A program made the position numbers and the translations under genes. DNA of 64,000 nucleotides from a virus. Numbering within the stretch: the first letter of the stretch is position 1; the number at the start of each line of letters is the position of its first letter. The stretch lies in IMG/VR virus record IMGVR_UViG_3300020185_000011. One strand, 5' to 3'. Below are positions 1-64,000 of this stretch, piece after piece. The notes beneath the pieces were generated by a model. That model worked only from the letters and a program-made list of their open reading frames with translations. It did no database searches and was not told where the DNA came from.

Positions 1-28
1 AATAACAGTATTATTAATGGATAATTAA

Positions 29-1459
29 ATGGCAACAGGTTCACAAAAGGTCAAAACACCAGCAGGTTGGAATTCAACCCAAGGTGCATGGGTAAAGACA
101 GGTTCTTCCACATGGAAAGCAGTCGACCAAATCTATATTAAAACCCCTACTGGATGGAACAATGCATCAGGGCAGACTGCAACTCAAATTCCATATCCGT
201 ACATTGCAAATGGACAACAGCCAAACATAAGGGATGCTCAACAACCATATCCATACATTGCAAATGCACAACAACCAAACATAAGAGATGCACAGCAACC
301 GTATCCATATATTGCTAATGCACAAGAACCAAACATAAGGGATGCACAGCAACCATATCCTTATATAGCGAATGCAAGACAACCTTCTACGTACCAACAT
401 AGGAGTCCGTTTACATATGCAAGACAGGGACAAACACCGTTCACTTATCAACATAGGTCTCCATTTACATATAGAAACCCAGTAAATGGTCAAGAACCTA
501 ATATACGTAATAGTCAAACACCTTTCACTTATAGAAATCCAGTGAATGGACAAGAGCCTAATATTAGAGATGCACGTCAACCTTCTACGTATCAGCATAG
601 AAGTCCATTTACGTACAATCATAGGTCACCATTTACGTACAGTCATAGGTCTCCATTCACATATAGAAGTCCAGTGAATGCTCAAGAACCGAACATTAGA
701 GATGCAAGACAACCTGCTACGTATCAACATAGGTCACCGTTAACATATAGTCATAGGTCTCCGTTTACATATCAGCACAGGTCTCCATTTACATATAGAA
801 GTCCTGTAAGCGCACAGGAACCTAATATTAGAAATGCACGTCAACCTGCTACGTATCAGCACAGGTCACCTTTAACATATAGTCACAGGTCACCATTCAC
901 GTATCAACATAGGTCACCATTTACATATAGAAGTCCTGTATCTGCTCAAGAACCTAATATACGTAATGCAAGACAACCTTCTACGTATCAACATAGAAGT
1001 CCGTTAACATATAGTCATAGGTCACCATATACATACAGTCATAGGTCTCCGTTCACTTACAGAAACCCTGTATCTGCTCAACAACCTAATATACGTTCGG
1101 CACAACAACCTAATATACGTTCGGCACAACAACCGTTTACGTTCCAAAATCCGTTTACTTATCGACAACCAAGTAATGCTAGACAACCGAATAATGCAAG
1201 GAACCCATTTACGTATAGAGTACCGTATATTGCAAATGCTAGACAACCGAATAGTGCAAGGAACCCATTCACTTATAGAGTACCTTACATTGCTAATGCA
1301 AGACAACCGAATAGTGCAAGAAGCCCATTCACTTATAGAGTACCTTACATTGCTAATGCAAGGCAACCTGTTATTTCTCAGTCACCGTTTACATATAGTC
1401 ATAGGTCACCATTCAACTACTACTTTACTGGGGGTGGTGGCAACTTCTGTGAGCCATAA
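29..1459 (+). CDS. Pro-periodic repeat protein A (476 aa), probable virion fibre chain
   Basis: Trp-rich 54-aa N-terminus (WVKTGSSTWK), then 55 Pro-initiated units of 6/8/10 aa (PYPYIANAQQ, PNIRDAQQ, PFTYQHRS, PFTYRS, PVSAQE), ending GGGGNFCEP. Lies upstream of a tail-chaperone-like gene and the neck genes. Confidence 0.75.
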   Translation: MATGSQKVKTPAGWNSTQGAWVKTGSSTWKAVDQIYIKTPTGWNNASGQTATQIPYPYIANGQQPNIRDAQQPYPYIANAQQPNIRDAQQPYPYIANAQEPNIRDAQQPYPYIANARQPSTYQHRSPFTYARQGQTPFTYQHRSPFTYRNPVNGQEPNIRNSQTPFTYRNPVNGQEPNIRDARQPSTYQHRSPFTYNHRSPFTYSHRSPFTYRSPVNAQEPNIRDARQPATYQHRSPLTYSHRSPFTYQHRSPFTYRSPVSAQEPNIRNARQPATYQHRSPLTYSHRSPFTYQHRSPFTYRSPVSAQEPNIRNARQPSTYQHRSPLTYSHRSPYTYSHRSPFTYRNPVSAQQPNIRSAQQPNIRSAQQPFTFQNPFTYRQPSNARQPNNARNPFTYRVPYIANARQPNSARNPFTYRVPYIANARQPNSARSPFTYRVPYIANARQPVISQSPFTYSHRSPFNYYFTGGGGNFCEP

Positions 1460-2752
1460 GCCGATGAAAAACATGACAAGAAATAATATTAAACTAACAG
1501 GAGTTTTAAAGTGCCTATAGGTAATAGACAACAACCTACTATTAAGAACGCACAGCAACCTGTCGCGTCTCAGAATCCGTTCACATATGCAAACAGATAT
1601 CCAGCGAGTGCTCAACAACCTTTTACGTTCCAAGCACCATTTACATATAGTGCAAGATATCCAGCGAGTGCTCAACAACCTTTTACGTTCCAAGCACCAT
1701 TTACATATAGTGCAAGATATCCAGCGAATGGACAGCAACCGTTTACGTTTCAGAATCCGTTTACTTACAGACACCCTATGTCTGCGAGACAACCTAACAA
1801 CGCAAGGAATCCATTTACATACAGTTATAGGTCTCCATTTACGTACAACTATAGGTCACCATTTACATATAGAAGTCCTGTAAATGGTCAAGAACCTAAT
1901 ATACGTTCTGCACAAGAGCCTAATATTAGAAGTCAACAAGAACCTAATATACGTTCTGCACAGACTCCGTTCACTTATCAATATAGAAGTCCGTTCACTT
2001 ATAGAAACCCTGTATCTGCTCAAGAACCTAATATTAGAAACATACAGCAACCTAACATTAGAAGTCAGCAAGAACCTAATATACGTAATAGTCAAACACC
2101 GTTCACTTATCAGCACAGGTCTCCTTTCACTTATAGGAACCCTGTATCTGCACAAGAACCGAACATTAGAGCTGCACAACAACCTAATATTAGAAGTCAA
2201 CAAGAACCTAATATTAGAAACAGTCAAACACCGTTTACGTACAATCACAGGTCTCCATCTACATATAGGAACCCTGTATCTGCTCAAGAACCTAATATAC
2301 GTTCTGCTCAAGAACCTAATATACGTTCTGCACAAGAGCCTAACATTAGGGATGCTCAGACTCCGTTCACTTATCAATATAGAAGTCCGTTCACTTATCA
2401 GAATCCTAGTAATGCACGTCAACCTGCTACATATCAGTACAGGTCACCGTTCACTTATCAGAATCCAGTAAGCGCACAGGAACCTAATATTAGAAATGCA
2501 CAGCAACCGTATCCATACATTGCAGCTGCTCAAGAACCTAATATACGTAATGCACAGACTCCGTTTACTTATCAGAGAACAGGTCAAACACCGTTCACTT
2601 ATCAGCACAGGTCTCCATTCACGTATGCAAGACAGGGTCAAACACCGTTTACGTATCAACATAGAAGTCCGTTCACATATCAAAGAACAGGTCAAACACC
2701 GTTTACGTATCAACACAGAAGTCCATTCACATATGCAAGACAGGGTCAAACC
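191..2752 (+). repeat. Coding modular tandem repeats of 18/24/30 nt units (191-1408 and 1535-2752)
   Basis: Recurrent DNA units such as caagaacctaatatacgt, ccgttcacttat and cataggtcacca, with synonymous variation. Confidence 0.95.
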
Positions 2753-2815
2753 CCCGAAGCAAGATGGGATGGAGTGGTATCACAACAGTGGCCTGCAACC
2801 CCAATTACATCATAG
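1511..2815 (+). CDS. Pro-periodic repeat protein B (434 aa), antiparallel partner of protein A
   Basis: GTG start with AGGAG SD at 1499-1503; 55 Pro-initiated units from the same vocabulary in mirror order; Trp-containing C-terminal tail; followed by a terminator. Confidence 0.75.
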   Translation: MPIGNRQQPTIKNAQQPVASQNPFTYANRYPASAQQPFTFQAPFTYSARYPASAQQPFTFQAPFTYSARYPANGQQPFTFQNPFTYRHPMSARQPNNARNPFTYSYRSPFTYNYRSPFTYRSPVNGQEPNIRSAQEPNIRSQQEPNIRSAQTPFTYQYRSPFTYRNPVSAQEPNIRNIQQPNIRSQQEPNIRNSQTPFTYQHRSPFTYRNPVSAQEPNIRAAQQPNIRSQQEPNIRNSQTPFTYNHRSPSTYRNPVSAQEPNIRSAQEPNIRSAQEPNIRDAQTPFTYQYRSPFTYQNPSNARQPATYQYRSPFTYQNPVSAQEPNIRNAQQPYPYIAAAQEPNIRNAQTPFTYQRTGQTPFTYQHRSPFTYARQGQTPFTYQHRSPFTYQRTGQTPFTYQHRSPFTYARQGQTPEARWDGVVSQQWPATPITS

Positions 2816-2835
2816 GAACTTACCCGACAGTGAAC

Positions 2836-2862
2836 AAACCCCTCGAAAGAGGGGTTTTTTTT
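2836..2862 (+). terminator. Rho-independent terminator after the repeat gene pair
   Basis: AAACCCCTC-GAAA-GAGGGGTTT hairpin followed by a T-run. Confidence 0.9.
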
Positions 2863-2879
2863 ATCCTCTAAATACCAGT

Positions 2880-4460
2880 ATGAAAAATATAAGCACCCTT
2901 GAAGAAGCAAAAGAGTTAATTATCCCACAAGATTGGGACAAACTAAGAGACCAAGATAGAAGACACATTGGTAATTTCCATCTAGGTTCATTTAATATAG
3001 AACCAGGCTTTAGTAAAACTAGTGAAACATATAAAATTCTAGACTGGTTATTCAAAGAGATTCTTCCACCTGTAAAAATTGCAAAGTGGTCAGACTTTGA
3101 ATACCTAAGAAAGGAAAATAGATTTGGTGGGTTCAATGGTTTGAGAAATGAATCAGTAACCTATCACAAGTTCCTACCAAGAGGTTATGCAGAGAAACCT
3201 AGAAAGGTTATCCCAGGCGTAGCAGGTATGGATATGAAAGATGCTGATGGATATGTCGATATAGACACATTAATCGATTGGGATACCGTTGAAAATAGAG
3301 ACCAAAGTGCAGAAGGGTCATTACTATCGATGTATTATCATGGTGCAAAAGCACATTGGTTAATTCAAAGTATTCAAGAGGAAGGTCTTAGAGCTCCTAT
3401 TCAAGGATATGTTATCAGTCATGGTATTACTGGTAATAATGTAGAACCAACTTATACATTTAGAATACATCCAGGCTCTATTAGGAGTGGTGTGTTTGAA
3501 GAATTGAATGATAATGATATGGAAATTATGGTAATAGATAATTTTGATGTCGTGAAAGTTGAACCATCAAGCCTAGACGATGTGTTAGAAATGTGGTATA
3601 ATAAGTTAACGAGATTAGGTAAAGCATATCATTGTTCATTTACGTATGTTGATGGATGTATTGAATACAATACTGCATTGATGGACTTAGATTTCAGAGA
3701 AGAAGTACATGCATTCAACAAACAAGTCTTTGAACTTGCAAAGGGTAAACCCCTAACAATTTATATTGGACATGATAGTAGGCATGGAGATTTGTCTAAG
3801 TGTTCTAAGTTTGCAATCCTAGAAAGTATTAAAAGTGGATTCGGTAAAGGCTGGATGCACGACCAAGTTAAATGGGAACCCGAAGTCAAGATACTTGACA
3901 TTGCTGAGATTCCCGAGTATACTAGAGAGTATGCTAATCAAAGTACTGAATTTACATACAGTAGATTTCTAATACCTTACCTAGAGAACTATGAAGGGTT
4001 TAGTATCTTCATTGATGATGATTTCATCTTCAACAAAAGCATACTACCTATGTTCTACTATCTAAACCCAAACGATGCTGTTGCATGTATTAAATACCCA
4101 CAATACGAACATGATGCAACCAAGTTTGACGGTGAAGTTAATATCGATTATCCAAAGAAGCTGTGGTCTAGTATGATGGTGTTCAACAACGGACATGAAG
4201 ACTGTAAGAAGTTAACACCCGAAGTTGTCAACACATGGACAGGAAAACAGTTACATCAATTCGAATGGACTGATAAGATTTCACCTATACCCGAACACTA
4301 TATCTTTGTGGAAGGGTATGATAATCACGAAGAAAAGTATAATTATAGTGGTATTCACTATACTCGTGGTGGCCCATGGGTAAAAGGCATGGATTATTCT
4401 ACCATAAATAATCTTGAAGACTTTTTAAAAGTGAAAAGAAAGTTGCCAATTGGCGATTAG
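2880..4460 (+). CDS. Glycosyltransferase (GT-A, GT8/CDI-like C-terminal domain) fused to an N-terminal domain with ParB/Srx-like motif
   Basis: IYIGHDSR, STEFTYSRF, DDD (DxD), WSSMMVFN, HYTRGGPW motifs; N-terminal LIQSIQEEGLRAPI...IHPGSIR. True start is taken as ATG 2880, after the terminator and the TAAATA box at 2869-2874. Confidence 0.75.
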   Translation: MKNISTLEEAKELIIPQDWDKLRDQDRRHIGNFHLGSFNIEPGFSKTSETYKILDWLFKEILPPVKIAKWSDFEYLRKENRFGGFNGLRNESVTYHKFLPRGYAEKPRKVIPGVAGMDMKDADGYVDIDTLIDWDTVENRDQSAEGSLLSMYYHGAKAHWLIQSIQEEGLRAPIQGYVISHGITGNNVEPTYTFRIHPGSIRSGVFEELNDNDMEIMVIDNFDVVKVEPSSLDDVLEMWYNKLTRLGKAYHCSFTYVDGCIEYNTALMDLDFREEVHAFNKQVFELAKGKPLTIYIGHDSRHGDLSKCSKFAILESIKSGFGKGWMHDQVKWEPEVKILDIAEIPEYTREYANQSTEFTYSRFLIPYLENYEGFSIFIDDDFIFNKSILPMFYYLNPNDAVACIKYPQYEHDATKFDGEVNIDYPKKLWSSMMVFNNGHEDCKKLTPEVVNTWTGKQLHQFEWTDKISPIPEHYIFVEGYDNHEEKYNYSGIHYTRGGPWVKGMDYSTINNLEDFLKVKRKLPIGD

Positions 4461-4471
4461 TATGTTATAAT
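4443..4471 (+). promoter_or_regulatory. sigma70-type promoter with extended -10
   Basis: TTGCCA-N17-TATAAT with TG at -15/-14. Confidence 0.6.
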
Positions 4472-4491
4472 AGTAACGAGGAACTATAATT

Positions 4492-5049
4492 ATGAATGCA
4501 TTTATATACGACAGTGATGGTACAATTTTTGTCCGTAAACCAAACGGACTGGAATACAACTATGAGAATGTCGACAAACCTGCTTTTGATTTTGAATATG
4601 ATGTTGTCATCTATGATGATATCGAAGTAAAGATTGAGAAGTGGGAAGACGGTCTAAACTTTGACCAACAACAAAAAGTTGCACTTTCAAGAGAAGAGTG
4701 TGAAATTATTGAACAATACATTGAGAATAGTGAACCACCTATGGGTCATAGTCTCAATAGTCAAATCGTTGACAGTCTCTATAGAACTACAGATAAATAT
4801 GTTGACGAAGAGTGTAGACAATACAGATTCAAAGACTTGAATGAAGCAATGTATGCTGGTAGAGAAGGTTCATCCCATCCCCATAGAAACAATGCAAGAA
4901 GAGCTCTTGAATATGCAGACGCAATCAATTGTGTTCTTGCACAACTTGTAGACGAAGTCCAACAAACTAGAGAAGATTTCTTAAAGGACTATGACGCTTA
5001 TCAGAGTGAACTACCAAGTCCATACGTACCCGAAGATACCAGAGCTTAA
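4492..5049 (+). CDS. Putative tail fibre assembly chaperone-like protein
   Basis: C-terminal pattern (YVDEECRQYRFKDLNEAMYAG...ARRALEYADAI...ELPSP) resembles phage tail-fibre chaperone proteins; adjacent to fibre-like genes. Confidence 0.45.
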   Translation: MNAFIYDSDGTIFVRKPNGLEYNYENVDKPAFDFEYDVVIYDDIEVKIEKWEDGLNFDQQQKVALSREECEIIEQYIENSEPPMGHSLNSQIVDSLYRTTDKYVDEECRQYRFKDLNEAMYAGREGSSHPHRNNARRALEYADAINCVLAQLVDEVQQTREDFLKDYDAYQSELPSPYVPEDTRA

Positions 5050-5052
5050 GTA

Positions 5053-5757
5053 ATGTTCGAAAATGTTGAGTTAGAGTTCATCAAGGAACCCTTTCATATC
5101 AAAGATATGCCTTTGAAAAATATGTATATCCTTGATGACTATCTATCTCCAACATTACATCATGCAATAGACGAACAGATAGTTCGAAAGTCTTACTGGG
5201 CAAAGACCAACCAAGTGAATTCAAACTCACCTACAGGATTACCGCACCATAGTTTTTGGGGTGCTGGGTTTTTCAGAGGAGAGAATCAAGAAATAGAACA
5301 CGGTATGGAACCTAAAGACACATACTTAATGGGATGGTTCAATAGAAAGCTACAAACTGATTTTGGTTTTATGTGGGAAAGGTTTCAATACTTTGGATTG
5401 AACTCACAAACTCAAGGATTGGAAGGAACCACACATTCAGATTGTGATATGGAAGATGATTGGAATCTATCATTCTTATATTATCCAAATAGATTTTGGA
5501 ATGATTCATGGGGTGGGTCTTTACGATTGTATGATGAACCACAACAAGGAATCCATGGAAGAGCAGACCACATTAAAAATCATCAAACACAAGAAATATA
5601 TTTTAAACCAAATAGATTGTTGATATTTGACGGAAGAATACCACATGGTGCAGATGCACCATCTCCAAAGGCACGATATATGGATAGACGTTCTTTGGTA
5701 ATAAGAGGAGACGAAATTAGTATAAGAACTTTATGGGGTGAAGATGCCTACGATTGA
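5053..5757 (+). CDS. 2OG-Fe(II) oxygenase, prolyl-hydroxylase-like
   Basis: HxD (HSD), WGGSL, distal H (PHGA) and R motifs. Confidence 0.8.
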   Translation: MFENVELEFIKEPFHIKDMPLKNMYILDDYLSPTLHHAIDEQIVRKSYWAKTNQVNSNSPTGLPHHSFWGAGFFRGENQEIEHGMEPKDTYLMGWFNRKLQTDFGFMWERFQYFGLNSQTQGLEGTTHSDCDMEDDWNLSFLYYPNRFWNDSWGGSLRLYDEPQQGIHGRADHIKNHQTQEIYFKPNRLLIFDGRIPHGADAPSPKARYMDRRSLVIRGDEISIRTLWGEDAYD

Positions 5758-6670
5758 ATTCACAACTTACGATAAGAGAACCACAGAGTTATGGAGACCT
5801 GTTTTAGCTAAAAAGGTTGTTCCCGATTGGTGGAAGACCATGAAAGTTCAAGAGATGGTTCGTGGGAATAAGACTCAAACTATTAGGTCATGTCCAGCAA
5901 TGGACGACTGGTTAAAGAGTGGTTGGTACATATGTGCAAAAACAGATATGCAAGTAAAGGTAAATGAAGACGGTAGGTCAATGACAGACCCAAACAATCC
6001 CCTTCATTCTCCAACTCATCCAGCTGCACAAGGTGGTCATAACTTTACCTACCTACCCAAAGAGGATGCACCCACTAAAGATGCATTTAAAATGAGAGCT
6101 CCTTGGAATATTATTACACCACCAGGCTATTCATGTCTATATCTAGACCCCTTTCTATTTCAGAATACTCATTTTGCAACATGGCAGGGAATCATCGATA
6201 CAGATACATTCAATGTGAATATGGATAATTCTCAGATTATATTCTATCCTAAAACGAATAAGGACTTTGTAATCAAAGAGGGTACACCACTAGTACAGGT
6301 CGTTCCTTACAGAAGAGAAGTGTGGAATGCATCCTATATAACTTATGATAATAAATCATGGCAAGAGAATCGTTCTGTAAGAACTACACATAGAGTAGGA
6401 GAGGACGGTGAGAAACTCAAGACCATGGACGAATGGAATAGGTCACCCGAACTCAGAGAAGAGAAGAGACACATAGAAGGAATGGCTGGTGCATACAGAA
6501 GAATTAAATATTGGAATGAAAAGGGAAGGATGTTCAAAGAAGATAATCCACCACCCGAATGTCCTATGCACAACCCCGATGTAAATGACGAGGTAGAGAT
6601 GGAAAGGGATTATAAAAAAGAACAATTGAAACAAACTGATTTGAATTGGGATGGTCAAGATGACAGTTAG
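5744..6670 (+). CDS. Conserved T4-like phage protein (DUF6065-like), often found beside oxygenases
   Basis: PDWWK, CPAMDDWLKSGW, PWNIITPPGYSCL, GIIDTD, GTPLVQVVP motifs. Confidence 0.55.
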   Translation: MPTIEFTTYDKRTTELWRPVLAKKVVPDWWKTMKVQEMVRGNKTQTIRSCPAMDDWLKSGWYICAKTDMQVKVNEDGRSMTDPNNPLHSPTHPAAQGGHNFTYLPKEDAPTKDAFKMRAPWNIITPPGYSCLYLDPFLFQNTHFATWQGIIDTDTFNVNMDNSQIIFYPKTNKDFVIKEGTPLVQVVPYRREVWNASYITYDNKSWQENRSVRTTHRVGEDGEKLKTMDEWNRSPELREEKRHIEGMAGAYRRIKYWNEKGRMFKEDNPPPECPMHNPDVNDEVEMERDYKKEQLKQTDLNWDGQDDS

Positions 6671-7370
6671 ATTAGCATTCCCTACTGCTATATTTGAAAG
6701 AGATTTACTTGACAAAGAAAAGTATGGTAACGATGCTGTTACAATTGAATACATCGATTCTCTTAGAAATGAAATGGATGCATGGAGACAAAGAGACCCG
6801 AAGGGAAGGCAGATTTCAAATAGATATACTGGTTGGCAGTCGGAAGATGGTATAGAACAACATCCAAGTTTTGCAAAGATTATAAGATGTATTGAAGCTG
6901 CATTGAGAGAAGAGGTGCAGACATTCTTTGGAGTAAATCCAAATGCAGCCCAAATTAAAATAGACAACACATGGGCAAACATAAATGATAAAGGTGCGTG
7001 GAACACACCACACTTACATAATGGTTGTTGGTATAGTGGAGTATGTTATATACATGGTGACGGTGACGAGGGAGACCTCAATATGATTAATACCGATGCT
7101 AAAGTAGTTGCAGACCACCCATCTTTGCAACGACACCAAGAGAGTATTCAGTACCAACCTAAAACTGGAAGACTCATATTGTTTCCTAGTGGTGCAATGC
7201 ATATGGTAGAACCCAATCCCACAGACAAAGATAGATACTCAATCTCTTTCAATTGTAGAGTACAATACATTGGTAATCCCTCAGATGCAAGAAAACCGTG
7301 GAGAAACCCACCGCCTGAAGATGAATTTACTTTTGAATTAGATTCAAATGGCGACCCCATAATCAACTAG
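6660..7370 (+). CDS. 2OG-Fe(II) oxygenase (TIGR02466-like)
   Basis: WANIN, HLH, SGVCY, GRLILFPS, HMVEPN, RYSISFN. Confidence 0.8.
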   Translation: MTVRLAFPTAIFERDLLDKEKYGNDAVTIEYIDSLRNEMDAWRQRDPKGRQISNRYTGWQSEDGIEQHPSFAKIIRCIEAALREEVQTFFGVNPNAAQIKIDNTWANINDKGAWNTPHLHNGCWYSGVCYIHGDGDEGDLNMINTDAKVVADHPSLQRHQESIQYQPKTGRLILFPSGAMHMVEPNPTDKDRYSISFNCRVQYIGNPSDARKPWRNPPPEDEFTFELDSNGDPIIN

Positions 7371-7387
7371 AAATTCTAAATAGTAGT

Positions 7388-7648
7388 ATGGAAATTACTA
7401 TTACACCTTATCTATTATGGAACCTCGTTACGGTATTCGTAATCGTACCCATTGGTTTTCTATTAAGAAGTTCATTATCAGAACTATCTAGGCTCTCAAT
7501 ACTAGTCAACAAGACTAGAGAAGAGATAGCAAAGGACTACGTCACAAGAGAAGAAATAGAACGTGATATGACCAAGTTACTTGACCAAATGAACCGTATT
7601 TCAGACAAAATAGATAAACTTACATCTAAGACTTATTTCCAAGAATAA
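7388..7648 (+). CDS. Small membrane protein with coiled-coil tail
   Basis: One N-terminal hydrophobic helix; TAAATA box 5 nt upstream of ATG. Confidence 0.6.
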   Translation: MEITITPYLLWNLVTVFVIVPIGFLLRSSLSELSRLSILVNKTREEIAKDYVTREEIERDMTKLLDQMNRISDKIDKLTSKTYFQE

Positions 7649-7684
7649 AAAACGCATAAATAGTATTAAACAGGAAATACTATT

Positions 7685-8500
7685 ATGGCACAACCCAATT
7701 CAAAAGCAACCCTCAAAGAGTATGTGAAGAGAAAACTAGGCGCACCTGTGTTGGAAATCAACGTGGATGATGACCAGTTTGATGATAGAATTGATGAAGG
7801 ACTTCAATACTTTAGAGAATACTGCTATGATGGTAGTATCAAGTGTTATCTTAAGCACGAACTAACCCAAAATCAGATAGATTCATTCAAGACAAACGAA
7901 TCTCATTCTGCAGCTACGGCTGGTAGTCATGCTGTGGATAACCAAACTTACAAAGAGCAACAGAACTATCTTACCCTACCCGAACACGTATTATCCGTTT
8001 TAAACATTTTACCATTCAATGACAAACATAATCTAAACATGTTTGACTTAAGATATCAATTAAGACTAAACGATATGTATGACTTGACATCAACCAATGT
8101 CTTGTATTACGAGATGGTTCAACAGAACATTTCAATGATGGATAACATCCTAGTTGGAAGAACTCCAATTAGATACAATATGCATTCTAATAGATTGTAT
8201 CTAGATTTAGATGCAGATAGTCTTACAGCTGGTGAGTTCTTAATTATTGAGTGTTATAGAAAGATAGACCCAACCGACATGACAGATATCTATAATGATA
8301 TGTGGTTAAAGAAATACTGTACTGCATTAGTTAAGTATCAGTGGGGTGAAAACCTATCGAAGTTTTCGGGAATTGCATTGCCTGGCGGAGTTACATTAGA
8401 CGCTACACAGATGAAGTCCGAAGCACAAGAGGAAATTACAAGATTAGAAGAAGAGTCTAGACTGAATTTTGAAATGCCAGTCATGGACTTAATGGGATAA
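7685..8500 (+). CDS. gp13: Neck protein
   Basis: LGAPVLEINVDDDQ, QWGENLSKF, LPGGVTL; T4 synteny; late box ATAAATA at 7656-7662. Confidence 0.9.
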   Translation: MAQPNSKATLKEYVKRKLGAPVLEINVDDDQFDDRIDEGLQYFREYCYDGSIKCYLKHELTQNQIDSFKTNESHSAATAGSHAVDNQTYKEQQNYLTLPEHVLSVLNILPFNDKHNLNMFDLRYQLRLNDMYDLTSTNVLYYEMVQQNISMMDNILVGRTPIRYNMHSNRLYLDLDADSLTAGEFLIIECYRKIDPTDMTDIYNDMWLKKYCTALVKYQWGENLSKFSGIALPGGVTLDATQMKSEAQEEITRLEEESRLNFEMPVMDLMG

Positions 8501-8504
8501 AAAC

Positions 8505-9368
8505 ATGCCGACAAATGTATTTTTTAACCATGCAGTTAATACTGAACAGATGTTATATGAAGACATCGTTGTTGAGTCACTTAGGATGTTTGGACACGAG
8601 ACGTATTATCTTCCAAGAGAGATTGTAGAAGAAGACACGATTCTTGGTGAAGATGTGCAGTCTAAATTTGGAGATGCGTACTCAGTAGAGATGTATCTAG
8701 AAAATACAGATGGATTTGAGGGTGATGGAGACCTCATGTCCAAGTTCGGTGTACAAGTAAGAGACCAAGCAACATTCGTTATATCCCTAAGAACATGGGA
8801 ACGATTCATTTCTCTAGATTCAAACCTTACAACATCATTGAGACCCAACGAGGGAGATTTAATTTACTTCCCTATGAGTGGTTCAATGTTTGAAATCAAA
8901 TTCGTAGAACACGAGAACCCATTCTATCAAGTTGGAAAACTATTCGTATTTAAACTACAGTGTGAATTGTTCGAATACAGTGGAGAGGATTTCGATACTG
9001 GAACAGTGGTAGACTTAGTGGAGAATGAACAAGCCTATACAATAGAAATGCAAGTTTCAAATACAAGTGGAGACTTTGTGATTCAAGAAGTTCTTAATTA
9101 TAGTGGAGCTGCAACAGGTGAAGTCATCGGTTGGACACCTGGCCCTACTGGGAATATCCGTAAACTTACTATCAAAGATGTTACTAGAACGCTTGCAGTT
9201 GGTGACACCCTAGTTGGTGCATCAAGTGGTAAGACAGTGGTCATAGAATCGATTACAGATGTGCTAACGTTTGCTAATGACGGTGATGCACAGAATAAAG
9301 ACTTTGAAGACAAGGCAGATGGATACTTAGACTTCTCAGAGACAAACCCATTCGGTGAGGTCACATAA
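8505..9368 (+). CDS. gp14: Neck protein
   Basis: RPNEGDLIYFP, FYQVGK, FSETNPFG; synteny. Confidence 0.9.
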   Translation: MPTNVFFNHAVNTEQMLYEDIVVESLRMFGHETYYLPREIVEEDTILGEDVQSKFGDAYSVEMYLENTDGFEGDGDLMSKFGVQVRDQATFVISLRTWERFISLDSNLTTSLRPNEGDLIYFPMSGSMFEIKFVEHENPFYQVGKLFVFKLQCELFEYSGEDFDTGTVVDLVENEQAYTIEMQVSNTSGDFVIQEVLNYSGAATGEVIGWTPGPTGNIRKLTIKDVTRTLAVGDTLVGASSGKTVVIESITDVLTFANDGDAQNKDFEDKADGYLDFSETNPFGEVT

Positions 9369-10441
9369 TGTTCGGTACCTATTTTTATAATGAAACTTTC
9401 AAACGAGCAGTATCCATTTTTGGAACACTGTTCAATAACATTACAATTAAGAAAACCAAATCAGATGGTACAGTTCTAACAGAACAAAAGGTACCAATAT
9501 CATACGGGCCAAAACAAAAGTTCTTACAAAGACTAGCAGAAGATGCTGACCTTGGTGATGGTATGAGAACTGCAATTAGTATGCCTAGACTTGCATTCGA
9601 ACTTACAGGGTTTGAATATGATGCATCTAGACAACAAAACAAACTAATACGTCATTCTAAATCCGATTTGGAAAGTTCAGATACAGGAAAGAGAGGATTT
9701 CAGTATCAACCAGCACCATATAATTTAACATTTAATCTATCAATTCTTGCAAAGAACATGAATGATGCACTACAAATAGTAGAACAAATACTACCATATT
9801 TCCAACCCGAATATACGGTTACTATGAAGATGATTGATTCTATGACAGACCATAGAGATGTTCCAATTATTCTAAGTACCGTATCAATGGAAGACCAATA
9901 CGAAGGTACGTTCGAAGAAAGACGTGTTATAGAATACACATTGGAGTTTCAGATGAAACTGTACTTCTTCGGCCCAGTATATACTGGTGAAATTATTAAG
10001 AATGTTATCGAAAGAACATACATATCAGACGGAGTGCAAGGACAAGTTAAGACTGCAAGTGGTCTATTCACTACCAGTGAAATAGAAGATAGTGGATTGG
10101 TTAAAGAGGTCAAATCATATGAACCTGCTTTTGCAGCTGTTTCAAATGCAGTATCTTCGTCCACCACAATAACATTCCCAACAGCAATAAATACAAAGAT
10201 AAGTGTAAACGATGAAGTGTTCGGTACTAATTTAGGAACGAATCCAACTATATCCTCTATTGCTGAGGATAGATTGAGTATTGTAGTATCAAGTGCAGTG
10301 ACACTAGATGCAAAAACCAATCTTAAGTTTGTTGGGTCGGTTAATCCCAATGACACCTTTGTTGTTGCAGAGACAGTAACGTTTTATGATGATGGTTCTA
10401 CTAGAAGTTTTGCAGGCGATAGGACTACAGATGCGAGTTAA
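9368..10441 (+). CDS. gp15: Tail sheath stabiliser/terminator
   Basis: FGTLFNNI, VPISYGPKQKFL, QIVEQILPYFQP. Confidence 0.9.
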   Translation: MFGTYFYNETFKRAVSIFGTLFNNITIKKTKSDGTVLTEQKVPISYGPKQKFLQRLAEDADLGDGMRTAISMPRLAFELTGFEYDASRQQNKLIRHSKSDLESSDTGKRGFQYQPAPYNLTFNLSILAKNMNDALQIVEQILPYFQPEYTVTMKMIDSMTDHRDVPIILSTVSMEDQYEGTFEERRVIEYTLEFQMKLYFFGPVYTGEIIKNVIERTYISDGVQGQVKTASGLFTTSEIEDSGLVKEVKSYEPAFAAVSNAVSSSTTITFPTAINTKISVNDEVFGTNLGTNPTISSIAEDRLSIVVSSAVTLDAKTNLKFVGSVNPNDTFVVAETVTFYDDGSTRSFAGDRTTDAS

Positions 10442-10443
10442 TA

Positions 10444-10863
10444 ATGGCAAAAGATACGATAGATAAACAGTTAGATGATATCCTAGATATCAACACTGAA
10501 ATCAAACAAGAGGTAGAGATACTTCCTAAACAACTTCCCACTACTAAAGACAGGGGAGAATCCATAGTAAACGATTACAAATATGCTCGTGAAAACTTGT
10601 ATGGTTTAGTAGAGCGTGGACAAGATGCAATCGATGGTATATTGGATGTTGCAAAAGAAACGGAACATCCACGTGCATACGAAGTTGCTGGGCAGCTTCT
10701 GAAAACAGTCGGTGATACTGCAGAAAAACTTTTAGACCTACAGAAGAAAATTAAAGAATTAGAAAAGGACGAAGAAGGTCAGAAAATTGGTACACAACAC
10801 AATCACCTATACGTAGGTTCAACTTCAGAACTACAAAAGTTTCTAAAAAAGAATAAAGAATAA
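10444..10863 (+). CDS. gp16: Terminase small subunit
   Basis: HPRAYEVAGQL, YVGSTSELQKFL. Confidence 0.9.
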   Translation: MAKDTIDKQLDDILDINTEIKQEVEILPKQLPTTKDRGESIVNDYKYARENLYGLVERGQDAIDGILDVAKETEHPRAYEVAGQLLKTVGDTAEKLLDLQKKIKELEKDEEGQKIGTQHNHLYVGSTSELQKFLKKNKE

Positions 10864-12449
10864 TGGTACAACCAACAAATGAGGGGTACTTAGGTAATAA
10901 TCTCATCAAGAGAGCTGGGATTGATATCCAGTATACTAAAGAAGAACTTGCAGAATACGTCAAGTGTTCTGAAGACCCTTGTCATTTCATTGAAAACTAC
11001 ACACAGATTATCTCACTAGATGAAGGTATGGTGCCATTCAAACTCCGTGGTTATCAAGACAAACTTATAAATCACTACAACACCAATCGATTCAATGTAG
11101 TTCTTGCATCACGTCAGAGTGGTAAGTCAATCACATCATGTGCATACTTATTGTGGTATCTAGTATTTCATCCCGAGGTTACTGTAGCGGTTCTTGCAAA
11201 CAAAGGTGCAATTGCAAGAGAGATGATTGCACGTATTGTTACCATGCTAGAATCAGTTCCATTTTTCCTTCAACCAGGCGTGAAGATTCTTAACAAAGGG
11301 TCAATTGAATTTGCAAATGATAGTAAAGTGGTTGCAGCTGCGACATCTTCAAGTTCGATTCGTGGTATGTCTATTAACTTACTATATCTAGATGAGTTTG
11401 CATTCGTAGAAGACGCTGCAACTTTCTATACTGCAACATATCCAGTGGTAACATCGGGTAAAGAGTCTAAGGTCATCATTACCTCTACTGCAAACGGTGT
11501 TGGTAATATGTTTCATAAAATATATGAGAGTGCAGTACACGGACAATCAGAGTACAAAGACTTTCTTATTAACTGGTTTGATGTGCCAGGCCGAGATGAT
11601 GAATGGAAAGAACAGACTATTGCAAACACATCTGAAGCACAGTTTGAACAAGAGTATGGTAACTCATTCCTAGGAACTGGTAATACTCTTATTAATAGTA
11701 ATACACTATTGGAGATGAAAGCAGTTGACGGAGAGTATGAAAAGGATGGTTTTGTTATGTATGATAGACCAGTAGAAGGTCACGAATACATCTGTACAGT
11801 TGATGTTGCGAAGGGTAGAGGAATGGATTGGTCGACTTTTAGTATATTCGATGTTTCCACACAGCCGTTCAAACAGGTTGCTGTGTATCGAGACAATATG
11901 ATAAGTCCTCTTCTCTTCCCCGATATTATAAATAAGTTTGTAACACCTTACAATAAACCAATTGTAATAATTGAGAATAATAACGAAGGTGCTATGGTGG
12001 CAAATCAATTACACTATGATATCGAGTACGAGAACGTCTTTACTCAAGGTTTTGCAAAAGCAGAAGACATTGGTGTCACAATGTCGAGAAAGATTAAACG
12101 TATCGGTTGTTCTACAATGAAAGAGTTGTTGGAAGAACATAGATTGGAGTTGGTAGATAGACCTACAATCACTGAACTTATGACCTTCATAAATAAAGGT
12201 ACTAGTTTCGAAGCTGATAGAGGTTATCACGATGACATGGTAATGAATGTTGTCATGTTTAGTTGGTTTATCACCACAGAATATTTTTATCACTTGACAG
12301 ATACACAAGTTAAAGACTTGTTATATGCAGAACAACAGAAGATTATTCAAGACGACTTGCTTCCAGCAGGAGTATTTGGAGAACCAACTGAACAGGCTGC
12401 ATCGTTTGTAGACAATGAAGGTGATAGATGGTATCACAAAAACATGTAG
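10863..12449 (+). CDS. gp17: Terminase large subunit
   Basis: Walker A SRQSGKS, YLDEFAF, nuclease motifs DVAKG and HDDMV. Confidence 0.95.
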   Translation: MVQPTNEGYLGNNLIKRAGIDIQYTKEELAEYVKCSEDPCHFIENYTQIISLDEGMVPFKLRGYQDKLINHYNTNRFNVVLASRQSGKSITSCAYLLWYLVFHPEVTVAVLANKGAIAREMIARIVTMLESVPFFLQPGVKILNKGSIEFANDSKVVAAATSSSSIRGMSINLLYLDEFAFVEDAATFYTATYPVVTSGKESKVIITSTANGVGNMFHKIYESAVHGQSEYKDFLINWFDVPGRDDEWKEQTIANTSEAQFEQEYGNSFLGTGNTLINSNTLLEMKAVDGEYEKDGFVMYDRPVEGHEYICTVDVAKGRGMDWSTFSIFDVSTQPFKQVAVYRDNMISPLLFPDIINKFVTPYNKPIVIIENNNEGAMVANQLHYDIEYENVFTQGFAKAEDIGVTMSRKIKRIGCSTMKELLEEHRLELVDRPTITELMTFINKGTSFEADRGYHDDMVMNVVMFSWFITTEYFYHLTDTQVKDLLYAEQQKIIQDDLLPAGVFGEPTEQAASFVDNEGDRWYHKNM

Positions 12450-12485
12450 TAATAGTAATAATGCTATTAGTAGGAAATTAAAAGT

Positions 12486-12493
12486 TATAAATA
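12486..12493 (+). promoter_or_regulatory. T4-type late promoter (gp55). Further TAAATA boxes at 2869, 7377, 7657, 15068, 17749, 20851, 21653, 25506, 29746, 39611, 40179, 47298, 50690, 56357, 56784, 62158
   Basis: TATAAATA consensus upstream of structural genes; gp55 is encoded in the window. Confidence 0.85.
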
Positions 12494-12532
12494 AAACAGT
12501 AAACAACTTTTTACATTAACAGGAGAAAAAGT

Positions 12533-14527
12533 ATGGCATTTCAAGTATCACCAGGCGTACAGGTCAAAGAAGTTGACCTTACAAATGTTGTACCAGCAGT
12601 ATCAAGCACAAGTGGTGCTTTCGCTGGTTCATTTCAATGGGGCCCTGTTGATGAAGTAAAGACAGTTTCAGACGCAAAGGGTTTAGTCGATGAGTTTTCA
12701 GAACCAGCTAATACTAACGCTGGAGCAGAAGACTTCTATTCAGCAGAAGCATTTTTAAGGTATGGTTCATCTTTAAGAGTAGTAAGAGTTAACTCCACAG
12801 GTTTGTTAAGTGCAAACGGTGCTGGGTCAACTGCTTCATTACTTAAAAATCATGACGAATACGTACAATCATATGAGAGTGGAGCTCTCAATGGAACAGT
12901 AGGTCAATGGATTGCAAGATGTCCAGGCGCATTAGGTAACTCAATTAAGGTTTCAGTATGTGCTTCATCCGATGCATATTACAATGATGCAGCGACTACA
13001 ACTAGTGGAGAAGAGGCAGCTGGTCAAACAGTTATTACTCTTGCAGCTGGTGGTGGTGTATTATTGAAAGTAAGAGACATCGTCACATTCGGTGCAGTCA
13101 CACAACAGTACAGAATTACAGCAATCAACACAGACAACATCACAGTCGAAGCATTAAATCAACCAGTAGGAACAGGACTAATTGCTACAGTGGCAAGTGG
13201 AACAGCAGTCAATAGATACTGGGAATTTTATGCATCTTTCGACAAAGCTCCAGGCAAGAGTGCATCTGCACTTGCAGCTGGTGGTTCAAATGACGAAATG
13301 CACGTTGTAGTTGCAGATGAAGATGGAACAATCAGTGGAACACCTCACAGCATCTTAGAAACATATGCATTCGTGTCAATGGCATCAGATGCAAAAGATT
13401 CTGCAAACAATTCAAACTATTATAAGAAAGTAATCGGTAACAAATCTGAATGGGTATACTGGAGTGGACATAATACATCTATTATAACACCAGCAAACCA
13501 AGACAGAACTCACCTAGCATCTGCTACAACATCTTTCTTATTCCCAACATTACCAGCAACTACTTCACTAAGTGGTGGTGCAAATGGAAGAACTCCAACT
13601 GCAGCTCAGAAGTACGGTGCATGGGAAGACCATTTCAAAGATGGGGATTTACATGACATCTCATTCTTGATTGTTGGTTCAACAAGAACTGATAACGGTT
13701 TGGGTGTCGACCAAGATACAATTGCAGACTGGACAACACTTGCTAACCAAGCAGTATTAGTTGCAGAAAATAGAAAGGATTGTATTGCAATCGTTTCTCC
13801 AAGACGTGCAGACGTTGTTGGTGTTACTTCAGAGTCAACACAAGCAACTAACGTCATTACAACTGCAAATACAATGTCTTCAAGTTCATATGCCGTAATC
13901 GACAGCGGTTGGACATACCAGTATGACCGATTCAATGATAAGTACTGTTACGTACCAGCTAATGGTCACACAGCAGGCATCATGGCAAGGTCAGACCTTC
14001 TTAGAGATGCATGGTTCTCACCAGCAGGATTCTCTAGAGGACAATACCTAGGTATCACAAAACTTGCATTCAATCCTTCACAATCATCAAGAGATGACTT
14101 GTACAGAGCAAGAGTTAACCCAGTAGTAACATTCCCAGGCCAAGGTACAATCCTTTATGGTGATAAGACTGCATTAACAAGTCCTTCTGCATTCGACAGA
14201 ATCAATGTAAGAAGACTGTTCATCGTCCTAGAAAAGGCAATATCAACTGCAGCTAAATCACAACTCTTTGAATTCAACGATGCATTCACAAGAGCTCAAT
14301 TTAGAGCAGCTGTTGAACCTTTCTTAAGAGATGTTAAAAACAGAAGAGGACTAGTAGATTTCTCAGTAGTTTGTGACGAAACAAACAACACTGATTCAGT
14401 CATCGATAGAAACGAATTTGTATGTTCTATCTTTGTGAAACCTTCTAGAAGTATTAACTTTATCACTCTTAACTTCGTGGCTGCAAGGTCGGGGGTTGAG
14501 TTTAGTGAAATATATGGTGCAGTTTAA
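12533..14527 (+). CDS. gp18: Tail sheath protein
   Basis: MAFQVSPGVQVKEVDLT, WFSPAG, FDRINVRRLF. Confidence 0.95.
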   Translation: MAFQVSPGVQVKEVDLTNVVPAVSSTSGAFAGSFQWGPVDEVKTVSDAKGLVDEFSEPANTNAGAEDFYSAEAFLRYGSSLRVVRVNSTGLLSANGAGSTASLLKNHDEYVQSYESGALNGTVGQWIARCPGALGNSIKVSVCASSDAYYNDAATTTSGEEAAGQTVITLAAGGGVLLKVRDIVTFGAVTQQYRITAINTDNITVEALNQPVGTGLIATVASGTAVNRYWEFYASFDKAPGKSASALAAGGSNDEMHVVVADEDGTISGTPHSILETYAFVSMASDAKDSANNSNYYKKVIGNKSEWVYWSGHNTSIITPANQDRTHLASATTSFLFPTLPATTSLSGGANGRTPTAAQKYGAWEDHFKDGDLHDISFLIVGSTRTDNGLGVDQDTIADWTTLANQAVLVAENRKDCIAIVSPRRADVVGVTSESTQATNVITTANTMSSSSYAVIDSGWTYQYDRFNDKYCYVPANGHTAGIMARSDLLRDAWFSPAGFSRGQYLGITKLAFNPSQSSRDDLYRARVNPVVTFPGQGTILYGDKTALTSPSAFDRINVRRLFIVLEKAISTAAKSQLFEFNDAFTRAQFRAAVEPFLRDVKNRRGLVDFSVVCDETNNTDSVIDRNEFVCSIFVKPSRSINFITLNFVAARSGVEFSEIYGAV

Positions 14528-14538
14528 GGAGATAAAAC

Positions 14539-15036
14539 ATGGCAACAATAGACCAATTTAAAGCACAACTAGTCGGTGGTGGCCCAAGAGCTAACCGATT
14601 TAGAGTATTCCTACCTAGAGCTGGTAACAATATCGAGTTCATGTGTAAGGGTGCAAACATCCCAGCAGGAACTTTAGGCGAAGTCATCATTCCTTTTAGA
14701 GGACATAACCTTAAACTAGCAGGAGAACGTACTTTTGCAGACTGGTCAATAACCATCATCAATGACATGGAATTTTCAGCAAGAACTGCTCTAGAAGCAT
14801 GGCAGACTGAAATTCAAGCAATGGACAGTGGTGAAGGTGCTACAACAACGGACTACTTATTAAGTAGAGCATTTGTAGAACAGTTAAACAAAGACGACTC
14901 TGTACTAGCGAGATATGAGTTCTTCAACATGTTCCCTAAAAACATCGGTGAAATAACATTAGGTTATGACACAGTAGATGCAGTAGAGGAATTTACAGTT
15001 GATTTGACCTTCTCTCACTGGGAAAGAGTTCTTTAA
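14539..15036 (+). CDS. gp19: Tail tube protein
   Basis: GGGPRANRF, AGERTFADW; synteny. Confidence 0.9.
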   Translation: MATIDQFKAQLVGGGPRANRFRVFLPRAGNNIEFMCKGANIPAGTLGEVIIPFRGHNLKLAGERTFADWSITIINDMEFSARTALEAWQTEIQAMDSGEGATTTDYLLSRAFVEQLNKDDSVLARYEFFNMFPKNIGEITLGYDTVDAVEEFTVDLTFSHWERVL

Positions 15037-15078
15037 GAACAGTGAATAACACCACTTTAAGGTGGTATAAATAATAGT

Positions 15079-16617
15079 ATGGAATTTTTAGGATTTGAAA
15101 TATCCCGTAAAAGGGATGAACTAAGAGCGAAGGAGTTGCCGAAGGCACCTTCTTTCGTTCCACCAGTTGACGATGACGGTACGCCCGTCATTCAACAACA
15201 AAGTGGTTTCGTGGGTGGTGGAGCATACGGTGCTTACATCGACATGGAAGGTGGTATCAAGAATGAGGCAGAACTCATTCGTAGATATCGTGAAGTATCT
15301 TTGGTGCCAGAATGTGATTCTGCAATCGAAGATATAGTTAATGAGTGTATCACATCGGATAGTTCTGATAGGATAGTCACACTCGACCTCAGAGATGTTA
15401 AACTCTCTGATAGTATCAAAACAAAGATACAAAACGAGTTTTACAACATCCTATCAATGATGAAGTTCAATCAGAACTCTCATGAAATTTTCCGAAAATG
15501 GTACGTAGATGGAAGGGTATACTTCCATAAGGTCGTTAACGCTAAAAATCCTAAAGGCGGAATAGTAGATTTAAGAAACATTGACCCTATTAAAATTAAG
15601 AAGGTCAGAAACATTGAGAAAGAAAGAGACCCCAAGACTAAGGTCGAAAGGATTTCTAAGATAGAAGAGTTTTTCGTTTTCAATGATAAGGGATTTGATA
15701 AATCCAGTGCAGCTGAAGGAAACACTGTACGAATTGCACCCGAGGCAGTTACATATACGACTTCGGGATTACTTGACTACACTAAGAATGTAGTCATCGG
15801 GTATCTGCACAAGGCATTGAAGACTGCAAATCAGTTATCAATGATGGAAGATGCACTTGTTATCTATAGGATATCAAGAGCTCCCGAAAGAAGAATATTC
15901 TACATTGACGTAGGTAACCTTCCAAAGGCAAAGGCAGAACAGTATCTTGCTGATGTAATGAACCGATACAAGAACAAGTTGGTTTATAATGCAGATACAG
16001 GTGAAATCAAAGATGATAGAAAACATATGAGTATGTTAGAAGATTTTTGGTTACCTAGAAGAGAAGGTGGTAGAGGAACAGAGATTACTACATTGCCAGG
16101 CGGACAAAACCTAGCAGATATAGATGATATAGAATACTTTAAGAAGAAGTTATATCAGTCTCTTAATGTACCATCATCTAGAATGGAAGCAGACAATGGG
16201 TTTAACATGGGTCGTGCTTCAGAGATTTCTAGAGATGAACTTAAGTTTAATAAGTTCACAAACAGACTTCAGAAGAAGTTTGGAAGAGTTTTTACAGATA
16301 TTCTTAAGACACAATTAGTACTTAAGGAAATTGTAACAGGAGAAGAGTTCGATAAATTCAAGGACTTTCTCTTGTATGATTATGCAACCGACAACCATTT
16401 TACAGAGTTGAAGGATGCAGAAATTTTAAGAGAGAGACTAGATACTCTCTCACAGGCAGCTGACTATGTTGGTAAATACTATTCAGACGAGTATGTTAGA
16501 AAGTATATACTGAGACAGACAGAAGAAGATATCCGTATCATTGACCAACAGATTAAAGATGAAGGTGGCAATGAAGATGGTGGTAACGAAGACGATGACG
16601 ACTTCGGTGGTTTTTAG
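15079..16617 (+). CDS. gp20: Portal protein
   Basis: RAPERRIFYIDVGNLPK, EDFWLPRREGGRGTEITTLPGG. Confidence 0.95.
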   Translation: MEFLGFEISRKRDELRAKELPKAPSFVPPVDDDGTPVIQQQSGFVGGGAYGAYIDMEGGIKNEAELIRRYREVSLVPECDSAIEDIVNECITSDSSDRIVTLDLRDVKLSDSIKTKIQNEFYNILSMMKFNQNSHEIFRKWYVDGRVYFHKVVNAKNPKGGIVDLRNIDPIKIKKVRNIEKERDPKTKVERISKIEEFFVFNDKGFDKSSAAEGNTVRIAPEAVTYTTSGLLDYTKNVVIGYLHKALKTANQLSMMEDALVIYRISRAPERRIFYIDVGNLPKAKAEQYLADVMNRYKNKLVYNADTGEIKDDRKHMSMLEDFWLPRREGGRGTEITTLPGGQNLADIDDIEYFKKKLYQSLNVPSSRMEADNGFNMGRASEISRDELKFNKFTNRLQKKFGRVFTDILKTQLVLKEIVTGEEFDKFKDFLLYDYATDNHFTELKDAEILRERLDTLSQAADYVGKYYSDEYVRKYILRQTEEDIRIIDQQIKDEGGNEDGGNEDDDDFGGF

Positions 16618-16626
16618 GAGTAAATT

Positions 16627-16803
16627 ATGAGTAGTGAAATATCAAAACAAATCGTTGACCAAATAGAAGCAGGTCAACTTGAAGCTGCAAAAGGTTCTAT
16701 CGGTGATGGAATTAAGAAAGCAGCTGCAGATGCAGTAGACATGAAGAGAGTTAATGCTCAAGTCGACTGGATGAATACACCACAGGAACCTACAGGAGAG
16801 TAA
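16627..16803 (+). CDS. Small prohead core protein (gp67-like position), 58 aa, absent from the ORF track
   Basis: AGGAG SD, ATG 16627, MSSEISKQIVDQIEAG...; lies between portal and protease. Confidence 0.6.
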   Translation: MSSEISKQIVDQIEAGQLEAAKGSIGDGIKKAAADAVDMKRVNAQVDWMNTPQEPTGE

Positions 16804-16804
16804 G

Positions 16805-17113
16805 GTGAAGTCATTTAGAACAGTACAATCTGAGTTGAACGAGGCAAAACTAAAATTGCCTAGTGGTTCAAAGGAGCTCAAGGTTGATGTTTTAAAGATT
16901 GGTGGAAAGAAAGTTTCAGTTTCTTTTGTACAGAATAAAAGAAATAAAGTAGATGTTTATATGGATGGGAATTTGTTTAGTGGTGATTCACCTTACAAAG
17001 ATTTGAAATCTGCTGAAAAAGAGATGAAAGACATTAGAAAGATTATGTCAAACATGTCTGAAGAAGGAATAAACATAGAGGAAATAATACATGAAATTAA
17101 TATCAGAGTATAA
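16805..17113 (+). CDS. Putative prohead core protein (gp68-like position)
   Basis: GTG start with AGGAG SD; N-terminus MKSF...LNEA resembles gp21-processed head proteins. Confidence 0.5.
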   Translation: MKSFRTVQSELNEAKLKLPSGSKELKVDVLKIGGKKVSVSFVQNKRNKVDVYMDGNLFSGDSPYKDLKSAEKEMKDIRKIMSNMSEEGINIEEIIHEINIRV

Positions 17114-17744
17114 CGATTATCAAATGACACCAGTTGTCATTGAAGAAAACGCAAAGGGACAGAAGGAATACTTCATCGAAGGTGTTTTCATGCAGTCTGA
17201 AATTAAGAACCGTAACGGCCGTGTATATCCTAAAGAGATAATGGAAAAAGAAGTAAACCGTTACAGAAAAGAATTCGTTGAGAAAGATAGAGCATTTGGA
17301 GAACTCGGACATCCCGAGGGCCCGACTATTAATCTTGACAAAGTGTCACACTTAATCACATCTTTAGAAGAAGATGGTAACAATTATGTGGGACGTGCAA
17401 AGATTTTGAGCACACCAAACGGTCAAATCGTAAGAAATTTGATTGATGACGGTGCCAAACTAGGAGTATCATCTAGAGGATTAGGTTCCTTGGAAGAAAA
17501 AGGTGGAGCTCAATACGTGAAAGGGGACTTTCAATTAGCAACAGCAGCCGATATAGTTGCAGACCCTTCTGCACCCGAGGCCTTCGTTGAAGGTATATAC
17601 GAAGGTGTAGAGTGGATTATGTCTAATGGTATATTGAAAGCAGTTGATTCAGAGCAGATGCGAACCGAATTAAGGGGTGCAAAACTGAATAAATTGGAAG
17701 AAACCAAGTTAAATCTATGGAAAAGGTTTGTTGAAAGCCTATAA
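17091..17744 (+). CDS. gp21: Prohead protease
   Basis: NRNGRVYP, GELGHP, GVSSRGLGS, DIVADPSAP. Confidence 0.95.
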   Translation: MKLISEYNDYQMTPVVIEENAKGQKEYFIEGVFMQSEIKNRNGRVYPKEIMEKEVNRYRKEFVEKDRAFGELGHPEGPTINLDKVSHLITSLEEDGNNYVGRAKILSTPNGQIVRNLIDDGAKLGVSSRGLGSLEEKGGAQYVKGDFQLATAADIVADPSAPEAFVEGIYEGVEWIMSNGILKAVDSEQMRTELRGAKLNKLEETKLNLWKRFVESL

Positions 17745-17782
17745 CATATAAATAAAAAAGTAAACTCAAACAGGAGAAAAAC

Positions 17783-19123
17783 ATGGCAGAGTTAGAAAAT
17801 AACCTAGAAAGTACAGAAGTAGAAGTTTCTGAAGAGAAGCAACCTACAGACGGTGCTCAAAAAGGTGACGCGAAACCTGTTAAGCAAGGTTCATCAGATG
17901 CCGAGAAAATCGAAAGCGGTAAAGCTGAAGTCGTCAAACCCGAAGAAAATCCTGTTGACAAAGCAGTTGATGCACAAAAGAAAGCAGAGAATGTGAAACC
18001 AGTTAGTGGTGATGCACATCAAAAGAATGCTGGAAAAGGTGACAGTCAACCTAAACTTGCAAAAGTTTCAGAAGAAGAAGAGTCTAAAGATGTTGTTAAG
18101 GCAACAAAAATGGAATCAATCAAAGCTATCGTCAACAACATGAAGGAAATGACTAAGGAAGAACTTCAAAGTAGATTCAGTTCTATTTCAGAAGACGAAG
18201 TTGACGAGACCTTGACTAAAGCAGAAGTAGCTAGAAAAATTGTAGAATCACTAAAGTCTATGGACGAAGAAGCAGTTGCAGAACTTGCTGAAAAGTGGTC
18301 TGAAAAGGAAGAAGAGGAAGAAGAAGTCAAAGAGGAAATCGTTGACGAAGAAACTTCTGCAGAGCTCGAAGCAAACCTAGTCGAGATTGAAGTAGAAGAC
18401 GACCTATCTAAAATCTCTGAAGCACTAGACCTTTCAGAAGAAAGTGCTGAGAAAGCAAGAACTATCTTCAAGGCTGCAGTCTCATCTAAAGTAGAAGAGA
18501 TTAAAGAGTCTTTAGAAACCCAATATTCAGAAGAATTAAAATCCTCAGTGGAAAAAGTCAAAGCTGACCTCGCAGAAGGCGTTGACAAATATCTTTCATA
18601 TGTTGCAGACGAGTGGACGAAAGAAAACGAACTTGCAATAGAAAGAGGATTGAGAGCAGAGATGACAGAGAACTTCATCGATGGTTTGAAAACATTGTTC
18701 ACAGAACACTATGTTGACGTGCCAGAAGATAAGTACAACGTTATCGATGAACTCGCAAATCGTCTCGATGAGATGGAGCAAAAGCTTGATGGTGAAGTCA
18801 GTAAAAATATTGATATCACAGAAGAGTTAGATGCCCTCAAGAGAAGTAACGTGGTTAAGGCAGCTGGTGACAGTTTGTCCGAGTCACAAAAAGAGAAGCT
18901 AGAATCATTATCTAATGGTGTAGACTTCAAAGATGAAGCAGACTTCGCTGAGAAGATTGCAGAAATCGCTGAAGCTTACTTTCCAAAAGAAAGTGATAAA
19001 CTAGTTGAGGATACTATTGTAGAAGAAGGAACAGGGGAACTTGATGAAAAGAAAGAACCACTACTTGCTCCCGACATGCAACAGTACACTCAAGCAATAA
19101 CTAAACTAAAACCATTAGGTTAA
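17783..19123 (+). CDS. gp22: Prohead scaffold
   Basis: Acidic coiled coil, VDKYLSYVADEW..ENELAIE; synteny. Confidence 0.9.
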   Translation: MAELENNLESTEVEVSEEKQPTDGAQKGDAKPVKQGSSDAEKIESGKAEVVKPEENPVDKAVDAQKKAENVKPVSGDAHQKNAGKGDSQPKLAKVSEEEESKDVVKATKMESIKAIVNNMKEMTKEELQSRFSSISEDEVDETLTKAEVARKIVESLKSMDEEAVAELAEKWSEKEEEEEEVKEEIVDEETSAELEANLVEIEVEDDLSKISEALDLSEESAEKARTIFKAAVSSKVEEIKESLETQYSEELKSSVEKVKADLAEGVDKYLSYVADEWTKENELAIERGLRAEMTENFIDGLKTLFTEHYVDVPEDKYNVIDELANRLDEMEQKLDGEVSKNIDITEELDALKRSNVVKAAGDSLSESQKEKLESLSNGVDFKDEADFAEKIAEIAEAYFPKESDKLVEDTIVEEGTGELDEKKEPLLAPDMQQYTQAITKLKPLG

Positions 19124-19141
19124 ATTTAAAGGAAAAATAAA

Positions 19142-20446
19142 ATGTTTTTATCAGAAAACTTACAAGAAAAGTGGGAGCCGATTCTAGAACACTCCGATTT
19201 ACCAAAAATCGAAGACAACTACAAGCGTGCTGTTACTGCTGTTATTCTTGAAAACCAAGAGAAGGCCCTTTTCGAAGAGCAAGGAAACTTGGAAGAAGCA
19301 GCACCTTTAAATGCTACTGGAAGCGCGGTTGCAAACTGGAATCCTATTTTGATTTCATTAGTAAGACGTGCTATGCCAAATCTCGTTGCATACGACATTT
19401 GTGGTGTTCAACCAATGACAGGCCCAACTGGACTTATCTTTGCTATGAAAGCAAGATATAACGATGATACTGACGCCGATAGAGCTGCAAAATCAGAAGC
19501 ACTTCATAACGAAGCAAGAACTGATTACTCTGCATCTCCTCAAGGAACAGGTACTTCACTAGGTTCAGACCCAATAGGTGACCCTTTCGACACATCATCT
19601 CCTTCATACGCATCCACTACAAGTGGTGGTATGAGTACTGCTTCTGCTGAAGCATTAGGTGATGGAGCAGGAAATCACTTTGCAGAGATGGCATTCTCAA
19701 TCGAGAAAGCTACTGTCACTGCTAAATCCAGAGCATTAAAAGCTGAGTACACACTCGAACTTGCACAAGACCTCAAAGCAATCCACGGTCTTGACGCAGA
19801 ATCAGAACTTGCAAATATTCTTTCATCAGAAATTCTTGCAGAAATCAACCGTGAAGTTATCAGAAATGTTAACTTACAAGCAAAAACTGGTGCAGCTTCA
19901 ACAGCTTCAGCAGGTACTTTCAACCTAGACGTTGATGCTAACGGTAGATGGTCTGTTGAGAAATTCAAAGGATTATTGTTCCAAATCGAAAGAGAATCAA
20001 ACTTCATCGCTAAAGATACACGTAGAGGAAAAGGTAACTTTATCCTATGTTCATCTGATGTAGCTTCTGCTCTTTCAATGGCAGGTGTATTAGATTACAC
20101 TCCTGCTCTTAACACAAACTTAAACGTTGACGATACTGGTAATACTTTTGCTGGTCTTCTAAACGGAAGAGTTAAAGTATATGTTGACCCATATGCTGGT
20201 GTTGACTACTTAACAGTAGGTTATAGAGGAACTAACCCTTATGATGCTGGTCTTTTCTATTGCCCATACGTTCCATTACAAATGGTTCGTGCAGTAGGTG
20301 AGAACACATTCCAACCAAAAATCGGTTTCAAAACTAGATATGGTATGGTTTCAAATCCATTCGTAGGTGCTACACCTGCTGACGGACTTGCATCCGCTGG
20401 AACTAACCAGTACTACAGAAAGATGGCAGTGTCTAACATTCTGTAA
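19142..20446 (+). CDS. gp23: Major capsid protein
   Basis: GVQPMTGPTGLIFAM, ELAQDLKAIHGLDAE, FQPKIGFKTRYG. Confidence 0.97.
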   Translation: MFLSENLQEKWEPILEHSDLPKIEDNYKRAVTAVILENQEKALFEEQGNLEEAAPLNATGSAVANWNPILISLVRRAMPNLVAYDICGVQPMTGPTGLIFAMKARYNDDTDADRAAKSEALHNEARTDYSASPQGTGTSLGSDPIGDPFDTSSPSYASTTSGGMSTASAEALGDGAGNHFAEMAFSIEKATVTAKSRALKAEYTLELAQDLKAIHGLDAESELANILSSEILAEINREVIRNVNLQAKTGAASTASAGTFNLDVDANGRWSVEKFKGLLFQIERESNFIAKDTRRGKGNFILCSSDVASALSMAGVLDYTPALNTNLNVDDTGNTFAGLLNGRVKVYVDPYAGVDYLTVGYRGTNPYDAGLFYCPYVPLQMVRAVGENTFQPKIGFKTRYGMVSNPFVGATPADGLASAGTNQYYRKMAVSNIL

Positions 20447-20480
20447 GGAACTTAGGTTCTCATTCCTTAATTGGAATACT

Positions 20481-20508
20481 AAAACCCCTCTCACGAGGGG
20501 TTTTTTTT
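20481..20508. terminator. Bidirectional intrinsic terminator
   Basis: AAAA-CCCCTC-TCAC-GAGGGG-TTTTTTTT. Confidence 0.85.
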
Positions 20509-20796
20509 AGCATGACTGAATCGTTCAATGTCTTGGGTATGACCCCAATTCTTTACACCGTGTCCTTCTAGTGGGGCCTTACCCCAATTTTATTAAGGTC
20601 AATAGGTAGTGACCATACGGAAGTTCGTTTACCACACCATTCCAATTTGTCAGAAATTTCAAGTGCTTCTCTGTTCGGATTCTATCCACACCTCACGATT
20701 ATATGCCACGTCTTAATTGACTTTAACAGTGTGGAACACCTTGTCTATACGGAACAACCTCTCACAACCATCTAACTTCCGTCTCGACTTCCTACC
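20481..20796 (-). ncRNA. Putative structured non-coding RNA (~300 nt), family unrecognised
   Basis: No ORF on either strand; own promoters on the minus strand; several helices; ends at the bidirectional terminator. Confidence 0.6.
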
Positions 20797-20801
20797 TTAC
20801 A

Positions 20802-20845
20802 AGTATACCAAAATATGATATCCATTGTCAAGGCACATATTTATA
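20802..20845 (-). promoter_or_regulatory. Tandem early (GCCTTGACA-N18-TATACT) and late (TATAAATA) promoters firing into the ncRNA
   Basis: -35 at 20826-20831, -10 at 20802-20807, TATAAATA at 20838-20845, all on the minus strand. Confidence 0.75.
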
Positions 20846-20861
20846 CGCGATAAATAAGTAT

Positions 20862-21659
20862 ATGAAGATGATTAAGTATGGTGAGGGGTTGGAAGGTTTC
20901 TTTAAATGGAAGAATCCAATCACAGATGACGAACACACAATGTACCTTCCAACGGAAGCAAGAGTTAAAAAGGTTATCGATTGTAAAGGTGAAGACTGGT
21001 TTGATGGTAAGACTATCCTAGAACTAGGAACTGCACATGGATTGATTGGTAGACACTTTGAGAAGTTGGGTGCAACTGTAAGTTATGCAGATGCTAGACA
21101 AGAACTACTGGATTCCATAGAAACAGACTCAGAAAAGTTATGTATCAATCATAATGACGAATGGTCTTTCAATAGAAAGTGGGATTTGATTATACACTTT
21201 GGTACTCTATATCATGTTAAAAACATCTATGATGATTTGAGAAGAGCATTTAATCATACGGATGAAATGTTCTTAGAGACTGCAGTCAATTCATTACCAA
21301 TGCCAGCACCATGGTTTAGACAAGAAGAGTGGTCGGGTGTACATGGAGCTCCAGGCGAAAAGAAGAAGAAAAATTCTAGAGTCTTTAATGGGTTCGACCA
21401 GTGGGAAGCTTCATTTAATGATACACATGTAGAAGAATACTTAGACGAGATAGGTAAGACCTACACAAGATATGATGATGAAGATTTGGATAATGAATTT
21501 GGTATAATCATACCTAACGAAGTCTACAGAAGAGACGTGTATAGTTGGACACTAGAAGATGTACACCCTAAGAATCCTATGGAACCAGTTAAGTTTGCAT
21601 CAATACCACCAAATTATGTTCACTTCCGTAGGTTCTGGCATATCAAAACACCTAAATAA
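20862..21659 (+). CDS. Class I SAM-dependent methyltransferase
   Basis: ILELGTAHG motif I, acidic residue after strand 2 (YADAR), WDLIIHFGTLYH. Confidence 0.75.
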   Translation: MKMIKYGEGLEGFFKWKNPITDDEHTMYLPTEARVKKVIDCKGEDWFDGKTILELGTAHGLIGRHFEKLGATVSYADARQELLDSIETDSEKLCINHNDEWSFNRKWDLIIHFGTLYHVKNIYDDLRRAFNHTDEMFLETAVNSLPMPAPWFRQEEWSGVHGAPGEKKKKNSRVFNGFDQWEASFNDTHVEEYLDEIGKTYTRYDDEDLDNEFGIIIPNEVYRRDVYSWTLEDVHPKNPMEPVKFASIPPNYVHFRRFWHIKTPK

Positions 21660-21677
21660 GTATATACGGAGAACAAT

Positions 21678-21896
21678 ATGTCAAATTATGAAAAGAGTGT
21701 ACAAGTTTTAGAGGGCCCATGGGAAGCAAAAATATTTCCACAAGGTCGAGAGAACACAAATGTAATCTCTAGAAAAACTGTAACCACTTATATCCAAGAA
21801 GGATATCTATGTGAGGAAACTACAACAAGAGAGTATAGGGGTGACGATTATCACGACATCACTACTAACAAACGGATAACAAGAGTCCATGGCTGA
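21678..21896 (+). CDS. Hypothetical protein
   Basis: GGAG SD and late box upstream; overlaps the next gene. Confidence 0.6.
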   Translation: MSNYEKSVQVLEGPWEAKIFPQGRENTNVISRKTVTTYIQEGYLCEETTTREYRGDDYHDITTNKRITRVHG

Positions 21897-22425
21897 CATC
21901 AATAAATCCCTTCTCAATAAGAACAACTTTAGACTTCTTATTGATAGGATACCAACTGCAGAATACTTTGTCAAGAAGTGTAATATTCCAGGCGTGTCAT
22001 TCTCAGAATTAGCACATGGTGCTGGGGTTGGGTTGGATGCATATTTTCCAGGCGACAAAGTTACATTTGAAAATCTATCTGTAGACTTCTTGGTGGATGA
22101 AGACCTAGAGAACTTCAAAGAAGTGTACGAATGGATGAATGCAATTGTACCAATTAAAGACCCTAAAGATTATGAGACCTATGTTGGTACCAGTAGAAAT
22201 CTAATAGGAACGTCTTCGGATAAGGGAGATGCAGGCTCAGAAGTATCTGATATCACTCTTATTACAACAACAAACAAAAACATACCCAATAGATACTTTA
22301 GATTTCATGACTGCTTTCCAATCGGTCTAAGTGGATTAGAGTTTGAATCGGGTGCAGATGGTGAATCTGTGGTTGCAACTATTGAGTTTAAATTTACTTA
22401 CTACGACATAGAAACCACTAGTTAG
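21889..22425 (+). CDS. Tail completion/tube terminator (gp3-like)
   Basis: NIPGVSF, FLVDEDLENFKEVYEWM, FHDCFPIGLSGLEF; tube-protein-like fold; position before uvsY. Confidence 0.7.
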   Translation: MADINKSLLNKNNFRLLIDRIPTAEYFVKKCNIPGVSFSELAHGAGVGLDAYFPGDKVTFENLSVDFLVDEDLENFKEVYEWMNAIVPIKDPKDYETYVGTSRNLIGTSSDKGDAGSEVSDITLITTTNKNIPNRYFRFHDCFPIGLSGLEFESGADGESVVATIEFKFTYYDIETTS

Positions 22426-22453
22426 ATTCACGTTTTCGTGATATAATATTATT

Positions 22454-22897
22454 ATGACTTTAGAAGAATTGAAAGCCCAGTGGGCAGGTGACTGTGAAAT
22501 AGATGACATTGAATTGGATACTGCATCCTTAGAAGTACCTAAGCTTCATGCAAAATACCAAGACTTACTTACCAATAAGATTCTAGTCCTTAAGAAATAC
22601 CAAGAACAATACAACACCTTACTTAAAGATAAGTGGTTATGGTTTAATGGTAAAATGGATGACGATAGAATCAGAGAGTTAGGGTGGAACCCCGACCCTT
22701 TTGATGGTCTTAAGATTATGAAGAATGATATGAACATCTTCTTCAATGCAGATAAAGATTTACAAGAACTCAATGCAAAGATTGAGTATCTCAAAGTTAC
22801 GGTAGACTTTCTCAAAGAGTGTATGCAAAATATCACTTGGAGACACCAAACGATTAGAAACACAATCGATTGGAGAAAGTTCATGGCAGGACAATAA
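22454..22897 (+). CDS. uvsY: Recombination mediator
   Basis: PKLHAKY, IRNTIDWRKFMAG. Confidence 0.85.
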   Translation: MTLEELKAQWAGDCEIDDIELDTASLEVPKLHAKYQDLLTNKILVLKKYQEQYNTLLKDKWLWFNGKMDDDRIRELGWNPDPFDGLKIMKNDMNIFFNADKDLQELNAKIEYLKVTVDFLKECMQNITWRHQTIRNTIDWRKFMAGQ

Positions 22898-23607
22898 TGA
22901 ATTTACAAAATTACATGTGGACATATCCGTCTCTATTAACTTCAGAGGAAGTTGAATTTATCAATGGTAAAGCTTTAGACTTCCCTCTAGAGGAAGGTGC
23001 AGTTGGTCAAGGTGGAAGGTTAGACCTAGACCCCGATGCAGAACAAGCTCATATGGAAAGAGGAAACGGTAGTGGTGGTAAAGTTGTTGATAACATAAGA
23101 GCATCAGATGTTCGTTGGTTGCATGGAGACCACCTAGAAATCTTGGGAGATGTATTCACCAAGATTACCGAAGCAGTTACCATGGGGATGAAACAGAGTG
23201 GATGGAATGTTGACATAGAACAAGTAGAACCATTTCAGCATACAACTTACCATGCACAACAAGGTGAACGAGGTGGATTCTATACATGGCATACAGATGC
23301 TGGAGATAAACCATACGAAAATAGTGGTATGATTAGAAAGTTAAGTATGTCTATTCAGCTGACAGACCCCGATGAATATGAAGGTGGTAACTTCCAGTGG
23401 ATAGAAGATGTCCGTGCAAAGGACACACTTACACGTGAAGATTATACACGAGACATGAGAGATTTCTATAGACAAATTCCCAACTCATCAAAACAAAAGG
23501 GGTCATTGATATTGTTCCCTTCCTTTGTACATCATCAAGTGACTCCTGTCACTAAGGGAACTCGAACCAGTTTAGTCGGTTGGTTTATAGGATATCCATA
23601 CAAATAA
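22897..23607 (+). CDS. 2OG-Fe(II) oxygenase (PKHD-type)
   Basis: YTWHTD, RKLSMSIQL, YEGG, FPSFVHHQVTPVTKGTRTSLVGW. Confidence 0.85.
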   Translation: MNLQNYMWTYPSLLTSEEVEFINGKALDFPLEEGAVGQGGRLDLDPDAEQAHMERGNGSGGKVVDNIRASDVRWLHGDHLEILGDVFTKITEAVTMGMKQSGWNVDIEQVEPFQHTTYHAQQGERGGFYTWHTDAGDKPYENSGMIRKLSMSIQLTDPDEYEGGNFQWIEDVRAKDTLTREDYTRDMRDFYRQIPNSSKQKGSLILFPSFVHHQVTPVTKGTRTSLVGWFIGYPYK

Positions 23608-23608
23608 A

Positions 23609-25033
23609 ATGAAAGTCATAGTATCAAAGGTGGACGAATGTTTCATGAGGGTAGACTGTGATGACGGTTTAGCCAAAGACCTTCATGACTATTTCTCTTT
23701 CACTGTACCAAACGCAAAGTTCATGCCAAGTTATAAAAACAAATGGTGGGACGGTAAAGTATATCTTTTCTCAATCAAAACACATAAGATTTATATTGGG
23801 TTACTTCCATACGTAGATGAGTTCTGCAGAGAACGAGGTTACGAGTTTGAAGGTATTCAAGATGTTATTGGTAAGAAGCAAAGAAACAACGGGCCGATAT
23901 CAATAGAAGATTGGATTAGTATATTAGACCTTCCATTTGAACCAAGAGATTACCAGTTAGAAGCTTTTAAAACTGCAGTTCAATATGGTAGGCAACTATT
24001 ATTATCACCCACTGCAAGTGGTAAGTCTCTAATCATTTATTTACTTGCAAGATACTATGACTCTAAGACAGTCATCATTGTACCCACCACATCATTAGTG
24101 GAACAGATGACTAAGGATTTTAAAGACTACGGATACAAAGACCCTATCTGTAAAATTTATCATGGTCAAGAAGTTTTCGATGCACCAATCACAGTTACCA
24201 CATGGCAGTCATTTAGTAAAGCACCAAAGGAAGTAATGCAATCATTCGATGTTGTAATAGGAGACGAAGCTCATCTGTTTAAAGCAAATGTACTGAAAGG
24301 TATACTTGAAAAGATGAAGACTACTGCTGTACGTATTGGATGTACTGGTACACTGGACGGAACAGAAGTACACAGACTACAACTAGAAGGTTTATTCGGC
24401 CCTGTCAAAAAGGTCATAAGCACAAAGGAGTTGATGGATTCGGGAACGATTGCAAATTTAAAAATAGAATGTGTCATACTTCGTCATACTAAACAGAAAA
24501 AAATGTCATACCAAGATGAGATGGATTATCTAGTATCACATCAAGAAAGAAATCATTTCATAACTAATCTTGTGGGGTCACTGAAAGGTAATACCCTAGT
24601 ACTATTTCAATACATTGAGAAACATGGACAACCACTATGGGAAATGTTCAACCCCATGGTCACACGAAGAAAGGGAACGCTCCACTATGTCAATGGTGGG
24701 ACAGATGTAGAAGACCGAGAAGCAGTTAGAGAAATAGTAGAGAGAAGTAACAATAACGTCATACTAGCATCATACGGAACTTTCTCTACAGGTGTTAACA
24801 TCAAACGAATAGACAATATTGTCTTCGCATCCCCAAGTAAAAGTCGAATCAGAAACCTTCAATCTATAGGTAGAGGACTTCGTAAGGCTGACGGTAAAAC
24901 AGAGATGAAATTGTTTGACATATCAGATGATATGCAATGCGAAAATCATACCCTAAATCACCTCAAAGAACGTATAAATATATACAACGAAGAAAACTTT
25001 ACATACGAGATAAGGCAGTTCGATTTAAAATGA
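23609..25033 (+). CDS. uvsW: SF2 DNA helicase
   Basis: PTASGKS, DEAH, QSIGRGLR. Confidence 0.95.
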   Translation: MKVIVSKVDECFMRVDCDDGLAKDLHDYFSFTVPNAKFMPSYKNKWWDGKVYLFSIKTHKIYIGLLPYVDEFCRERGYEFEGIQDVIGKKQRNNGPISIEDWISILDLPFEPRDYQLEAFKTAVQYGRQLLLSPTASGKSLIIYLLARYYDSKTVIIVPTTSLVEQMTKDFKDYGYKDPICKIYHGQEVFDAPITVTTWQSFSKAPKEVMQSFDVVIGDEAHLFKANVLKGILEKMKTTAVRIGCTGTLDGTEVHRLQLEGLFGPVKKVISTKELMDSGTIANLKIECVILRHTKQKKMSYQDEMDYLVSHQERNHFITNLVGSLKGNTLVLFQYIEKHGQPLWEMFNPMVTRRKGTLHYVNGGTDVEDREAVREIVERSNNNVILASYGTFSTGVNIKRIDNIVFASPSKSRIRNLQSIGRGLRKADGKTEMKLFDISDDMQCENHTLNHLKERINIYNEENFTYEIRQFDLK

Positions 25034-25491
25034 CAAGACCCTCAGATTTAACACCACAAAAATACGAAGTTGTAAAACTAAAAACTGGTAGTGAAGTGGT
25101 GGGTATGGTAAGAGACACAACTAAAGGTATTGAGATAACACTACCTATGATGTGTCAGTTAACCGTGCAAAATAAACTTGAAACTCTTGCAACCTTCTAT
25201 CCGTATGCACCTCTTAGTGATGACCCAATCATCGTTATTCCAAATGACCAAATACTATACCGTAGTAATATGAACCAGCAGTTCGTTCCATTCTATGATG
25301 AAGCTTCATCAAGGTGGTTGGAGATGGTAGAAACACAAACCATTCCTCTAACCAATAAAAAGAACACACCCGATGATGTACGTAGAGACTATCTAACGAA
25401 AGTAATGGAGTCCCTTGTCCCCGAAGACATAGACTTAATCGATGAAGACTTCGACCTTGAAGACTTCGACCCCAATAAAACTATCCATTAG
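25030..25491 (+). CDS. Conserved T4-like hypothetical protein (Sm-like fold)
   Basis: VVKLKTGSEVVG; ATGA overlap with the uvsW stop. Confidence 0.6.
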   Translation: MTRPSDLTPQKYEVVKLKTGSEVVGMVRDTTKGIEITLPMMCQLTVQNKLETLATFYPYAPLSDDPIIVIPNDQILYRSNMNQQFVPFYDEASSRWLEMVETQTIPLTNKKNTPDDVRRDYLTKVMESLVPEDIDLIDEDFDLEDFDPNKTIH

Positions 25492-25577
25492 GATTTTTAT
25501 TTGTCTAAATAAGTGCGTATAATTGGTGTCTATATACTATTATACAAAATTTTTATAACTTAATTAAAAGGAAAACC

Positions 25578-26240
25578 ATGACCACAGCAACTTTGTTTGC
25601 GAAGAGCATGGTACGAAAAGCTAGAGAAGTCAAAGAGAACAAACGTGTTTGTGCAATCTGTGACACTATCGAATTTCTAGTGCTGTTAACTCTTCCATTT
25701 GCTCTACCATTCTTAGTAATTTCATTCAGTTCACCGTACTGAAATGAGTTCTAAGAAACTAAACAAGCTACGGGAACAGACAGAGATAGTATGTCTCTGT
25801 CTTGTTTTCATCGCATCCATTATAGGTTTAATTCCTAATGTCTGATATTTGGTTATTGATTAGTGGGTTGACCTTTCAACTTATAGTACTAATAGCCCTT
25901 CACCTTTATAACCCAAAATGATACATGTACCTTGGTTTCAAAAACCCGAAAACGAAAGAACTGCTTTGCAGATTGTTAACCTATCACCCAGTGAAAGTTC
26001 TATAGAAAAGTTAGTTGAGATGCATCCCATGAGACAAGTCTTTTGGGCATCGATAATTCAAATCTCTGTATTTGGATTCATGTTACTTTCATTCTATATC
26101 ATTGACAAGTTTGTGTCATGATAAAGTATTCCTTTGCTGTGATTCTTCTTATGCAATGGACGTTCCTCGAACGAGAGCCTGGAGCGTTACGTGCAGTCCG
26201 AGAATTGGAACAATTCAAACGACACGTTCAGACGTTATAA
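25578..26240 (+). CDS. Five coupled small hydrophobic ORFs: 25578-25742 (54 aa), 25744-25845 (33 aa), 25838-25921 (27 aa), 25918-26121 (67 aa), 26118-26240 (40 aa)
   Basis: AAGGA SD for the first; abutting or overlapping start/stop codons; each has one hydrophobic segment. Confidence 0.55.
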
Positions 26241-26406
26241 ATACAATTGTACATAAGAAGATAGAGTTAGTTATTACTAGCTAAGTATATCCCCCTTGGG
26301 ACATATTCATTTTATCACAGTTTTTCTATTTGTACAGTGGCTTTTAAAATTTATTTTTATTAAGAAAGCCCCTTACAATACCACATAAAAAGGGTATAAT
26401 GTATAC

Positions 26407-26964
26407 ATGACTAAGAAAAAAGACCCCAAAAAAGCAGAACACTACGTTAACAACAAAGAGTTTACAGCTGCAGTTGCAGAGTTTAATACTTTAGTTGCAA
26501 AGGCAGAATCTGCTGGGAAAGAACCCCCTCGAATGACTGAATACATTGGTGAGTGCATCTATAAGATTGCAACCCGATTATCCACTCGACCCAATTTCAT
26601 CAACTATACTTACCGTGACGAAATGATTTGTGATGCAATCGAAAATTGCATACAATACATTGGTAACTTCAACGTTGAAAAGTCCAACAATGCATTTGCA
26701 TATGTTACTCAGATTTGTTATTACGCTTTCTTAAGAAGGATACAGAAGGAAAAGAAACAAGTCTACATCAAACAAAAACAAATCATGGAATCATCTATTA
26801 CTATGGATTCATTTGCAACCATCGATGGTCAACACGACCCAAGTTTATCGAACACGAATGTGGAATGGATGCAAGAGAATATGAATCGTGTAGAGTATGA
26901 ACCACGTAAATCAAAAAACAAAAAGAAGAAAGCTAACAAGAACTTAGAAAACTTTACTGAATGA
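26407..26964 (+). CDS. gp55: Late transcription sigma factor
   Basis: HYVNNKEF, PNFINYTYRDEMICDAIENC, NAFAYVTQICYYAFLRRIQKEKKQ. Confidence 0.95.
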   Translation: MTKKKDPKKAEHYVNNKEFTAAVAEFNTLVAKAESAGKEPPRMTEYIGECIYKIATRLSTRPNFINYTYRDEMICDAIENCIQYIGNFNVEKSNNAFAYVTQICYYAFLRRIQKEKKQVYIKQKQIMESSITMDSFATIDGQHDPSLSNTNVEWMQENMNRVEYEPRKSKNKKKKANKNLENFTE

Positions 26965-28031
26965 AGATAGCGATATTAAATGATACCCATTGTGGTGTCC
27001 GTTCAGATATGGTTGAAATGTCCAAGTATCAAGGACGTTTCTATGAAGAGATATTCTTTCCATATCTAGATGAGCATAACATCAAACAGATTATCCATAT
27101 GGGTGATTACTTTGATAGACGTAAGTATGTCAACTTTGCATCGATGAAAGCAAACATCGAACACTTTGTTGAGCCTATGAATGAAAGGGGAATCAAGATG
27201 GACTTGATTCTAGGTAACCATGATACATATTATAAAAACACGAATGATGTTAACTCACCCGAGTTATTATTATACAATCAACCTAACATTACCGTTCATG
27301 CCGACCCTATTGTAAAGGAGTATGATGATTTTCCTATTGCATTAGTTCCATGGATTAATCCCGAGAACTATGCTGACATGGTAGAGTTTATGCAGACAGC
27401 TCCAGCAACACACTGTATGGGTCACTTTGAAATAGAAGGTGCATTACTATTACCTAATATGACATGTCAACATGGACTAGACATATCTTATCTTAAGAGA
27501 TTCGAACAAGTCTACAGTGGTCATTTCCATCATAAATCAGAAGTAAAGAATGTAAGATACCTAGGTTCCCAAATGGAATTCACTTGGTCTGATTACAATG
27601 ATAAAAAGTATTTTCATATTTTTGATACAGAGACAAAAGAGATTACCCCAGTTCACAATCCTCTCACTATGTTTGAGAAAGGATATTATGACGATGGTAA
27701 GATAAAAGATTTTGATGAGTTACAAAACATGGACTACTCAAAATTCGACGGCAAGTTTGTAAAAATTATTGTTGTTAACAAAGACAATCCGTATTGGTTT
27801 GATTCATTCCTTGATAAAGTACATGCATCTAATCCTTTACACGTTGCAGTTGTTGATGATAATAAACACATGGACTTCTTTGATGATGATGAAATCGAAG
27901 GAGTAGATGATACCCTAACCATATTATCCAAGTATGTTGATGGGTTGGAGATACAAGGTAAGAAAGAGAAGCTCGATGAGATAATGAAGAGCTTATATAA
28001 TGAAGCATTGGATGAACATACTTACTTATGA
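26961..28031 (+). CDS. gp47: Recombination nuclease (Mre11/SbcD-like)
   Basis: DTH, GDYFD, GNHD, GHFH phosphoesterase motifs. Confidence 0.95.
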   Translation: MKIAILNDTHCGVRSDMVEMSKYQGRFYEEIFFPYLDEHNIKQIIHMGDYFDRRKYVNFASMKANIEHFVEPMNERGIKMDLILGNHDTYYKNTNDVNSPELLLYNQPNITVHADPIVKEYDDFPIALVPWINPENYADMVEFMQTAPATHCMGHFEIEGALLLPNMTCQHGLDISYLKRFEQVYSGHFHHKSEVKNVRYLGSQMEFTWSDYNDKKYFHIFDTETKEITPVHNPLTMFEKGYYDDGKIKDFDELQNMDYSKFDGKFVKIIVVNKDNPYWFDSFLDKVHASNPLHVAVVDDNKHMDFFDDDEIEGVDDTLTILSKYVDGLEIQGKKEKLDEIMKSLYNEALDEHTYL

Positions 28032-29743
28032 TAAATTTCAAAAAGGTGAGATGGAAGAATTTACTTTCATCGGGAAATAAATTTACTGAAATACAATTAG
28101 ACGGACATCAAACCACCCTTATTCTTGGTGACAATGGTGCTGGTAAATCCACACTATTAGATGCATTGTGTTTCGGATTATACGGACGTGGATTTCGGAA
28201 TCTAAAAAAAGAACTTCTTATTAATAGTATTAATGAGAAAGCTTTGGTAGTAGAAATAGAGTTCTCTATTGGTAAGAAAAGTTATAAAATTATCCGTGGC
28301 GCAAAACCAAACATCTTTGAATTGTATGTTGACGATATCCTAGTCAATCAAGATGCAACAGTGAGAGACTACCAAGACCATCTAGAGAAACATATACTTA
28401 AGATGTCTTATCGTTCATTTACACAGGTTGCAATATTGGGTTCTGCAAACTTCACACCTTTCATGCAACTCAGAGCAAAGGATAGAAGGAAGTTGGTAGA
28501 AGACTTACTGGATATCAACATTTTCACAACCATGATGCAACTTTTAAGAAAGAAGAAAGCTGCACATCAAATCGATTTGAAAGATACTCAACATCAAGTA
28601 GAGATTCTAGAAGAAAGACTCAATGGTCTGAACGAACAAGTCAAAGTCATGACAGAAAATCGAATGGCAAAGATTACACAGTTCGAAAAGAATGTAATAG
28701 ACACCAACATTAATATAGGTGAGCTAATGGATGTTATAGATACTAACAGTCAAGAGATTGATAAGATTCAATTAACAATTTCAGACAAGGATTCTATTTC
28801 TAAAAAGTTGAAAGACTTACAAGAAATGGAGAAACAACTTGAAACTGCAAGAAAGAAAGCACTTAAGGAAGTCGAATTCTATGAAGAGAATGATGAATGT
28901 CCAACATGTAAGCAAGGTTTAGATGAGGAACATAAGAAGGAACACCTCGAATCAAAGACTAAGAAGGCAACGGAGATTGCACATGCACTCCAACAAATTG
29001 AAGATGGAGTTACCGATGCATCAAAACGAATATCAGAAATCGGAGACATCCAATACGACATCGACAATATCCAGCGACAAATAGGATTACACCAAACCGA
29101 AATCCTATCCAATCAAAAATACATACAAAAAATTAACGGTGAAATCGAAGCACTAAAAATCGAATCCGATGGTGGTACAGATGTACATGAAAGAATAACC
29201 AAAGGTGAAGATGAGTTAGATGTTCTACACACTAAACACAAATCTTTAATAGACAAGACTCACTACTATGAGATTGCAACAATGCTTCTCAGAGACCAAG
29301 GTGTGAAGGAAAAGATTATTAAACAGTACGTTCCTATCATGAACAAGCTTATCAATAAGTACCTTGCACAATTAGAGTTCTATGTTGGATTTGAATTAGA
29401 TGAATCCTTTGATGAAACAATCAAGTCAAGATTCAGAGACGTATTCAAATACGAAAACTTTTCACAAGGTGAGAAGATGAGAATCGACCTTGCACTACTA
29501 TTCACATGGAGAAGTGTTGCAAGAATGAAGAACTCAGTAAACACCAACCTACTCATCCTAGACGAAGTCTTTGACTCATCTTTAGATGTTGCTGGTACAG
29601 ATGAATTTTTAAAGCTGTTAAACACCTTGACAGATGGAGTAAATGCATTTATTATTAGTCATAAGGGCGATACATTATATGATAAGTTCAGTAATGTATT
29701 GAGATTTGAGAAGTATAAAAACTTCTCTAGACTGGCAGATTAG
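28028..29743 (+). CDS. gp46: Recombination ATPase (Rad50/SbcC-like)
   Basis: GDNGAGKS, CPTC hook, FSQGE, LDEVFD. Confidence 0.95.
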   Translation: MINFKKVRWKNLLSSGNKFTEIQLDGHQTTLILGDNGAGKSTLLDALCFGLYGRGFRNLKKELLINSINEKALVVEIEFSIGKKSYKIIRGAKPNIFELYVDDILVNQDATVRDYQDHLEKHILKMSYRSFTQVAILGSANFTPFMQLRAKDRRKLVEDLLDINIFTTMMQLLRKKKAAHQIDLKDTQHQVEILEERLNGLNEQVKVMTENRMAKITQFEKNVIDTNINIGELMDVIDTNSQEIDKIQLTISDKDSISKKLKDLQEMEKQLETARKKALKEVEFYEENDECPTCKQGLDEEHKKEHLESKTKKATEIAHALQQIEDGVTDASKRISEIGDIQYDIDNIQRQIGLHQTEILSNQKYIQKINGEIEALKIESDGGTDVHERITKGEDELDVLHTKHKSLIDKTHYYEIATMLLRDQGVKEKIIKQYVPIMNKLINKYLAQLEFYVGFELDESFDETIKSRFRDVFKYENFSQGEKMRIDLALLFTWRSVARMKNSVNTNLLILDEVFDSSLDVAGTDEFLKLLNTLTDGVNAFIISHKGDTLYDKFSNVLRFEKYKNFSRLAD

Positions 29744-29756
29744 GATAAATAGTATT

Positions 29757-31100
29757 ATGAAAACTTTCTCAGAACTACTCGACCCAAAACTAGAAGATAT
29801 CAAACTAGATATCCCTTCATTAAATGAAGCACTAGAAGTTAAAGACTTGCCTTCAGAAGTAATCGATGGTTTAACAATTGAGAAACATAAGAAATCTAAT
29901 AGTAAGACTACAGTTTTTGTTGTCAAGACACAAGACAGAGACGGTGATAGAGACGAGGTAGAAAAGAAGTTAAGGAATGCAGATATCACTGCAGAGGTGA
30001 AGGGAAGTTCCCTATCAAGTTTTGACCCTATCTTCATCCCATCATTGAATGGAGACCGTGCAATCATCATGTTTAAACCCAAGAGTGGTGGCATGAATGA
30101 GACAACACTAAACTCAAGTATCACAGAGTTGTTCCCTTGTATTGCATGGGAGAAAGGCTACAAACCTAGTTCAGTTTCATCATTCTATGAGTGGATACTT
30201 GAACAGAATGTAGATAAGTTAAAGTGTGTTGGTAGTTCAGACAAACAAGCTGCAAAAGACTTCATTGCACAGGCAGAAGACTCATCTAAGTTTCAAGAGA
30301 AAGTAGAGAATGCAATAGGTATTACAAAGTATATCTATGATGAAATGAAAGCGAAGTCAATCAAGAATGTTTTTTGGGGATACCGTGCAAAACCAGCTGG
30401 TGTTCCATCCAAACATCCAGGCGACATCTTCCTTCAGTTTACGGATGGTGCAATCTTAGGAACCTCTCTCAAAGCAGGTGGTAAGAAAACTTCTGAACCT
30501 AAACTCAACACATATGTTAACCCAATCTTTCAAGCATTTAAAGAAGGAAGCAATGTACCTAAGTTATCTCAGAAGTTACATAAAGAAGTATACTCTAAGA
30601 TTGAGGGTATGCCTTCTGCAAAAACATATGACAGTAAAGATAGAAAGATTACCCAACAAGTCCTAAAGGATTTTGATAAGAATAATAATGGTAAGTACGA
30701 ACAGTACTATAACGAACACTTAGAGATAGTCAGGCAAGCACTGATAGACCTATTCAATAAGAATGGTAAACAGGGTGGGAAAGCATTCGACTATATAAAG
30801 AAAGAGATTTTACGTGAAGCCCCAGGCGTACCAACTAAAGTAATTAAGGGTATCGGTTCCACGTATGAACAGGTTACAGATGATGATGAACTCGGAGTAT
30901 TTTTACCAGTAGTTAAGTTCATCAAAGCAGAAGCTTCAAAGTCATCAAAACAGAATTGGTTCCTACACCTTGCATCGAAAGATACAACGTACACCATGCA
31001 GATGTCAGTGAGAACTAACAAGGCAGGACATGCTGGACTTAAGAAACTCGGACAATTTTATAACCTTGCCGTAAAATATAACGGACTACTAAAGAAATAA
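29757..31100 (+). CDS. Late protein with PD-(D/E)xK-like motif, possible packaged nuclease
   Basis: TAAATA-N5-ATG start; MKTFSE..LNEA N-terminus; HPGDIFL...GTSLK motif. Confidence 0.5.
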   Translation: MKTFSELLDPKLEDIKLDIPSLNEALEVKDLPSEVIDGLTIEKHKKSNSKTTVFVVKTQDRDGDRDEVEKKLRNADITAEVKGSSLSSFDPIFIPSLNGDRAIIMFKPKSGGMNETTLNSSITELFPCIAWEKGYKPSSVSSFYEWILEQNVDKLKCVGSSDKQAAKDFIAQAEDSSKFQEKVENAIGITKYIYDEMKAKSIKNVFWGYRAKPAGVPSKHPGDIFLQFTDGAILGTSLKAGGKKTSEPKLNTYVNPIFQAFKEGSNVPKLSQKLHKEVYSKIEGMPSAKTYDSKDRKITQQVLKDFDKNNNGKYEQYYNEHLEIVRQALIDLFNKNGKQGGKAFDYIKKEILREAPGVPTKVIKGIGSTYEQVTDDDELGVFLPVVKFIKAEASKSSKQNWFLHLASKDTTYTMQMSVRTNKAGHAGLKKLGQFYNLAVKYNGLLKK

Positions 31101-31102
31101 TT

Positions 31103-31720
31103 ATGTACCAATTGATAGAAGAAGCCTCAAAGGTGTTAAGAACACCACCCCTCGTATTTGATTTCGAAAATCGTACCGATGCTGAAGAGATTGAAAAATC
31201 TTTAACAGAAGCAATGGAAAAGTTTGGTGGAATCGGTCTAAGTGCAAACCAAGTAGGATTGGATGCAAGAGTTTTTGTAATGAAATCTCAAGACCAAGGG
31301 ATAGTTGCATTTTTTAATCCCGAAATAACAAAGGTATCACAAGAGACCGACTTGATGAAAGAAGGATGCTTATCGTTTCCCGATATATACCTTATGATAA
31401 AACGTGCAAAGTTGATTGAGTTGAAGTATCAGAACGCACAAGGTGAAGATAAAGTGGTCAGTCTAGAAGGTCTTGCCTCTAGATGTGTCCAACATGAAGT
31501 TGACCATCTAAATGGTATCATCTTCCTACAACGTGCATCTAAATTGAAGTTAGATAGAGCATTGAAGTCACGTCCCAAAGAACGTGCAAAGAGAATAGAA
31601 TATGAAAAACGACAAGCATTTGCAAAGTACATCCAAAACAGTGCTGCAGCCAATAGTGATTCCCAACCTTCTGAGTCAGAAGGACAGTCTGAATCTGATA
31701 AACTATCATCTACAGCATAA
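31103..31720 (+). CDS. def: Peptide deformylase
   Basis: GIGLSANQVG, EGCLS, QHEVDHLNG. Confidence 0.95.
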   Translation: MYQLIEEASKVLRTPPLVFDFENRTDAEEIEKSLTEAMEKFGGIGLSANQVGLDARVFVMKSQDQGIVAFFNPEITKVSQETDLMKEGCLSFPDIYLMIKRAKLIELKYQNAQGEDKVVSLEGLASRCVQHEVDHLNGIIFLQRASKLKLDRALKSRPKERAKRIEYEKRQAFAKYIQNSAAANSDSQPSESEGQSESDKLSSTA

Positions 31721-32273
31721 ACATTTAAGAACAGTTGGTGACGGTTCTGATTATCGTGCTATAGACTTTTGTCACATAAAGACTCCATGGGTTCGTGATA
31801 TCTTTAGACGTTCTGCACAGGTCTGTACATCCCACATCTTTAAAGAAACAGGACAACATTTCTATCCCGAAATGTTAGCACTCAATGAATGGGACATAGG
31901 TGGGGTTCAGAACCCACACTTTGATACCTATTCCAACTCAGAAATCAATGAGAATGCTGTTCCCGAAGAGGGAAACTCTAGGGAATGGACGTGTATTCTG
32001 TATCTAAATGACAATTATAACGGTGGACAGACCTATTTTCCACCCAGTGAGACCTTCCCAGTTGGCCATGAGCATCCCCCACAGGCCGGTGAGGGACTTC
32101 TTTTTCAAGGACTATACCTTGAACATGGGGTTTATCCAGTAAGAAGAGGCCCAAGACACACCATATCCATGTGGTTTACAGACATCGAAGATAAGATTAT
32201 CATCGATACACCCATCAATCTAGACCAAAACCAACACCAAATCCAAAGAGAAAACTCCTACATCCCCCGCTAA
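31602..32273 (+). CDS. 2OG-Fe(II) oxygenase, prolyl 4-hydroxylase-like (start uncertain)
   Basis: HFD, LYLNDNYNGG, HGV, RHTISMW. Confidence 0.8.
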   Translation: MKNDKHLQSTSKTVLQPIVIPNLLSQKDSLNLINYHLQHKHLRTVGDGSDYRAIDFCHIKTPWVRDIFRRSAQVCTSHIFKETGQHFYPEMLALNEWDIGGVQNPHFDTYSNSEINENAVPEEGNSREWTCILYLNDNYNGGQTYFPPSETFPVGHEHPPQAGEGLLFQGLYLEHGVYPVRRGPRHTISMWFTDIEDKIIIDTPINLDQNQHQIQRENSYIPR

Positions 32274-32277
32274 TCGT

Positions 32278-32310
32278 GCCTTGACAATGCCCTAAGCTTT
32301 TTGATATACT
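32278..32310 (+). promoter_or_regulatory. Early sigma70-type promoter
   Basis: GCCTTGACA-N18-TATACT; near-identical copies at 32525-32557 and 35226-35258. Confidence 0.8.
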
Positions 32311-32338
32311 ATGTGTATATTATGAAAAAGGATGAGGG

Positions 32339-32524
32339 ATGAAGTACCTAAAAGAGATTACGGACTGGACTGAGTCGAAGTCTACAGTTCCAAACCATAC
32401 TTACATAGTCAACGATGCTGGACAACTAGTTGGATACATCAAGACTGGAACCAAAGAAGAAATCATCTTCAAATCTCCAATGAAACAATTCTCTAAATCA
32501 AGGAGAAAATTTATTACGCTCTAG
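32339..32524 (+). CDS. Small early hypothetical protein
   Basis: Lies between two early promoters; GAGG SD. Confidence 0.6.
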   Translation: MKYLKEITDWTESKSTVPNHTYIVNDAGQLVGYIKTGTKEEIIFKSPMKQFSKSRRKFITL

Positions 32525-32563
32525 GCCTTGACAATGCCATGCAGCTAATGATAGCATATACTT

Positions 32564-34960
32564 ATGACTGAGACAAAAAGAAACCAAAAAGACCAACTTG
32601 CCAAACTAATGGCAACCGAGAACATTACTATTGTTCATAAACCAATACCAACTGCATACTTCGATGTAAAGAATAGGATACTTGCTTGTCCTACTTTCAA
32701 AGATGATATCAGTGACGAACTTTATGACTTGTTCATGGGTCACGAAGTTGGACATGCATTGAATACACCTTACGAGGGACTTCATAATGCATTGACTAAA
32801 AACAAAACACTCAAAGGATATCTCAACGTTGTTGAAGATGTCAGAATTGAGAAAGCAATCAAAAACAAATTCCAAGGATTGAGAAAATCTTTCTACACTG
32901 CATACAATGAGTTGATGGAAAAAGATTTCTTTGGTCTTAAAGGTAAAGACTTAAACACACTTTCTTGTATTGATAAAATCAACTTGATTACTAAGTGTGG
33001 TTCTAGGGTTCAAATTGAGTTGACCGACCAAGAGCAGAAGTTCTTGGACATGGCAGAAGCCTGTGTCACTTGGGAAGACGTTGAAGTTTGTGCTGAAGAA
33101 ATTTACAACTGGTCAAAAGAAAATGAGACTAGGGATGAGAGTGACGAAGCAATCGTTCCTAAAATGTTTCAACTTGATGATGAAGACCTTGAAGATGAAG
33201 ACATGGAAGGTGAAGATTCAGATGGTGGTGAAGAGTATGAAGATAATTACGAAGATGGTTCTTCAGACGAAGACGATTCAGAAGATGATGAAGACAAACT
33301 TCCCGAAGCACCCGAGTATGGTGAGGGCAACCAAGACATAGAAGGTGACGAAGACGAAGTAGAAGAAGAAGAGAAGTCTGAGAAAAAAACTACTGGAACT
33401 TCTAAAGAAGGTGGTGTTGCAAGTCCCGAAGATTACGATGGTGAAAATGGTGCTAGAGAATCTATCACTGAACACCATGCACATAACAACGAAGAAATGT
33501 TCCTTGAAGATAGCCCTGCTTGGAGAGAGCAAATCAATCTAAGAGATACTTTCAAGAACAACGATATGGATATTATTATTGGTCACAACCAAGTGTTATC
33601 AGACTGGAAAAAATACTTCAACGAGTATGCTAAGAACAACACTTCAAAAGAATTTGAACACAACATGTCAAAAATCCAGTTCACTGCCAAGAAACTTATT
33701 GACAAGAACAAGAAGATTGTTGCTCACATGGTTAAAGAATTCGAAATGAAGCAGACTGCACAAAGAAGTGTTAAAGCTTTCAGTGGTAAAACTGGTAAGT
33801 TGGATATGAACAAACTTGCAAAGTACCAAATCGTTGATGATGTTTTCAAGAGAGTTACTTACTTGCCTGATGGACAGAATCACGGTCTGAATGTTTTACT
33901 TGACTGGAGTGGTTCAATTTCAAACAGTTGTGCTGAGTTACTGGAACAAGCAATTATCCTTTCAGAGTTCTGCAGAAAAGCAAACATCCCTCACAGAGTT
34001 TACCTTTTCTCTGATGCATATCAGAGAGGTGAGTGGAGTTCAATGGGTGACGAAGGTTTCCTAGTTGAATTGTTCTCTAACGAAATGAACAACAAGAAGT
34101 ACAAAGAAATGATGGTGAATGTTGCAGCTCTATGGATGTGTCACTTCCTAGGAAAACTAGGTTGGAGAGGTAGTGAGAAAACTGCAAAGGCTCACAATAC
34201 ATTCTATGACTGGGACAGTGGTTTTGCAATTGACCACATTGACCAACCTTACTTTTGGTTCGATACCGATATCAGACCAATGCAGTATAGACTTGGTGGT
34301 ACACCACTTGACCATTGTTTGATTGCCTTGAGAAAAATACTTCCCGAGTTCAACAGTGCTTACGGAGTTGAGAAGTCAATCTTAACAGTTATCACAGATG
34401 GATTCTCACATGGAAGTCCTTGGTTGAGAAGAGATAGTGATGAAAAGTATGCTTGGTGTAAAGAGCAAGGTATTGACGCTTGGGACGTTCAGACTGTCGA
34501 AGAAATCATTGACCCTTTCTCAAACAAAGTATTTGAATACAGTGGTGCAACAAGCCACAGAGGAAGATATTACAACGCTTCTAATTTCAAGAAGACTCAG
34601 AACTTATTGTCATGGTTGTCTAAGACTTGTAACGTCACTGTGACTGGTTACTTTGTTTTAGACAAGAAGAGAGATATGGGTGACCTTATGGGATTCACTT
34701 CTTTAAAAGATACATGGTGGGATAACGACAGACAAATCTGGGCTGAGATTAGAAAGAATGGATTGGTTGTTGACTGTCACGGCTACAACAAAATGTTTTT
34801 GACTGCAACTTCTTCACTTGGTGTTGATGGTTCAGACGAATTAGATGATGATTTGGTTGATGCCAAAAAGTCAAGAGTGTTGGCTGCTTTCAAAAAGAAT
34901 CAGAAAGCAAAAACAACTTCAAGGTTTTTAACAAATGAGTTTATAAAGGAGATATCATGA
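32564..34960 (+). CDS. HEXXH metallopeptidase-like + acidic linker + vWA protein (CobT-like partner)
   Basis: HEVGH, NVVEDVRIE, D/E-rich linker, MIDAS DWSGS, GGTPL, VITDG. Confidence 0.8.
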   Translation: MTETKRNQKDQLAKLMATENITIVHKPIPTAYFDVKNRILACPTFKDDISDELYDLFMGHEVGHALNTPYEGLHNALTKNKTLKGYLNVVEDVRIEKAIKNKFQGLRKSFYTAYNELMEKDFFGLKGKDLNTLSCIDKINLITKCGSRVQIELTDQEQKFLDMAEACVTWEDVEVCAEEIYNWSKENETRDESDEAIVPKMFQLDDEDLEDEDMEGEDSDGGEEYEDNYEDGSSDEDDSEDDEDKLPEAPEYGEGNQDIEGDEDEVEEEEKSEKKTTGTSKEGGVASPEDYDGENGARESITEHHAHNNEEMFLEDSPAWREQINLRDTFKNNDMDIIIGHNQVLSDWKKYFNEYAKNNTSKEFEHNMSKIQFTAKKLIDKNKKIVAHMVKEFEMKQTAQRSVKAFSGKTGKLDMNKLAKYQIVDDVFKRVTYLPDGQNHGLNVLLDWSGSISNSCAELLEQAIILSEFCRKANIPHRVYLFSDAYQRGEWSSMGDEGFLVELFSNEMNNKKYKEMMVNVAALWMCHFLGKLGWRGSEKTAKAHNTFYDWDSGFAIDHIDQPYFWFDTDIRPMQYRLGGTPLDHCLIALRKILPEFNSAYGVEKSILTVITDGFSHGSPWLRRDSDEKYAWCKEQGIDAWDVQTVEEIIDPFSNKVFEYSGATSHRGRYYNASNFKKTQNLLSWLSKTCNVTVTGYFVLDKKRDMGDLMGFTSLKDTWWDNDRQIWAEIRKNGLVVDCHGYNKMFLTATSSLGVDGSDELDDDLVDAKKSRVLAAFKKNQKAKTTSRFLTNEFIKEIS

Positions 34961-35226
34961 GAGACCCATTAAGAGTAGATGAAGCGTATTACATTAGCCA
35001 CCAAACTGATTATTCAAAGTTTGCAGATGCAGTTATGGATGTTGGGCCTGCCCCATGCACCTTCCACAATTGTTCGAAGATTAATGAATGTAAAACTGAA
35101 GAGAAGGAATGTTTTGCATTTAGGATTTGGGTCAATAAAGGTGAGAACTATCTGACTGAGAAAAACAAGAAGGGTTTAATTAAGTGTGTTGAGAAGATGG
35201 GAACTAGATTCGAGTCGCTGAAATAG
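34957..35226 (+). CDS. Small Cys-containing hypothetical protein
   Basis: AAGGAG SD; CxxxxC..C..C pattern. Confidence 0.55.
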   Translation: MRDPLRVDEAYYISHQTDYSKFADAVMDVGPAPCTFHNCSKINECKTEEKECFAFRIWVNKGENYLTEKNKKGLIKCVEKMGTRFESLK

Positions 35227-35295
35227 CCTTGACAGTGCCATCGGCTTTTTGATATACTATAAAAGATGAGAAAAGAATTGAAAAACGGAGAGACT

Positions 35296-36534
35296 ATGAT
35301 AAATTCAATTGATATAAACGGTAAGAAATTCTCTTACACACCCGACAGGGCGGAGTTTTTGGGAGAACTCGTTTCTAAATTCCCTAACCAAACGTCCTTT
35401 GGAAGGAAGGAAATCAAAGATGCATTTGATGGATACTTCCCTTCATGGATAAAATCCTCGAAGTATAACTTCAAAGAAGCTCAAGAGACTGGGCCTTTGT
35501 TGTACAATCTTCAGGCTGTAATTACTGGATACAATGGTGGGTACTCTGAGTCAGCACCCCAACCTGCTCCAGCACCAGTCGTTGCAATTACTCCACCGAG
35601 TAATATGCCAGTGGCTGCACAAACAGAGTCAGTTAATCTACTCGATGATGAAGTTAAAATCATTCCCGAGAAGATGTCTAACTATGTTCCTTTTGGACAT
35701 TTCAGAGATGTCAAAAATATTATTAAATCCAAAATCTTCTTTCCAGTATTCGTTACTGGTCTGAGTGGTAATGGTAAAACTCTTATGATTGAACAAACTT
35801 GTGCTCAATTGAAGAGAGAACTTTACAGAGTCAACATCACCATCGAAACCGATGAAGATGATTTGATGGGTGGCCACACTCTTGTTAATGGTAACGTTGT
35901 CTTCAGAGAAGGCCCTGTTATCAAAGCAATGAGAAAAGGTGCTGTCCTTCTTCTTGACGAAGTTGACTTGGGTTCAAACAAGTTGATGTGTCTACAATCA
36001 GTTCTTGAAGGTAAAGGATACCTAATCAAGAAAACTGGTGAGTGGGTTTCACCTAAAGATGGTTTCACAATCCTTGCAACTGCAAACACGAAAGGTCAAG
36101 GGTCAGACGATGGTAAATTCATCGGGACTCAAATCATGAATGAAGCAATGTTGGAAAGATTTGCAATCACGATGCAACAAGAATACCCACCAGTGAAAAC
36201 TGAGAAGTCAATCCTTGCAAAAGAAATGGAATTGACTGGTGCCGTTGATGAAGACTTCGTTGAGAAGCTTGTCGACTGGGCTGACATAATCAGAAAGACA
36301 TACTACGAAGGTGGTATCGATGATGTTGTCACGACTAGAAGGTTGGTTCACATTGTCAATGCATTCAGAATGTTCAATGACAAGTTGAAGTCAATCACAA
36401 TGTGTATTTCAAGATTTGATGAAGAGACTAGGAGTTCAATCCTTGACCTCTACTCCAAGATTGATGCTGGAGTTGACTTGAATGCTGAAGCTGAAGAAAC
36501 TTCAGAAAACCCTGTTGACGAAACAGGGTACTAG
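35296..36534 (+). CDS. MoxR/CobS-like AAA+ ATPase
   Basis: GLSGNGKT, LLLDEVD, ATANTKG, NEAMLERF; GGAG SD before ATG 35296. Confidence 0.85.
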   Translation: MINSIDINGKKFSYTPDRAEFLGELVSKFPNQTSFGRKEIKDAFDGYFPSWIKSSKYNFKEAQETGPLLYNLQAVITGYNGGYSESAPQPAPAPVVAITPPSNMPVAAQTESVNLLDDEVKIIPEKMSNYVPFGHFRDVKNIIKSKIFFPVFVTGLSGNGKTLMIEQTCAQLKRELYRVNITIETDEDDLMGGHTLVNGNVVFREGPVIKAMRKGAVLLLDEVDLGSNKLMCLQSVLEGKGYLIKKTGEWVSPKDGFTILATANTKGQGSDDGKFIGTQIMNEAMLERFAITMQQEYPPVKTEKSILAKEMELTGAVDEDFVEKLVDWADIIRKTYYEGGIDDVVTTRRLVHIVNAFRMFNDKLKSITMCISRFDEETRSSILDLYSKIDAGVDLNAEAEETSENPVDETGY

Positions 36535-36549
36535 GAGTATACTAGTAAC

Positions 36550-36834
36550 ATGTCAGTAAAAATAAACTACAAATACAATGAGAAGGAACTCCTATCGGAG
36601 TTCTCTTCCTACATTGATAAGACATACGGTGAACACTATTCCAAAGATAGATTTCAGGCAACTGAGTTTATCATGGATGGTGGCCACGGTGAAGGATTTT
36701 GTATCGGTAACGTGATGAAATATGCACAACGATACGGCAAGAAGGATGGATATAATCGTGCCGACCTTCTCAAGGTTATCCATTACGGATTCCTTGCATT
36801 GTACAACCACGATACCTATAAGGAGACTAACTAG
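36550..36834 (+). CDS. Conserved T4-like protein (DUF3310-like)
   Basis: TYGEHYS, GFCIGNVMKYAQRYGKKDG, DLLKVIHY. Confidence 0.7.
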   Translation: MSVKINYKYNEKELLSEFSSYIDKTYGEHYSKDRFQATEFIMDGGHGEGFCIGNVMKYAQRYGKKDGYNRADLLKVIHYGFLALYNHDTYKETN

Positions 36835-37505
36835 TGATGAAAATTAGTAATGATACGAAGGATGTTCTAAAGAACTTCTCTACAATCAACTCGGGCATTC
36901 GAGTCAAAACAGGCAATAAACTGGAAACTATTTCCAATATGAAAAACATTCTTGCAGTTGCAACTGTGGCTGAGGACTTTCCTCAAGACTTCAGTATATA
37001 CAACTTGCCAGAGTTCTTAGGTGCAACGTCTTTAATGGACGACCCCGACTTCCAATTCAATGATTCATCATTGTCTGTGGCAGATAACAATTCCTCATTG
37101 TCATATTTCTATGCAGCTGAAGGAATGGTAACTGCACCCGAAAAAATGATAACCATGCCAGAGGCAGAGATTACTTTCAAAGTAACGTCAACTCTATTGA
37201 CCGACCTTAAGAAAGCTGCAGCTGTCCTAGGTGTTAATGATTTGATTCTCAAATCAGATGGTATCACAGTGACATTGATTGTCACAGATAAGAAGAGTCC
37301 TACTTCAAATACATTCTCAAGAATCGTAGAAGCTGAAGCAGATGGAACTTCTTATGAAATGAATTTCAAGATGGAAAATCTTAAGATTCTAGATGGTAAC
37401 TATGATGTTCAAGTATCATCAAAAGGTATATCTCATTTCAATAATGCAGATGTAGACTTAGAGTATTTTATTGCACTGGAGCCAGATAGCAAATACAATG
37501 TATAA
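36834..37505 (+). CDS. gp45: Sliding clamp
   Basis: LKNFSTIN, IYNLPEFL, YFIALEPDS. Confidence 0.9.
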   Translation: MMKISNDTKDVLKNFSTINSGIRVKTGNKLETISNMKNILAVATVAEDFPQDFSIYNLPEFLGATSLMDDPDFQFNDSSLSVADNNSSLSYFYAAEGMVTAPEKMITMPEAEITFKVTSTLLTDLKKAAAVLGVNDLILKSDGITVTLIVTDKKSPTSNTFSRIVEAEADGTSYEMNFKMENLKILDGNYDVQVSSKGISHFNNADVDLEYFIALEPDSKYNV

Positions 37506-37521
37506 CCTATATAATAGTAGT

Positions 37522-37612
37522 GTGAATATTGTGCCAGTCTCTGCAATATACGCGGGAGTAGTCCTCACTCATCATTGGGTGGACTGCACTGCAAACTCGG
37601 TGGGGGGTTTGT
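37522..37612 (+). promoter_or_regulatory. Structured 5' leader (three hairpins) of the clamp loader gene
   Basis: ATATTG/CAATAT, GTAGTCC/GGACTGC and GCAAACTC/GGGTTTGT stems between TATAAT (37510) and ATG 37617. Confidence 0.5.
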
Positions 37613-37616
37613 TCTT

Positions 37617-38555
37617 ATGAATGAGTTTCTCTATGTAGAAAAGTATCGTCCACAAACAATTGAAGAGACGATACTGCCAAAGGAACTTAAAGATACCTTT
37701 AAGGAATTTGTCAAGAATGGAGAAGTACCTAATCTATTATTGTGTGGGTCAGCAGGTGTCGGTAAAACGACAGTTGCAAAAGCATTGTGTAACGAACTCG
37801 GTGCAGACTTTATAGTAATCAATGGTTCCGATGAAGGACGTTTGATTGACACACTCAGAACAAAGATTAAGAACTTTGCATCTTCGGTTTCATTATCGGG
37901 TGGTGCAAAGGTCGTAATCCTAGACGAAGCAGATTACATTTCTGCAGACTCAGTTCAACCAGCTTTGAGAAACTTTATAGAAGAGTTCTCGTCCAACTGT
38001 AGATTTATCTTTACATGTAATTACAAGAATAGGATTATTCCACCATTACATTCTAGAACTACAGTTATCGATTTTGGTATTACACCAAAACTAAAACCAC
38101 AACTTGCACAGCAGATGTTGGATAGATGTATACGAATATGTGTACAAGAAAACATTGAGGCCGATGAAAGAGTTCTTGCAGAACTCATCATGAAATTCTT
38201 CCCCGATTTTCGAAGAGTCCTCAATGAGATTCAACGATACGGTGCAAGTGGTGTTATTGATAGTGGGTTAATTTCAACTCTCTCCGAAGAGAAGTTAACC
38301 CCCTTGATTAATAACATCAAAGAAAAGAATTGGTCAGCCATGAGAAAATGGGTTGGTACTAATTCAGATAATGACTTTAATACATTATTCAGAAAAGTTT
38401 TCAATGCGTTAGAATTACAATTGGAGCCCCAATCAATTCCAGCGTGTGTGTTAATTATTGCAGACTATCAATACAAGTCTGCATTTGCAATGGATTCAGA
38501 GATAAACTTTGTTGCTTGTCTAACTGAAATCATGGGAGAATGTAAGTTCAAATGA
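37617..38555 (+). CDS. gp44: Clamp loader large subunit
   Basis: VEKYRP, GSAGVGKT, LDEAD, PLHSR. Confidence 0.95.
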   Translation: MNEFLYVEKYRPQTIEETILPKELKDTFKEFVKNGEVPNLLLCGSAGVGKTTVAKALCNELGADFIVINGSDEGRLIDTLRTKIKNFASSVSLSGGAKVVILDEADYISADSVQPALRNFIEEFSSNCRFIFTCNYKNRIIPPLHSRTTVIDFGITPKLKPQLAQQMLDRCIRICVQENIEADERVLAELIMKFFPDFRRVLNEIQRYGASGVIDSGLISTLSEEKLTPLINNIKEKNWSAMRKWVGTNSDNDFNTLFRKVFNALELQLEPQSIPACVLIIADYQYKSAFAMDSEINFVACLTEIMGECKFK

Positions 38556-38812
38556 CAGAACATAACGAGAGAGTAGAACGACAAAGACTATTACTAGAAG
38601 CTGAAGAATGGGCTAGTGGTGTTAAATCCATCCATGCACATTCATTCACTTCAATGTGGTACGACACTAGACGTAATGATGGTTCAGTACTGGACGTTGA
38701 ATACAACAACGGTGTCGTACAAAGAACAATAAAGTCAAGCGGTGAGATTATTTACTTTGGTGAAGCTCTTACTGGTCAAGCACTACTCGACTCTTACATA
38801 AGAAACACTTAA
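38552..38812 (+). CDS. Hypothetical protein inserted between gp44 and gp62
   Basis: ATGA overlap; 86 aa ORF. Confidence 0.55.
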   Translation: MTEHNERVERQRLLLEAEEWASGVKSIHAHSFTSMWYDTRRNDGSVLDVEYNNGVVQRTIKSSGEIIYFGEALTGQALLDSYIRNT

Positions 38813-38813
38813 A

Positions 38814-39206
38814 GTGTCGAAACGTAATCCATTCGATTTTGTTAAATCGGTCTCTTCCGATAAAACTGATATCATGGTTGATGATATCGAAGAGAAAGCA
38901 TATCAACCATTCCTCATAAACAAATCTTTGTCTTACCACCAAGATTCTGTTTTCTTTACTAACGAAATGAATTGTCGCCACGGTCTAGACAACCGTCTTC
39001 AGTATGTGTTTTTCCTAAATACTTTACGAAAACGACAAAGATTTTCTAAGTGGTCTAAACCATATGTTAGTAAAAAACTCGATGTCGTAAAAGAATATTA
39101 TCAGATGTCAACAAGAGAAGCAAAAGAATTGTATACTCTCTTATCTGATAAAGAATTACGTGAGTTGAAGAACAGAATGAATACTGGTGGTAATAACAAT
39201 GGATGA
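38814..39206 (+). CDS. gp62: Clamp loader small subunit
   Basis: YQPFLINKSLS, NEMN, RKRQRFSKW. Confidence 0.85.
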   Translation: MSKRNPFDFVKSVSSDKTDIMVDDIEEKAYQPFLINKSLSYHQDSVFFTNEMNCRHGLDNRLQYVFFLNTLRKRQRFSKWSKPYVSKKLDVVKEYYQMSTREAKELYTLLSDKELRELKNRMNTGGNNNG

Positions 39207-39609
39207 TGCACAAGAAAAAATAGTTTCAGAATTAGTCGAAGTAACCTTCCCCGAGAAAGATGATTTCCTAAAGATAAGGGAAACACTATCACGCATAGGT
39301 GTTGCGTCTAGAAGAGAACAGGAACTATTCCAATCTTGTCATATCTTACACAAGCGTGGTCATTACTACATCACTCACTTCAAAGAGTTATTCAAACTCG
39401 ATGGTAAACCTACAAACATAGATGAGTCTGATATTGGTAGAAGAAATACTATCTGTAAGCTTCTAGAACAATGGAAACTCGTTACTTTGGTTGACCCTTC
39501 TAAGATAGTAGAACCATCTGCACCCCTTTCCCAAATCAAAATTATTCCATACAAAGAGAAATCTAACTGGAAATTGACCACAAAATACTCTATTGGTGGG
39601 TCTAAATAG
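39199..39609 (+). CDS. regA: Translational repressor
   Basis: DDFLKIRETLSRIG, QSCHILHKRG, HFKELF. Confidence 0.95.
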   Translation: MDDAQEKIVSELVEVTFPEKDDFLKIRETLSRIGVASRREQELFQSCHILHKRGHYYITHFKELFKLDGKPTNIDESDIGRRNTICKLLEQWKLVTLVDPSKIVEPSAPLSQIKIIPYKEKSNWKLTTKYSIGGSK

Positions 39610-39645
39610 ATAAATACCTCTGTTAATAACTAACGGAGAAAACAT

Positions 39646-39840
39646 ATGTGGGATTTTATAAGTAGTATTTGGGCATTCATGTCAGCAATACCAGCGATTA
39701 TTTCTATATGTTCAGTCATTGTAATGATGACGGACACACCAAAAGACGATGCTATTTGGGCGAAGTGCTATAAATACATAGAAGTCTGTGCTCTAGCAAT
39801 AGGTAAAGCAAAAGACAAGAACCCATTACTTGATAAGTAA
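39646..39840 (+). CDS. Small late membrane protein
   Basis: Late boxes at 39602/39610, GGAG SD, hydrophobic N-terminus, TPKDD motif. Confidence 0.6.
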   Translation: MWDFISSIWAFMSAIPAIISICSVIVMMTDTPKDDAIWAKCYKYIEVCALAIGKAKDKNPLLDK

Positions 39841-39859
39841 TTTAATTTAGGAGAACATT

Positions 39860-40108
39860 ATGGACGGAATAGTAATAGTAGCAATACTAGCTGTTGCATT
39901 CGTGTTTTTCGTTGTCAAAGGTAAGAAGAAAAAATCTTCAGTATCTAAGAAGACTACACCATCTAAGCCAAAGGCACCAACGGTTTCAGAGTTAAAAAAA
40001 TTAACTAAGAATCAATTGGTAGAACTTGCAGAAAAGAAAAACCTTAAGGTTAAAAAATCTGGCGCAAAGGCTGCAGTCATCAACGAAATTCGTGAACAAT
40101 TGAAATAA
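39860..40108 (+). CDS. Membrane-anchored basic protein with Rho-N/HeH-like C-terminus
   Basis: N-terminal TM helix; LKKLTKNQLVELAEK...KAAVINEI. Confidence 0.55.
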   Translation: MDGIVIVAILAVAFVFFVVKGKKKKSSVSKKTTPSKPKAPTVSELKKLTKNQLVELAEKKNLKVKKSGAKAAVINEIREQLK

Positions 40109-40127
40109 CTCTTTACGATGTCTTAAG

Positions 40128-40155
40128 AAGAGACTCGAAAGAGTCTCTTTTTTTT
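40128..40155 (+). terminator. Rho-independent terminator
   Basis: AAGAGACTC-GAAA-GAGTCTCTT followed by a T-run. Confidence 0.9.
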
Positions 40156-40189
40156 GGCGTATAAGAAACCTAAAAGAATAAATAATTGC

Positions 40190-40486
40190 ATGAATGATAT
40201 ATTTGTTTTGATAGGTGAAGTGGGAGCCCCGATTGCAGGGAGCCTTGTGATGGGATTTTTTATCTTCATAGTCATCAAACAAATTTTAGAAGGCGTAGTT
40301 GACGACATTAAGACGTTAACAATGTTTTGCAACTCACTGGAGAACCGTGCAAGAACCATGTCAAATGAAATGATTAAGATTGACATGTTAGTTTCCGCTG
40401 CATTGGAACTCCGTCCCGATATAGAACGTGTAGCACGTGCAGAAAATTTTATTGAAGATGGAAAACTAGATGTGAGACGTGACTAA
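40190..40486 (+). CDS. Single-TM coiled-coil protein, first gene of the curli operon
   Basis: TAAATA-N5-ATG; IGEVGAPIA TM segment. Confidence 0.65.
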   Translation: MNDIFVLIGEVGAPIAGSLVMGFFIFIVIKQILEGVVDDIKTLTMFCNSLENRARTMSNEMIKIDMLVSAALELRPDIERVARAENFIEDGKLDVRRD

Positions 40487-40593
40487 TGATAAATGAAATA
40501 GTAATGGTTGAATACAAATTCACTAGGGACTTTGTTCTTATGTGTTCATTAGGTCTCAACGTAGGATTTCTGTTAGGGTTATTGTTCATCTAA
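40486..40593 (+). CDS. 35-aa hydrophobic peptide
   Basis: TAATG coupling at both ends. Confidence 0.45.
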   Translation: MINEIVMVEYKFTRDFVLMCSLGLNVGFLLGLLFI

Positions 40594-40862
40594 TGGAAAG
40601 TATTGTAGCAGTAATAAGTGATTACGGATTTCCAATCGTTATGGCAGTTGGGCTAGGTTACTTCATCTATTACATTTGGTGGTTTGTAGGCGAGAAGCTA
40701 GAACCCGAGATTGAAAAACAACACTTTGCGTTAATCAAAGTCATCGACCAAGTAAGAATGTTAGACCAAGATTTGATTCGTCTCCAACAAAAGGTAGACG
40801 TAGTTCTCGAATATAAAGAGAACGCTAAGAAAGAGGCAGCTAAAAATGAGAATAGTAAGTAG
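40593..40862 (+). CDS. Single-TM coiled-coil protein, paralogue-like to 40190
   Basis: ISDYGFPIV TM segment; TAATG coupling. Confidence 0.65.
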   Translation: MESIVAVISDYGFPIVMAVGLGYFIYYIWWFVGEKLEPEIEKQHFALIKVIDQVRMLDQDLIRLQQKVDVVLEYKENAKKEAAKNENSK

Positions 40863-41304
40863 TATAATTTTAATGATGATGTGTATGTCTGCAAATGCAG
40901 ATGAAATTGTATTTGGATTTAAGAGTCCTAGTTTTAATGGGATAGGACAATCAGCTCATTATCTTACCATTGAAAATCAAGAAAAGTCAAGACGTGACAA
41001 GATAAGACAAGACATTGAAGATGCAATTGCAAAGGCAGATAGAGAAGCACAGAATACAACTCTTGCAAAATTTTTAAGAAATGTTGAGAGCAGAATTTAC
41101 GCTCAACTTGCAAAACAATTAGTAGAGAATATGTTCTCTAACGGTGAGGCTGCAATGTATGGAGTCTTCACTATCGAAGGTAATACGGTTACATATGAAC
41201 AGTTGGTTGGAGAAGATGGTGTGTCATTTATCAGATTGACTATTGTGTCAAGTGATGGAACGACAACAACATTGGATATACCAATAGGCACTGGGAGCTT
41301 TTAA
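40846..41304 (+). CDS. csgF: Curli assembly component CsgF-like
   Basis: Signal peptide, then EIVFGFKSPSFNG (compare CsgF FxFxNPxFGG); directly upstream of csgG. Confidence 0.75.
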   Translation: MRIVSSIILMMMCMSANADEIVFGFKSPSFNGIGQSAHYLTIENQEKSRRDKIRQDIEDAIAKADREAQNTTLAKFLRNVESRIYAQLAKQLVENMFSNGEAAMYGVFTIEGNTVTYEQLVGEDGVSFIRLTIVSSDGTTTTLDIPIGTGSF

Positions 41305-42213
41305 GTGAAGAATTTATGGATGGTGGGACTACTGGTCTTGCTCATCAGCGGGTGTGCTGCTATACCAAGCATGACGGATTCCTGTACATCATTGGTTATG
41401 GAACGAGTAGGTGAATGTGTCGAAATGGCAGAAGTAGTAAATATACCTACGTATCAAGAACTTGCAGACTTACCACCTGCTGACAATATGCCAGTAGTTG
41501 CAGTGTATGGGTTCTTAGATAAGACAGGACAAAGGAAGAGAATGGATAACATCGCATCATTCTCTACTGCAGTCACACAAGGTGCAGAATCATTTTTAAT
41601 TGATGCACTTAAGACTGCTGGAAAAGGTAAATGGTTTAGAGTAGTGGAACGTACAAGTTTAGACGCACTTGTAAGAGAGAGACAAATCATTCGTTCTACT
41701 AGAGAAGACTTTGCAAGACAGGAAGGTAATGAGGATGCTCCAACAGGCATTCAACCTCTCTTGTTTGCTGGTATCCTACTTGACGGTGGGATAATTGGTT
41801 ATGATACAAACATTGAAAGTGGTGGACGAGGCGCAAGATACTTAGGTATTGGTTCAAGTGTTTCCTATCGTAGAGATGTTGTCACAGTATCGTTGAGGGG
41901 AATATCAACTTTAACTGGTGAAATTTTACTCAATGTACAGACTACAAAGACGATTTTAAGTACAGGTGGTGGTTATGATGTATTCCGCTTCGTGGATATG
42001 GATACGAAGTTAGTGGAAATGGAAGACGGTATAGCAGCGAATGAAGGAGTTACGAAAGCAACTCGTTCTGCAATTGAGCTTGCTGTCTTAGAACTAATAT
42101 ACCAAGGACACGATAGAGGTTTTTGGGTAATTAAAGATGGACATCGTCATCCTCATGGAACACATGGGAGAAACGAATTACATCAAATAGAGGATAAACA
42201 AAATGAAGAATAA
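41305..42213 (+). CDS. csgG: Curli secretion channel lipoprotein CsgG
   Basis: Lipobox LISGC, VAVYGFLDKTGQRK, STAVTQG, WFRVVER, ERQIIR, GGIIGYDTN, GARYLGIG. Confidence 0.9.
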   Translation: MKNLWMVGLLVLLISGCAAIPSMTDSCTSLVMERVGECVEMAEVVNIPTYQELADLPPADNMPVVAVYGFLDKTGQRKRMDNIASFSTAVTQGAESFLIDALKTAGKGKWFRVVERTSLDALVRERQIIRSTREDFARQEGNEDAPTGIQPLLFAGILLDGGIIGYDTNIESGGRGARYLGIGSSVSYRRDVVTVSLRGISTLTGEILLNVQTTKTILSTGGGYDVFRFVDMDTKLVEMEDGIAANEGVTKATRSAIELAVLELIYQGHDRGFWVIKDGHRHPHGTHGRNELHQIEDKQNEE

Positions 42214-42934
42214 ATTATTCATTACATTATGTTTAACATTAGGGTTTTCTACTACAGCATTTGCTGGAGCAGACGACAATGAAATATGGTTGAATCAAAG
42301 CGGTACTGGTTTAGTATTAGATTTTACACAGAAAGGTTATGGAAACAAAGTTGGTCTAGATGATTTCTCGGGAACATCTGCTGATATGGTTTTAACTGGT
42401 GCATCTAATACGTTTACACTTGTCCAATTTGGAGACAATAACAAACTATACGGGCCTATGATTGCTGACTCAGCAACTATAAACCTTACCTTCACTGGTG
42501 ATTCAAATGTCATGGACTGGAACGTAGGATATGTTGGTAGTGCAGATAACTTAAATATGTTAGGAACTGTTACAGGTGATTCAAACACATTCGATATTGA
42601 TGTCGGATATGATGCATCTGCAGAATATCTTAACTGGGATTTAGCACTTACTGGTGACTCAAACGTATTCACTACTAAGATAGATAGTGACAATGCTGTT
42701 TGGAATTGGACTGTTACAGGTTCATCGAATGACATTAACACCAATCAATCAGATGCAACCGATAATAAAATCACAGCAATCTTAACTGGTTCAAGTAATG
42801 ATATAGACATCATTCAGAAATCGGGTTCAGATGCTGGTTGTCCAACTGGTCAATCATGTAGTGGTATTATCGATGTAACTTTCGTGACTTCTAATGCAGA
42901 TATTGACATCGTTCAGCAAGACTCTAACGATTAA
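42203..42934 (+). CDS. Secreted curlin-like beta-solenoid protein
   Basis: Signal peptide; repeated (Q/T)GxxN hairpin motifs (TGDSN x3, TGSSN x2); C-terminal Cys pair. Confidence 0.7.
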   Translation: MKNKLFITLCLTLGFSTTAFAGADDNEIWLNQSGTGLVLDFTQKGYGNKVGLDDFSGTSADMVLTGASNTFTLVQFGDNNKLYGPMIADSATINLTFTGDSNVMDWNVGYVGSADNLNMLGTVTGDSNTFDIDVGYDASAEYLNWDLALTGDSNVFTTKIDSDNAVWNWTVTGSSNDINTNQSDATDNKITAILTGSSNDIDIIQKSGSDAGCPTGQSCSGIIDVTFVTSNADIDIVQQDSND

Positions 42935-44021
42935 TCTTTTACTTATTGGTTCACTTCAAGGTGAACCAATAGGTGAGATTACAGAACAAACAGGATACGC
43001 TGGGTTGCAGAGGGACGGTGAGAACACCGTCATCTCAGCGTCATATCTACCCGAAGTGCTAATGTATGATACAGCACAAACACAAAATGGGAGAATGAAA
43101 ATTCAGTTCCTTGGAGACGAGGAATTGGATTTAACAGAACACTCCAAGGTTTGGATAGACGAGGTTTACTATGACCCCGACCCATCCAAGTCCAAGATGG
43201 CCATAAGAATGGCACAAGGCACCGCTCGATTTGCTTCGGGTTTTGGTGGTAAAATAAACAAAGCGAACATAAATATAACTACACCTACTGCACAGATAAC
43301 AGTTAGAGGCACAGATTTCACAACTAGTATTGATGAAATCGGAAGGTCATTGATAATTCTGCTCCCCGATAAATGGGGTGGGCCCTCGGGAGAAATTGTA
43401 GTAAGTAATGCTGGTGGTTCGGTGACTATGAATGAAGCATATCAGACAACGATGGTTTCGACTTATGATGATTCACCTACAAAACCAGTTGTAGTAAATG
43501 GGATTACACCCAGTCTAATTGACAACTACTTCATTGTGTCCCCACCCGAAGAGGTGCAAGACCAAGTTGCAGAAGAAAGTAGTTCAGAGAATGATAGTAG
43601 TAACATTCTTGATGTAGACTTCCTAGAGTTTAACGACTTAGAGGAAGATTACTTCGAAGATGATGAACTAGAATATACAGAACTCGATAGAGACTTATTA
43701 GATATCGATTTCTTGCAAGATTTACTAGACGTTGTCTTAGAGATTGACCGTAAGGTTGGTATCGATAGAGAACGTGCAGCTTTTGGGTCGGTTCGAATAG
43801 AAGGAACGACCTCGGGGTTTGACAAAGACACTCAATACAATACAATTGTAGATAAGGGTCTTGGTCAAATATGGTTCTACAGGGAAGTGAATGGAATTAT
43901 TTCAATCAAGATTCCCATGTTTGCACAAGCAAGTATTAGAACCGTAACAGACGAAAAAGAGTCATCAATAAGGGTGGGTGATGGTTCGTCTTTAAATATT
44001 ACCATCACGCAAACAAACTAG
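42894..44021 (+). CDS. FecR-domain periplasmic protein
   Basis: DTAQTQNGRMKIQF, LTEHSKVWID, TPTAQITVRGTDF. Confidence 0.8.
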   Translation: MQILTSFSKTLTINLLLIGSLQGEPIGEITEQTGYAGLQRDGENTVISASYLPEVLMYDTAQTQNGRMKIQFLGDEELDLTEHSKVWIDEVYYDPDPSKSKMAIRMAQGTARFASGFGGKINKANINITTPTAQITVRGTDFTTSIDEIGRSLIILLPDKWGGPSGEIVVSNAGGSVTMNEAYQTTMVSTYDDSPTKPVVVNGITPSLIDNYFIVSPPEEVQDQVAEESSSENDSSNILDVDFLEFNDLEEDYFEDDELEYTELDRDLLDIDFLQDLLDVVLEIDRKVGIDRERAAFGSVRIEGTTSGFDKDTQYNTIVDKGLGQIWFYREVNGIISIKIPMFAQASIRTVTDEKESSIRVGDGSSLNITITQTN

Positions 44022-44029
44022 GAGAATCT

Positions 44030-44176
44030 ATGAACCTATTAGAAAAATTCCGAGACTGGCATGAAACTCAATTATTTGGATTTCAGAAGGCTCTGCAATT
44101 GGATGACTACCACATGTTGTGGATAGCATTTGCAGAGGGAGTTATCTTATGTTTATTATTTCAATGGTTATTCTAA
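44030..44176 (+). CDS. 48-aa membrane peptide, absent from the ORF track
   Basis: AGGAG SD; C-terminal hydrophobic helix. Confidence 0.55.
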   Translation: MNLLEKFRDWHETQLFGFQKALQLDDYHMLWIAFAEGVILCLLFQWLF

Positions 44177-44195
44177 TAAGAGAATTTGAAGAATT

Positions 44196-44834
44196 ATGAA
44201 AAAATTTTTATTATTAACTTTATTGATAAGCTTGCCGACATGGGCAGACGAAAATCATGTCCATGTTGAGCAGGTTGCAAGTGGAGATGTAGACCTTAAC
44301 ATAACACAAAAAGGTTATGATAATGAAATTAAGTTTACATTTGCACATAGTGGAAACACATTCAATCTATTGCAAACAGGAAATGGAAACTCTATTTCTT
44401 GGGTCTCTTACTGGGGGCCAGGAAAGTCTTGGGGTGGTGATGTAGACGGGACTAACAATACTGAAAACGTAGAACAAAGTGGTGGTGCAACATATGGTAG
44501 ACACATATGGGGAAACAGTAACACAGTAGATGTATACCAAAGTGGAACACATACACATAACATAGACGTTCACTCAAATTCAGTAGACCACGAAATACAT
44601 CAGTCGGGTAGTGGTTCACACTATGCACACACTTATTTCTATGGAAGTGCAACAGGTTCAGATAGTAGTATTATGCAGAAAGGCTCAGGAAGTCACAATG
44701 CACAAATTACATTACAAGGAAGTTATCCAACAACACTAAATCTTTTACAAGAAGGTTCAACAAACAAATCATATACACTAACACAAAATTGTCAAACAAC
44801 TACTGGTTGTTCAGTATCGGTGACACAGGAATGA
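44196..44834 (+). CDS. Second secreted curlin-like protein, His-rich
   Basis: Signal peptide; QxGxxN/H repeats; C-terminal CxxxxGC. Confidence 0.75.
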   Translation: MKKFLLLTLLISLPTWADENHVHVEQVASGDVDLNITQKGYDNEIKFTFAHSGNTFNLLQTGNGNSISWVSYWGPGKSWGGDVDGTNNTENVEQSGGATYGRHIWGNSNTVDVYQSGTHTHNIDVHSNSVDHEIHQSGSGSHYAHTYFYGSATGSDSSIMQKGSGSHNAQITLQGSYPTTLNLLQEGSTNKSYTLTQNCQTTTGCSVSVTQE

Positions 44835-45100
44835 ACTCAGAATGCCCACCCGAGTTTTACGAGTGTTATACTGAAGAACAGTTTAATGAGATATTAGACC
44901 TCTTTGAAGAGAATGAAATTGTAATGCCTGAAACACTTGAACCTTTGGGTGACGTTGAGGCAGCTATAAACTTTGGTTGGGAAGTTCTTTTTTTATCACC
45001 ATGGGAACTTGCGTACATAGCATTGCCTATGTCTGTACTTGCATTCTATGGACTATCTATCTATACAGTCTTTAAATGGGTACAGAAGAAATTCTCATAA
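44831..45100 (+). CDS. Small membrane protein
   Basis: ATGA overlap; acidic N-terminus with Cys pair, C-terminal TM helix. Confidence 0.55.
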   Translation: MNSECPPEFYECYTEEQFNEILDLFEENEIVMPETLEPLGDVEAAINFGWEVLFLSPWELAYIALPMSVLAFYGLSIYTVFKWVQKKFS

Positions 45101-45101
45101 A

Positions 45102-46943
45102 ATGTTTTCATGGAAATCAGTATTAATAACAATCGTAGCAATCTTTGCTCTAAAGATATGGAATCCTTATTTTGTTGAAAACATCTCATGGTCGTGGTTT
45201 GATTACCTTCACCAACAACAACCTGTAGTTTATGTTGACGATATTATACTTGTTGATATTGATGAGAAGAGTCTTGAGACTTTTGGACAGTATCCTATTC
45301 GCCGTGGTATTTACCGTGACATTCTTCTTAACACTCATTACTCTAACACTCACTTGTTCTCTACTCTTTTTTCGGAAAGTGATAGAGACCCTTCACAAGA
45401 CAATCTATTTGCTGAGGGGTTAGTCAATAGACTTACAATCCTTGGAGCTGCTCCAACATCACAAACTCAAAAAGGTTCTGCACCATTCGTAGGTAACTCT
45501 ACCTTTGGGGGTGGAAATGCAAAAGATTGGTTGTGGAATTTTACTGGAATTGTGTCGCCCATCGCGATGCTGATGGGGAATACTTATGGAGTCGGAGTTG
45601 TGACGGCTACTCCAGCTGTCACTGGAACACCTAATTTCGATGGAACTACGCGGTCTGTACCCCTTATGGTTACGGCAAATGGACAAGTATATCCATCTCT
45701 AGTTTTAGAGACATTACGTGCCTTACGTGACCAGCCTTCTTATCAAACTAAGATTACACCCGAAGCTGGAGTTGAATGGGTTAGAATGGGGAGAGACAAA
45801 CCTATTACAACAACTCCAACTTCAGACGTAATGGTTTCCTATTGGAATAAATTCCATAGAATATCTGCAGTTGACCTATCCGAATCTAATTTTGAGAATA
45901 AGATTCTTGTATGGGGTCTGACAGCTGAGGGTTTGAATAATCCAGTTTCAACCCCAAGGGGAGTAATGTATCCCCACGAAGTGCAAGCAAACCTGCTCCA
46001 AACCGTTTTGACAGGAGTTCAAATACAACAATCCTACTATCTTGAATCCTTAGAATCCGTTCTTCTTCTGTTAGTCCTAATAACGATATTGGGTTTGGTC
46101 TACAAAGCTCCCACACTTCTCTCGGGGGTAGGGAGTCTATTGCTTGTAGGATGCCAGATTGGCGGGAGTTATTATATTTGGACTTCAGAGCTCGTTCTTT
46201 TCGATACCTTTTTCTCATCGATTGCCTCCTTAGTGGTATTTGGTCATGCTTCTTTCAACAAATACTACATCACATATCAAGAAAAACAACAAATTAAGAA
46301 GCAGTTCCAAAAGTATTTATCACCCGACATGATTGAAGAGCTCCAAAAAGACCCATCAAAATTGAAGCTTGGTGGAGATAGAAAGGAACTTACCTTCATG
46401 TTTATGGACATCTGTGGGTTCACACCCATAAGCGAACACTACATGAAACAGGACGACCCCGAAGGATTGGTAGAACTAATTAACAAGTTCTTAGATATGC
46501 AGACTAAGATAATCCTAAATAATAATGGAACTATCGACAAGTATATGGGCGACTGTATTATGAGTTTTTGGAATGCACCTTTAGATTGTCCCGACCACGC
46601 CGAGATGGCAGTCAAGTCTGCAGAAGAAATACTAATAGCAACCAAGGAACTCAATGAAGAACTCAAACCACTCGGTCTTCCACCCATTAACGTGGGTATT
46701 GGGATTAATACTGGTGAGTGCATCGTTGGAAATATGGGGTCAGAACTTAGATTTGACTATTCCGTCATTGGAGATGCAGTCAACCTCGGTGCTAGACTTG
46801 AGGGACAAACAAGAAATTATGATGGGGTGGACGTGTTGTTGGGACAAGAAACTTATCTCCAATGTCCAAACAGAACATTCACAAAAGTTGATTCAATTAC
46901 AGTTAAAGGAAAATCAGAACCAGTCGTGGTTTACACTATCTGA
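45102..46943 (+). CDS. CHASE2-domain class III adenylate/guanylate cyclase
   Basis: IILVDIDEKSL (CHASE2), three TM helices, FMDICGFT, IDKYMGDCIM, GNMGS..RFDYSVIGDAVNLGARLE. Confidence 0.9.
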   Translation: MFSWKSVLITIVAIFALKIWNPYFVENISWSWFDYLHQQQPVVYVDDIILVDIDEKSLETFGQYPIRRGIYRDILLNTHYSNTHLFSTLFSESDRDPSQDNLFAEGLVNRLTILGAAPTSQTQKGSAPFVGNSTFGGGNAKDWLWNFTGIVSPIAMLMGNTYGVGVVTATPAVTGTPNFDGTTRSVPLMVTANGQVYPSLVLETLRALRDQPSYQTKITPEAGVEWVRMGRDKPITTTPTSDVMVSYWNKFHRISAVDLSESNFENKILVWGLTAEGLNNPVSTPRGVMYPHEVQANLLQTVLTGVQIQQSYYLESLESVLLLLVLITILGLVYKAPTLLSGVGSLLLVGCQIGGSYYIWTSELVLFDTFFSSIASLVVFGHASFNKYYITYQEKQQIKKQFQKYLSPDMIEELQKDPSKLKLGGDRKELTFMFMDICGFTPISEHYMKQDDPEGLVELINKFLDMQTKIILNNNGTIDKYMGDCIMSFWNAPLDCPDHAEMAVKSAEEILIATKELNEELKPLGLPPINVGIGINTGECIVGNMGSELRFDYSVIGDAVNLGARLEGQTRNYDGVDVLLGQETYLQCPNRTFTKVDSITVKGKSEPVVVYTI

Positions 46944-47247
46944 ACAACCTAGTAATCTTCAGTGGGCTGCATTCATATCACTTCAATTTGCAGATATCTA
47001 TACCACATATCGTGGTCTCAAATACAGTTGTGTCAAAGAACTAAATCCTTTTCTTGGTGAATCACCTTCAGTTCCACAAATGTTTGCATTTAAGATTGCA
47101 GTTCTCATTCCTGCTATAAACTCAGATATTAAAAATGAGAGGGTAACACCATACGTTATGAATCAGATGAACTTCTTAATGTCTATGGTGATTGCAAGTA
47201 ATCTTGATATATTGAAAGATGCAAAAGAAAGATGCAGAAAATTCTAA
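46654..47247 (+). CDS. Membrane protein overlapping the cyclase 3' end (start uncertain)
   Basis: Non-overlapping part has TM segments and ADIYTT..G..ELNPFL; nearest ATGs lie inside the cyclase gene. Confidence 0.5.
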   Translation: MKNSNHSVFHPLTWVLGLILVSASLEIWGQNLDLTIPSLEMQSTSVLDLRDKQEIMMGWTCCWDKKLISNVQTEHSQKLIQLQLKENQNQSWFTLSEQPSNLQWAAFISLQFADIYTTYRGLKYSCVKELNPFLGESPSVPQMFAFKIAVLIPAINSDIKNERVTPYVMNQMNFLMSMVIASNLDILKDAKERCRKF

Positions 47248-47253
47248 AAACCC

Positions 47254-47356
47254 CTTGAAATTTTAGAAAAAACCCATATAATAGTAGTATGGTGTTATAA
47301 ATACCATTGTAATGCTCATTAGAGGTTACACATTATAACTTGCTTAATATAAGGAG
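47254..47356 (+). promoter_or_regulatory. hsp20 control region: sigma32-like promoter, late promoter, ROSE-like hairpin
   Basis: CTTGAAA-N12-CCCATAT; TATAAATA at 47296; CTTGCTT-aatat-AAGGAG. Confidence 0.55.
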
Positions 47357-47362
47357 AAAACT

Positions 47363-47791
47363 ATGACACATTTCAATGATGTCTTCGGAAAATTCACAAC
47401 AGAATTTCCATTCGCAATCGGGTTCGACAGAACTCTTCAACTATTAGAACGTGCAGATGTACAATCTAATTCTAACTATCCACCTTACAATATTGTAAAA
47501 GTAGATGAGGAAAACTTCCAAATTGAACTTGCAGTTGCTGGATTCAATAAGAAAGAAATTTCAATCTCAAAAGAGAAAGAAGTTCTTATCGTTATGGGTA
47601 ATCAGAAAGACCAAGGAAATGCAAGGGAGTTCGTCCATCAAGGACTTTCTTCTAGAAATTTCACTAGAAAGTTTACACTAGCAGACGACATTGTCGTTAA
47701 AGGTGCAGACATGAAGGATGGTATTCTAAGCGTATCACTTGAGAGAGTAATACCCGAAGAAGATAAACCTCAAGAAATCAAAATTTCATAA
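47363..47791 (+). CDS. hsp20: Small heat shock protein (IbpA-like)
   Basis: YPPYNI, IELAVAGF, HQGLSSRNFTRKFTL, DGIL. Confidence 0.95.
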   Translation: MTHFNDVFGKFTTEFPFAIGFDRTLQLLERADVQSNSNYPPYNIVKVDEENFQIELAVAGFNKKEISISKEKEVLIVMGNQKDQGNAREFVHQGLSSRNFTRKFTLADDIVVKGADMKDGILSVSLERVIPEEDKPQEIKIS

Positions 47792-47862
47792 GAAAGCCTA
47801 TATACAGATACACCTGTTTGTAATATAATAGGTGTATCTATTAAAATGGAGTATAGATTATT

Positions 47863-48390
47863 ATGACAGAAGAAGTAACAATGGGGTTAGAAATTATTGA
47901 AGGGGAAACTAGAGTACCCGAAGTAATCCTACCACAGAGAGTCGGTGGTGAATTTGTAACACTAGACACCCAACAACAGTTTGCTGGTAAAAGAGTGATT
48001 GTATTTGGATTGCCTGGCGCATTTACACCAACATGTTCAACTCAACAACTGCCTGGCTTTGATGAGAACTTTGAGAAGTTCCAAGAGAAAGGTATTGATG
48101 AGATTTACTGTGTATCAGTTAACGATACATTCGTAATGAACTCATGGTTCGAATCATTAGGTATCAAAAATGTTTACCCTCTTCCCGATGGTAACGGTGA
48201 GTTCACTCACTTAATTGGTGCAGAATGTTCTAAATCAAATCTTGGTTTCGGATACAGGTCTTGGAGATATGCAGCTGTAGTTAACGATGGAGTAATTGAA
48301 AAAATCTTTATCGAAGACGGTTACACTGATAATGCTGAGTCCGACCCTTACGAGGTTTCAACACCCGAAAATGTATTAGAAAATCTTTAA
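47863..48390 (+). CDS. Peroxiredoxin (Prx5 type)
   Basis: LPGAFTPTCS, SVNDTFVM, GYRSWRYA. Confidence 0.9.
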   Translation: MTEEVTMGLEIIEGETRVPEVILPQRVGGEFVTLDTQQQFAGKRVIVFGLPGAFTPTCSTQQLPGFDENFEKFQEKGIDEIYCVSVNDTFVMNSWFESLGIKNVYPLPDGNGEFTHLIGAECSKSNLGFGYRSWRYAAVVNDGVIEKIFIEDGYTDNAESDPYEVSTPENVLENL

Positions 48391-48434
48391 GAAACACCTT
48401 GACAGCGTTGTGCTAAATATAGTATAATGGAGTC

Positions 48435-49712
48435 ATGATGAGTGATAATAAATATTTTCAATACAACCTAGAAGACCTTCACCGAAACAGTGAAAGTAAA
48501 CAGTTTAACTACATTACTTTCTTTGCTGGTGGTGGGGGTTCTTCATGTGGTTACAAACTAGCTGGTGGTGATGTAAAATACATGAATGAATTTCAACAGA
48601 TTCATGTCGACACCTACCTAGAAAATTTCCCTAATACAGTTCATGAATGTAGAGACATCAAAGAAGTCACTGCAGAAGGAATCATGGAGCTGACTGGACT
48701 TAAAAAATACGAATTAGATATCATGGATGGGTCACCACCTTGTCCACCATTTTCTATGGCAGGTTCCAAGAAAGAAGGATGGAACCAAGAGAAGATGGCA
48801 TATGGTATGAAACAACAGAACATCGAAGACCTTACATGGGAAATGATTAGGATTGCCGAAGGGTTGATGCCTAAAGTTATAGTATGTGAGAACGTGAAGG
48901 GTCTCTCGATGGACTATGCAAGAGACCATCTAAACAAGATGGTAAATGATTTTGAAGCACTAGGATACTCAGTGACTTGGAAAATCATGAAGGGACATGA
49001 ACATGGTGTTCCACAAAAAAGAGAAAGAGTATTCATGGTTGGTGTACGTGATGATGTACTTGAAGGTATTGGAATGCCTTGGATGTGTATGTCTTCAGTC
49101 TTCCCCGACCCAGTTAAAGAATTTGCATCCATTGAAGATGCAATTCAAGATTTAGAAACCGATGAAGAGAACATCAAGGATGCAGCTTATCTAGAAACTG
49201 CAATGAACGAATCTTCAAAGGGACATTGGGTAAATGGTTTCGAACAACATCCCGATGAGAAGTTCAAGGATTGTGGCCCATGTGGTGGAGTTACTCCTGT
49301 ACTACATGAGAGAGACAATCAAGCATATGTTTCTATTGGAGACCATATTGTTAAACCTTGGTTTCAAGAACAGATTAAGAACGGACACGTACAACCCGAA
49401 GATGAAAAACATTCTTACTACATGTCAAGAATTGTTCCTAAACATCTACCAGCTCACTCATTGACTGAACAGGGTTGTCAACCAAAATTTATGGGTGGTA
49501 ATCATTTCCACCATGGTGGTAAGAGAATCTACACACCAAAAGAAATGGTGAGATTAATGACTCTACCAAATGATTATAAAATGACTGGTGATTACAACGA
49601 CAAGGGTGCAAGAATTGGATTGATGGTAGCACCACTATGTATGTACTACTTAGTTGAAAACATCAAAGGACAAATATTAGAACCATGGAATTCACTGCAA
49701 CAAAAGACTTAG
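48435..49712 (+). CDS. DNA (cytosine-5) methyltransferase
   Basis: FAGGGG (motif I), GSPPC (IV), ENV (VI), QKRERVF (VIII); promoter TTGACA 48399 -N18- TATAAT 48423. Confidence 0.9.
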   Translation: MMSDNKYFQYNLEDLHRNSESKQFNYITFFAGGGGSSCGYKLAGGDVKYMNEFQQIHVDTYLENFPNTVHECRDIKEVTAEGIMELTGLKKYELDIMDGSPPCPPFSMAGSKKEGWNQEKMAYGMKQQNIEDLTWEMIRIAEGLMPKVIVCENVKGLSMDYARDHLNKMVNDFEALGYSVTWKIMKGHEHGVPQKRERVFMVGVRDDVLEGIGMPWMCMSSVFPDPVKEFASIEDAIQDLETDEENIKDAAYLETAMNESSKGHWVNGFEQHPDEKFKDCGPCGGVTPVLHERDNQAYVSIGDHIVKPWFQEQIKNGHVQPEDEKHSYYMSRIVPKHLPAHSLTEQGCQPKFMGGNHFHHGGKRIYTPKEMVRLMTLPNDYKMTGDYNDKGARIGLMVAPLCMYYLVENIKGQILEPWNSLQQKT

Positions 49713-50686
49713 GATTTAAAGAAACATTTAAGAAATGGAACGGTAAGTATCTTACTGAAGATTCTTATGACACTGTTATCTCATCCATTGGTGTAGAAGA
49801 TGATACTATTAAAATATACAAACCTCATGGTACACTCATGGGGGAAACTTTACTTGCATGTATAGTAAAGAAAGCATACAAAGGTAAAACTTATAGAACA
49901 GTTAAAGACACTTTGTTCTCTATAGATGATACATCTACAATGAGAGCAAATGCAGCCGGGCCTATCGACCACGAAGAAATGAAAGCAAAAGGATTAATCG
50001 AAGGTAAAGACTATGTCCTAAGAACTCCAAACAGTTATTATCCATTAAAGAAGAACGGTGAGTTCAATCGTATTGCAGAAGCAAATGAGATTCATTCAGT
50101 TCTAATCGGGTATAAACGTGGCAGATTCACAGGAATGATTAAGGCAAGTGGTTGGATGGATAAGAAAGCAAACAAAGAAAAGTTTGAAACCCTTCAACAG
50201 ATTGCACAAGTAAATGAACAAGCATTAAAGACTGCAGTTCCCGAGATATGGAAGATGCAAAGAACATTTGCAGATGAATGTATAGAAGAGAAATACCATA
50301 TTGGTGGAGCTCCTATGACAGCGTTATCTGCAAACAAATATTCAACTGGTGGGACTGCAAAGATGTCTGCACATTTGGATGGTAAAGATTTAGAGTTCGG
50401 AATGACAACTATGTGTGTCTTCCGTATTGGAGAATTTGGGGGTGCATACTTATGTTTCCCTAGATATGGTATTGCTATTGAAGCAGATGATGGAGACGTA
50501 CTGATTGCAGATTCAAATGAATTGCACGGTGTATCACCTATCACTGGTGAAGGAGTAAGGTTATCATGTGTTGCATATTGTGATGAACATGTTGCAACTA
50601 AAGGGAGAGCTGGAAAGACTGAGAATCCTATCGGCCCTCATGCTGGAAAGTATGAGGAGAAAGGTTCACTTGACAGCTTTTTCTAG
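49685..50686 (+). CDS. TET/JBP-family 2OG-Fe(II) dioxygenase
   Basis: N...AHLDGKD, GGAYLCFP, GDVLIAD..ELHG, RLSCVAY; overlaps the C5-MTase gene. Confidence 0.8.
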   Translation: MEFTATKDLGFKETFKKWNGKYLTEDSYDTVISSIGVEDDTIKIYKPHGTLMGETLLACIVKKAYKGKTYRTVKDTLFSIDDTSTMRANAAGPIDHEEMKAKGLIEGKDYVLRTPNSYYPLKKNGEFNRIAEANEIHSVLIGYKRGRFTGMIKASGWMDKKANKEKFETLQQIAQVNEQALKTAVPEIWKMQRTFADECIEEKYHIGGAPMTALSANKYSTGGTAKMSAHLDGKDLEFGMTTMCVFRIGEFGGAYLCFPRYGIAIEADDGDVLIADSNELHGVSPITGEGVRLSCVAYCDEHVATKGRAGKTENPIGPHAGKYEEKGSLDSFF

Positions 50687-50769
50687 ACCTAAATAATAAT
50701 GTATCAACTGGAACGTTTCCTTTTGGACATCAAACGTCAAATCATATCCCCGTGGGATAAGGAGTAAAA

Positions 50770-51906
50770 ATGACAACACAACAACACCTGTCCGCAGGTT
50801 TAAAAAAGAGCTACGATATAGAACTCACCCGAGAACTATGTCCACCCAAAGAAACTTATCAAACTTGTAAATTCAAGAAAAGACTTGTAGTACACAAGGA
50901 TAAGATTTACATCATTGACCCTATTACAGGCGACCCATTGCAACCGAGAGAAGAAATCAATCTCACTCAAAATGTTATTGAGATTAAAACTTCATTCAAG
51001 TACAGAGGTTGGTTACATTCAGAAGAACCATTATTTGTACAAGTCGCTGCTGATGGAAACTTCATTCTAAGAAGTGGATTCAACAGATTCAAAGCTGCAA
51101 CGGAAAGTGGTTGGGAATATCTATTAGTAGATGTGTATGAAGATGCACCAGTCCAAAAGGACAACATTGCATTTAAGTATGTTTGTAACAATACTAACCT
51201 ACCATCTAAACCTAATAAAGATATTGACTTCATTAGAGGTGTAGTAGAAGCGATTGATGCAAATGCAATCAATCAAGAAGTCGAAGAAGAGATAATCTCA
51301 TTCTTAAAACAAATCACATCAACAGATGATGGTATGCGTTTAAAGACAGATGAAGAGATTGTCAATTATGTCGATGTAACAGAAGTAAATGACGATGGTT
51401 CAGAGAGTACTACTCAAGAACTATCAACTTCATGTTTACTATATAAGGTCTACAGACAGAGAGGAAAGAACAGAAACATTCTACCGTTAGATGGTAAATA
51501 TGCAAACGAAATTCTTAACAAACTTGGAAAGGGATGGGCTGGAGCAAGAAACAAAGATGTAACTGAGTTAGGTTATTGTTTTGAGAAAGGGAATAGTCTA
51601 CACAGAATATTGTGGGATGGTTTAAAACTTTATGGTAAGTATCAATCACCAATCATGTTATATGGATATGTTGAGAACCCATCATCAATGACTTTAAAGT
51701 CTGATAGAGCAGAAACATTTGCAAGATACGAGTGGTTCATAGAAGAATGTGTAAGAAGATTTACGGATTCTCTTGACTATCATAAGATGGGACTTAACTT
51801 CATGGAACTTGAATGGAAGTTCAGAGAAATCTTTCAGTGGGGTGGATTCATACCTCAAGATAAAACACCACATTGTGATGAAACTGGAAGGATAATACAA
51901 CTATGA
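50770..51906 (+). CDS. ParB/Srx-like N-terminal domain protein
   Basis: QPR...SFKYRGW...PLFV...LRSGFNRFKAA. Confidence 0.55.
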   Translation: MTTQQHLSAGLKKSYDIELTRELCPPKETYQTCKFKKRLVVHKDKIYIIDPITGDPLQPREEINLTQNVIEIKTSFKYRGWLHSEEPLFVQVAADGNFILRSGFNRFKAATESGWEYLLVDVYEDAPVQKDNIAFKYVCNNTNLPSKPNKDIDFIRGVVEAIDANAINQEVEEEIISFLKQITSTDDGMRLKTDEEIVNYVDVTEVNDDGSESTTQELSTSCLLYKVYRQRGKNRNILPLDGKYANEILNKLGKGWAGARNKDVTELGYCFEKGNSLHRILWDGLKLYGKYQSPIMLYGYVENPSSMTLKSDRAETFARYEWFIEECVRRFTDSLDYHKMGLNFMELEWKFREIFQWGGFIPQDKTPHCDETGRIIQL

Positions 51907-52439
51907 TTATCATGGTTGGTGGAGTTCCATGTTCGGGAAAGTCAACTCTCATGAGAAGACTTATCTCTAGGTTAGATGAACCCAACCTAATTGAACCGAT
52001 GAAACTATTTAAGTGCCAAGAACATGGTGACGTATTAGTAGTCGGTCAATATCCCGAGGGAGAGACATTCGGTGGAACTGATAAGCTCTCTCACGGTTCT
52101 ATACCACAATTTAGAGAATTCATTGAGTGGGCAAACATTGCATATAAACATGTATTAATCGAAGGTGATAGATACTTTCGAGGTAAGGATATAGAATGGT
52201 TAATAGACAATCACGAAGCACGCGTTTACGTACTAACAGTAGAGTTATCGGAAGAACACAATCGTCACGCAGAACGTGGAGACACACAGTCCGAAGTGTG
52301 GTTGAAAGGGAGACGGAGTCAGATAAACAACATATTAACAAACATGAATCTACTAGGACAATTGCAGATTCGTGATAACAATTCTATAGAGACTTCTATG
52401 AAAATTGAGGAAGAAATATATGACAGAATTATTTCATAA
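51903..52439 (+). CDS. P-loop nucleotide kinase
   Basis: GGVPCSGKST, GTDKLS, IEGDR, lid RHAERG. Confidence 0.7.
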   Translation: MIIMVGGVPCSGKSTLMRRLISRLDEPNLIEPMKLFKCQEHGDVLVVGQYPEGETFGGTDKLSHGSIPQFREFIEWANIAYKHVLIEGDRYFRGKDIEWLIDNHEARVYVLTVELSEEHNRHAERGDTQSEVWLKGRRSQINNILTNMNLLGQLQIRDNNSIETSMKIEEEIYDRIIS

Positions 52440-52743
52440 AAAAGTCTACATGGTTGTAGAGAATCCCAATGAGGATGATGCAGCCATCGAACTAACAGGT
52501 GGAAAATGGGACGGACTTGTATACCAGTATGGCAAGATACAATTCGAAGAAGGTAAACCAAATATCAACTTCACAAGAACTATAAGAAGGTTTCCACATG
52601 GCCATGATGGCTGGAAGACAGAGATTGGACTTGAGGAACTCCTAAATAATAGTGAATTAAACGACCTCATGGGTGACATATTAATGGAACTTGTCGAGGA
52701 ACAAATGAAGAGGGAGAAAGAAGATGGCACTAGAGTATCATAA
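52420..52743 (+). CDS. Conserved T4-like hypothetical protein
   Basis: IELTGGKWDGLVYQYGKI...GDILMEL; GAGG SD. Confidence 0.6.
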   Translation: MTELFHKKVYMVVENPNEDDAAIELTGGKWDGLVYQYGKIQFEEGKPNINFTRTIRRFPHGHDGWKTEIGLEELLNNSELNDLMGDILMELVEEQMKREKEDGTRVS

Positions 52744-52888
52744 ATTTAGGCTAACAGCCGACGAGGTAGAGGAAGGACAGGAGATGTATGTTTTATCCTG
52801 TGAAGAAGGAATGCTTGACGCACTCAAAGGTGCTTACGCCGAATACACATGGGTAGAGAAGACTACTGAACCACCTACCCCCGAATAA
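52724..52888 (+). CDS. 54-aa acidic hypothetical protein, absent from the ORF track
   Basis: GGAG SD; fills the gap before the lysozyme gene. Confidence 0.45.
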   Translation: MALEYHKFRLTADEVEEGQEMYVLSCEEGMLDALKGAYAEYTWVEKTTEPPTPE

Positions 52889-52904
52889 CAATAAGGATTA
52901 ATCA

Positions 52905-53360
52905 ATGAATAAAGAAGTATTGAAAGCACAAATTAAGCGTCATGAGGGCGAGGTACTTGAAGTATACGCAGACTCATTAGGATATCTAACACTTGGTGTT
53001 GGACATCTAATCAAAGAGGGTGATGCAGAACATGGACAACCAGCAGGAACTCCAGTATCACAATCAGTAGTAGATGCATACTACGAAGCAGATTTTGACA
53101 AACACGTGGATGAAACTATTCATTTGTTTGAATCAAAAGGTGGGAAGGATTTTTATTCTTTACCCGAAGATATTCAACACGTACTAGTCAATATGACATT
53201 CAACTTAGGTGGAAGTCGTTTTGGTAAGTTCAACAACATGTGGAAAGCAGTTGTATCAGAAGACTGGAAAAGAATGGCAGTTGAAATGGAAGACAGCCGT
53301 TGGTTCAGACAAGTCGGAAGACGTTCAGTTGAATTACAGGAGTCAGTACTAAATGTCTAA
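52905..53360 (+). CDS. T4-type lysozyme (GH24)
   Basis: HEG..VYADSLGYLTLGVGH (E-D-T triad), NMTFNLG, SRWFRQVGRR. Confidence 0.9.
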   Translation: MNKEVLKAQIKRHEGEVLEVYADSLGYLTLGVGHLIKEGDAEHGQPAGTPVSQSVVDAYYEADFDKHVDETIHLFESKGGKDFYSLPEDIQHVLVNMTFNLGGSRFGKFNNMWKAVVSEDWKRMAVEMEDSRWFRQVGRRSVELQESVLNV

Positions 53361-53619
53361 CCCTATCAAATGTCTTCGTTTAGAAAACGGAGATGTCGTT
53401 ATTGGTAAAGTAACAGAAAAATTATTCAAGTACGTGGTAGAAGAAGCACATGCTTGTATTGTTGAGATTCAAGGTGGCCAAATGGAAGTAGGTCTAGCTC
53501 CATGGATACCTTATGCAAAAGACTATACTTTTGATATTTCTAAAGTCAGAGTAGTGTCTTGTTTTGAACCTAGACCAAACCTTGCACAAAACTACAAGGT
53601 GTTAACTGGAAATAAATAA
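53353..53619 (+). CDS. Hypothetical protein (Sm-like)
   Basis: LRLENGDVVIG, GLAPWIPY. Confidence 0.6.
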   Translation: MSNPIKCLRLENGDVVIGKVTEKLFKYVVEEAHACIVEIQGGQMEVGLAPWIPYAKDYTFDISKVRVVSCFEPRPNLAQNYKVLTGNK

Positions 53620-53620
53620 A

Positions 53621-53842
53621 GTGGCAGATATATTAAGAGCATTAGAAAAGAAGTACGAAGGTGATATTGCAGTACACACTGCAAACATTCAAGTCTACCA
53701 AGAAAACCCAGCAGGTATCGGAGACCATTCTGATATCGTTCAGGCAGTAGATGCAGAAGTTGAGAAACTTGCAGATGCTCAAGATAAGCTAAAATCAGTA
53801 AAAGAATTACTACATCCAACCAAAAAAACACTTGTAGAATAG
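53621..53842 (+). CDS. Conserved T4-like hypothetical protein
   Basis: NPAGIGDHSDI motif; GTG start. Confidence 0.6.
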   Translation: MADILRALEKKYEGDIAVHTANIQVYQENPAGIGDHSDIVQAVDAEVEKLADAQDKLKSVKELLHPTKKTLVE

Positions 53843-53866
53843 ACCTCTTTCTGTTATAATAACAGT

Positions 53867-56359
53867 ATGGATTTTTATACTAATGTGTGTCGAACTCGCG
53901 ACAAAATACTCGTAAAAGGTTACCAAGGAAAGAAACAGGTTCAAATGTCTGTGGACTACCGTCCTAATCATTACGTCCCAACCAAAAAACCTTCTGCATT
54001 CAAATCACTGGATGGGAAGAACCTTGAGGCTGTTAATCTCAGTTCGATGGGTGGTGCAAGAAAGTTCCGAGAGAAGTTTGCTGGAACAGCAGGGATGGAA
54101 ATCCATGGGTATGATAGATACATCTATACATACATTGCTGATAAGTTTCAAGGGGACATCAAGTATGACCCAAAAGTTATCAAAATTGCAACACTAGATA
54201 TTGAGTGTGAATGTGAAGATGGGTTCCCCGAACCCATGCAAGCTTTGGAAAAAGTAAACGCAATCACCATCAAACCTTTTAGATTTATGGCTCACACATT
54301 CGGGATTGGGCCGTGGGACGAGGCACCAGCCAACGTACATTATCATGAAGCACAGGATGAGAAAGACCTACTTGAACAATTCATCAAGTACTGGAGAAAA
54401 GAAAAGTTCGACATCATTACTGGTTGGAATGTTAATACTTTTGACATCACTTACCTTTGTAATCGTGTGGACAGAGTATTCGGTTCGGAATCACATAGAA
54501 AGTTTTCACCATGGAACATGTGTGATGTCAGAGAGTTCAAGACCAACTGGGGTTCTACCCAACAGGTCTTTAATCTGTATGGAATCAATGTAATTGATTA
54601 CCTAGAGCTTTACAAAAAACATACTTTTGTAAACCAAGAGTCATACAGACTAGACCACATTGCAAATGTGGAACTAGGTAAATCAAAGATATCATATGAA
54701 GAGGAAGGTTCTCTTCACCATCTATACAGAAACAATTATTCCAAGTTCCTTGCTTACAATGTAAAGGATGTTACCTTGGTAGAAGACCTAGAGGAGAAAC
54801 TAGGTTTGATGGAATTGATTCTTGCAATGTCTTACAATGCTAAGTGTAATTACAACGACACTTTTGGTATGGTTAAGTATTGGGAAACAATCATCTATAA
54901 CTTTCTGAAGGAACAGAAAATTGCAACACCACCACAGAAGCTGTCACAAACAAAAGGTGATAGAATCCAAGGTGCATATGTCAAAGAACCTATCGTGGGT
55001 AAACATGAATGGGTTGTCTCATTCGATTTGAACTCACTGTATCCACACATCATCATGCAGTACAATATCTCACCCGAGAAAATGCAGAGAGGGTTGACCG
55101 ATACATCCGTAGAAAAATTATTCAACAAGGAAACGATTGTTGATGGCGCACTCGGTATCACACCAAACGGGGCTAGGTTCTCAAACGATAAACAAGGGTT
55201 CCTTCCCGAACTTATGCAGAAGTTCTATGACGAACGTAAGATGTGGAAGGGTAAAATGATTGGGTATCAGAAGGAACTACAAACTTGTACAGATAGGAAA
55301 CGTAAGAACGAACTCAACACATTAATCAAACGTTCTTACAATAACCAACAGGTTAGGAAGATTGCTTTGAACTCAGCATATGGTGCTTTGGCAAACCAAT
55401 ACTTTGCATTCTTTGACCCACAACTTGCAGAGGCAATCACATTGTCGGGTCAGCTGATTATTAAACACGCAGAGAAGACAATCAATGATTGGTTAAATAC
55501 CACACTCAAGACAGATGAAGACTATGTTGTTGCAATGGATACCGATTCTGTGTATATTACACTAGACAAACTGATACAGCAGGTAATGCCTAATGAGACT
55601 GATAAACAAAAAATTACAAACTTCATCGACTCAATCGCAAAGTCACACATGGAAGACGTTCTTGACAAAGGTTTCCAAGAACTTGCAAAATACACCAATG
55701 CCTTCGAACAGAAGATGGAGATGGGGAGAGAGGTCATCGCAGACCGTGGGATTTGGACTGCAAAGAAAAGATACATCCTCAACGTCATCGACAACGAAGG
55801 AGTCCGACTAGCCGAACCTAAACTCAAGATGATGGGTATTGAGACTGCAAAGTCCAGTACACCACAATGGGTTAGGGGTAAACTTACAGATGCATTCAAG
55901 ATTGTGATGCAAGGGACTGAAGAAGAACTATGGGACTTTGTTGAGAATGCACGGATGGATTTCCGTAGACTTGCACCCGAAGATATGTCTTCACCTAGAG
56001 GTTGTAATAACCTAGGACAGTATGCAGACCCAACACAAATCTATGGAAAGGGTACACCTATACACGTACGCGGTGCATTACTTTACAACCATCATTTAAA
56101 ACAGAAGAACATTCACAAACGTTATGAGTTGATTAAGAGTGGAGAAAAACTACACTTTACATATCTCACTACACCAAATCCAATCAACGAGAACGTCATA
56201 TCATTTATGAACGTTTTACCAAAGGAGTTCGACTTGCATAAGTATATCGATTATGATATGCAATTTGACAAGTCATTCATAGAACCATTGAAGGTGGTTA
56301 TAGAAAAGATTGGCTGGAATGTTGAACCAGTTGCCTCGCTAGATTCCTTTTTCGGATAA
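53867..56359 (+). CDS. gp43: Family B DNA polymerase
   Basis: LDIE exonuclease motif, SFDLNSLYPH, KIALNSAYG, DTDS. Confidence 0.97.
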   Translation: MDFYTNVCRTRDKILVKGYQGKKQVQMSVDYRPNHYVPTKKPSAFKSLDGKNLEAVNLSSMGGARKFREKFAGTAGMEIHGYDRYIYTYIADKFQGDIKYDPKVIKIATLDIECECEDGFPEPMQALEKVNAITIKPFRFMAHTFGIGPWDEAPANVHYHEAQDEKDLLEQFIKYWRKEKFDIITGWNVNTFDITYLCNRVDRVFGSESHRKFSPWNMCDVREFKTNWGSTQQVFNLYGINVIDYLELYKKHTFVNQESYRLDHIANVELGKSKISYEEEGSLHHLYRNNYSKFLAYNVKDVTLVEDLEEKLGLMELILAMSYNAKCNYNDTFGMVKYWETIIYNFLKEQKIATPPQKLSQTKGDRIQGAYVKEPIVGKHEWVVSFDLNSLYPHIIMQYNISPEKMQRGLTDTSVEKLFNKETIVDGALGITPNGARFSNDKQGFLPELMQKFYDERKMWKGKMIGYQKELQTCTDRKRKNELNTLIKRSYNNQQVRKIALNSAYGALANQYFAFFDPQLAEAITLSGQLIIKHAEKTINDWLNTTLKTDEDYVVAMDTDSVYITLDKLIQQVMPNETDKQKITNFIDSIAKSHMEDVLDKGFQELAKYTNAFEQKMEMGREVIADRGIWTAKKRYILNVIDNEGVRLAEPKLKMMGIETAKSSTPQWVRGKLTDAFKIVMQGTEEELWDFVENARMDFRRLAPEDMSSPRGCNNLGQYADPTQIYGKGTPIHVRGALLYNHHLKQKNIHKRYELIKSGEKLHFTYLTTPNPINENVISFMNVLPKEFDLHKYIDYDMQFDKSFIEPLKVVIEKIGWNVEPVASLDSFFG

Positions 56360-56367
56360 ATAACGTT

Positions 56368-56790
56368 ATGGCATACTCAAAAGAAGTAGTTCAAAGATTT
56401 GAAGCAGTACTTGCAAACCCCGAAAAACATTCCGTAGGTCGATTAGACAAAGACGACCCACATGTTGCAACAGGTCTTGCAGGCGCACCCGCCTGTGGTG
56501 ATGTAATGCAATTACAACTATTACTGGACGATGATGAAAGAATCATTGACGTAAAGTTTAAAACCTATGGATGTGGAAGTGCAATTGCAAGTTCGTCCAT
56601 GTTTGTTGATATGATGATGGGTAAGACTATCGAAGAAGCTAAACTAATTAAGGATAAGGACATCGCTGATGCGTTAGACCTTCCGCCGATTAAACTTCAT
56701 TGTTCTGTTCTTGCTGAAGACGCAATCAAAAAGGCAATGATTGATTACGACACCAAGTTGGAACATCGCAGACACAACTATCCTAAATAG
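56368..56790 (+). CDS. iscU: Fe-S cluster scaffold
   Basis: GAPACGDVM, FKTYGCGSAIASSS, LPPIKLHCSVLAEDAI. Confidence 0.95.
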   Translation: MAYSKEVVQRFEAVLANPEKHSVGRLDKDDPHVATGLAGAPACGDVMQLQLLLDDDERIIDVKFKTYGCGSAIASSSMFVDMMMGKTIEEAKLIKDKDIADALDLPPIKLHCSVLAEDAIKKAMIDYDTKLEHRRHNYPK

Positions 56791-56794
56791 AACC

Positions 56795-57262
56795 ATGGGA
56801 ACTAAAAACTTTAAACAATGTGAATTTCATGTAAAGGTCAGTAAAATTGTCGACGGCGATACAGTTGATGTCGACATAGACTTAGGGTTCTCAACAGTTT
56901 TAAAGAAACAAAGAGTGCGACTAATGGGTATAGATACACCCGAATCAAGAACAAGAGACCTCGTGGAGAAATTGTTTGGTAAAGCATCTAAAAAACATCT
57001 TACACATCTTCTATCAGAAGGTGATATTACCCTCGTTAGTCACGACAAAGGAAAATTCGGACGCATACTTGGAGAGTTATTTGTTCATAGCGAAGATGAA
57101 TCAATCATCAATGTCAACAGACAAATGATTCTTGACCACCATGCAGTGGAATATACTGGTGAGAATAAAGACACCACAACAGAACGTCACATGGAGCATA
57201 GAAAGCTTCTAATGGAGAAAGGAGTCGTCACTCAAGAACAGATTGACAAGGTGATGTCATGA
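56795..57262 (+). CDS. Thermonuclease (SNase-like)
   Basis: VDGDTVD, RVRLMGIDTPE, GKFGRILG. Confidence 0.85.
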   Translation: MGTKNFKQCEFHVKVSKIVDGDTVDVDIDLGFSTVLKKQRVRLMGIDTPESRTRDLVEKLFGKASKKHLTHLLSEGDITLVSHDKGKFGRILGELFVHSEDESIINVNRQMILDHHAVEYTGENKDTTTERHMEHRKLLMEKGVVTQEQIDKVMS

Positions 57263-57438
57263 TTATTTCTCCAATGGATTGTTTCTATATTGCAATGATA
57301 TGTGCAATATTCGGATTCATAATCCACTTGGAATTAGGAATGTCAGAGTTAAAGGCTATGATGAAGGAACATACTAGGTTCGACAAAAAAATGTCTGAAG
57401 TTGGTAAGAAATTATCTGAAATAGAAAAAAAACTCTAA
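57259..57438 (+). CDS. 59-aa membrane protein, absent from the ORF track
   Basis: ATGA overlap; N-terminal TM helix, basic coiled coil. Confidence 0.5.
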   Translation: MIISPMDCFYIAMICAIFGFIIHLELGMSELKAMMKEHTRFDKKMSEVGKKLSEIEKKL

Positions 57439-57498
57439 AACCCCCTTGCACAAACCCCGAATATAGTCTATAATGGATACACATTATGGAGAAGTGTT

Positions 57499-58554
57499 AT
57501 GTCATTTATTAAAGATTTAGTAAAAGCATCGGGAAACGAATATGCAAATGTCGTTTCGGACGGTGTTGCAGCTGGAGATGTCGATACCTTTGTAGACACA
57601 GGTAGTCACATTTTCAATGCACTATTAAGTGGTTCACTATACGGTGGACTTCCCGACAACAAAATTACTGCAATCGCAGGAGAATCAGCAACAGGTAAAA
57701 CATACTTTGCATTAGGCATAGTAAAACAATTCCTATCTGATAATCCCGATTCTGCAGTTATATACTTTGAGTCTGAGTCAGCAATATCAAAGGATATGAT
57801 TGAATCTAGGGGAATTGATTCCTCTAGGATGATTATTGTCCCAGTGGTTACTGTACAAGAATTCAGAACTCAATCGATTAGTATACTGGATAAGTATGCT
57901 GAAACCCCAAAATCCAAACGTCCACCTTTGATGATGTGTTTAGATTCACTTGGTATGTTATCAACAACCAAAGAAATCGAAGATACTGCAGAAGGTAAAG
58001 AGACAAAGGATATGACTCGAGCACAAATTGTAAAAGGTGCATTTAGAGTCCTAACTTTGAAACTTGGTCGAGTTGGTGTTCCTATGATTGTCACAAACCA
58101 CACATATGATGTGATTGGTTCTATGTTCCCTCAGAAAGAAATGGGTGGTGGTAGTGGACTCAAGTACGCTGCATCGTCTATCATCTATCTATCTAAAAAG
58201 AAAGAGAAGGATGGGACAGAGATAATCGGAAATATCATTCACTGTAAGAATGCAAAGTCAAGATTGACTGTAGAAAATAGAATAGTGGATGTTAGGCTTT
58301 CTTATGAAAAAGGATTGGACAGGTACTATGGTCTATTAGACATGGCACTTGCATTTGGCGTCTTTACAAAAGAAGGAACTCGTGTTAAACTACCTACAGG
58401 TAAAACCGAATTCGGAAAGACGATTAATAACAATCCCGAGAAGTACTTTACAGATGATGTAATGGCACAACTCGAACAGAAAGCACAGGAATATTTTAAG
58501 TATGGAACAAGTGAGACTAGAACAGACGATACTGAAGAACTTAGTTCAGAGTGA
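57499..58554 (+). CDS. uvsX: RecA-like recombinase
   Basis: [26 protein letters not shown]. Confidence 0.95.
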
Positions 58555-59899
58555 ATCTTTTACAAGGAAGGTAATACCATTCCTTAAGGAAGAGTATTTC
58601 TCCGAGTCGGACGAGAAGACTGTGTTCAACGAAGTAGTTTCATACTTCGATAAGTACACTAAACCACCTACAGTGGAAGCACTTCTCATAAATCTTGATA
58701 ACAATACGTCTCTTAATGACGGACAGTTATCGAACGCAAAAACTATTGTAGATAGTATTAGTAAGGACAGTGAAGAGACTCCAACCGAATGGTTGGTAGA
58801 AGAAACTGAGAAATGGTGTCAAGATAGAGCAATCTATATTGCAGTCATGGACAGTATCGAAGTCATCGACAAAAAGTCCCAACGTTCGACTGGAGAAATA
58901 CCCGACCTTTTAAAAGAAGCTTTATCTGTATCGTTTGACACTAACATTGGTCACGATTTCATTGAAAACTCAGATGATAGATTCGAATTCTACCACACTG
59001 AAGAAGAAAAACTTCCATTTGACTTGGAATACTTCAACAAGGTTACCAAAGGTGGTCTTCCAAACAAAACTCTAAACATATGTCTTGCTGGTACTGGTGT
59101 TGGTAAGTCATTGTTTATGTGTCACATGGCATCAGCCAACTTGATGATGAACAAGAACGTACTTTATATTACACTTGAAATGTCAGAAGAAAGGATTGCA
59201 GAGAGGATAGATTCGAACACATTGAATATCCCTATGAAAGACTTACCCGACTTATCTAAGAATCAATTTGATAAGAAGATTGACAAAATCAAAGAGAAGA
59301 CCAAAGGTAAACTTATTGTCAAAGAATATCCTACTGCATCAGCACATGTTGGTCACTTCCGACATCTATTACAAGAACTGAACATTAAGAAAGATTTCAA
59401 ACCCGATATGATTTATATCGACTATCTAAATATATGTTCAAGTGCAAGAGTCAAGCCAGGTAGTGGTGCAAACTCATATACACTAGTAAAGAGTATTGCA
59501 GAGGAACTTAGAGGACTTGCAGTAGAGTTTGATGTACCAATCATGAGTGCAACACAAACAACAAGAAGTGGATATGGTTCTACAGATGTAGAACTTACTG
59601 ATACTTCAGAATCATTTGGTTTACCAGCGACTGCAGACTTTATGTTTGCATTGATTACCAGTGATGAATTAGAAGAGTTAGACCAAATGGTGGTCAAACA
59701 ATTAAAGAACAGATACAATGACCCAACCGTATTCAAAAGGTTTGTTATTGGTGTCGACAGAAGTAGAATGAAACTCTACGACTGTGAACAAGAAGCACAA
59801 GAAGAACTGATAGACTCAGCCGTCGATGATTCAGTACCAGTGTTTGATAGAGGAAGAAATGATGGACAGAAACGAGACTTTTCAGAATTCAAGGTCTGA
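58502..59899 (+). CDS. gp41: Replicative helicase
   Basis: [31 protein letters not shown]. Confidence 0.95.
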
Positions 59900-60614
59900 T
59901 GATTTGTTATGGGGTAGTCCTGTAACTGCAATAGAACTTGACCCAACACCAATTGATGAGTGGTTTAAAGATAAAGATTTAGATAAACTATGTGCAGAGG
60001 AGTTTACATTCAGTAATTGTAAAACTTCAAATAATATAGATGCAAATCTTGAAATTGACTATGCACCAGTATTGGATTTAGTATATGACGAGTTCCAACA
60101 GTTCTTAGATTTGCTTGGGCCCAAGTGTGTCATTACCAGTAACTTCGAAGTACCTTGGATTAATGTATATGAAGAGGGTGGATTTCAAGATTCCCATGAC
60201 CATCAAGGTGATAGGTATAGTGACTTCTCATGGTGTTATGTACATGAAACTGGGAACTCTCATATTGTATTTAAAAATAGATATGCAACCAATAGTGATG
60301 CATGTCTAAAGAATTTACTTGCAGCTTATGAAGCCCATCAAGTCTATGTACCACAAATTAAAGATAAAGGGACATTGTATATCTTCCCTTCAACAATTTT
60401 TCATGCAGTATCACCCAACAAGTGTGCTGAACCTAGAATCACATTGTCGGGTAACATTAAACTTACACCCGATGTGACTTCAGAAGGATTAGTAAGGACT
60501 GAACTTATCGAAGAGGATTCACTTAAGGACATATCTCGTAACAATCTCAAATCAAGACCAAGGTTAGATATGACCCCAAGGAAAAGCCCGTTGACAAAAC
60601 CTAGGATATTGTAG
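59859..60614 (+). CDS. 2OG-Fe(II) oxygenase (TIGR02466-like)
   Basis: WINVY, QDSHDH, IFPSTIFHAV, RITLSGN. Confidence 0.8.
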   Translation: MMDRNETFQNSRSDDLLWGSPVTAIELDPTPIDEWFKDKDLDKLCAEEFTFSNCKTSNNIDANLEIDYAPVLDLVYDEFQQFLDLLGPKCVITSNFEVPWINVYEEGGFQDSHDHQGDRYSDFSWCYVHETGNSHIVFKNRYATNSDACLKNLLAAYEAHQVYVPQIKDKGTLYIFPSTIFHAVSPNKCAEPRITLSGNIKLTPDVTSEGLVRTELIEEDSLKDISRNNLKSRPRLDMTPRKSPLTKPRIL

Positions 60615-60645
60615 TATAATAAGACTATAGATTATGAGAGGTCTT

Positions 60646-62160
60646 ATGAAAAAATTAATTACTATACCAGTACTAGCATGTTTAGTTGGTTGTGGTGGTG
60701 GTGGAACATCATCCCCCGAACTCCAACAATTGCAGTCTTTATCAACCCCACCAGTTTCATCATCCCCGATTTACGGAACCAAAGTAATCGATGGATATGT
60801 AGAGGGAGCCAACGTGTTTGTTGATTTCAATTTCAACTTAACACAGGATGATGGTGAACCCTCGGGCGTATGGAATGCTGATACCAATGAGTACGAGTTC
60901 CAAGTATCAGACTTTAGTGCAATAAGCAACTTCACCACTGCATGTGGATTATCCCGCCCGAGGGTTGCACAAGTTCCAATAGGTGCATATGACTCAACAA
61001 GAGGATATGTAGAAAGTGCATACACCATGTTGTATTTCCCACATGGAGATAGTACATACAAAGCAAATGTGACACCATTCACTACCATGTTACTTACTGC
61101 AATCAATTCACAATTGAATACTGATATATCAGTTGCAGATGGTTGTGGTTCTACTGCAAACGATGTTGCATATTCACTTCAAGGGTCAGTAGACACATTC
61201 CTCTATAATCTAGAATCAAATTTCAATATCAGTAGATACTATTTCTATGATGATTTCATAGCTTCGGGAGACACCACACAACAAGCCATAGGTGAAAAGG
61301 TTGTAGACTTTCTTACTACACTACACACGGTTGAGACCGTTCTCAAAGAACAATACAATATGGGATTCAGAGGTATCTTAAATGAAGATATCATCACAAA
61401 GATTTTAAACAACGAGACTTTTACAGACGTAACATTCGACTTGCAGAATGAAACCGTAGGAGAACAACAAGACGAATGGTTCTCCTATAGGAGAATGCAC
61501 AACTTCAATGAAGTAAGAGGCAATTCCCAAGGACAAATTTTAGATGTCGACGGCAATCCAATTACAATCACAGTTGCAAATCTTGAAGCCAATGCTTCAG
61601 TAATCATATCAGAAAACTATCATGAAAACAAAGAGAGTGAAACTATTGTCAGTGGACATAGGATACACATATCTATAGAACAACAAAAAGAGGTGGATGG
61701 TTACAACTATGAGAAAACCTTTGTAAGATTTGTAGGTGATAGTTCACTTGAACTTGCTGTCAGAGACGGATGGAGAAGTGTTGTTCATAGTGGTGGGAGT
61801 GGTTCAACAAGTGACTTTGAATTTAGAATACATTCCGTTGATGCCAATCCATACTTTGATGAAAATATAGTCAATCTTATGGCAAACAGAAATCCAACAG
61901 AATTGGTTCAGTTATATACAGATATCACTGAGATTGATATGACCATGAGTGGGTCACAAAGTAACCTATACTTACTGTACGATAACGATTTCCATATTTA
62001 CGAAGGTGGTAACTCACAAATCAATCTGTGGCAGTTTAGACAACAGATGAGAGGTGGTTCCCTTATAGAAGAATGTAAATCTTGGGATTGGGATACAAGA
62101 GAAGAACTAGAATTTACTAGTGGGACGGAAGCGTACAATAGGTGTTCGTCAATGCTATAA
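60646..62160 (+). CDS. Large lipoprotein
   Basis: MKK signal, lipobox LVGC followed by GGGG; VIDGYVEGANVFVD; promoter TTGACA 60591 -N18- TATAAT 60615. Confidence 0.75.
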   Translation: MKKLITIPVLACLVGCGGGGTSSPELQQLQSLSTPPVSSSPIYGTKVIDGYVEGANVFVDFNFNLTQDDGEPSGVWNADTNEYEFQVSDFSAISNFTTACGLSRPRVAQVPIGAYDSTRGYVESAYTMLYFPHGDSTYKANVTPFTTMLLTAINSQLNTDISVADGCGSTANDVAYSLQGSVDTFLYNLESNFNISRYYFYDDFIASGDTTQQAIGEKVVDFLTTLHTVETVLKEQYNMGFRGILNEDIITKILNNETFTDVTFDLQNETVGEQQDEWFSYRRMHNFNEVRGNSQGQILDVDGNPITITVANLEANASVIISENYHENKESETIVSGHRIHISIEQQKEVDGYNYEKTFVRFVGDSSLELAVRDGWRSVVHSGGSGSTSDFEFRIHSVDANPYFDENIVNLMANRNPTELVQLYTDITEIDMTMSGSQSNLYLLYDNDFHIYEGGNSQINLWQFRQQMRGGSLIEECKSWDWDTREELEFTSGTEAYNRCSSML

Positions 62161-62174
62161 ATACATATGATATT

Positions 62175-62351
62175 ATGACTACTAACTTGAAATCCTCAGA
62201 TGTGATTAGTGCAATTGAAGAAAAGATTGCGTTAAAAAAGAAACTTCGTGAAGCTAAGAAAGCTTCAGACGATTCTGCAACTAAGAAAATATCAAAGAAA
62301 ATCGATAAAATCGAGGATAAACTACACTCCACACCGCTCTCTAAAACATAA
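62175..62351 (+). CDS. Small basic hypothetical protein
   Basis: Follows TATAAATA at 62156. Confidence 0.5.
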   Translation: MTTNLKSSDVISAIEEKIALKKKLREAKKASDDSATKKISKKIDKIEDKLHSTPLSKT

Positions 62352-62381
62352 ATAATTCTGTAAATACATACGGAGATATAA

Positions 62382-62768
62382 ATGTCAGAACTCACAGACC
62401 TAATTGCTGTTCAACAAGCTACAAAAGCAAAACTAGAGGATAAACTAGATTGGCATAACGGTGTAAACAAAACTTATTTTGTGGGCCAATCCAAATCAGA
62501 AACTTCTCCAGCAGAGTGGACAGGAGCTGGTAGAGCAGGATTCCTACAATGGCATAATGCACAAGGTGTTAACGAAGACGATTTAGACCAACTATTCGTA
62601 GATATGTATGCTGAATATATTGATACTGAAATTGGAGGTGCTAACGCCCTTGAAGTTAATGCAGATTTAGTTACAACAATGCAAGCATCAATCACTTCTT
62701 ATGCAGCCGACATTGCACACCTTCAATCAAGAGTCGATGCTGGTGATACAACTCTAGCAGACAGCTAA
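62382..62768 (+). CDS. Late hypothetical protein
   Basis: Late boxes and GGAG SD upstream. Confidence 0.6.
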   Translation: MSELTDLIAVQQATKAKLEDKLDWHNGVNKTYFVGQSKSETSPAEWTGAGRAGFLQWHNAQGVNEDDLDQLFVDMYAEYIDTEIGGANALEVNADLVTTMQASITSYAADIAHLQSRVDAGDTTLADS

Positions 62769-62819
62769 AAAATACATAAATAGTAGACAAGGACACCAAA
62801 TTGGTGTATAATACCTACT

Positions 62820-64000
62820 ATGAGTGCAAAAAACTTACATTTAGAACATCTAGAAGACGAAATCATCAATCAAGGTATTGATGGTGGTCGTGGTGCAATT
62901 AACTTTCTTCAAGGTCTAAGAGACATGATGAAAGGTCATTCTAACTCTAAAGTTAATATGACTGTTAAGTGGGATGGAGCTCCTGCTATCTTTTGTGGAA
63001 GACATCCCGAGACAAATCAATTCTTTGTTGCAAAGAAATCCCTATTCAATAAGACTCCTTTATTTTATACCTCAGAAGATGAAATAAAGAATAGTCCCGA
63101 CCTAGGTGGCCAACTTAAAGAAAAATTCCTAACCTCATTCAAATACTTATCTAAACTATCTTGGAATACAGTCATGCAAGGTGACTTGATGTACACTAAC
63201 GACAAGAAAACACAGACGATAGATGGTAAGTCGTACATCACTTTCCAACCCAACACAATCCTCTATGCAGTTGATGAAGAATCACAACTTGGTAAAGTAA
63301 TCGCAAACTCTAAGATGGGTATTGTATTTCACACCACATACGAAGGTTCAACTATTGAAGGATTGAGTGCATCATTTGGTGCAAACATATCTAAGTTGGG
63401 AAGTAGCACAGATGTGTGGTTAGATGATGCAACGTATAAAGATGTCAGTGGTAACAGTACAATGACTGCAAAGGAAACGCTTGGATTGACTCAAGAATTG
63501 ACTGCAACAGGTAAAGCATTTCATGGTATCACTAGGAAAGACCTACAGAAGTTTCAAGAAATACAATCAACAATCACAAAGAAGGGTGCTGGTGCATCTT
63601 ATAAGACATACTGCAACTCATTAATCAGACAAGGTAAATTCAATCCAACATTTGACGGATACATTAAACACTTTGACGGTTACTGGAAAGATAAAGTTGT
63701 CGGTGGTGTTAAGACAGAGAAACATAAACTAATCAAAACAGAAATTGGTCAAGACCTTTTAAGAGAGTTGAAAAGTCTTAAAAAGTTTATCACAAATCTT
63801 ACTAGTTTCATGGGTCACTTGGTGTCTGCAAAACAAATCATAATCGTTGCTCTAAATAGAGTAAAGAGCATCGGAACATTCAAGAAAACGGACAAAGGAT
63901 TCGAAGCAGTTAACCCCGAAGGTTATGTTGCAATCGATAGAAGTGGTAAGGCTGTAAAGCTTGTCGACAGAATGGAATTTGCATTTAATAACTTTACAGC
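62820..64000 (+). CDS. Conserved T4-like protein (DUF6267-like) with ligase-type KxDG motif, truncated by the window end
   Basis: Open frame from ATG 62820 to the end: KNLHLEHLED, TVKWDGAPA, QGD, PEGYV, KLVDRMEF. Confidence 0.7.
   Translation, partial: MSAKNLHLEHLEDEIINQGIDGGRGAINFLQGLRDMMKGHSNSKVNMTVKWDGAPAIFCGRHPETNQFFVAKKSLFNKTPLFYTSEDEIKNSPDLGGQLKEKFLTSFKYLSKLSWNTVMQGDLMYTNDKKTQTIDGKSYITFQPNTILYAVDEESQLGKVIANSKMGIVFHTTYEGSTIEGLSASFGANISKLGSSTDVWLDDATYKDVSGNSTMTAKETLGLTQELTATGKAFHGITRKDLQKFQEIQSTITKKGAGASYKTYCNSLIRQGKFNPTFDGYIKHFDGYWKDKVVGGVKTEKHKLIKTEIGQDLLRELKSLKKFITNLTSFMGHLVSAKQIIIVALNRVKSIGTFKKTDKGFEAVNPEGYVAIDRSGKAVKLVDRMEFAFNNFT

Follow-up and report, generated by a model that had tools for sequence, protein, structure and literature searches.

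How can a phage genome be rid of several short restriction-type words and still keep the same words in one particular sequence setting, and does that setting reflect a modification of its own cytosines? The question is raised by a 64,000-nt stretch of phage DNA, called the window below, from the 145,922-bp (~146 kb) record IMGVR_UViG_3300020185_000011. The record is ~80% complete; its source is a marine T4-like phage, and the genome is AT-rich and depleted of CpG and GpC. Expected counts were taken from codon-preserving shuffles in which every protein and the codon usage were kept (n=200 for the window), and unbiased k-mer scans were run alongside for catching avoided words. A site was called shielded when a GC[C/T] step (GCY) lay inside it or abutted it. 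The features are collected in Table 1.

Table 1. Positions of the footprint examples and of the candidate modification genes in the window
Feature	Position	Strand	Remark
Whole-window footprint	1..64000	.	Codon-preserving shuffles, unbiased k-mer scans
CCAGGC, shielded CCWGG	3003..3008	.	Lower strand GCCTGG; one of 23/23
GGCCC, permitted GGNCC form	4371..4375	.	Gly-Pro pair
CCAGAGC, CCWGA without overlapping GpC	19728..19734	+	Abutting GC is GCT on the lower strand
GCCGG	32085..32089	+	Context and shuffle expectation
GCCCAGA, CCWGA	34737..34743	-	GC abutting 5' (GCC context)
C5-cytosine DNA methyltransferase, candidate GCY writer	48435..49712	+	Pfam PF00145, E 2.1e-49
TET/JBP-type 5-methylpyrimidine dioxygenase	49685..50686	+	Pfam PF12851, E 2.5e-13
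GCCGG, the window's other CCGG	49955..49959		
Possible ParB-like protein	50770..51906	+	Sub-threshold ParB_N match, E 0.04
P-loop nucleotide kinase	51903..52439	+	Pfam PF18751 Ploopntkinase3, E 1.2e-7
GGAGG	62634..62638	.	Lower strand CCTCC; no GCY within one base

Avoided and tolerated words

A preliminary description, made by eye, had held that GATC and GGACC/GGTCC are missing, that Gly-Pro is written as GGCCC/GGGCC, that CCWGG and CCGG occur only with a neighbouring GpC and that Pro-Gly relies on the uncommon GGC codon, and the counts bear out each of these points. No GATC occurs in the window against 201 expected (lowest shuffle 178) or in the whole genome against 445, and GGWCC is equally absent (0 against 39 and 0 against 78), while GGSCC exceeds its expectation (31 against 10 over 200 shuffles in the window, 73 against 24 in the genome). 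All 31 GGNCC sites of the window are GGCCC or GGGCC, and the Gly codon is GGC or GGG in 23 of 23 Gly-Pro pairs. Each of the 23 CCWGG sites in the window has the form GCCWGG or CCWGGC, which gives 23 sites with GCY inside against 7.2 expected and none otherwise against about 32-33; genome-wide the figures are 51 shielded against 19.5, and 0 against 69. GGC serves 20 of the 22 Pro-Gly pairs and makes up 7% of Gly codons. Only two CCGG are found in the window, both as GCCGG (2 against 9.2 with GCY inside, 0 against about 30-31 otherwise), and the genome holds 4 shielded against 24 and 0 others against 76. The footprint thus extends beyond the window across the whole record. Under the check that had been proposed, namely shuffles split by GpC overlap, the observed counts were never approached, and the depletion goes beyond codon and composition expectation equally on both strands, as in restriction-site avoidance.

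CCWGA had been described as mostly GCCWGA with four exceptions (167, 19728, 34737 and 44685). Its first part stands; the exceptions do not, as a GC directly abuts each of them and also a fifth CCWGA without an overlapping GpC, at 5039. Window counts for CCWGA/TCWGG are 15 against 19 with GCY inside, 5 against 7.5 when abutted and 0 against 161 with neither; the corresponding genome values for CCWGA are 50 against 46, 19 against 18.5 and 1 against 375, and GC abuts 19 of the 20 genomic CCWGA that lack an overlapping GpC. For some words, then, a GCY one base outside the site exempts too. The exemption tracks the GC dinucleotide and not one flanking base: at CCWGA, C at -1 helps only with G at -2, and G at +1 only with C at +2.

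The k-mer scan added CCTCC/GGAGG, CGWCG, CCGCA, GTGCAC and GCAGCA to the avoided words, and the footprint is stronger than was first stated. CCTCC and CGWCG are likewise present with GC[C/T] inside or abutting, bar rare exceptions (genome-wide, CCTCC 7 against 16 shielded and 1 against 138 with neither; CGWCG 8 against 17 abutted and 1 against 102 with neither). The sole true exception in the window is the GGAGG at 62634..62638, a Gly-Gly pair inside ORF 62382-62768.

Words able to hold or touch only GCA or GCG are absent or avoided (GATC, GGWCC, GTGCAC with 0 against 140, TGCGCA with 0 against 40, and CCGCA), so the implied mark would be GC[C/T] and not every GpC. GCC and GCT each exempt, as seen from CCWGAGC in the source genome and from GCTGCAG in the cultured phage Melnitz (14 against 22.5, vs 0 against 34). 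The same GpC[C/T] specificity has been measured for phage C5-methyltransferase (C5-MT)/TET pairs, in clades I/II of Burke et al. 2021 (PMC8256090). GC-containing palindromes had been called abundant; this is right for TGCA, which is enriched (551 against 352), and AGCT lies slightly below expectation (141 against 172) and is therefore tolerated rather than abundant. Some observations speak against shielding: AGCT is depleted in Melnitz (132 against 384), GCC-flanked CCGG is still ~4-fold depleted (34 against 124), and GCAGCA is avoided on both strands though it always holds GCT. C/T differences at third codon positions, compared with relatives having methylases of at least 88% identity, gave no clear excess at GCY.

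The candidate modification genes and known systems

The methylase and TET genes run parallel and overlap by 28 nt, well within five genes of one another. Aligned to its nearest solved homologue, PDB 8yf3 (E 3.6e-68), the methylase shows motifs I (FAGGGG), IV (SPPC), VI (ENV) and VIII (QKRER), which give it the intact catalytic core of the phage C5-MT/TET (5mYOX) modules. The dioxygenase has HLD and the distal His (HxD...H iron ligands) and the 2OG-binding Arg; a sequence search found no solved relatives of it. The two genes adjoin in all 73 related loci that had sufficient sequence, and in Melnitz. The possible ParB-like product has no PHROG match, and 25 of 71 related loci yielded a homologue; the kinase was detected in 41 of 64. 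Kinases of the Ploopntkinase3 type have been associated with phosphorylating hydroxymethylpyrimidine in DNA.

Searches of the source genome and of complete Melnitz found no gene of the DruA-like, N4/N6, Dam or TGT kind, and the methylase/TET pair is the sole candidate writer present in both. A 7-deazaguanine route (no TGT/DpdA gene) and N4/N6 or Dam-type methylases were set aside for the source genome on this ground. A PF14236-type DruA/Mom-like gene, non-homologous to the candidate writer here, gave no match at E<=1 in the source record or in complete Melnitz, and the same search does recover such genes in HTVC008M, S-CAM9, S-PRM1 and S-SM2; a DruA/Mom-like writer was rejected for the source genome.

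The arrangement is that of the adjacent, co-oriented C5-MT and TET/5mYOX genes from marine viral contigs, whose neighbours across the contigs include redoxin, ParB, P-loop kinase (in some contigs) and lysozyme (PMC8256090); a ParB-like candidate and a kinase are found here. That work dealt with enzyme activity in E. coli and phage genomes were not examined, whereas the present data are an evolutionary genome footprint. The GC motif of CmoX, from the 5-carboxymethylcytosine system CmoX/CmoA/CmoY of Synechococcus phage S-B43, was confirmed on virion DNA and fits the GCY footprint (PMC12783734). CmoX is 35% identical to the source methylase, and PDB 8yf3 appears to be this enzyme. A CmoX-type C5-carboxymethyltransferase was nevertheless rejected: SPPC is shared, but the carboxymethyl-binding Arg R350 (position counted in the 8yf3 alignment) is Leu in the source methylase, and the neighbour gene is a TET here and a ligase in the CmoX system. 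In the relative S-B05 the exemption is present but weaker (CCGG 14 against 68 shielded, vs 9 against 162). A dioxygenase accompanied by ParB-like and kinase genes is a usual picture in thymine dioxygenase pathways, which makes cytosine no more than the probable substrate here; the ParB-dependent thymine dioxygenases of O'Toole et al. 2026 share with this locus the order of 5mYOX, possible ParB-like gene and P-loop kinase (PMC13229309). Those enzymes lack an adjacent C5-MT, whereas here the methylase gene overlaps the dioxygenase gene and ParB_N is matched only at E 0.04; assignment to their clade C1 was rejected.

As in the short-palindrome avoidance of lytic phages, words of 4-6 bp are strongly depleted on both strands with differences between lineages. 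Unlike ordinary avoidance, the depletion is conditional: it is complete only where a sparse modification cannot cover the site, and shielded copies are kept or enriched.

Relatives, control genomes and competing explanations

The rule recurs in Melnitz, which infects OM43 and whose methylase is 54% identical, and in 60 IMG/VR loci (~1 Mb of uncultured relatives, methylases 55-88% identical), all carrying the same gene pair. The 60 relatives hold 196 shielded CCWGG and no unshielded one against 355 expected, and a dose relation is seen, GCCWGGC flanked on both sides being at 56 against 5.7 and sites flanked on one side at 140 against 96. Across this ~1 Mb of related phage DNA, CCWGG, CCGG and GTGCAC never occur exposed and GGWCC hardly ever does. 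In each methylase-bearing identity tier that offered sufficient sequence for testing, a core set (CCWGG, CCGG, GGWCC, CGWCG, GTGCAC) is avoided, and GATC, CCWGA, ACGT, GTAC, CCTCC and GCAGCA vary by lineage. Most of the Kyanoviridae tested, across three different host groups, lack GTGCAC. The core words are common to a clade for which OM43 is the known host, and the tiny genome of OM43 fits poorly with many host restriction systems.

Five cyanophages without a C5-MT and without a DruA-like gene were compared with genomes having either. The five purge CCGG whatever its flank (GCC-flanked 2 against ~265), whereas GCC-flanked CCGG stands at 141 against ~256 in the genomes having a methylase-family or DruA-like gene; among the tested genomes the lifting is seen only where a methylase-family or DruA/Mom-like gene is present. 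S-CAM9, S-PRM1 and HTVC008M have DruA/Mom-like genes and no C5-MT at all, and show a GCC-type exemption (CCGG in S-CAM9, 37 against 63 GCC-flanked vs 0 against 128; in S-PRM1, 32 against 54 vs 0 against 121), so the footprint is not unique to a methylase/TET writer. HTVC008M was dropped as a methylase-less negative control, since it turned out to carry two DruA-like genes and to follow a flank rule of its own, and was moved to the class with another writer; it does not avoid CCWGG or GGWCC, and its surviving GATC are mostly GGATC. S-CRM01, whose methylase homologue has 35% identity, avoids hardly any shieldable words and is therefore uninformative.

Codon usage, amino-acid content or mutation bias has next to no probability as the origin of the pattern. 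The composition of the genome, noted above, would favour such an origin, but it is refuted by the shuffles, by the equality of the two strands and by rare codons being used specifically for the shielded forms. It is also very improbable that there is no modification and that the recognition sequences of the host enzymes are just longer and exclude a G before the site. An extended site can in principle leave flank-dependent survivors, and the GGATC of HTVC008M has this look; against it, at least five unrelated words share one exemption, which works from either strand, inside or one base outside the word, needs the dinucleotide, and has no counterpart in the writer-less phages that avoid CCGG.

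The purged words might instead be targets of the phage lineage's own nucleases, for example those degrading host DNA, with self-protection by avoidance and a GCY mark. The uniform avoidance of the core set, the absence of GTGCAC across host groups and the streamlined genome of OM43, the single known host clade, agree with this, but we hold it unlikely: the remaining avoided words differ between lineages in the way expected of host systems, the related HTVC008M spares CCWGG and GGWCC, and an unsystematic look at the source genome identified no restriction-type nuclease. Since phages without a C5-MT share the exemption, a further alternative is that the shield comes from another, unrecognised factor common to marine T4-like phages, such as a DNA-binding protein or a modification carried by the opposite strand at the G of RGC, with the methylase and TET as bystanders. 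A mark on the C of GCY and one on the G of RGC look alike in sequence, and S-CAM9 and S-PRM1 point the same way. This account appears quite unlikely, as all tested genomes with the exemption carry a methylase-family or DruA-like gene and the five with neither show none, TGT/DpdA, N4/N6 and Dam genes are missing from the source genome, and the GCY context equals that measured for homologous methylases.

Proposed mechanism and its meaning

The most probable reading, and one we consider likely, is that the phage's methylase/TET pair marks GCY and shields overlapping or abutting sites, and that unshielded words were purged. Once its DNA has been replicated, the phage would modify the cytosines of its G-C-C/T steps: 5mC would be made at GCY by the methylase, the overlapping dioxygenase would probably convert it to 5hmC, and the downstream genes, including the kinase, may extend the modification. 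A mark inside a restriction-type word would block the nuclease reading it, and for some words a mark on the neighbouring base pair would do so too. Because the mark would exist only at GCY, selection would have removed every copy of a dangerous word unable to carry or touch it, presumably under host restriction enzymes, and copies needed by the proteins would have been recoded to GCC... or ...GGC. The earlier proposal that the two enzymes modify GpC and shield overlapping sites is supported by the GC-dependent exemption, the relatives, the writer-less controls and the specificity of homologues, except that GCA and GCG do not exempt; from the relatives and from the footprint itself we infer a methylase specific for GCY, the genomic rule of GCC/GCT standing beside the methylation and oxidation at GpC[C/T] typical of such modules.

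Literature searches found no publication describing context-conditional site avoidance, and the Melnitz paper makes no mention of it. In work on these enzymes it has been argued that GpC-limited modification is unlikely to protect genome-wide from host nucleases and may serve other roles (bioRxiv 10.1101/2023.12.21.572611). The footprint answers this doubt from evolution, in that ~1 Mb of phage DNA would have been shaped until GCY marks and site removal between them left next to nothing exposed of CCWGG, CCGG, GTGCAC and GGWCC. Marking GCY alone could suffice because the genome has been rewritten, every dangerous site being marked or gone. We see about an even chance that this is a co-evolved anti-restriction strategy, joining sparse hypermodification to genome-wide recoding, on whose GCC mark at least two non-homologous writers (C5-MT/TET and DruA/Mom-like) converged in marine T4-like phages.

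The footprint predicts the specificity of the source methylase, and Melnitz on OM43 is a cultured phage-host pair in which the GCY prediction is testable. If the reading is true, the specificity of the writer, the reach of the shield (at most 1 bp outside the site) and the restriction repertoire faced by the phage would be readable from sequence alone, and such footprints would offer a route, in uncultured viruses, to DNA modifications that are otherwise hidden and to the contexts of those marks.

Avoided words in the window and its genome

The window corresponds, in reverse complement, to positions 60089-124088 of a 145,922-bp IMG/VR record (completeness about 80% by CheckV) of a T4-like marine myovirus with 38% GC, whose closest cultured relative is the Methylophilales (OM43) phage Melnitz, family Kyanoviridae. 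Nine base differences were found between the window and the full-record sequence, at 30080, 40625-40673 (seven within 50 nt) and 55468. Counts are given as observed/expected, and two nulls were used: Markov expectations, and shuffles in which synonymous codons were permuted while every protein and the overall codon usage were kept.

The by-eye counts of the preliminary description, in which avoided words survived only where a GpC overlaps them, were borne out by a recount of the window, and no codon-preserving shuffle split by GpC overlap came near the observed values. Against these shuffles GATC was 0/201 and GGWCC 0/39, whereas GGSCC was 31/10. CCWGG was 23/7 with GCY (GCC or GCT) inside the site and 0/33 otherwise, CCGG was 2/9 and 0/31 respectively, and CCWGA/TCWGG was 15/19 with GCY inside, 5/7.5 where abutted and 0/161 with neither. 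The whole record behaved in the same way under the shuffles. An unbiased scan of the genome gave further avoided words (CCTCC/GGAGG 8/157, CGWCG 9/120, CCGCA 6/70, GTGCAC 0/23) and compensating enrichments (CCCGA/TCGGG 249/85, GGCCC 73/24, CCAGGC 41/11). Recoding is visible directly in codon choice: as had been proposed, Pro-Gly uses the rare GGC codon in 20 of 22 pairs and Gly-Pro uses GGC or GGG in 23 of 23 pairs of the window. AAAAAA is also depleted genome-wide (156/352 against codon-preserving shuffles).

The sequence context of the exemption and its replication

By preceding base, CCWGA in the genome was 3/160 after A, 13/81 after C, 50/46 after G and 4/151 after T; of the 20 copies preceded by a base other than G, 19 are directly abutted by GC, as gcCCWGA or CCWGAgc, and all nine CGWCG copies have a GpC overlapping or abutting. 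These counts show that the exemption tracks a GC dinucleotide on either strand, inside the word or in the neighbouring base pair. The exempting contexts are GCC and GCT (CCWGAGC holds GCT on the lower strand), whereas neither GCA nor GCG lifts the avoidance. GATC and GGWCC, which can be abutted only by GCG, are absent here; GTGCAC (0/140, pooled) and TGCGCA (0/40) both hold only GCA/GCG; and CCGCA with its internal GCA/GCG is still avoided unless overlapped also by a GCY. A dose effect was found for CCWGG: doubly flanked GCCWGGC is 56/5.7, versus 140/96 for single flanks. The GpC-marking interpretation thus stands in that the exemption needs a GC dinucleotide, but not for every GpC.

Melnitz, cultured on Methylophilales sp. 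H5P1, also has the four-gene cassette, and its methylase shares 54% identity with that of the window. Its GGWCC was 0/65 and GGSCC 60/24, CCWGG was 68/25 shielded and 0/69 otherwise, and CCTCC had 16 shielded or abutted copies and 0/148 otherwise, with CGWCG at 1/80 and GTGCAC at 0/19; CCWGA is not avoided. For CTGCAG only GCTGCAG survives (14/22.5 vs 0/34), and GCTTAAG is the sole surviving form of CTTAAG. Methylase homologues were found in 80 IMG/VR loci, and the rule was upheld in each identity tier. In a pooled set of 1.02 Mb (the window's genome, Melnitz and 60 loci with methylase identity below 90%), CCWGG was 196/103 shielded and 0/355 otherwise, CCGG 34/124 and 0/395, and GGWCC 5/508, while CGWCG was 20/68 when abutted by GCY, 3/54 when touched only by GCA/GCG and 2/396 with no GpC touching. 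The lifting of avoidance at GpC-overlapped sites is therefore confirmed by the window and genome shuffles, Melnitz and the 60 loci. GATC, CCWGA, ACGT, GTAC, CCTCC and GCAGCA are avoided in some lineages and not others, as would follow from encounters with different restriction systems.

The candidate writer of the probable mark

The methylase and TET genes (listed below) have a peroxiredoxin upstream and lysozyme and DNA polymerase downstream; redoxin, ParB, P-loop kinase and lysozyme are among the neighbours of C5-MT/TET pairs in marine contigs (Burke et al., PMC8256090).

Coordinates of the candidate modification genes and other features
Feature	Sequence	Position	Profile match
C5-cytosine methyltransferase	Window	48435-49712	PF00145, E 2e-49
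TET/JBP dioxygenase	Window	49685-50686	PF12851, E 2.5e-13
P-loop nucleotide kinase	Window	51903-52439	PF18751
CHASE2 cyclase (confirmed; inside putative block)	Window	45039-46943	
Putative counterpart of Melnitz block	Window	40179-47247	
CsgF/CsgG/curlin/FecR/CHASE2-cyclase block (annotated)	Melnitz	50731-56876	
DruA-like genes	HTVC008M (KC465899)	86386-86916 and 99793-100128	PF14236

In all of the related loci long enough to be scored (73 of 73), the methylase and TET genes lie side by side; a ParB-like homologue was recovered at 25 of 71 loci and the kinase at 41 of 64. Since the rule is universal in the methylase-bearing group, at most methylase and TET are needed. The pair is the sole candidate writer found in the window's genome, where a search for N4/N6, Dam and TGT genes gave none, and a profile search gave no PF14236 (DruA) match in the window's record or complete Melnitz. 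The GpC[C/T] specificity measured for most TET-paired phage C5-MTs is the exemption context inferred here, and in one clade GCC, GCT and GCG are methylated and GCA is not (PMC8256090).

Among solved structures the methylase is closest to 8yf3 (E 3.6e-68), apparently CmoX of phage S-B43, an enzyme that acts on GC motifs in virion DNA (PMC12783734). Both share the SPPC motif, but in our alignment to 8yf3 the carboxymethyl-binding Arg (R350) is replaced by Leu, so the window's enzyme is more likely an ordinary methylase than a carboxymethyltransferase. SPPC, used to define CmoX carboxymethyltransferases, thus occurs together with this Leu and alone is no marker of carboxymethyl transfer. Thymine-directed dioxygenase pathways are characterised by ParB-like and kinase neighbours (PMC13229309); given such neighbours, both cytosine as the substrate of the window's dioxygenase and the final adduct are putative.

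Among the 11 CCGG-depleted genomes compared, exemption is confined to those with a candidate writer; the five genomes in which neither a C5-MT nor a DruA-like gene was found are cyanophages, and they have lost virtually all CCGG, GCC-flanked copies included. PF14236 matches were found in HTVC008M (two genes), S-CAM9, S-PRM1 and S-SM2, and a C5-MT was searched for in these four and found in none.

Surviving CCGG in CCGG-depleted genomes (observed/expected)
Genome	Candidate writer	GCC-flanked	Unflanked
Window's genome	methylase/TET	4/22	0/72
Melnitz	methylase/TET	15/26-27	0/58
S-B05	CmoX	12/63	9/162
S-CAM9	DruA-like	37/63	0/128
S-PRM1	DruA-like	32/54	0/121
HTVC008M	DruA-like	41/27	9/37
DSL-LC03	none	1/37	1/87
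S-H9-1	none	0/63	0/142
S-RSM4	none	0/56	0/146
S-ShM2	none	1/49	0/128
S-RIM8	none	0/60	0/138

GATC survivors of HTVC008M are mostly GGATC/GATCC (111/139 with G at -1 vs 55/533 with other bases) and do not fit GCY; both of its TCGA sites read GCTCGA, and each of its five CGWCG copies has a G or C next to it.

As a supporting detail from small samples, GpC depletion is seen in the four genomes that encode a methylase-family enzyme (rho 0.64-0.88; 0.74 in the window's genome) and not in three measured genomes without it (0.92-0.99). The loss falls on GCC/GCT (mainly so in the window's genome) and not on GCA. TGCA, the sole GpC tetranucleotide without GCY on either strand, is enriched 1.1-1.6-fold only in methylase-bearing genomes (seven compared; small samples), and 1.6-fold (1341/834) in the window's genome.

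The shield is probably a cytosine modification directed to GCY, which the methylase writes alone or together with the TET.

The purging agent and the meaning of the footprint

Several observations fit less well. CCGG flanked by GCC remains about 4-fold below expectation, and both strands show avoidance of the non-palindromic GCAGCA/TGCTGC (7/97 genome-wide in the unbiased scan, 3 copies versus 32 expected in the window) despite GCT always lying on the lower strand; GCAGC is at a normal level, GCAGCT and GCTGCA are enriched, and GCAGCA avoidance was not seen in Melnitz. AGCT is depleted in Melnitz and not in the window's genome, and the one clean exception in the window is an intragenic GGAGG (62634-62638).

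Host restriction enzymes are the likely purging agent, a reading held with less confidence than that of the shield. The core avoided set is common to the whole clade, and GTGCAC is missing from most tested Kyanoviridae irrespective of the writer gene and of whether the host is OM43, SAR11 or Synechococcus, which leaves room for phage-encoded nucleases in place of host enzymes. The window's genome, Melnitz, HTVC008M, DSL-LC03, S-H9-1 and S-ShM2 have no GTGCAC (14-29 expected in each), and S-CRM01 and S-B05 have it at normal levels. Extreme avoidance of single words was also seen for TTAA (0/785 in S-ShM2), CTAG (0/312 in S-SM2) and GGTACC, absent from 7 of 8 testable marine cyanophages; the eighth, S-CAM9, has 8/44.

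Avoidance of restriction sites and base modification against restriction are textbook phenomena. A preference of phage C5-MT/TET pairs for GpC[C/T] has also been published (PMC8256090). Our literature search found no description of site avoidance that is lifted where a sparse mark made by the phage itself overlaps the site. A 2023 preprint on these enzymes considered genome-wide protection by GpC-limited modification unlikely (bioRxiv 10.1101/2023.12.21.572611); the footprint contradicts this expectation, because recoding would supply the remaining protection. To this the window contributes a case in which the methylase/TET pair is the sole candidate writer, a writer-versus-exemption matrix, and Melnitz as a cultured relative that makes the prediction testable.

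What the first reader, a model, noticed from the sequence alone, without database searches (positions are those of the whole stretch)
29..2815. Two adjacent proteins that are reverse complements of each other at the amino-acid level: a protein duplex with a pairing code
Seen: cutting both proteins at the periodic prolines gives exactly 55 units and 406 aa in each (A: aa 55-460; B: aa 9-414). Unit lengths in A run 10,8,10,8,10,8,10,8,10,8,6,6,8,6,6,(8,8,8,8,6,6)x4,8,8,6,6,6,6,6,8,6,6,8,6,6,8,6,8, and B read from C- to N-terminus gives the identical series (55/55). Opposed units are complementary rather than identical. A P-x-T-[YF] unit faces a non-TY unit of the same length in 54/55 pairs: PFTYQHRS with PNIRxAQx, PFTYRx with PVSAQE/PVNGQE, PFTYARQGQT with PYPYIANAQQ. 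Where A has 1 NIR + 3 TY units, B has 3 NIR + 1 TY. The single exception is PVISQS opposite PVASQN. The DNA of the two genes is not an inverted repeat, so the symmetry is at protein level. Inference: A and B form an in-register antiparallel beta-zipper heterodimer, or a higher-order bundle of such pairs. 406 residues at about 0.33 nm each would be roughly 135 nm, tail-fibre scale. The irregular barcode would enforce register and length. I do not know of a described system like this.
Basis: partly seen in the sequence, partly recalled or inferred. Interest (0 to 1): 0.97.

Follow-up and report, generated by a model that had tools for sequence, protein, structure and literature searches.

The report
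Two phage proteins with mirror-complementary repeats
Two neighbouring genes of an uncultured marine T4-like phage encode long repeat proteins in which one, read backwards, is the unit-by-unit complement of the other; about 45 different natural versions keep this rule, so the two chains most likely zip together antiparallel into a long thin fibre, a design I could not find described.

Summary
A (29-1459) and B (1511-2815) each hold 55 proline-started units, 406 aa in all. A's unit lengths equal B's reversed in 55 of 55 positions. A P-x-T-[YF] unit faces a unit of the other class in 54 of 55.

It is not a DNA palindrome: reverse-complement identity is at most 38.5% in any locus. Both frames evolve as real genes, with changes mostly at third codon positions.

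In 78 related metagenome loci (45 distinct barcodes, 26-67 mirrored units), each B is the reversed complement of its own A. There are 1,967 same-length unit pairs, 92% of opposite class, and only 11 T/T. The cognate partner scores best for 41 of 45. The five unmatched variants are all singletons.

99.8% of Pro-Pro spacings are even, which points to beta-strand geometry. Conserved ends (A head, B tail) would lie together, and so would the variable ends.

The same genome carries a second pair (C/D) with a different barcode that does not match A or B.

The genes sit in the tail-fibre/host-recognition block. Complex prediction gave no verdict, so physical binding is inferred and not shown.

I found no published description. 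Unverified notes of this scan report single-chain fold-back fibres with other sequences on other DNA.

The parts
29..1459 (+). Gene A, 476 aa (ATG start)
   Evidence: ORF. Differences from relatives are mostly at third codon positions (3/3/38 against L001). More than 450 homologs.
29..190 (+). A head, aa 1-54. Conserved Trp-rich domain with two K-T-P-x-G-W-N motifs; proposed anchor end.
   Evidence: About 30 invariant columns in 42 sequences. AF2 gives only weak short strands, pLDDT about 50.
191..1408 (+). A array, aa 55-460: 55 Pro-started units of 6, 8 or 10 aa
1409..1456 (+). A tail PFNYYFTGGGGNFCEP. It is a Gly-run followed by Cys, the position where many homologs carry a Hint/intein-like domain.
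1460..1510 (+). 51-nt spacer with an AGGAG ribosome-binding site about 8 nt before B's GTG start
   Evidence: Sequence. The piece 1333-1624 is identical in four runs.
1511..2815 (+). Gene B, 434 aa (GTG start; homologs begin MPIG.. at the same place)
1535..2752 (+). B array, aa 9-414: 55 units, the reversed complement of A's array
2753..2812 (+). B tail, 20 aa, conserved (P-x-x-R-W-D-G ... W-P-x-T-P-I-[ST]-S). It would lie next to A's head in the antiparallel pairing.
2839..2862 (+). Terminator-like hairpin (CCCCTC GAAA GAGGGG plus T8) just after B, closing an A-B unit
   Evidence: Read directly from the sequence; not tested further.
2880..7370 (+). Conserved downstream genes: a GT-A-like glycosyltransferase (2880-4460), an ORF (4492-5049), a 2OG-Fe(II) oxygenase PF13640 (5053-5757), an ORF (5738-6670) and a 2OG-Fe(II) oxygenase PF13759 (6651-7370). 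Possible modifiers of the fibre.
   Evidence: Present downstream of B in 41-44 of 44 loci; family hits. The functional link is inference only.

Best explanation
A and B are two structural proteins that assemble with each other along their whole repeat arrays, antiparallel and in register, into a long thin beta-type fibre. It may be a two-chain ribbon or a bundle of such pairs. Each unit pair holds one T unit (P-F-T-Y plus a spacer QHRS, RN or ARQGQT) and one non-T unit (a spacer NIRx, V[SN] or YPYIAN plus [NS]-[AG]-[QR]-x). The conserved PFTY head of one chain therefore always lies against the conserved NAQx(P) end of the other, and the spacers match in length. Which chain carries the T unit, together with the unit length (6, 8 or 10), forms a barcode. 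That barcode allows only one partner and one register. The conserved ends (A head plus B tail) lie together and probably dock on the virion. The variable ends (A tail, which in relatives is a self-cleaving Hint domain or a beta-sandwich domain, plus B's N-terminus) form the far tip. Shown here: the sequence rule, its covariation, and the gene context. Inferred: physical pairing, beta structure, Pro facing Pro, and the role as a virion fibre.
For: The mirror rule is exact in the window and far beyond shuffles. It holds in 51 distinct homologous pairs: 1,967 same-length unit pairs, of which 1,804 are of opposite class, 152 nonT/nonT and 11 T/T; 24 pairs have no gap or mismatch. Barcodes differ greatly between lineages, yet each matches its own partner. 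The cognate partner is best in 41 of 45 rows, with mean score 61 against 20. From L039 to L045, A gains 10T+8T and B gains 10.+8. at the mirrored place. Fourteen barcodes recur in 2-8 independent contigs, while the five unmatched variants are singletons. There is no DNA complementarity that could copy changes across (maximum 38.5%), and both frames are under purifying selection. 3,961 of 3,969 Pro-Pro spacings are even. PFTY always lies opposite [NS][AG][QR]x. Covariation sits on same-face (even) positions, with the top cells at i+j-L=2 in three of four unit classes. A second pair, C/D, in the same genome and in three other genomes obeys the rule, and cross-pair scores are low. The genes lie among tail-fibre, baseplate and fibre-chaperone-like genes, upstream of gp13/14/15. 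A alone gets no confident fold.
Against: There is no direct evidence that the proteins bind or are in the virion. Both arrays are strongly basic (+37 and +27), which would oppose simple pairing unless it is offset by modification, counter-ions or a third partner. Five loci show unmatched block insertions or deletions, so either mismatches are tolerated or those assemblies are wrong. Part of the residue covariation could arise from rules within each chain at places where the T-carrying strand switches. The register cannot be fixed from sequence alone. The length of the upstream fibre protein E also tracks array length (r=0.76), which leaves room for a third component.
Confidence: 0.68

Rival explanations
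1. A and B do not touch each other directly. Both lie antiparallel on a shared third component, for example the shaft of the fibre-like protein E encoded just upstream, and the complementarity reflects packing around that scaffold.
For: A paralogous fibre-like gene precedes each pair: E before A and F before C. E is present in 43 of 44 loci. E's length (462-963 aa) correlates with array length, r=0.76.
Against: The correlation is not corrected for shared ancestry and is loose within the window's own clade. A scaffold does not readily explain a strict unit-for-unit class complement between A and B, with T almost never opposite T. E has no matching barcode that I could see.
Confidence: 0.12
2. 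The mirror is a relic or product of a DNA-level process: an ancient inverted duplication read on the antisense strand, or hairpin-templated repair. No protein pairing is involved.
For: The best of all offsets between A and the reverse complement of B is near the mirror axis (+3, 36.6% against a mean of 25%).
Against: That signal is mostly Arg AGR lying opposite Pro CCT. Second codon positions, which must be complementary in true antisense pairs, are at chance (27.7%). No locus exceeds 38.5% and no inverted repeat is found. Both genes have the same C>G skew. Without DNA complementarity nothing could copy insertions or deletions across, yet they are matched.
Confidence: 0.03
3. A and B each form separate homo-oligomeric fibres, and their arrays are matched for another reason, for example both being measured against one ruler or spaced to fit each other side by side only at their ends.
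For: Phage fibres are usually homotrimers (general knowledge). Neither AF2 nor the complex tool produced any model of a pair.
Against: A ruler would constrain total length, not the order and class of every unit. A against reversed A, and B against reversed B, score only 58 against 110 for A/B. Parallel homo-oligomers would put T units opposite T units, which the family avoids between the two chains.
Confidence: 0.07

Closest known systems
Needle domain of the T4 long tail fibre tip, gp37 (PDB 2XGF; Bartual et al. 2010, recalled from my own knowledge; the entry and its iron-binding needle are described in PMC6957217)
   Same: A phage fibre segment built from long antiparallel beta strands that run out and back, so residues of the outward and returning strands face each other along the fibre.
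   Different: In gp37 both strands belong to one chain of a homotrimer, the stretch is tens of residues long, and His-x-His motifs hold iron. Here the two strands are separate gene products about 400 residues long, there are no HxH motifs, the units are Pro-punctuated and follow a two-class pairing rule, and there is no detectable sequence relation.
Heterospecific coiled coils and heterotrimeric collagens (sequence-coded partner and register choice in fibrous proteins; general knowledge)
   Same: Partner and register of long fibrous chains are set by a periodic sequence code.
   Different: Those use heptad or Gly-X-Y periodicity and mostly parallel chains. Here Pro occurs every 6-10 residues, all spacings are even, Gly is rare, the chains are antiparallel, and the code works at the level of whole units of three lengths and two orientations.
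Single-chain fold-back, self-complementary fibre proteins noted by this scan in other uncultured marine T4-like phages (e1-5667934, e1-5618216, e1-5353597, e1-5359728; AI notes, not checked by me)
   Same: A mirror-complementary repeat code in a fibre-module protein of marine T4-like phages, with matched insertions in relatives.
   Different: Those are one chain folding on itself, with other sequences and codes; no look-alike of A or B was found among them. Here the two arms are separate genes. I found no fused form, and long profile hits were unrelated.
Bacterial intein-like (BIL)/Hint autoprocessing domains
   Same: Many A homologs end in a Gly-run, then Cys, then a roughly 140-aa domain ending in His-Asn. 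It gives Hint/intein Pfam hits and matches a DnaB mini-intein.
   Different: The window's A lacks the domain; only Cys-Glu-Pro remains. The Pfam scores are below the curated cut-offs. The residue after His-Asn is not Cys/Ser/Thr in the examples seen, so cleavage is more likely than splicing (inference).

Membership tests
T4 gp37-type fold-back beta needle | Both antiparallel arms lie in one polypeptide | tested here: not met
   A and B are separate ORFs with a stop codon, a 51-nt spacer, and B's own ribosome-binding site and start. The junction is reproduced in four runs. Reading frames differ between loci. No fused form was found.
T4 gp37-type fold-back beta needle | His-x-His motifs that coordinate iron along the core | tested here: not met
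   His occurs only singly, in ..QHRS/..NHRS units; I saw no HxH in either protein by eye in the unit lists.
T4 gp37-type fold-back beta needle | Sequence or profile similarity | tested here: inconclusive
   There is no Pfam or PHROG tail-fibre hit for A or B. Low-complexity sequence limits such searches.
Hint / intein-like domain (tail of A) | N-terminal Cys after the cleavage site, C-terminal His-Asn, Hint fold | tested here: not met
   In the window's A, only Cys-Glu-Pro follows the Gly-run. In homologs (L018, L025, L040, L070) the domain is present, with sub-threshold Pfam hits (E 2e-7 to 2e-4) and a PDB intein match (E 2.4e-4).
Collagen-like triple helix | Gly at every third residue | tested here: not met
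   Gly is not among the 12 commonest residues of either array. Pro spacings are 99.8% even, and only 32% are multiples of 3.
Coiled coil | Heptad periodicity in Pro-poor helices | tested here: not met
   Pro makes up 14% of residues and recurs every 6-10 residues.
Cementoin repeat (PF10511, trappin transglutaminase substrate) | GQDPVK-type hexapeptides with Gln and Lys, attached to a WAP domain | tested here: not met
   Whole-protein scores are 21.6 (A) and 29.5 (B) against a cut-off of 27. For B no single stretch passes on its own; for A one stretch (aa 151-177) does. Lys is absent from A's array. There is no WAP domain. The match reflects the PV[SN][AG]QE units.
Phage tail or neck fibre (generic) | Encoded in the structural fibre module; elongated repeat protein with a conserved attachment end and a variable tip | tested here: inconclusive
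   The context is met: baseplate wedge, tail-fibre-like E and F, a fibre-assembly-chaperone-like gene, and gp13/14/15 downstream. The end pattern is met. Presence in virions cannot be tested here.

The most novel reading that the evidence does not exclude
This is a natural protein duplex with a modular pairing code. Six kinds of unit pair (three lengths, each in two orientations) specify partner and register between two antiparallel chains, much as base pairs do in nucleic acids. The code lets one virion build at least two orthogonal fibres (A/B and C/D), and it evolves by compensatory insertions in two separate genes. In relatives, the Hint domain at A's C-terminus may even join A covalently to B's adjacent N-terminus and so close the hairpin; this last idea is pure speculation.
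Probability: 0.55. Interest if true: 0.95.

Novelty: categorically new. Interest (0 to 1): 0.9.

Why it matters
If the pairing is real, it is a new way for proteins to recognise each other. It would be a readable, modular code for beta strands that fixes partner, orientation and register over hundreds of residues. Coiled coils offer this for helices, but nothing comparable is known in nature for beta structure. It would explain how very long thin fibres assemble in register in abundant marine phages related to those of SAR11 and OM43. It would also give a natural example of compensatory evolution between two genes at the level of whole repeat units, and supply parts for programmable protein fibres. 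The claim is directly testable with two small recombinant proteins and built-in specificity controls (A/B against C/D).

Tried and rejected
- **Complex prediction.** A 1-144 with B 325-434, using family alignments, gave no verdict (ipSAE 0.00 and 0.05). This is evidence neither for nor against binding.
- **AF2 of A 1-144 alone.** pLDDT 40, no usable model.
- **AF2 of the 221-aa distal domain of C.** An all-beta sandwich (pLDDT 68, pTM 0.72). Foldseek against the PDB found nothing at E<=0.001. VIA wide gave a best Z of 4.7 (CfaE adhesin), which is not significant. No fold or function is claimed.
- **DNA palindrome or antisense origin.** Rejected.
- **Fused single-chain forms.** None among proteins of 834-2380 aa (weak evidence). 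Long hits of the profile search were unrelated low-complexity proteins without T units.
- **The genome's 2,271-aa protein.** An ordinary multidomain protein, DUF4815-like in relatives, not a fold-back repeat.
- **GenBank phage collection.** A's head has no match. Array hits in Pseudomonas phage YA3 and Vibrio phage F23s1 lie in unrelated early or regulatory regions and were dropped.
- **Short-read contigs.** They break up inside the arrays, so they cannot verify array lengths. RNA-library contigs hold the sequence, but that does not prove transcription.
- **Crude array-span correlation.** A against B gave r=0.87 but was noisy, because motifs also match in tail domains and some contigs are truncated. 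The unit-level alignments are used instead.
- **Literature.** No paper holds the motifs FTYQHRS, PYPYIAN or PVSAQE. Searches for antiparallel or two-protein fibres found nothing alike. The two-protein fibre of phage A1002 is a serial chain of globular dimers.

Full report
**What is there.** Window 29-1459 encodes A (476 aa) and 1511-2815 encodes B (434 aa). Both are on the + strand, 51 nt apart. B starts at a GTG preceded by AGGAG, and a terminator-like hairpin follows B.

Cutting at Pro, with PY merged into the next unit, gives 55 units and 406 aa in each protein. A's length series equals B's reversed in 55 of 55 positions, against 17 of 55 in forward order. P-x-T-[YF] ('T') units face non-T units in 54 of 55 pairs. 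Two thousand shuffles of B's unit order never exceed a mirror score of 24, against 108 observed.

**Not a DNA effect, and both genes are real.**
- No inverted repeat is present.
- The best ungapped identity of A to the reverse complement of B is 36.6%, at offset +3. It comes mainly from Arg AGR codons opposite Pro CCT codons. Second codon positions are at chance.
- Across 45 loci the maximum is 38.5%.
- Differences between relatives fall on third codon positions (for example 3/3/38 in A and 11/9/29 in B), so these frames are translated and under purifying selection.
- The A-stop/B-start piece is identical in contigs of four runs from three studies.

**The family.** A has more than 450 homologs, all unnamed marine metagenome proteins. 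An exhaustive profile search finds only 144 clusters among 1.84 billion representatives.

IMG/VR gave 78 loci, and 76 of the 79 sources examined (those loci plus the window) carry two tandem arrays on one strand. The architecture is as follows:
- A has a conserved 54-aa head, the array, and a variable tail. The tail is a short Gly/aromatic stretch ending ..EP, or a Gly-run plus Cys plus a Hint/intein-like domain ending His-Asn, or another domain of about 150 aa.
- B has a short head (MPIG..), the array, and a conserved 20-aa tail.

**The decisive test.**
- In 51 distinct pairs, aligning A's units to B's reversed gives 1,967 same-length unit pairs. Of these, 1,804 (92%) are T against non-T, 152 are non-T/non-T, and only 11 are T/T. 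Twenty-four pairs have no gap or mismatch.
- Reverse Pro-position coincidence covers nearly all of B's prolines in almost every pair.
- Barcodes differ widely between lineages (26-67 mirrored units), but each B mirrors its own A.
- Among 45 distinct barcodes, the cognate partner is best in 41 rows, with a mean score of 61 against 20.
- L039 to L045 shows a matched event: A gains 10T+8T and B gains 10.+8. at the mirrored place.
- Fourteen barcodes recur in 2-8 independent contigs. The five loci with unmatched block insertions or deletions (L007, L009, L015, L041, L047) are all singletons, so they are either assembly errors or rare intermediates.

**The code and the geometry.**
- T units are P-F-T-Y plus a spacer (QHRS, RN or ARQGQT).
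- Non-T units are a spacer (NIRx, V[SN], YPYIAN or YIAN) plus [NS]-[AG]-[QR]-x.
- In the mirror, PFTY therefore always lies against NAQx(P), and the spacers match in length.
- 3,961 of 3,969 Pro-Pro spacings are even, including those where a Pro has been lost. That fits the two-residue repeat of beta strands, and fits neither PPII nor coiled coils.
- Covariation between opposed units concentrates on even positions. Within fixed unit classes, the strongest cell is at i+j-L=2 in three of four classes. This puts Pro opposite Pro, Tyr opposite Ala/Gly (78%) and Thr opposite Gln/Arg (99%).
- Part of this covariation may follow from rules within each chain at strand-switch points, so I treat the register as favoured and not proven.

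**A second pair and orthogonality.** About 8-10 kb upstream, the same genome encodes C (572 aa) and D (389 aa). These follow the same rule with another barcode: 39 of D's 44 prolines coincide in reverse, against 21 forward. Cross-pair scores are 31-41, against 110 for A/B. C/D pairs in three other genomes behave alike.

**Context.**
- The phage is T4-like. Its major head protein is 64-68% identical to those of OM43 phage Melnitz and Pelagibacter phages HTVC008M and Mosig.
- The pairs lie in the fibre and host-recognition block, between the giant DUF4815-type protein and gp13/14/15. Around them are tail-fibre-like proteins and a fibre-assembly-chaperone-like gene.
- A fibre-like gene precedes each pair: E before A and F before C.
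- E upstream, and a glycosyltransferase plus two 2OG oxygenases downstream, are conserved in 41-44 of 44 loci.
- E's length correlates with array length (r=0.76, not corrected for ancestry).

**Reading.** The simplest account of a strict, covarying, reversed complement between two separately encoded chains, with no DNA complementarity to transmit changes, is that the chains pair antiparallel and in register. They would form a beta-type fibre, fully extended to roughly 130 nm here, with the conserved ends together and the variable ends together. The barcode would enforce partner and register, and would keep the A/B and C/D fibres apart.

Physical binding is not shown, and prediction tools gave no usable model. 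The strong positive charge of both arrays (+37 and +27) and the E-length correlation leave room for a third component or for modification.

**Novelty.** I found no description of such a system. The nearest structural precedent is the out-and-back beta needle of T4 gp37, which lies within one chain and is built differently. Unverified notes of this scan report single-chain fold-back fibres with other sequences in other marine T4-like phages. The present case would be a two-gene form of that principle.

Noticed in passing
L079:7225-10112 (minus strand; about 8.4-10.1 kb upstream of the window start in the same genome): A second mirror-complementary pair, C (572 aa, with a 221-aa beta-sandwich distal domain and a Gly-run end) and D (389 aa, with a C-terminal V-x-N-D-N-G-T-x-R-K double motif). 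Its barcode is different and does not match A or B.
   Followed up: yes
L079:53-2380 and L079:10114-11724 (minus strand): Each pair is preceded by a paralogous Gly/Thr/Ser-rich fibre-like protein: E (775 aa) and F (536 aa), 22% identical. E's length (462-963 aa) correlates with the A/B array length across 34 loci (r=0.76, not corrected for phylogeny).
   Followed up: partly
window 2880-7370: A glycosyltransferase-like gene and two 2OG-Fe(II) oxygenases (one of the prolyl-hydroxylase-type family PF13640) follow the pair in 41-44 of 44 loci. They might hydroxylate and glycosylate the Pro/Thr/Tyr/Asn-rich arrays. No evidence beyond synteny.
   Followed up: partly
L018:7555-8100, also L025, L033, L037, L038, L040, L070: In many relatives A ends in a Gly-run, then Cys, then a Hint/intein-like domain ending His-Asn followed by about 4-15 residues. 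It matches DnaB mini-intein 4O1R (E 2.4e-4). The residue after His-Asn is not Cys/Ser/Thr, which suggests self-cleavage at the fibre tip rather than splicing. In L018 the residues after the domain (..LPIGQK) resemble the MPIG.. start of B in the window.
   Followed up: partly
window 191-1408 and 1535-2752: Both arrays are strongly basic (net +37 and +27) and lack Cys and Trp. A's array also lacks Lys. The single Cys of the pair sits in A's tail.
   Followed up: no
window 2839-2862: A strong terminator-like hairpin with a T8 run lies directly after B, separating the A-B unit from the glycosyltransferase gene.
   Followed up: no
window 29-190; P0242 (1295 aa): The head motif of A (G-W..[IV]K..Y[IV]KT repeated) also opens an unrelated 1,295-aa metagenomic protein, so it may be a more general attachment module.
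   Followed up: no

What the first reader, a model, noticed from the sequence alone, without database searches (positions are those of the whole stretch)
191..2752. Residue-level covariation across the antiparallel register, independent of which chain carries the unit
Seen, pairing A unit i with B unit 56-i: all three PLTYSHRS units of A face the only three PNIRSQQE units of B. PATY units face PNIRNSQT three times, once with the chains swapped (B43 PATYQYRS opposite A13 PNIRNSQT). The 8-residue PSTY units face PNIRxAQT. PFTF units always face PN(N/S)AR units, in both directions (A42/B14, A45/B11, A48/B8, A51/B5). Inference: these are compensatory cross-strand contacts, an alphabet of partner pairs that could serve as a programmable peptide-pairing system.
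Basis: partly seen in the sequence, partly recalled or inferred. Interest (0 to 1): 0.85.

Follow-up and report, generated by a model that had tools for sequence, protein, structure and literature searches.

The report
Two phage proteins with a mirror-image pairing code
Two neighbouring genes of an uncultured marine T4-like phage encode proline-punctuated repeat proteins whose units are complementary when one chain is read backwards. Facing residues co-vary across dozens of relatives, which points to a natural, sequence-coded antiparallel protein duplex that I could not find described in the sources searched.

Summary

**In the window**
- Gene A (29-1459) and gene B (1511-2815) each split at proline into 55 units of 6, 8 or 10 residues.
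- Pairing A unit i with B unit 56-i gives equal length at 55/55 positions and complementary class at 54/55. One class is aromatic (PxTY/PFTF). The other is polar (PNIR/PYIA/PVxAQ/PNNAR).
- No other shift, the parallel order, or self-pairing exceeds 60%.

**In about 50 distinct homologue pairs from viral metagenomes**
- Covariation is confined to even positions and runs along the antidiagonal. Aromatic-unit residue 2 pairs with partner residues L-2 and L; residues 6 and 8 pair with partner residues 2 and 4.
- Mutual information peaks only at the facing unit: 0.60 bit, against 0.09 or less at offsets of 1 to 8 units. That range includes the 6-unit super-repeat period, so block duplication is excluded.
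- Codon complementarity at these sites is at background, so nucleic-acid pairing is excluded.
- Orthologous units show coupled substitutions (F/A to L/Q, A/S to S/A), with an odds ratio of 13.8.
- A second pair in the same genome uses the same rules in a different unit order.

**Limits**
- Physical contact is inferred, not shown. All three structure predictions returned low confidence.
- The most likely role is the shaft of a tail-fibre-like appendage.
- The scan had already noted this same stretch.

The parts
29..1459 (+). Gene A, 476 aa: conserved Trp-rich N-terminal cap, 55 repeat units, short Gly-rich tail ending GGGGNFCEP
   Evidence: ORF. Units parsed. 217 viral contigs encode a relative.
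29..190 (+). A N-terminal cap (aa 1-54), nearly invariant among homologues. In the antiparallel register it lies beside the C-terminal end of B.
   Evidence: Invariant columns in alignment A1. N-termini listed.
191..1408 (+). A repeat region, 55 units of 6/8/10 residues. All 59 prolines fall on one parity.
524..1093 (+). 132-nt (44-aa, six-unit) super-repeat of A, about 4.3 copies. It makes the in-window repeats of a pair non-independent.
   Evidence: Tandem Repeats Finder.
737..760 (+). First of three PLTYSHRS units in A (the others are at 869-892 and 1001-1024). Each faces a PNIRSQQE unit of B.
497..520 (+). A13 PNIRNSQT, facing B43 PATYQYRS (2423-2446). This is the chain-swapped instance of the A/(S,T) rule.
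1499..1503 (+). AGGAG ribosome-binding site, 7 nt before the GTG start of B. Three TAA stops lie in frame between A and B, so B is translated separately.
1511..2815 (+). Gene B, 434 aa: short N-terminus, 55 repeat units, Trp-containing C-terminal cap
   Evidence: An adjacent B-like ORF is present in 77 of the 78 loci; the 78th ends before it.
1535..2752 (+). B repeat region, 55 units. Read backwards it matches A in unit length (55/55) and is complementary in class (54/55). All 56 prolines fall on one parity.
1833..2322 (+). 132-nt super-repeat of B, about 3.7 copies, mirrored to that of A
1919..1942 (+). First of three PNIRSQQE units in B (the others are at 2051-2074 and 2183-2206)
2880..7370 (+). 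Conserved downstream cassette: GT8-like protein, an unknown ORF, a 2OG-Fe(II) oxygenase, an unknown ORF and a second 2OG-Fe(II) oxygenase. It is syntenic with the pair; a functional link is not shown.
   Evidence: Pfam. Present in 73-77 of 78 homologous loci.

Best explanation
A and B are made from adjacent genes and assemble side by side in opposite directions, in one fixed register. Together they form a long heteromeric rod, most likely the shaft of a tail-fibre-like appendage of an uncultured marine T4-like myovirus.

Each chain is an extended, beta-type strand. Proline recurs every 6, 8 or 10 residues and always on the same parity, so the even-numbered side chains of both chains lie on one face and meet each other.

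Pairing is specified at two levels.
1. Unit level: an aromatic unit (PxTY.., PFTF..) always lies opposite a polar unit of the same length (PNIR.., PYIA.., PVxAQ., PNNAR., PYPYIA..). Either chain can carry either kind.
2. Residue level: residue 2 of the aromatic unit fits residues L-2 and L of its partner. Examples are F with A+Q/E, L with Q+E, A or G with S/N+T, D with R+N, T with K/Q/R+N, and Y with I/A+E. Residues 6/8 fit partner residues 2/4. Y versus F at position 4 of six-residue units goes with V/A/S versus N at partner position 2.

The non-periodic order of units works as a barcode. It fixes a single register in an otherwise repetitive rod and keeps A/B from mispairing with the paralogous C/D pair of the same phage.

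Shown: the mirror architecture, the position-specific covariation, coupled substitutions, matched indels and cognate specificity of unit order.

Inferred: direct contact, beta geometry, stoichiometry and virion location.
For: **Architecture**
- 55/55 equal lengths and 54/55 complementary classes occur only at shift 0.
- The mirror holds in about 50 distinct homologue pairs of 253-735 aa. Aromatic faces polar in 1910 of 2006 facing units.
- Repeat-region lengths of A and B correlate at r = 0.93.
- A whole six-unit block is inserted in both genes at mirrored positions in L001.

**Specificity of covariation**
- MI matrices are non-zero only at even positions and along the antidiagonal, for L = 6, 8 and 10. 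Odd positions 5/5 are variable (entropy about 2 bits) yet show 0.01 bit.
- There is a single peak at the facing unit in the offset scan and in the neighbour control.

**Coupled change**
- When residue 2 differs between matched units on 50 spanning-tree edges, partner residues 6/8 differ in 140/187 cases, against 116/652 when it does not. The odds ratio is 13.8. Control position pairs give 3.6 and 2.6.
- Examples against this window: F/AE to L/QE, A/ST to S/AT, L/QE to Y/IE.

**Independence from context**
- The rules are independent of which chain carries the unit and of unit class. A or G faces S+T in both 8- and 10-residue units.
- They recur in the paralogous C/D pair.

**Cognate barcode**
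- Scores are A-B 100 and C-D 40, against A-D 14 and C-B 8. The cognate B ranks first for 46 of 50 A proteins.

**Parity**
- All 59, 56, 48 and 42 prolines of A, B, C and D lie on one parity.

**Context**
- The pair sits in the structural and fibre block just upstream of the neck genes gp13/gp14.
- Some relatives carry a C-terminal globular or Hint domain on the A-type chain, at the end where B begins.
Against: No structural evidence exists.
- No relative has a solved structure.
- The three structure predictions returned low confidence, so contact and beta geometry rest on covariation alone.

Many sampled loci are related. Raw counts and p-values therefore overstate independence, although the offset, neighbour and control-position comparisons share that bias equally.

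The rules are statistical, not absolute.
- S at position 2 is promiscuous.
- There are exceptions such as F opposite I+E in L014.

Three loci (L007, L009, L015) have partners differing by whole super-repeats. These are either assembly collapse or tolerated mismatch.

The hold-out test on the C/D family replicated only modestly: 35/49 correct against a 30/60 majority baseline. Many prolines are lost there and my unit parsing fails.

No proteomic or expression evidence shows that either protein is in the virion.
Confidence: 0.75

Rival explanations
1. Block duplication artefact. Both genes expanded a 44-aa super-repeat, so the same unit pairs recur opposite each other with no residue-level constraint.
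For: Both genes carry 132-nt super-repeats of about 4 copies. A shift of six units still gives 29/49 complementary units. The three PLTY/SQQE pairs of the window are copies of one block.
Against: MI at offsets of six units is 0.06, against 0.60 for the facing unit. Adjacent units give 0.08-0.11 bit. The rules hold in homologues and in a paralogous pair with other unit orders, and in both chain orientations. Orthologous units show coupled substitutions. Variable odd positions of the same units do not covary.
Confidence: 0.02
2. Nucleic-acid-level complementarity. The mirror reflects a long DNA or RNA hairpin between the two genes, or B arose as the antisense strand of A, and the amino-acid covariation is a by-product of base pairing.
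For: A gapless comparison of A with the reverse complement of B peaks at 36.6% identity in the contact register, against about 30% elsewhere. Pro CCN opposite Arg AGG, and ACGTAT opposite ATACGT, give 1.3-1.6 complementary bases per codon. Some pairs (L/Q, Y/I, A/S) can be antisense codons.
Against: No inverted repeat of 14 nt or more is present. 36.6% identity cannot form a duplex. At the covarying codon pairs (2,6) and (6,2), complementarity is 0.92 and 0.91 of 3 bases, which is background. Pairs such as D/R, G/F, T/K, N/Y and F/A are not antisense codons.
Confidence: 0.02
3. Indirect pairing. A and B run in opposite directions along a third component, such as a central fibre protein or further copies of themselves in a multi-stranded assembly. 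Facing units then covary through that shared partner rather than by touching.
For: Phage fibres are usually trimeric. A fibre-like 775-aa gene directly precedes A, and a 536-aa gene without fibre hits precedes C. The conserved odd face (P, T/I, R/Q) must pack against something. Each residue 2 covaries with two partner residues.
Against: The pairs look like direct physico-chemical complements: D with R, G with F, F with A. They are strictly local to one facing unit. A common ruler would have to vary in step with both chains, yet the flanking genes are not repeat-coded.
Confidence: 0.1
4. The two proteins are disordered, independently acting repeat proteins, for example substrates of the neighbouring oxygenases and glycosyltransferase. 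The mirror order has no structural meaning.
For: Predictors give pLDDT below 50 for both chains. The composition is low in complexity. A modification-enzyme cassette is conserved next door.
Against: Reversing unit order while keeping unit direction is not a mutational operation, so a mirror kept across about 50 diverged pairs needs selection on the pair. Disorder does not predict strict proline parity or even-position antidiagonal covariation.
Confidence: 0.05

Closest known systems
Triple-stranded beta-helix of T4 gp5 C-terminal domain (octapeptide VxGxxxxx repeats; PMC4576200, PMC3004832)
   Same: A phage tail protein with an eight-residue sequence period. It is an extended beta structure built from intertwined chains, with alternating in/out side chains.
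   Different: gp5 uses three identical chains, parallel and in register by symmetry, and has no proline punctuation. Here there are two different chains in opposite directions, units of mixed length (6/8/10), complementary unit classes and a non-periodic barcode. There is no sequence match to any solved structure.
Heterospecific coiled coils (leucine-zipper e/g charge pairing, keratin type I/II)
   Same: Two different chains pair along their length. Partner choice is set by a small set of positions in a short repeat, so specificity is modular.
   Different: These are alpha-helical heptads, mostly parallel. Proline every 6-10 residues and a period-2 pattern exclude helices here. The unit alphabet and variable unit length have no coiled-coil counterpart.
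Collagen and collagen-like phage fibres (heterotrimer register set by charge pairs)
   Same: Proline-rich fibrous shafts in which composition and register are set by inter-chain pairs. Prolyl hydroxylase-type enzymes are associated with them.
   Different: Collagen requires Gly every third residue and three parallel chains. Here there is no Gly period, unit lengths are not multiples of three, and the order is mirrored.
Steric zippers and hetero-amyloids (e.g. RIPK1/RIPK3)
   Same: Side chains on one face of extended strands interdigitate with a complementary face of another chain. One residue contacting two successive same-face residues fits the 2 with L-2 and L pattern.
   Different: Amyloids stack many short segments perpendicular to the fibre axis. 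Here two roughly 400-residue chains would pair once along their whole length.
Cementoin (PF10511) transglutaminase-substrate repeats
   Same: Hexapeptide Q/P/V-rich repeats. B scores 29.5 bits, above the 27-bit cut-off.
   Different: No single stretch passes on its own, A is below the cut-off, and the match is compositional (PVNGQE-type units). The family is mammalian trappin.

Membership tests
Collagen-like triple helix | Gly at every third residue (Gly-X-Y) over long runs | tested here: not met
   Units are 6, 8 or 10 residues starting with Pro, and there is no Gly period.
Alpha-helical coiled coil | Heptad pattern in uninterrupted helix-compatible sequence | tested here: not met
   Pro recurs every 6-10 residues over about 406 residues in both chains, and covariation has period 2.
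gp5-type triple-stranded beta-helix | Identical chains with VxGxxxxx octapeptides, parallel by three-fold symmetry | tested here: not met
   The two chains are different and their order is mirrored. Unit lengths are mixed. No PDB sequence relative was found at E up to 1.
gp5-type triple-stranded beta-helix | Beta-helical fold | not testable with these tools
   All predictions had pLDDT below 50.
Cementoin (PF10511) | Score above the Pfam gathering threshold, with real repeat matches | tested here: inconclusive
   B scores 29.5 bits against a 27-bit cut-off, but 0 stretches pass on their own. A scores 21.6 bits, below the cut-off. I judge the match compositional.
Phage tail fibre / host-recognition module component | Encoded among tail-fibre and baseplate genes of the structural block | tested here: met
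   gp13, gp14, gp15, terminase, sheath and portal genes follow at 7.7-16.6 kb. Fibre-like and baseplate-like genes precede the pair. The position matches the host recognition cluster described in PMC7029224.
Phage tail fibre / host-recognition module component | Presence in the virion as a fibre | not testable with these tools
   No cultured phage carries a homologue, and there are no proteomic or EM data.
Hint / intein-like autoprocessing domain | Domain of about 150 aa starting at a Cys and ending in His-Asn | tested here: not met
   Window A stops two residues after the Cys (..GGGGNFCEP). Homologues L018, L025, L040, L070, P0001 and P0003 carry the domain, and several A homologues end in ..VHNF or ..AHNF.

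The most novel reading that the evidence does not exclude
This is a natural, modular beta-type pairing alphabet. It has a small set of complementary 6/8/10-residue units plus a few tunable even-position contacts. Their order along two antiparallel chains encodes register and partner choice, much as base sequence does in a nucleic-acid duplex. Phages diversify it by matched duplications and compensatory substitutions to build orthogonal fibres in one virion. If so, it is a new class of fibrous protein architecture and a ready-made parts list for designing orthogonal protein-protein zippers.
Probability: 0.5. Interest if true: 0.95.

Novelty: categorically new. Interest (0 to 1): 0.86.

Why it matters
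Fibrous proteins whose partner choice and register are written in a simple repeat code are rare. Coiled coils and collagen are the main examples, and both became workhorses of protein design.

A beta-type, antiparallel, two-chain code with unit-level and residue-level complementarity would be a third such system. It comes with hundreds of natural variants that already sample the rule table.

For phage biology, it would identify an unannotated, widespread pair of structural genes in the host-recognition region of abundant marine myoviruses. It would also explain how long repetitive shafts avoid slipping out of register or mixing with paralogous fibres.

The covariation gives concrete, cheap tests: single and compensating swaps at residue 2 and residues L-2/L.

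Tried and rejected
**Structure prediction gave nothing usable**
- Complex prediction on full-length A+B with alignments returned 'no answer': ipSAE 0.00 in both runs, partner pLDDT below 50.
- AlphaFold2 on a read-through 'tip hairpin' (last 168 aa of A, natural linker, first 160 aa of B) with 14 homologous rows gave mean pLDDT 38.3 and no secondary structure.
- The same idea on 226 aa without an alignment gave pLDDT 39.8. It showed only short strands in both arms, too uncertain to read.

**Database and literature searches found nothing**
- Fused A-B forms longer than 833 aa: none (weak evidence).
- Cultured-phage homologues: none by DNA, by whole protein or by the non-repetitive N-terminal cap. 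The two tblastn hits (Pseudomonas and Vibrio phages, 31-35% identity) are low-complexity matches.
- PDB sequence relatives: none.
- ESM Atlas: only unnamed viral clusters.
- Literature: no paper contains the motifs or describes such a pair. The pelagimyophage host-recognition-cluster paper does not mention them.

**DNA or RNA pairing rejected**

**Hold-out replication was only modest**
- On the C/D-type family, class complementarity was 159/195.
- Rule-based prediction of residue 2 was correct in 35/49 cases, against a 30/60 majority baseline.
- Many prolines are lost there and Pro-based parsing breaks down. Three loci could not be aligned at all.

**Simple volume complementarity**
- I considered it by inspecting the pair table and did not pursue it, because small/small (S/A) and large/large (Y/I) pairs both occur.
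Full report
**What is there.**
- The window is part of a 145.9-kb IMG/VR record of an uncultured T4-like myovirus. Its portal protein is 56% identical to those of Pelagibacter phage Mosig and Methylophilales phage Melnitz, and 54% to cyanomyoviruses.
- Neck, sheath, terminase and portal genes lie at 7.7-16.6 kb.
- Gene A (29-1459, 476 aa) and gene B (1511-2815, 434 aa) are adjacent on the + strand. B starts at a GTG 7 nt after an AGGAG site.
- Three in-frame TAA stops separate the two genes, so they encode two polypeptides.
- Tandem Repeats Finder shows mirrored block structure. A runs 54-nt, then 132-nt, then 60-nt repeats. B runs 60-nt, then 132-nt, then 54-nt repeats.

**Check of the observation.**
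- Cutting each protein before every Pro (PYPY kept together) gives 55 units in A (aa 55-460) and 55 in B (aa 9-414).
- More strikingly, unit lengths (10, 8 or 6) agree at all 55 positions. At 54 of them an aromatic unit (PxTY, PFTF) faces a polar unit (PNIR, PYIA, PVxAQ, PNNAR, PYPYIA).
- Other registers do far worse. Shifts of six units, the super-repeat period, give 29/49. Other shifts give 12/48 or less. The best parallel order gives 49%, and self-pairing gives 50% or less.
- Within the window, residue 2 of the aromatic 8-mers carries 1.52 bit about residues 6+8 of the partner. It is 1.36 bit after collapsing identical pairs. No shuffle among 20,000 reached either value.
The super-repeat makes the three PLTY/SQQE pairs one event, so independent evidence had to come from elsewhere.

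**Homologues.**
- A scan of viral contigs found 217 loci encoding a relative of A, of which 78 were kept.
- All but one locus carry an A-like and a B-like repeat ORF side by side; that locus ends before the second ORF.
- After removing duplicates, about 50 distinct pairs remain, with proteins of 253-735 aa and quite different unit orders.
- The mirror holds throughout. Examples are 67/73, 44/46, 40/42 and 37/39 equal-length units in gapless antiparallel comparison, always better than the parallel comparison.
- Printed alignments show the same partner alphabet used in new orders and on either chain.
- Pooled, 1910 of 2006 facing units are aromatic against polar.
- Repeat-region lengths of the two partners correlate at r = 0.93.
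- Using only unit length and class, the cognate B is the best match for 46 of 50 A proteins.

**Residue-level covariation.**
- Among 575 facing PxTY/PNIR 8-mer pairs, residue 2 of the aromatic unit predicts the partner's tail:
  - F goes with xA(Q/R)(Q/E).
  - L goes with xQQE in 76 of 82 cases, with L on either chain.
  - A goes with N(S/N)QT in 26 of 29 cases.
  - T goes with N(K/Q/R)QN.
  - Y goes with S(I/A)QE.
  - D goes with xRQN in 6 of 6 cases.
  - G goes with xFQT or xNQT.
  - S is looser, with NAQT in 35 of 81 cases.
- Mutual-information matrices were corrected by shuffling and computed on distinct unit pairs. They are empty except at even positions on the antidiagonal.
  - For L=8, positions (2,6) give 0.68, (2,8) 0.47, (6,2) 0.51, (6,4) 0.55 and (8,2) 0.45 bit.
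  - For L=6, (2,4) gives 0.54, (4,2) 0.40 and (6,2) 0.77 bit.
  - For L=10, (2,8) gives 0.41 and (2,10) 0.56 bit.
- The variable odd positions (5,5), with about 2 bits of entropy each, share 0.01 bit.
- In whole-protein numbering, these diagonals are the two constant registers a+b = 468 and 470, across all unit lengths.
- PFTF six-mers face PN(N/S/D)A in 114 of 116 cases, with PFTF on A 36 times and on B 80 times. Y versus F at position 4 goes with V/A/S versus N at partner position 2.
- The A-or-G with S+T rule also appears in the 10-residue units.

**Controls.**
1. Offset scan. MI between residue 2 and partner residue L-2 is 0.60 bit for the facing unit and 0.04-0.09 bit at all offsets from -8 to +8, including six units. 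Block duplication would give comparable values for neighbours and a second peak at six.
2. Neighbour control within runs of 8-mers. The facing unit gives 0.56-0.90 bit and the adjacent unit 0.08-0.11 bit.
3. Coupled change.
   - On the 50 edges of a minimum spanning tree of homologues, partner residues 6/8 differ in 140 of 187 matched units where residue 2 differs.
   - They differ in 116 of 652 where residue 2 is unchanged. The odds ratio is 13.8.
   - Control position pairs give 3.6 and 2.6, the background from whole-unit turnover.
   - Against this window, L001 has PLTYNHRS/PNIRSQQE where the window has PFTYNHRS/PNIRSAQE, and PSTYQHRS/PNIRNAQT where the window has PATYQHRS/PNIRNSQT.
   - L014 has PYTYNHRS/PNIRSIQE where the window has PLTYSHRS/PNIRSQQE.
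   - L001 also carries one extra six-unit block in both genes at mirrored positions.
4. Nucleic-acid pairing. There is no inverted repeat of 14 nt or more. A against the reverse complement of B reaches only 36.6% identity. Codon complementarity at the covarying positions is 0.92 and 0.91 of 3 bases, which is background.
5. A paralogous pair.
   - About 7 kb upstream of the window, genes C (572 aa) and D (389 aa) form a second mirror pair with a different unit order.
   - There, PATYQH(Q/R)S or PAEYQHQS faces PNIRNSQT four times in both orientations. PLTYN(F/H)RS faces PNIRNQQE or PTIKNQQE.
   - Cross-pair scores are low: A-D 14 and C-B 8, against A-B 100 and C-D 40.

**What it most likely is.**
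- Reversing the order of units while keeping each unit's direction cannot be produced by any DNA rearrangement. A mirror maintained across many diverged pairs therefore means selection on the two chains as a pair.
- Strict proline parity (59/59, 56/56, 48/48 and 42/42 in A, B, C and D), even unit lengths, and covariation restricted to one parity all indicate extended strands with a two-residue repeat.
- Each even side chain relates to two successive even side chains of the facing unit. This fits a direct plus diagonal neighbour in an antiparallel ladder, or interdigitation of two strand faces.
- I therefore read A/B as an antiparallel, in-register hetero-duplex, possibly further oligomerised. 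Its unit order fixes the register and the partner.
- Genomic position argues for the shaft of a fibre-like appendage. The evidence is:
  - The pair lies at the end of the fibre and host-recognition block, directly after a 775-aa fibre-like gene and before gp13.
  - The nearly invariant cap lies at one end of the duplex.
  - Relatives carry globular or self-processing domains at the other end.
- That last step is inference.

**What failed.**
- The complex predictor gave no verdict, and both AlphaFold2 attempts on natural read-through hairpins were low confidence. Whether the covarying residues touch remains untested.
- The hold-out on C/D-type pairs from other contigs replicated only modestly, because proline loss breaks my parsing.
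- Three loci have partners differing by whole super-repeats. I could not tell assembly collapse from real mismatch.

**Comparison with known systems and novelty.**
- No solved structure, Pfam family, PHROG or named protein matches. The only Pfam hit is a compositional one to Cementoin.
- No cultured phage carries the genes, and no paper in the library contains the motifs.
- Functionally, the nearest ideas are heterospecific coiled coils and collagen registers (pairing codes in fibrous repeats), the octapeptide beta-helix of T4 gp5, and steric zippers. It fails the defining features of each.
- I rate it categorically new. The scan had already noted this same stretch (the mirror itself and the pairing rules). 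This report adds the quantitative tests.

Noticed in passing
window 1409-1459; loci L018, L025, L040, L070 (C-terminal about 150 aa of the A homologue): Several A homologues continue past the conserved ..GGG..NF|C junction into a Hint/intein-like domain. The Pfam hits (Intein_splicing, Hint, Vint) are sub-threshold but consistent. Several of these homologues end in ..VHNF or ..AHNF. Window A stops two residues after that Cys (CEP*). This suggests a self-cleaving C-terminal module that this phage has lost.
   Followed up: partly
L087:7224-10111 (-), about 7 kb upstream of the window start in the same record: A second mirror pair, C (572 aa) and D (389 aa), uses the same unit alphabet in another order. 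C has a roughly 230-aa non-repeat C-terminal domain ending in a Gly run. D ends in two VxVND.GT.rK hairpin-like motifs. Several prolines are replaced, yet the register persists.
   Followed up: partly
window 2880-7370: A GT8-like protein (weak Pfam hit, phrog_28018), an unknown ORF, a P4H-type 2OG-Fe(II) oxygenase, an unknown ORF and a second 2OG-Fe(II) oxygenase follow the pair. They are syntenic in 73-77 of 78 homologous loci. They are candidate modifiers of the Pro/Thr/Tyr-rich chains, which was not tested.
   Followed up: partly
window 167-2749, minus strand and other + frames: Long ORFs lie on the opposite strand and in shifted frames across both genes (for example 167-622, 1856-2422 and 1884-2471). 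They are by-products of stop-free repeats. PNIR written CCT AAT ATT AGG would be its own reverse complement, and ACGTAT (T-Y) mirrors ATACGT (I-R).
   Followed up: partly
L007, L009, L015: In these contigs one partner is one or two 44-aa super-repeats longer than the other. For example, L007 A is 497 aa with the same 540-aa B as L004, whose A is 585 aa. This is either collapse of repeats in metagenome assembly or naturally tolerated bulges.
   Followed up: no
L087:52-2379 (-) and L087:10113-11723 (-): Each mirror pair is directly preceded by a large gene: 775 aa, with phrog_697 and tail-fibre hits, and 536 aa, with only an unknown-function PHROG hit. Their C-termini end alike (..GDMWILYS and ..VGHLWFVI). 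These are possible carriers onto which the duplexes dock.
   Followed up: no
window 2496-4460: The listed 654-aa ORF starts inside gene B in another frame. The real GT8-like gene most likely starts after 2815 (first Met near ..MKNISTLEEAK).
   Followed up: no

What the first reader, a model, noticed from the sequence alone, without database searches (positions are those of the whole stretch)
20481..20845. Antisense structured ncRNA behind the major capsid gene with both early and late promoters
Seen: this is the only clear minus-strand transcription unit in the window. It has a copy of the phage early promoter (GCCTTGACAATG..N18..TATACT, as at 32278, 32525 and 35226), a perfect TATAAATA late box, about 300 nt without an ORF, and a bidirectional terminator. 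Helices: 9-bp 20617-20625/20774-20782, with a second GGAAGU copy at 20787-20792 that could compete; 7-bp 20685-20691/20729-20735; hairpin 20597-20614 whose loop is complementary to 20792-20797 (possible pseudoknot to the 5' end); twin hairpins 20533-20548 and 20572-20586, each carrying AAUUGGGGU. It lacks tRNA, tmRNA or RNase P hallmarks that I can recognise. Inference: an RNA expressed throughout infection, possibly a protein sponge, ribozyme or structural RNA.
Basis: partly seen in the sequence, partly recalled or inferred. Interest (0 to 1): 0.75.

Follow-up and report, generated by a model that had tools for sequence, protein, structure and literature searches.

The report
New tRNA-linked structured RNA of marine phages
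The stretch behind the capsid gene encodes a roughly 300-base folded non-coding RNA that belongs to a previously undescribed family found in about a hundred uncultured marine T4-like phage contigs, often joined to tRNA genes; its fold is well supported but its function is unknown.

Summary
Window 20478-20800 (minus strand) is a self-contained gene for a structured non-coding RNA of about 300 nt. It has its own sigma-70 promoter and ends at the bidirectional terminator it shares with gp23.

- **Insert:** the 337-bp block 20510-20846 is a clean presence/absence insert among close relatives.
- **Family size:** homologues occur in about 95 IMG/VR contigs and 42 metagenome contigs (overlapping sets), roughly 60 distinct sequences.
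- **Selection:** RNA identity to the window averages 90.6%, against 67.5% at gp23 third codon positions.
- **Fold:** 11 helices plus one pseudoknot. Cells paired: 98.8%, against 33-49% in slid controls. Pairs with compensatory changes: 11 of 68 in the close clade and 40 of 64 once divergent clades are added.
- **Strand:** G.U pairs fix the minus strand. No ORF is conserved.
- **No known family:** nothing in Rfam 15, including RNase P, ROOL, GOLLD, tRNA and tmRNA. It is absent from T4, Melnitz, HTVC008M and Mosig.
- **tRNA link:** in a sister clade the RNA lies sense to gp23, directly after a tRNA-Asp, under an invariant late promoter. Other lineages place it next to other tRNAs.

It is therefore a movable trans-acting RNA gene, not a gp23 antisense regulator. 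First readers of this scan flagged the same RNA in another genome.

The parts
20510..20846 (-). Presence/absence insert (RNA cassette: promoter plus RNA body) between the gp23 terminator and the methyltransferase leader
   Evidence: The empty site in L082-L092 reads terminator-T8-G/GCGATAAATA. The filled site is in the window and in L093-type loci. There is 2-bp GC microhomology and no terminal inverted repeats.
20838..20845 (-). TATAAATA late-type box upstream of the early promoter
   Evidence: It is the only minus-strand copy of 10 in the window. It is kept only in the methyltransferase-linked copies. It forms an inverted repeat with the plus-strand GATAAATA of the methyltransferase. The sister clade uses an invariant TATAAATA ahead of tRNA-Asp-RNA.
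20802..20831 (-). Sigma-70-type early promoter (-35 at 20831-20826, TGn extended -10, -10 at 20807-20802); the inferred start is near 20795
   Evidence: The consensus scan gives 11 of 12 matches. It is the same motif as the plus-strand early promoters. Across 26 distinct copies TTGACAAT is 26/26 and TATACT 25-26/26, while the spacer varies in sequence (11-20/26) at constant length and the upstream DNA is unrelated.
20478..20800 (-). The RNA gene as matched by the family covariance model (core 20510-20796)
   Evidence: R1 scores 371 bits, E 9e-101, and this is the only hit in the window. Alignments A2, A3 and A5 cover it.
20619..20792 (-). H1 (20792-20785 with 20627-19), closing a four-way junction domain
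   Evidence: 100% paired in 39 variants. Column pair 13/179 is A-U in 26 and G-C in 13. Five of 8 pairs are compensated once divergent clades are added.
20749..20782 (-). H2 (20782-20777 with 20754-20749) with a 22-nt apical loop carrying the family-wide motif UAG[AU]UGGUUG
   Evidence: Invariant in the close clade. The stem is compensated in L401, L405 and the tRNA-Asp clade while the loop motif is kept.
20677..20740 (-). H3-H4-H5 arm (20740-39/20678-77; 20735-28/20692-85; 20727-19/20712-05) with the invariant hairpin GUC-AAUUAA-GAC
   Evidence: Column pair 72/110 is C-G or A-U. Seven of 8 H4 pairs are compensated in A5. An independent MAFFT + RNAalifold run recovers the arm.
20634..20666 (-). 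H6-H7 arm (20666-62/20638-34; 20658-54/20648-44); this is the variable patch
   Evidence: Column pairs 136/166 and 137/165 are compensated. All 5 H6 pairs are compensated in A5. RNAalifold recovers the arm on the independent alignment.
20597..20614 (-). H8 hairpin; its loop 20608-20605 forms a pseudoknot
   Evidence: Column pairs 191/204 and 192/203 are compensated.
20556..20559 (-). 3' strand of the pseudoknot with the H8 loop
   Evidence: Column pair 195/247 is A-U in 33 sequences and G-C in 5. Column pair 196/246 is C-G in 31 and G-C in 7. The two changes are in two separate clades.
20572..20586 (-). H9 hairpin (absent in L122 and in the tRNA-Asp clade)
   Evidence: Column pairs 219/231 and 221/229 are compensated. 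Column pair 220/230 runs G-C to G.U to A-U.
20513..20548 (-). H10 (20548-44/20537-33) and H11 (about 20532-20513)
   Evidence: Column pair 257/270 is A-U in 23 sequences and U-A in 16. H11 is the weakest helix, 77-96% paired.
20481..20504 (.). Bidirectional intrinsic terminator shared by gp23 (plus strand) and the RNA (minus strand)
   Evidence: The stem has a T run on the plus strand and a U4 run on the minus strand. The stem sequence covaries among phages: CCCCTC, GGTCTC, GGACTC, GGGGTC.

Best explanation
**What it is (shown)**
- The region is an autonomous gene for a structured non-coding RNA of about 300 nt. It belongs to a new family carried by uncultured marine T4-like (Kyanoviridae-like) phages.
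- In this phage the host RNA polymerase should start at a strong sigma-70 early promoter on the minus strand, near 20795. It should stop at the bidirectional terminator shared with gp23, near 20481, before reaching the gp23 coding region.
- The RNA folds into a four-way-junction 5' domain (H1-H7) and a 3' domain of hairpins (H8-H11). A pseudoknot ties the H8 loop to the H9/H10 linker. Long invariant unpaired blocks are kept across the family.
- The cassette is accessory and movable. Closest relatives lack it. Other lineages carry it in the sense orientation after gp23, fused to the 3' CCA of a tRNA-Asp under a late promoter. Others place it next to tRNA-Ala/Ser, tRNA-Cys or tRNA-Glu.

**How it works (inferred)**
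- It acts in trans through its folded shape. It would bind a protein or another RNA of the translation/tRNA sphere, or assemble on its own, like the phage RNAs ROOL and GOLLD.
- It does not act by antisense pairing with gp23.
- Where it is fused to a tRNA, it is released by the tRNA-processing enzymes.

I put about 0.9 on 'real structured trans-acting RNA gene family' and about 0.3 on the specific mode of action.
For: **The unit**
- Promoter, terminator and absence of a conserved ORF.
- Homology among copies begins exactly at the -35 box. The spacer varies in sequence but not in length, and both hexamers are invariant.
- The insert has exact boundaries.
- It is single-copy in RNA-positive genomes and absent from RNA-negative relatives.

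**Selection**
- Mean RNA identity to the window is 90.6%. gp23 is 82.2% at the nucleotide level and 67.5% at third codon positions.

**Structure**
- A2: 99.1% of cells paired, 9 compensated pairs, 0 of 500 shuffles reach the observed values; slid controls give 33-50% paired and 0-1 compensated pairs.
- A3 with the pseudoknot: 98.8% paired, 11 compensated pairs.
- Divergent clades added (model-fitted A5): 96.4% paired, 40 of 64 pairs compensated, covariation score 0.418 against 0.03-0.08 in slid controls.
- An independent MAFFT + RNAalifold run on 15 diverse members recovers H3-H6, H8 and H10, with 19 compensated pairs.

**Strand**
- 361 G.U cells. Pairing falls to 85.2% if the plus strand is read.

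**Trans action and mobility**
- L401/L403 carry the RNA in the sense orientation between the 2OG-oxygenase and the 798-aa gene, with its own promoter.
- L404/L405 carry it inside a tRNA cluster.
- In 21 of 24 contigs of a sister clade the RNA abuts tRNA-Asp-CCA. TATAAATA is invariant in 20 of 20 loci despite three unrelated upstream flanks.
- L433 has a tRNA-Glu directly after the RNA.
- The same site in L099-type phages holds a protein-coding early cassette.
Against: - There are no expression data. The transcript ends are inferred from promoter and terminator motifs only.
- The fold of the single sequence is no more stable than shuffled sequence (z -0.08).
- The widest alignment (A5) is fitted to the model, so its counts lean towards that structure. 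MAFFT misaligns H1 and H2 in the divergent clade.
- H11 is weak (77-96% paired).
- The pseudoknot rests on two compensated pairs and is not evident in the tRNA-Asp clade.
- No partner, target or activity was found, so the mode of action is an analogy.
- Recombination could inflate the apparent conservation, but it would not create compensatory changes.
Confidence: 0.85

Rival explanations
1. It is a new ribozyme, self-cleaving or acting on tRNA or RNA. The conserved unpaired blocks would form an active site.
For: The size, the multi-helix junction, the pseudoknot and many invariant unpaired nucleotides are typical of catalytic RNAs. The tRNA linkage would fit an RNA-processing activity. There are short colinear resemblances to RNase P conserved regions (noted).
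Against: No Rfam ribozyme or RNase P model scores even at E 10. The RNase P-like words are 6-8-mers, which is within chance. The CR-I-like word lies in helix H1 and is replaced in the tRNA-Asp clade. No activity could be tested.
Confidence: 0.12
2. It is a decoy or counter-defence RNA. It would mimic a host RNA, or titrate a host protein such as a tRNA-targeting nuclease or a global RNA-binding protein, early in infection.
For: The RNA is accessory and patchy in distribution. It has an early promoter. It sits in a hypervariable site that in other phages holds a PNKP-type phosphatase cassette, an RNA-repair type of gene. It is linked to tRNA genes.
Against: Inspection of the sequence shows no tRNA-like arm and no array of repeated GGA loops. 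ARAGORN finds nothing. In the sister clade the RNA is driven by a late promoter, which is late for a first-line counter-defence. The host is unknown.
Confidence: 0.15
3. It is a cis-antisense regulator of gp23. Convergent transcription, or pairing of the overlapping terminator ends, would control capsid mRNA.
For: The position and orientation in this window fit. The two transcripts share about 25-30 complementary bases at the terminator.
Against: The RNA ends about 35 nt beyond the gp23 stop codon. The conserved part is the structured body, not the overlap, and the terminator sequence varies freely. The same RNA occurs in the sense orientation relative to gp23 or far from it. Close relatives do without it.
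Confidence: 0.04
4. It is a DNA-level element (replication origin with primer RNA, packaging site or recombination hotspot), or a decaying remnant of a gene or mobile element.
For: It is an intergenic insert with indel polymorphism. T4 origins combine a promoter with a downstream element (my own knowledge).
Against: The pairing is strand-specific with G.U pairs. Forty pairs are compensated. The region evolves far more slowly than neutral sites. There is no GC-skew turn at the locus, no terminal repeats and no conserved reading frame.
Confidence: 0.03
5. It encodes a small protein: the GTG-started frame of 31-36 codons, or the 13-codon ORF noted in another genome.
For: A 31-36-codon frame is open in most close copies. 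First readers noted a 13-codon ORF elsewhere.
Against: The frame has no ATG and no usable Shine-Dalgarno spacing, and it lies inside helices H4-H8. A 1-nt indel breaks it in L112-type copies. The 13-codon ORF has no start codon in the window. The changes are compensatory for pairing, not synonymous.
Confidence: 0.02

Closest known systems
ROOL and GOLLD RNAs (Rfam families; large ornate RNAs of phages and prophages)
   Same: Both are phage-encoded and multi-helix with pseudoknots. They are 'often near tRNA islands', have no known protein partner and no known function (PMC12286853, read). This RNA is likewise tRNA-linked in several lineages.
   Different: There is no sequence or structure match to either Rfam model. 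This RNA is much smaller (about 290 nt against about 580 and over 800). It is restricted to marine T4-like phages. Self-assembly is untested.
T4 stable RNAs C and D (species 1 and 2) of the T4 tRNA gene cluster (my own knowledge)
   Same: Both are small stable RNAs of unknown function. Both are co-transcribed with, and processed from, tRNA precursors in a T4-type phage. This matches the tRNA-Asp-RNA and RNA-tRNA-Glu arrangements seen here.
   Different: The family model finds nothing in the T4 genome. The T4 RNAs are about 120-140 nt. In the window's clade the RNA has its own promoter and terminator and lies far from the tRNAs.
Phage 'morons' (promoter-gene-terminator cassettes inserted between conserved genes)
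   Same: The unit is an independently transcribed accessory unit, inserted cleanly between two genes and present or absent among close relatives. The same site holds a protein-coding cassette with the same promoter in other phages.
   Different: The cargo is a structured RNA, not a protein. It borrows the neighbouring gene's bidirectional terminator.
phi29 prohead (packaging) RNA
   Same: Both are phage-encoded structured RNAs made from an early promoter. Short loop pairings in pRNA covary among relatives (my own knowledge). Here the H8-loop pairing covaries and could in principle be intermolecular.
   Different: T4-type packaging motors need no RNA. This RNA is dispensable among close relatives. 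There is no similarity by Rfam. This is an analogy only.

Membership tests
Any Rfam 15 family | Covariance-model score at or above the family's gathering threshold | tested here: not met
   There are 0 hits in the whole window at gathering thresholds. At E up to 10 on 301-701 nt the only hits are terminator-like matches of 12-27 bits. The divergent member L401 behaves the same.
RNase P RNA | Match to a bacterial, archaeal or minimal RNase P model, with invariant CR-I and CR-V forming P4 | tested here: not met
   No RNase P model scores at E up to 10. The CR-I-like word AGGAAAUC lies in H1 and is replaced by other pairing bases in the tRNA-Asp clade. The topology differs. Catalysis was not testable.
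tRNA / tmRNA | Cloverleaf or tRNA-like domain detected by ARAGORN | tested here: not met
   ARAGORN finds none in the window. In relatives the tRNAs lie beside the RNA, not inside it.
ROOL / GOLLD | Match to the Rfam models RF03087 / RF01998 (accession numbers from memory) | tested here: not met
   No hit. The resemblance is in context only.
T4 tRNA-cluster stable RNAs C/D | Homology to the T4 genes | tested here: not met
   R1 searched against NC_000866 gives no match at E up to 1. R1 does detect members down to 70 bits.
Independent bacterial-type sRNA gene | Own sigma-70 promoter, discrete non-coding body, intrinsic terminator | tested here: met
   Transcription itself was not observed.
Structured RNA family (comparative definition) | Helices maintained by compensatory changes beyond controls | tested here: met
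   R-scape-type statistics were not available.
Moron-type accessory cassette | Precise insertion between conserved genes, with empty sites in close relatives | tested here: met
   All four combinations of RNA present/absent and methyltransferase present/absent occur.
cis-antisense RNA | Transcript overlaps the coding or regulatory region of the opposite-strand gene | tested here: not met
   The terminator lies about 35 nt beyond the gp23 stop. The orientation is reversed in the sister clade.

The most novel reading that the evidence does not exclude
The RNA is a new functional class tied to tRNA biology. It could be a compact ribozyme, or an RNA-only or ribonucleoprotein device. Marine T4-like phages would deploy it on tRNAs, the ribosome or a tRNA-targeting host defence. 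It would be released from tRNA precursors by the host processing enzymes, and it has been re-wired in evolution between early, late and tRNA-fused expression.
Probability: 0.2. Interest if true: 0.9.

Novelty: new variant of a known kind. Interest (0 to 1): 0.72.

Why it matters
- **Rarity.** Large RNAs with complex folds and many invariant unpaired nucleotides are rare. Historically they have turned out to be ribozymes or core ribonucleoprotein parts.
- **A tractable example.** This one sits in T4-like phages of the surface ocean. It has a well-defined fold, a clean natural presence/absence polymorphism, and several expression designs: its own early promoter, a late promoter with a tRNA fusion, or embedding in a tRNA cluster.
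- **A link to an open question.** It adds a compact, and therefore tractable, member to the unexplained group of tRNA-island RNAs of phages (ROOL, GOLLD, T4 RNAs C and D). That group poses a long-standing open question about what phages do with such RNAs.
- **Practical use.** The alignment and model could seed an Rfam family and improve the annotation of marine viromes.

Tried and rejected
- **Rfam.** Scans at gathering and at E up to 10 gave only terminator look-alikes.
- **Named phages.** blastn against 50,697 records found no match for the window RNA or for L433. For L423 only the tRNA-Asp part matched.
- **Family model on other DNA.** R1 found nothing in 76 gp23 loci of relatives, in Melnitz, HTVC008M and Mosig, or in T4.
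- **Bacterial genomes.** A 17-mer scan gave 21 chance hits. None fits the model, so there is no host clue.
- **Antisense targets.** The best match in the phage's own genome is 13 nt at E 0.56, which is chance level.
- **Partner gene by co-occurrence.** Three RNA-positive genomes were compared with two RNA-negative ones. This yielded five tiny ORFs with no Pfam or PHROG family, which is uninformative, and the records are incomplete.
- **Origin of replication.** There is no GC-skew turn at the locus.
- **Mobile-element ends.** There are no terminal inverted repeats.
- **RNase P resemblance.** This was rejected as chance (see membership test).
- **Dimerisation through a GGCC palindrome in the H8 loop of the tRNA-Asp clade.** Five of 18 sequences have GACC, and there is no covarying partner.
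Neither is conserved.
- **Catalogue of about 10,000 viral structured-RNA candidates (PMC10690425).** Its models are 29-151 nt, so at most fragments could overlap this RNA. Its supplements are not held, so this could not be checked.
- **Literature.** Word searches found no description of this RNA.

Full report
**Setting.** The window comes from an uncultured marine T4-like phage. Its gp23 (19142-20446) is 67% identical to that of Methylophilales phage Melnitz and 65% to that of Pelagibacter phage HTVC008M. The record is 146 kb. All plausible genes in the window are on the plus strand. The finding lies in the 415-bp gap between gp23 and a 265-aa methyltransferase (20862-21659).

**The sequence features.** It reads TTGACA-N18-TATACT with a TGn extension, 11 of 12 matches. 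Its -35 block is the same as in three plus-strand early promoters of the phage. TATAAATA at 20838-20845 is the only minus-strand copy among ten. The terminator stem at 20481-20504 is followed by a run of T on the plus strand and by U4 on the minus strand. Rfam and ARAGORN find nothing.

**The region is an insert.**
- Relatives whose methyltransferase is 86-94% identical (L082-L092) go straight from the gp23 terminator to the methyltransferase leader.
- The window and the L093-type loci carry an extra 337 bp (20510-20846) between the same flanks.
- The junction has 2 bp of microhomology and no terminal repeats.
- The RNA block and the methyltransferase assort independently; all four combinations exist.
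- In L099-type phages the same site holds a minus-strand cassette with the same early promoter. There it drives a 148-aa PNKP-type phosphatase. The site is therefore a hotspot for small, independently transcribed accessory cassettes.

**The family.** Exact-word scans of IMG/VR and of JGI metagenomes, checked with nhmmer and a covariance model, gave 66 + 6 + 24 viral contigs and 42 metagenome contigs (overlapping sets).

In the window's own clade there are 39 distinct sequences. The element always follows gp23 in the antisense orientation.
- Homology starts exactly at the -35 box.
- TTGACAAT and TATACT are invariant in 25-26 of 26 copies.
- The spacer changes in sequence but not in length, and the DNA upstream is unrelated. 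This is the signature of a working promoter.
- The shared terminator varies in sequence but keeps its stem.
- The RNA averages 90.6% identity to the window. gp23 is 82.2% identical at the nucleotide level and 67.5% at third codon positions. Neighbouring proteins fall to 40-60%.
- The RNA is single-copy where present, and absent from the whole records of RNA-negative relatives.

**Structure.**
- RNAalifold on a MAFFT alignment of 31 variants gave 64 pairs in 11 helices.
- Counting on that alignment: 99.1% of cells are paired and 9 pairs are compensated. No shuffle in 500 reaches these values. Slid controls give 33-50% paired and 0-1 compensated pairs.
- An all-against-all scan then showed that the H8 loop (20608-20605) pairs with 20559-20556. 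Two independent compensations support this: A-U to G-C in five sequences, and C-G to G-C in seven.
- Adding divergent clades (model-fitted alignment A5) raises the compensated pairs to 40 of 64, with 96.4% of cells paired.
- A model-free MAFFT + RNAalifold run on 15 diverse members recovers H3-H6, H8 and H10, with 19 compensated pairs.
- G.U pairs make up 361 cells. On the opposite strand pairing drops to 85.2%. The functional molecule is therefore the minus-strand RNA.
- No reading frame is conserved.

The 7-bp helix, the 20597-20614 hairpin and the twin hairpins are right. The 9-bp helix is only the minimum-energy choice for this one sequence. It fails across the family (84% paired, no compensation). 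The upstream GGAAGU copy is the true partner (H1). The proposed 5' pseudoknot also fails. Fold energy alone would not have flagged the region (z -0.08).

**The wider family changes the interpretation.**
- L401/L403 carry the RNA in the sense orientation, between homologues of window genes 31602-32273 and 32564-34960. It has its own TTGACA/TATAAT promoter and no terminator, and lies about 500 nt after tRNA-Ala and tRNA-Ser.
- L404/L405 place it inside a tRNA cluster.
- A sister clade of 24 contigs (19 distinct sequences, gp23 about 65% identical) has it after gp23 but in the same orientation as gp23. In 21 of the 24 contigs it starts immediately after the encoded CCA of a tRNA-Asp; two of the other three (L417, L435) run off the contig end and the third (L438) has no tRNA upstream.
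- In that clade an invariant TATAAATA lies 5 nt before the tRNA in 20 of 20 loci, despite three unrelated upstream flanks.
- In L433 a tRNA-Glu follows the RNA directly.
- L122 is a chimera of the two clades' 5' and 3' domains.
- Blocks conserved throughout: UAG[AU]UGGUUG in the H2 loop, the GUC-AAUUAA-GAC hairpin with GUGGCAUAU, CGAACA, UUGGGA, AAACGA, UAUGGU, CCUAGAUAAAA, GUGUAA and AGACAUUGAAC.

**Interpretation.**
- *Shown:* this is a conserved, strand-specific, compensation-supported RNA fold. It is carried on a movable cassette whose expression signals have been exchanged: its own early promoter, a late promoter with a tRNA fusion, or a tRNA cluster.
- *Consequence:* these contexts rule out a role tied to gp23 antisense pairing. 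They point to a trans-acting RNA.
- *Inferred:* it works through its shape. The recurrent tRNA linkage means either shared maturation by tRNA-processing enzymes or a function in the tRNA and translation sphere.
- *Rivals I cannot separate with these tools:* a ribozyme, a decoy or counter-defence RNA, and an RNA-only assembly.
- *Expression timing:* the late box next to the early promoter in the window is not conserved within its clade. Late expression is nevertheless the rule in the sister clade, so expression in both phases is plausible here but unproven.

**Comparison with known RNAs.** No Rfam family matches. ROOL and GOLLD are the nearest analogues by context: phage RNAs near tRNA islands with unknown function (PMC12286853). 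The stable RNAs C and D of the T4 tRNA cluster are similar in arrangement (my own knowledge). The family model finds nothing in T4 or in the cultured relatives. A catalogue of about 10,000 short viral RNA candidates (PMC10690425) may contain fragments. I could not check this.

**Prior notes in this scan.** First readers noted the same RNA in another genome. None of those notes had been followed up.

**Limits.**
- There are no transcript data.
- The host is unknown.
- The widest alignment is fitted to the model.
- The pseudoknot and H11 are the weakest parts of the fold.
- The function is unresolved.

Noticed in passing
L099:2486-2971 (also L101, L103, L104): At the same site as the window's RNA cassette, these phages carry a minus-strand cassette with the same early promoter. 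It drives a 148-aa HAD_PNKP (polynucleotide kinase-phosphatase type) phosphatase and ends at the shared gp23 terminator.
   Followed up: partly
window 20862-21659: The 265-aa methyltransferase gene is itself a presence/absence insert between gp23 and the 72-aa ORF. It assorts independently of the RNA cassette.
   Followed up: partly
L113, L117, L118, L136, L155, L157, L164 (e.g. L117:4547-4640): An extra block of about 57 nt (GAAGGAAAGGATAATAAGGCATGATTCGG...) lies between the RNA body and the terminator in some copies. Its nature is unknown.
   Followed up: no
L122:1285-1583 and L138: The RNA is chimeric. Its 5' domain is of the window's clade. Its 3' domain (H8 loop AAGGCCGAAA, no H9) is of the tRNA-Asp clade. 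This is evidence for recombination between RNA variants.
   Followed up: partly
L423:60-170 and 19 other loci: An invariant T4-type late promoter TATAAATA lies 5 nt upstream of a phage tRNA-Asp(GTC) with an encoded CCA. The anticodon stem of the tRNA covaries among phages. The next gene is a NifU/IscU-like Fe-S scaffold, homologous to window 56368-56790.
   Followed up: partly
window 20835-20859: An inverted repeat is formed by back-to-back late-type boxes: minus-strand TATAAATA and plus-strand GATAAATA ahead of the methyltransferase. It may be a divergent late promoter pair.
   Followed up: no
window 32279-32563: Two copies of the early promoter flank an ORF of about 60 aa. In L401/L403 the equivalent intergenic site carries the RNA gene.
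   Followed up: partly
window 21889-22425: The 178-aa ORF after the 72-aa ORF is tail-tube-like (PHROG 45, E 1e-29; weak Pfam gp19 match). In Mosig the gene in this position is annotated as a tail tube protein.
   Followed up: no
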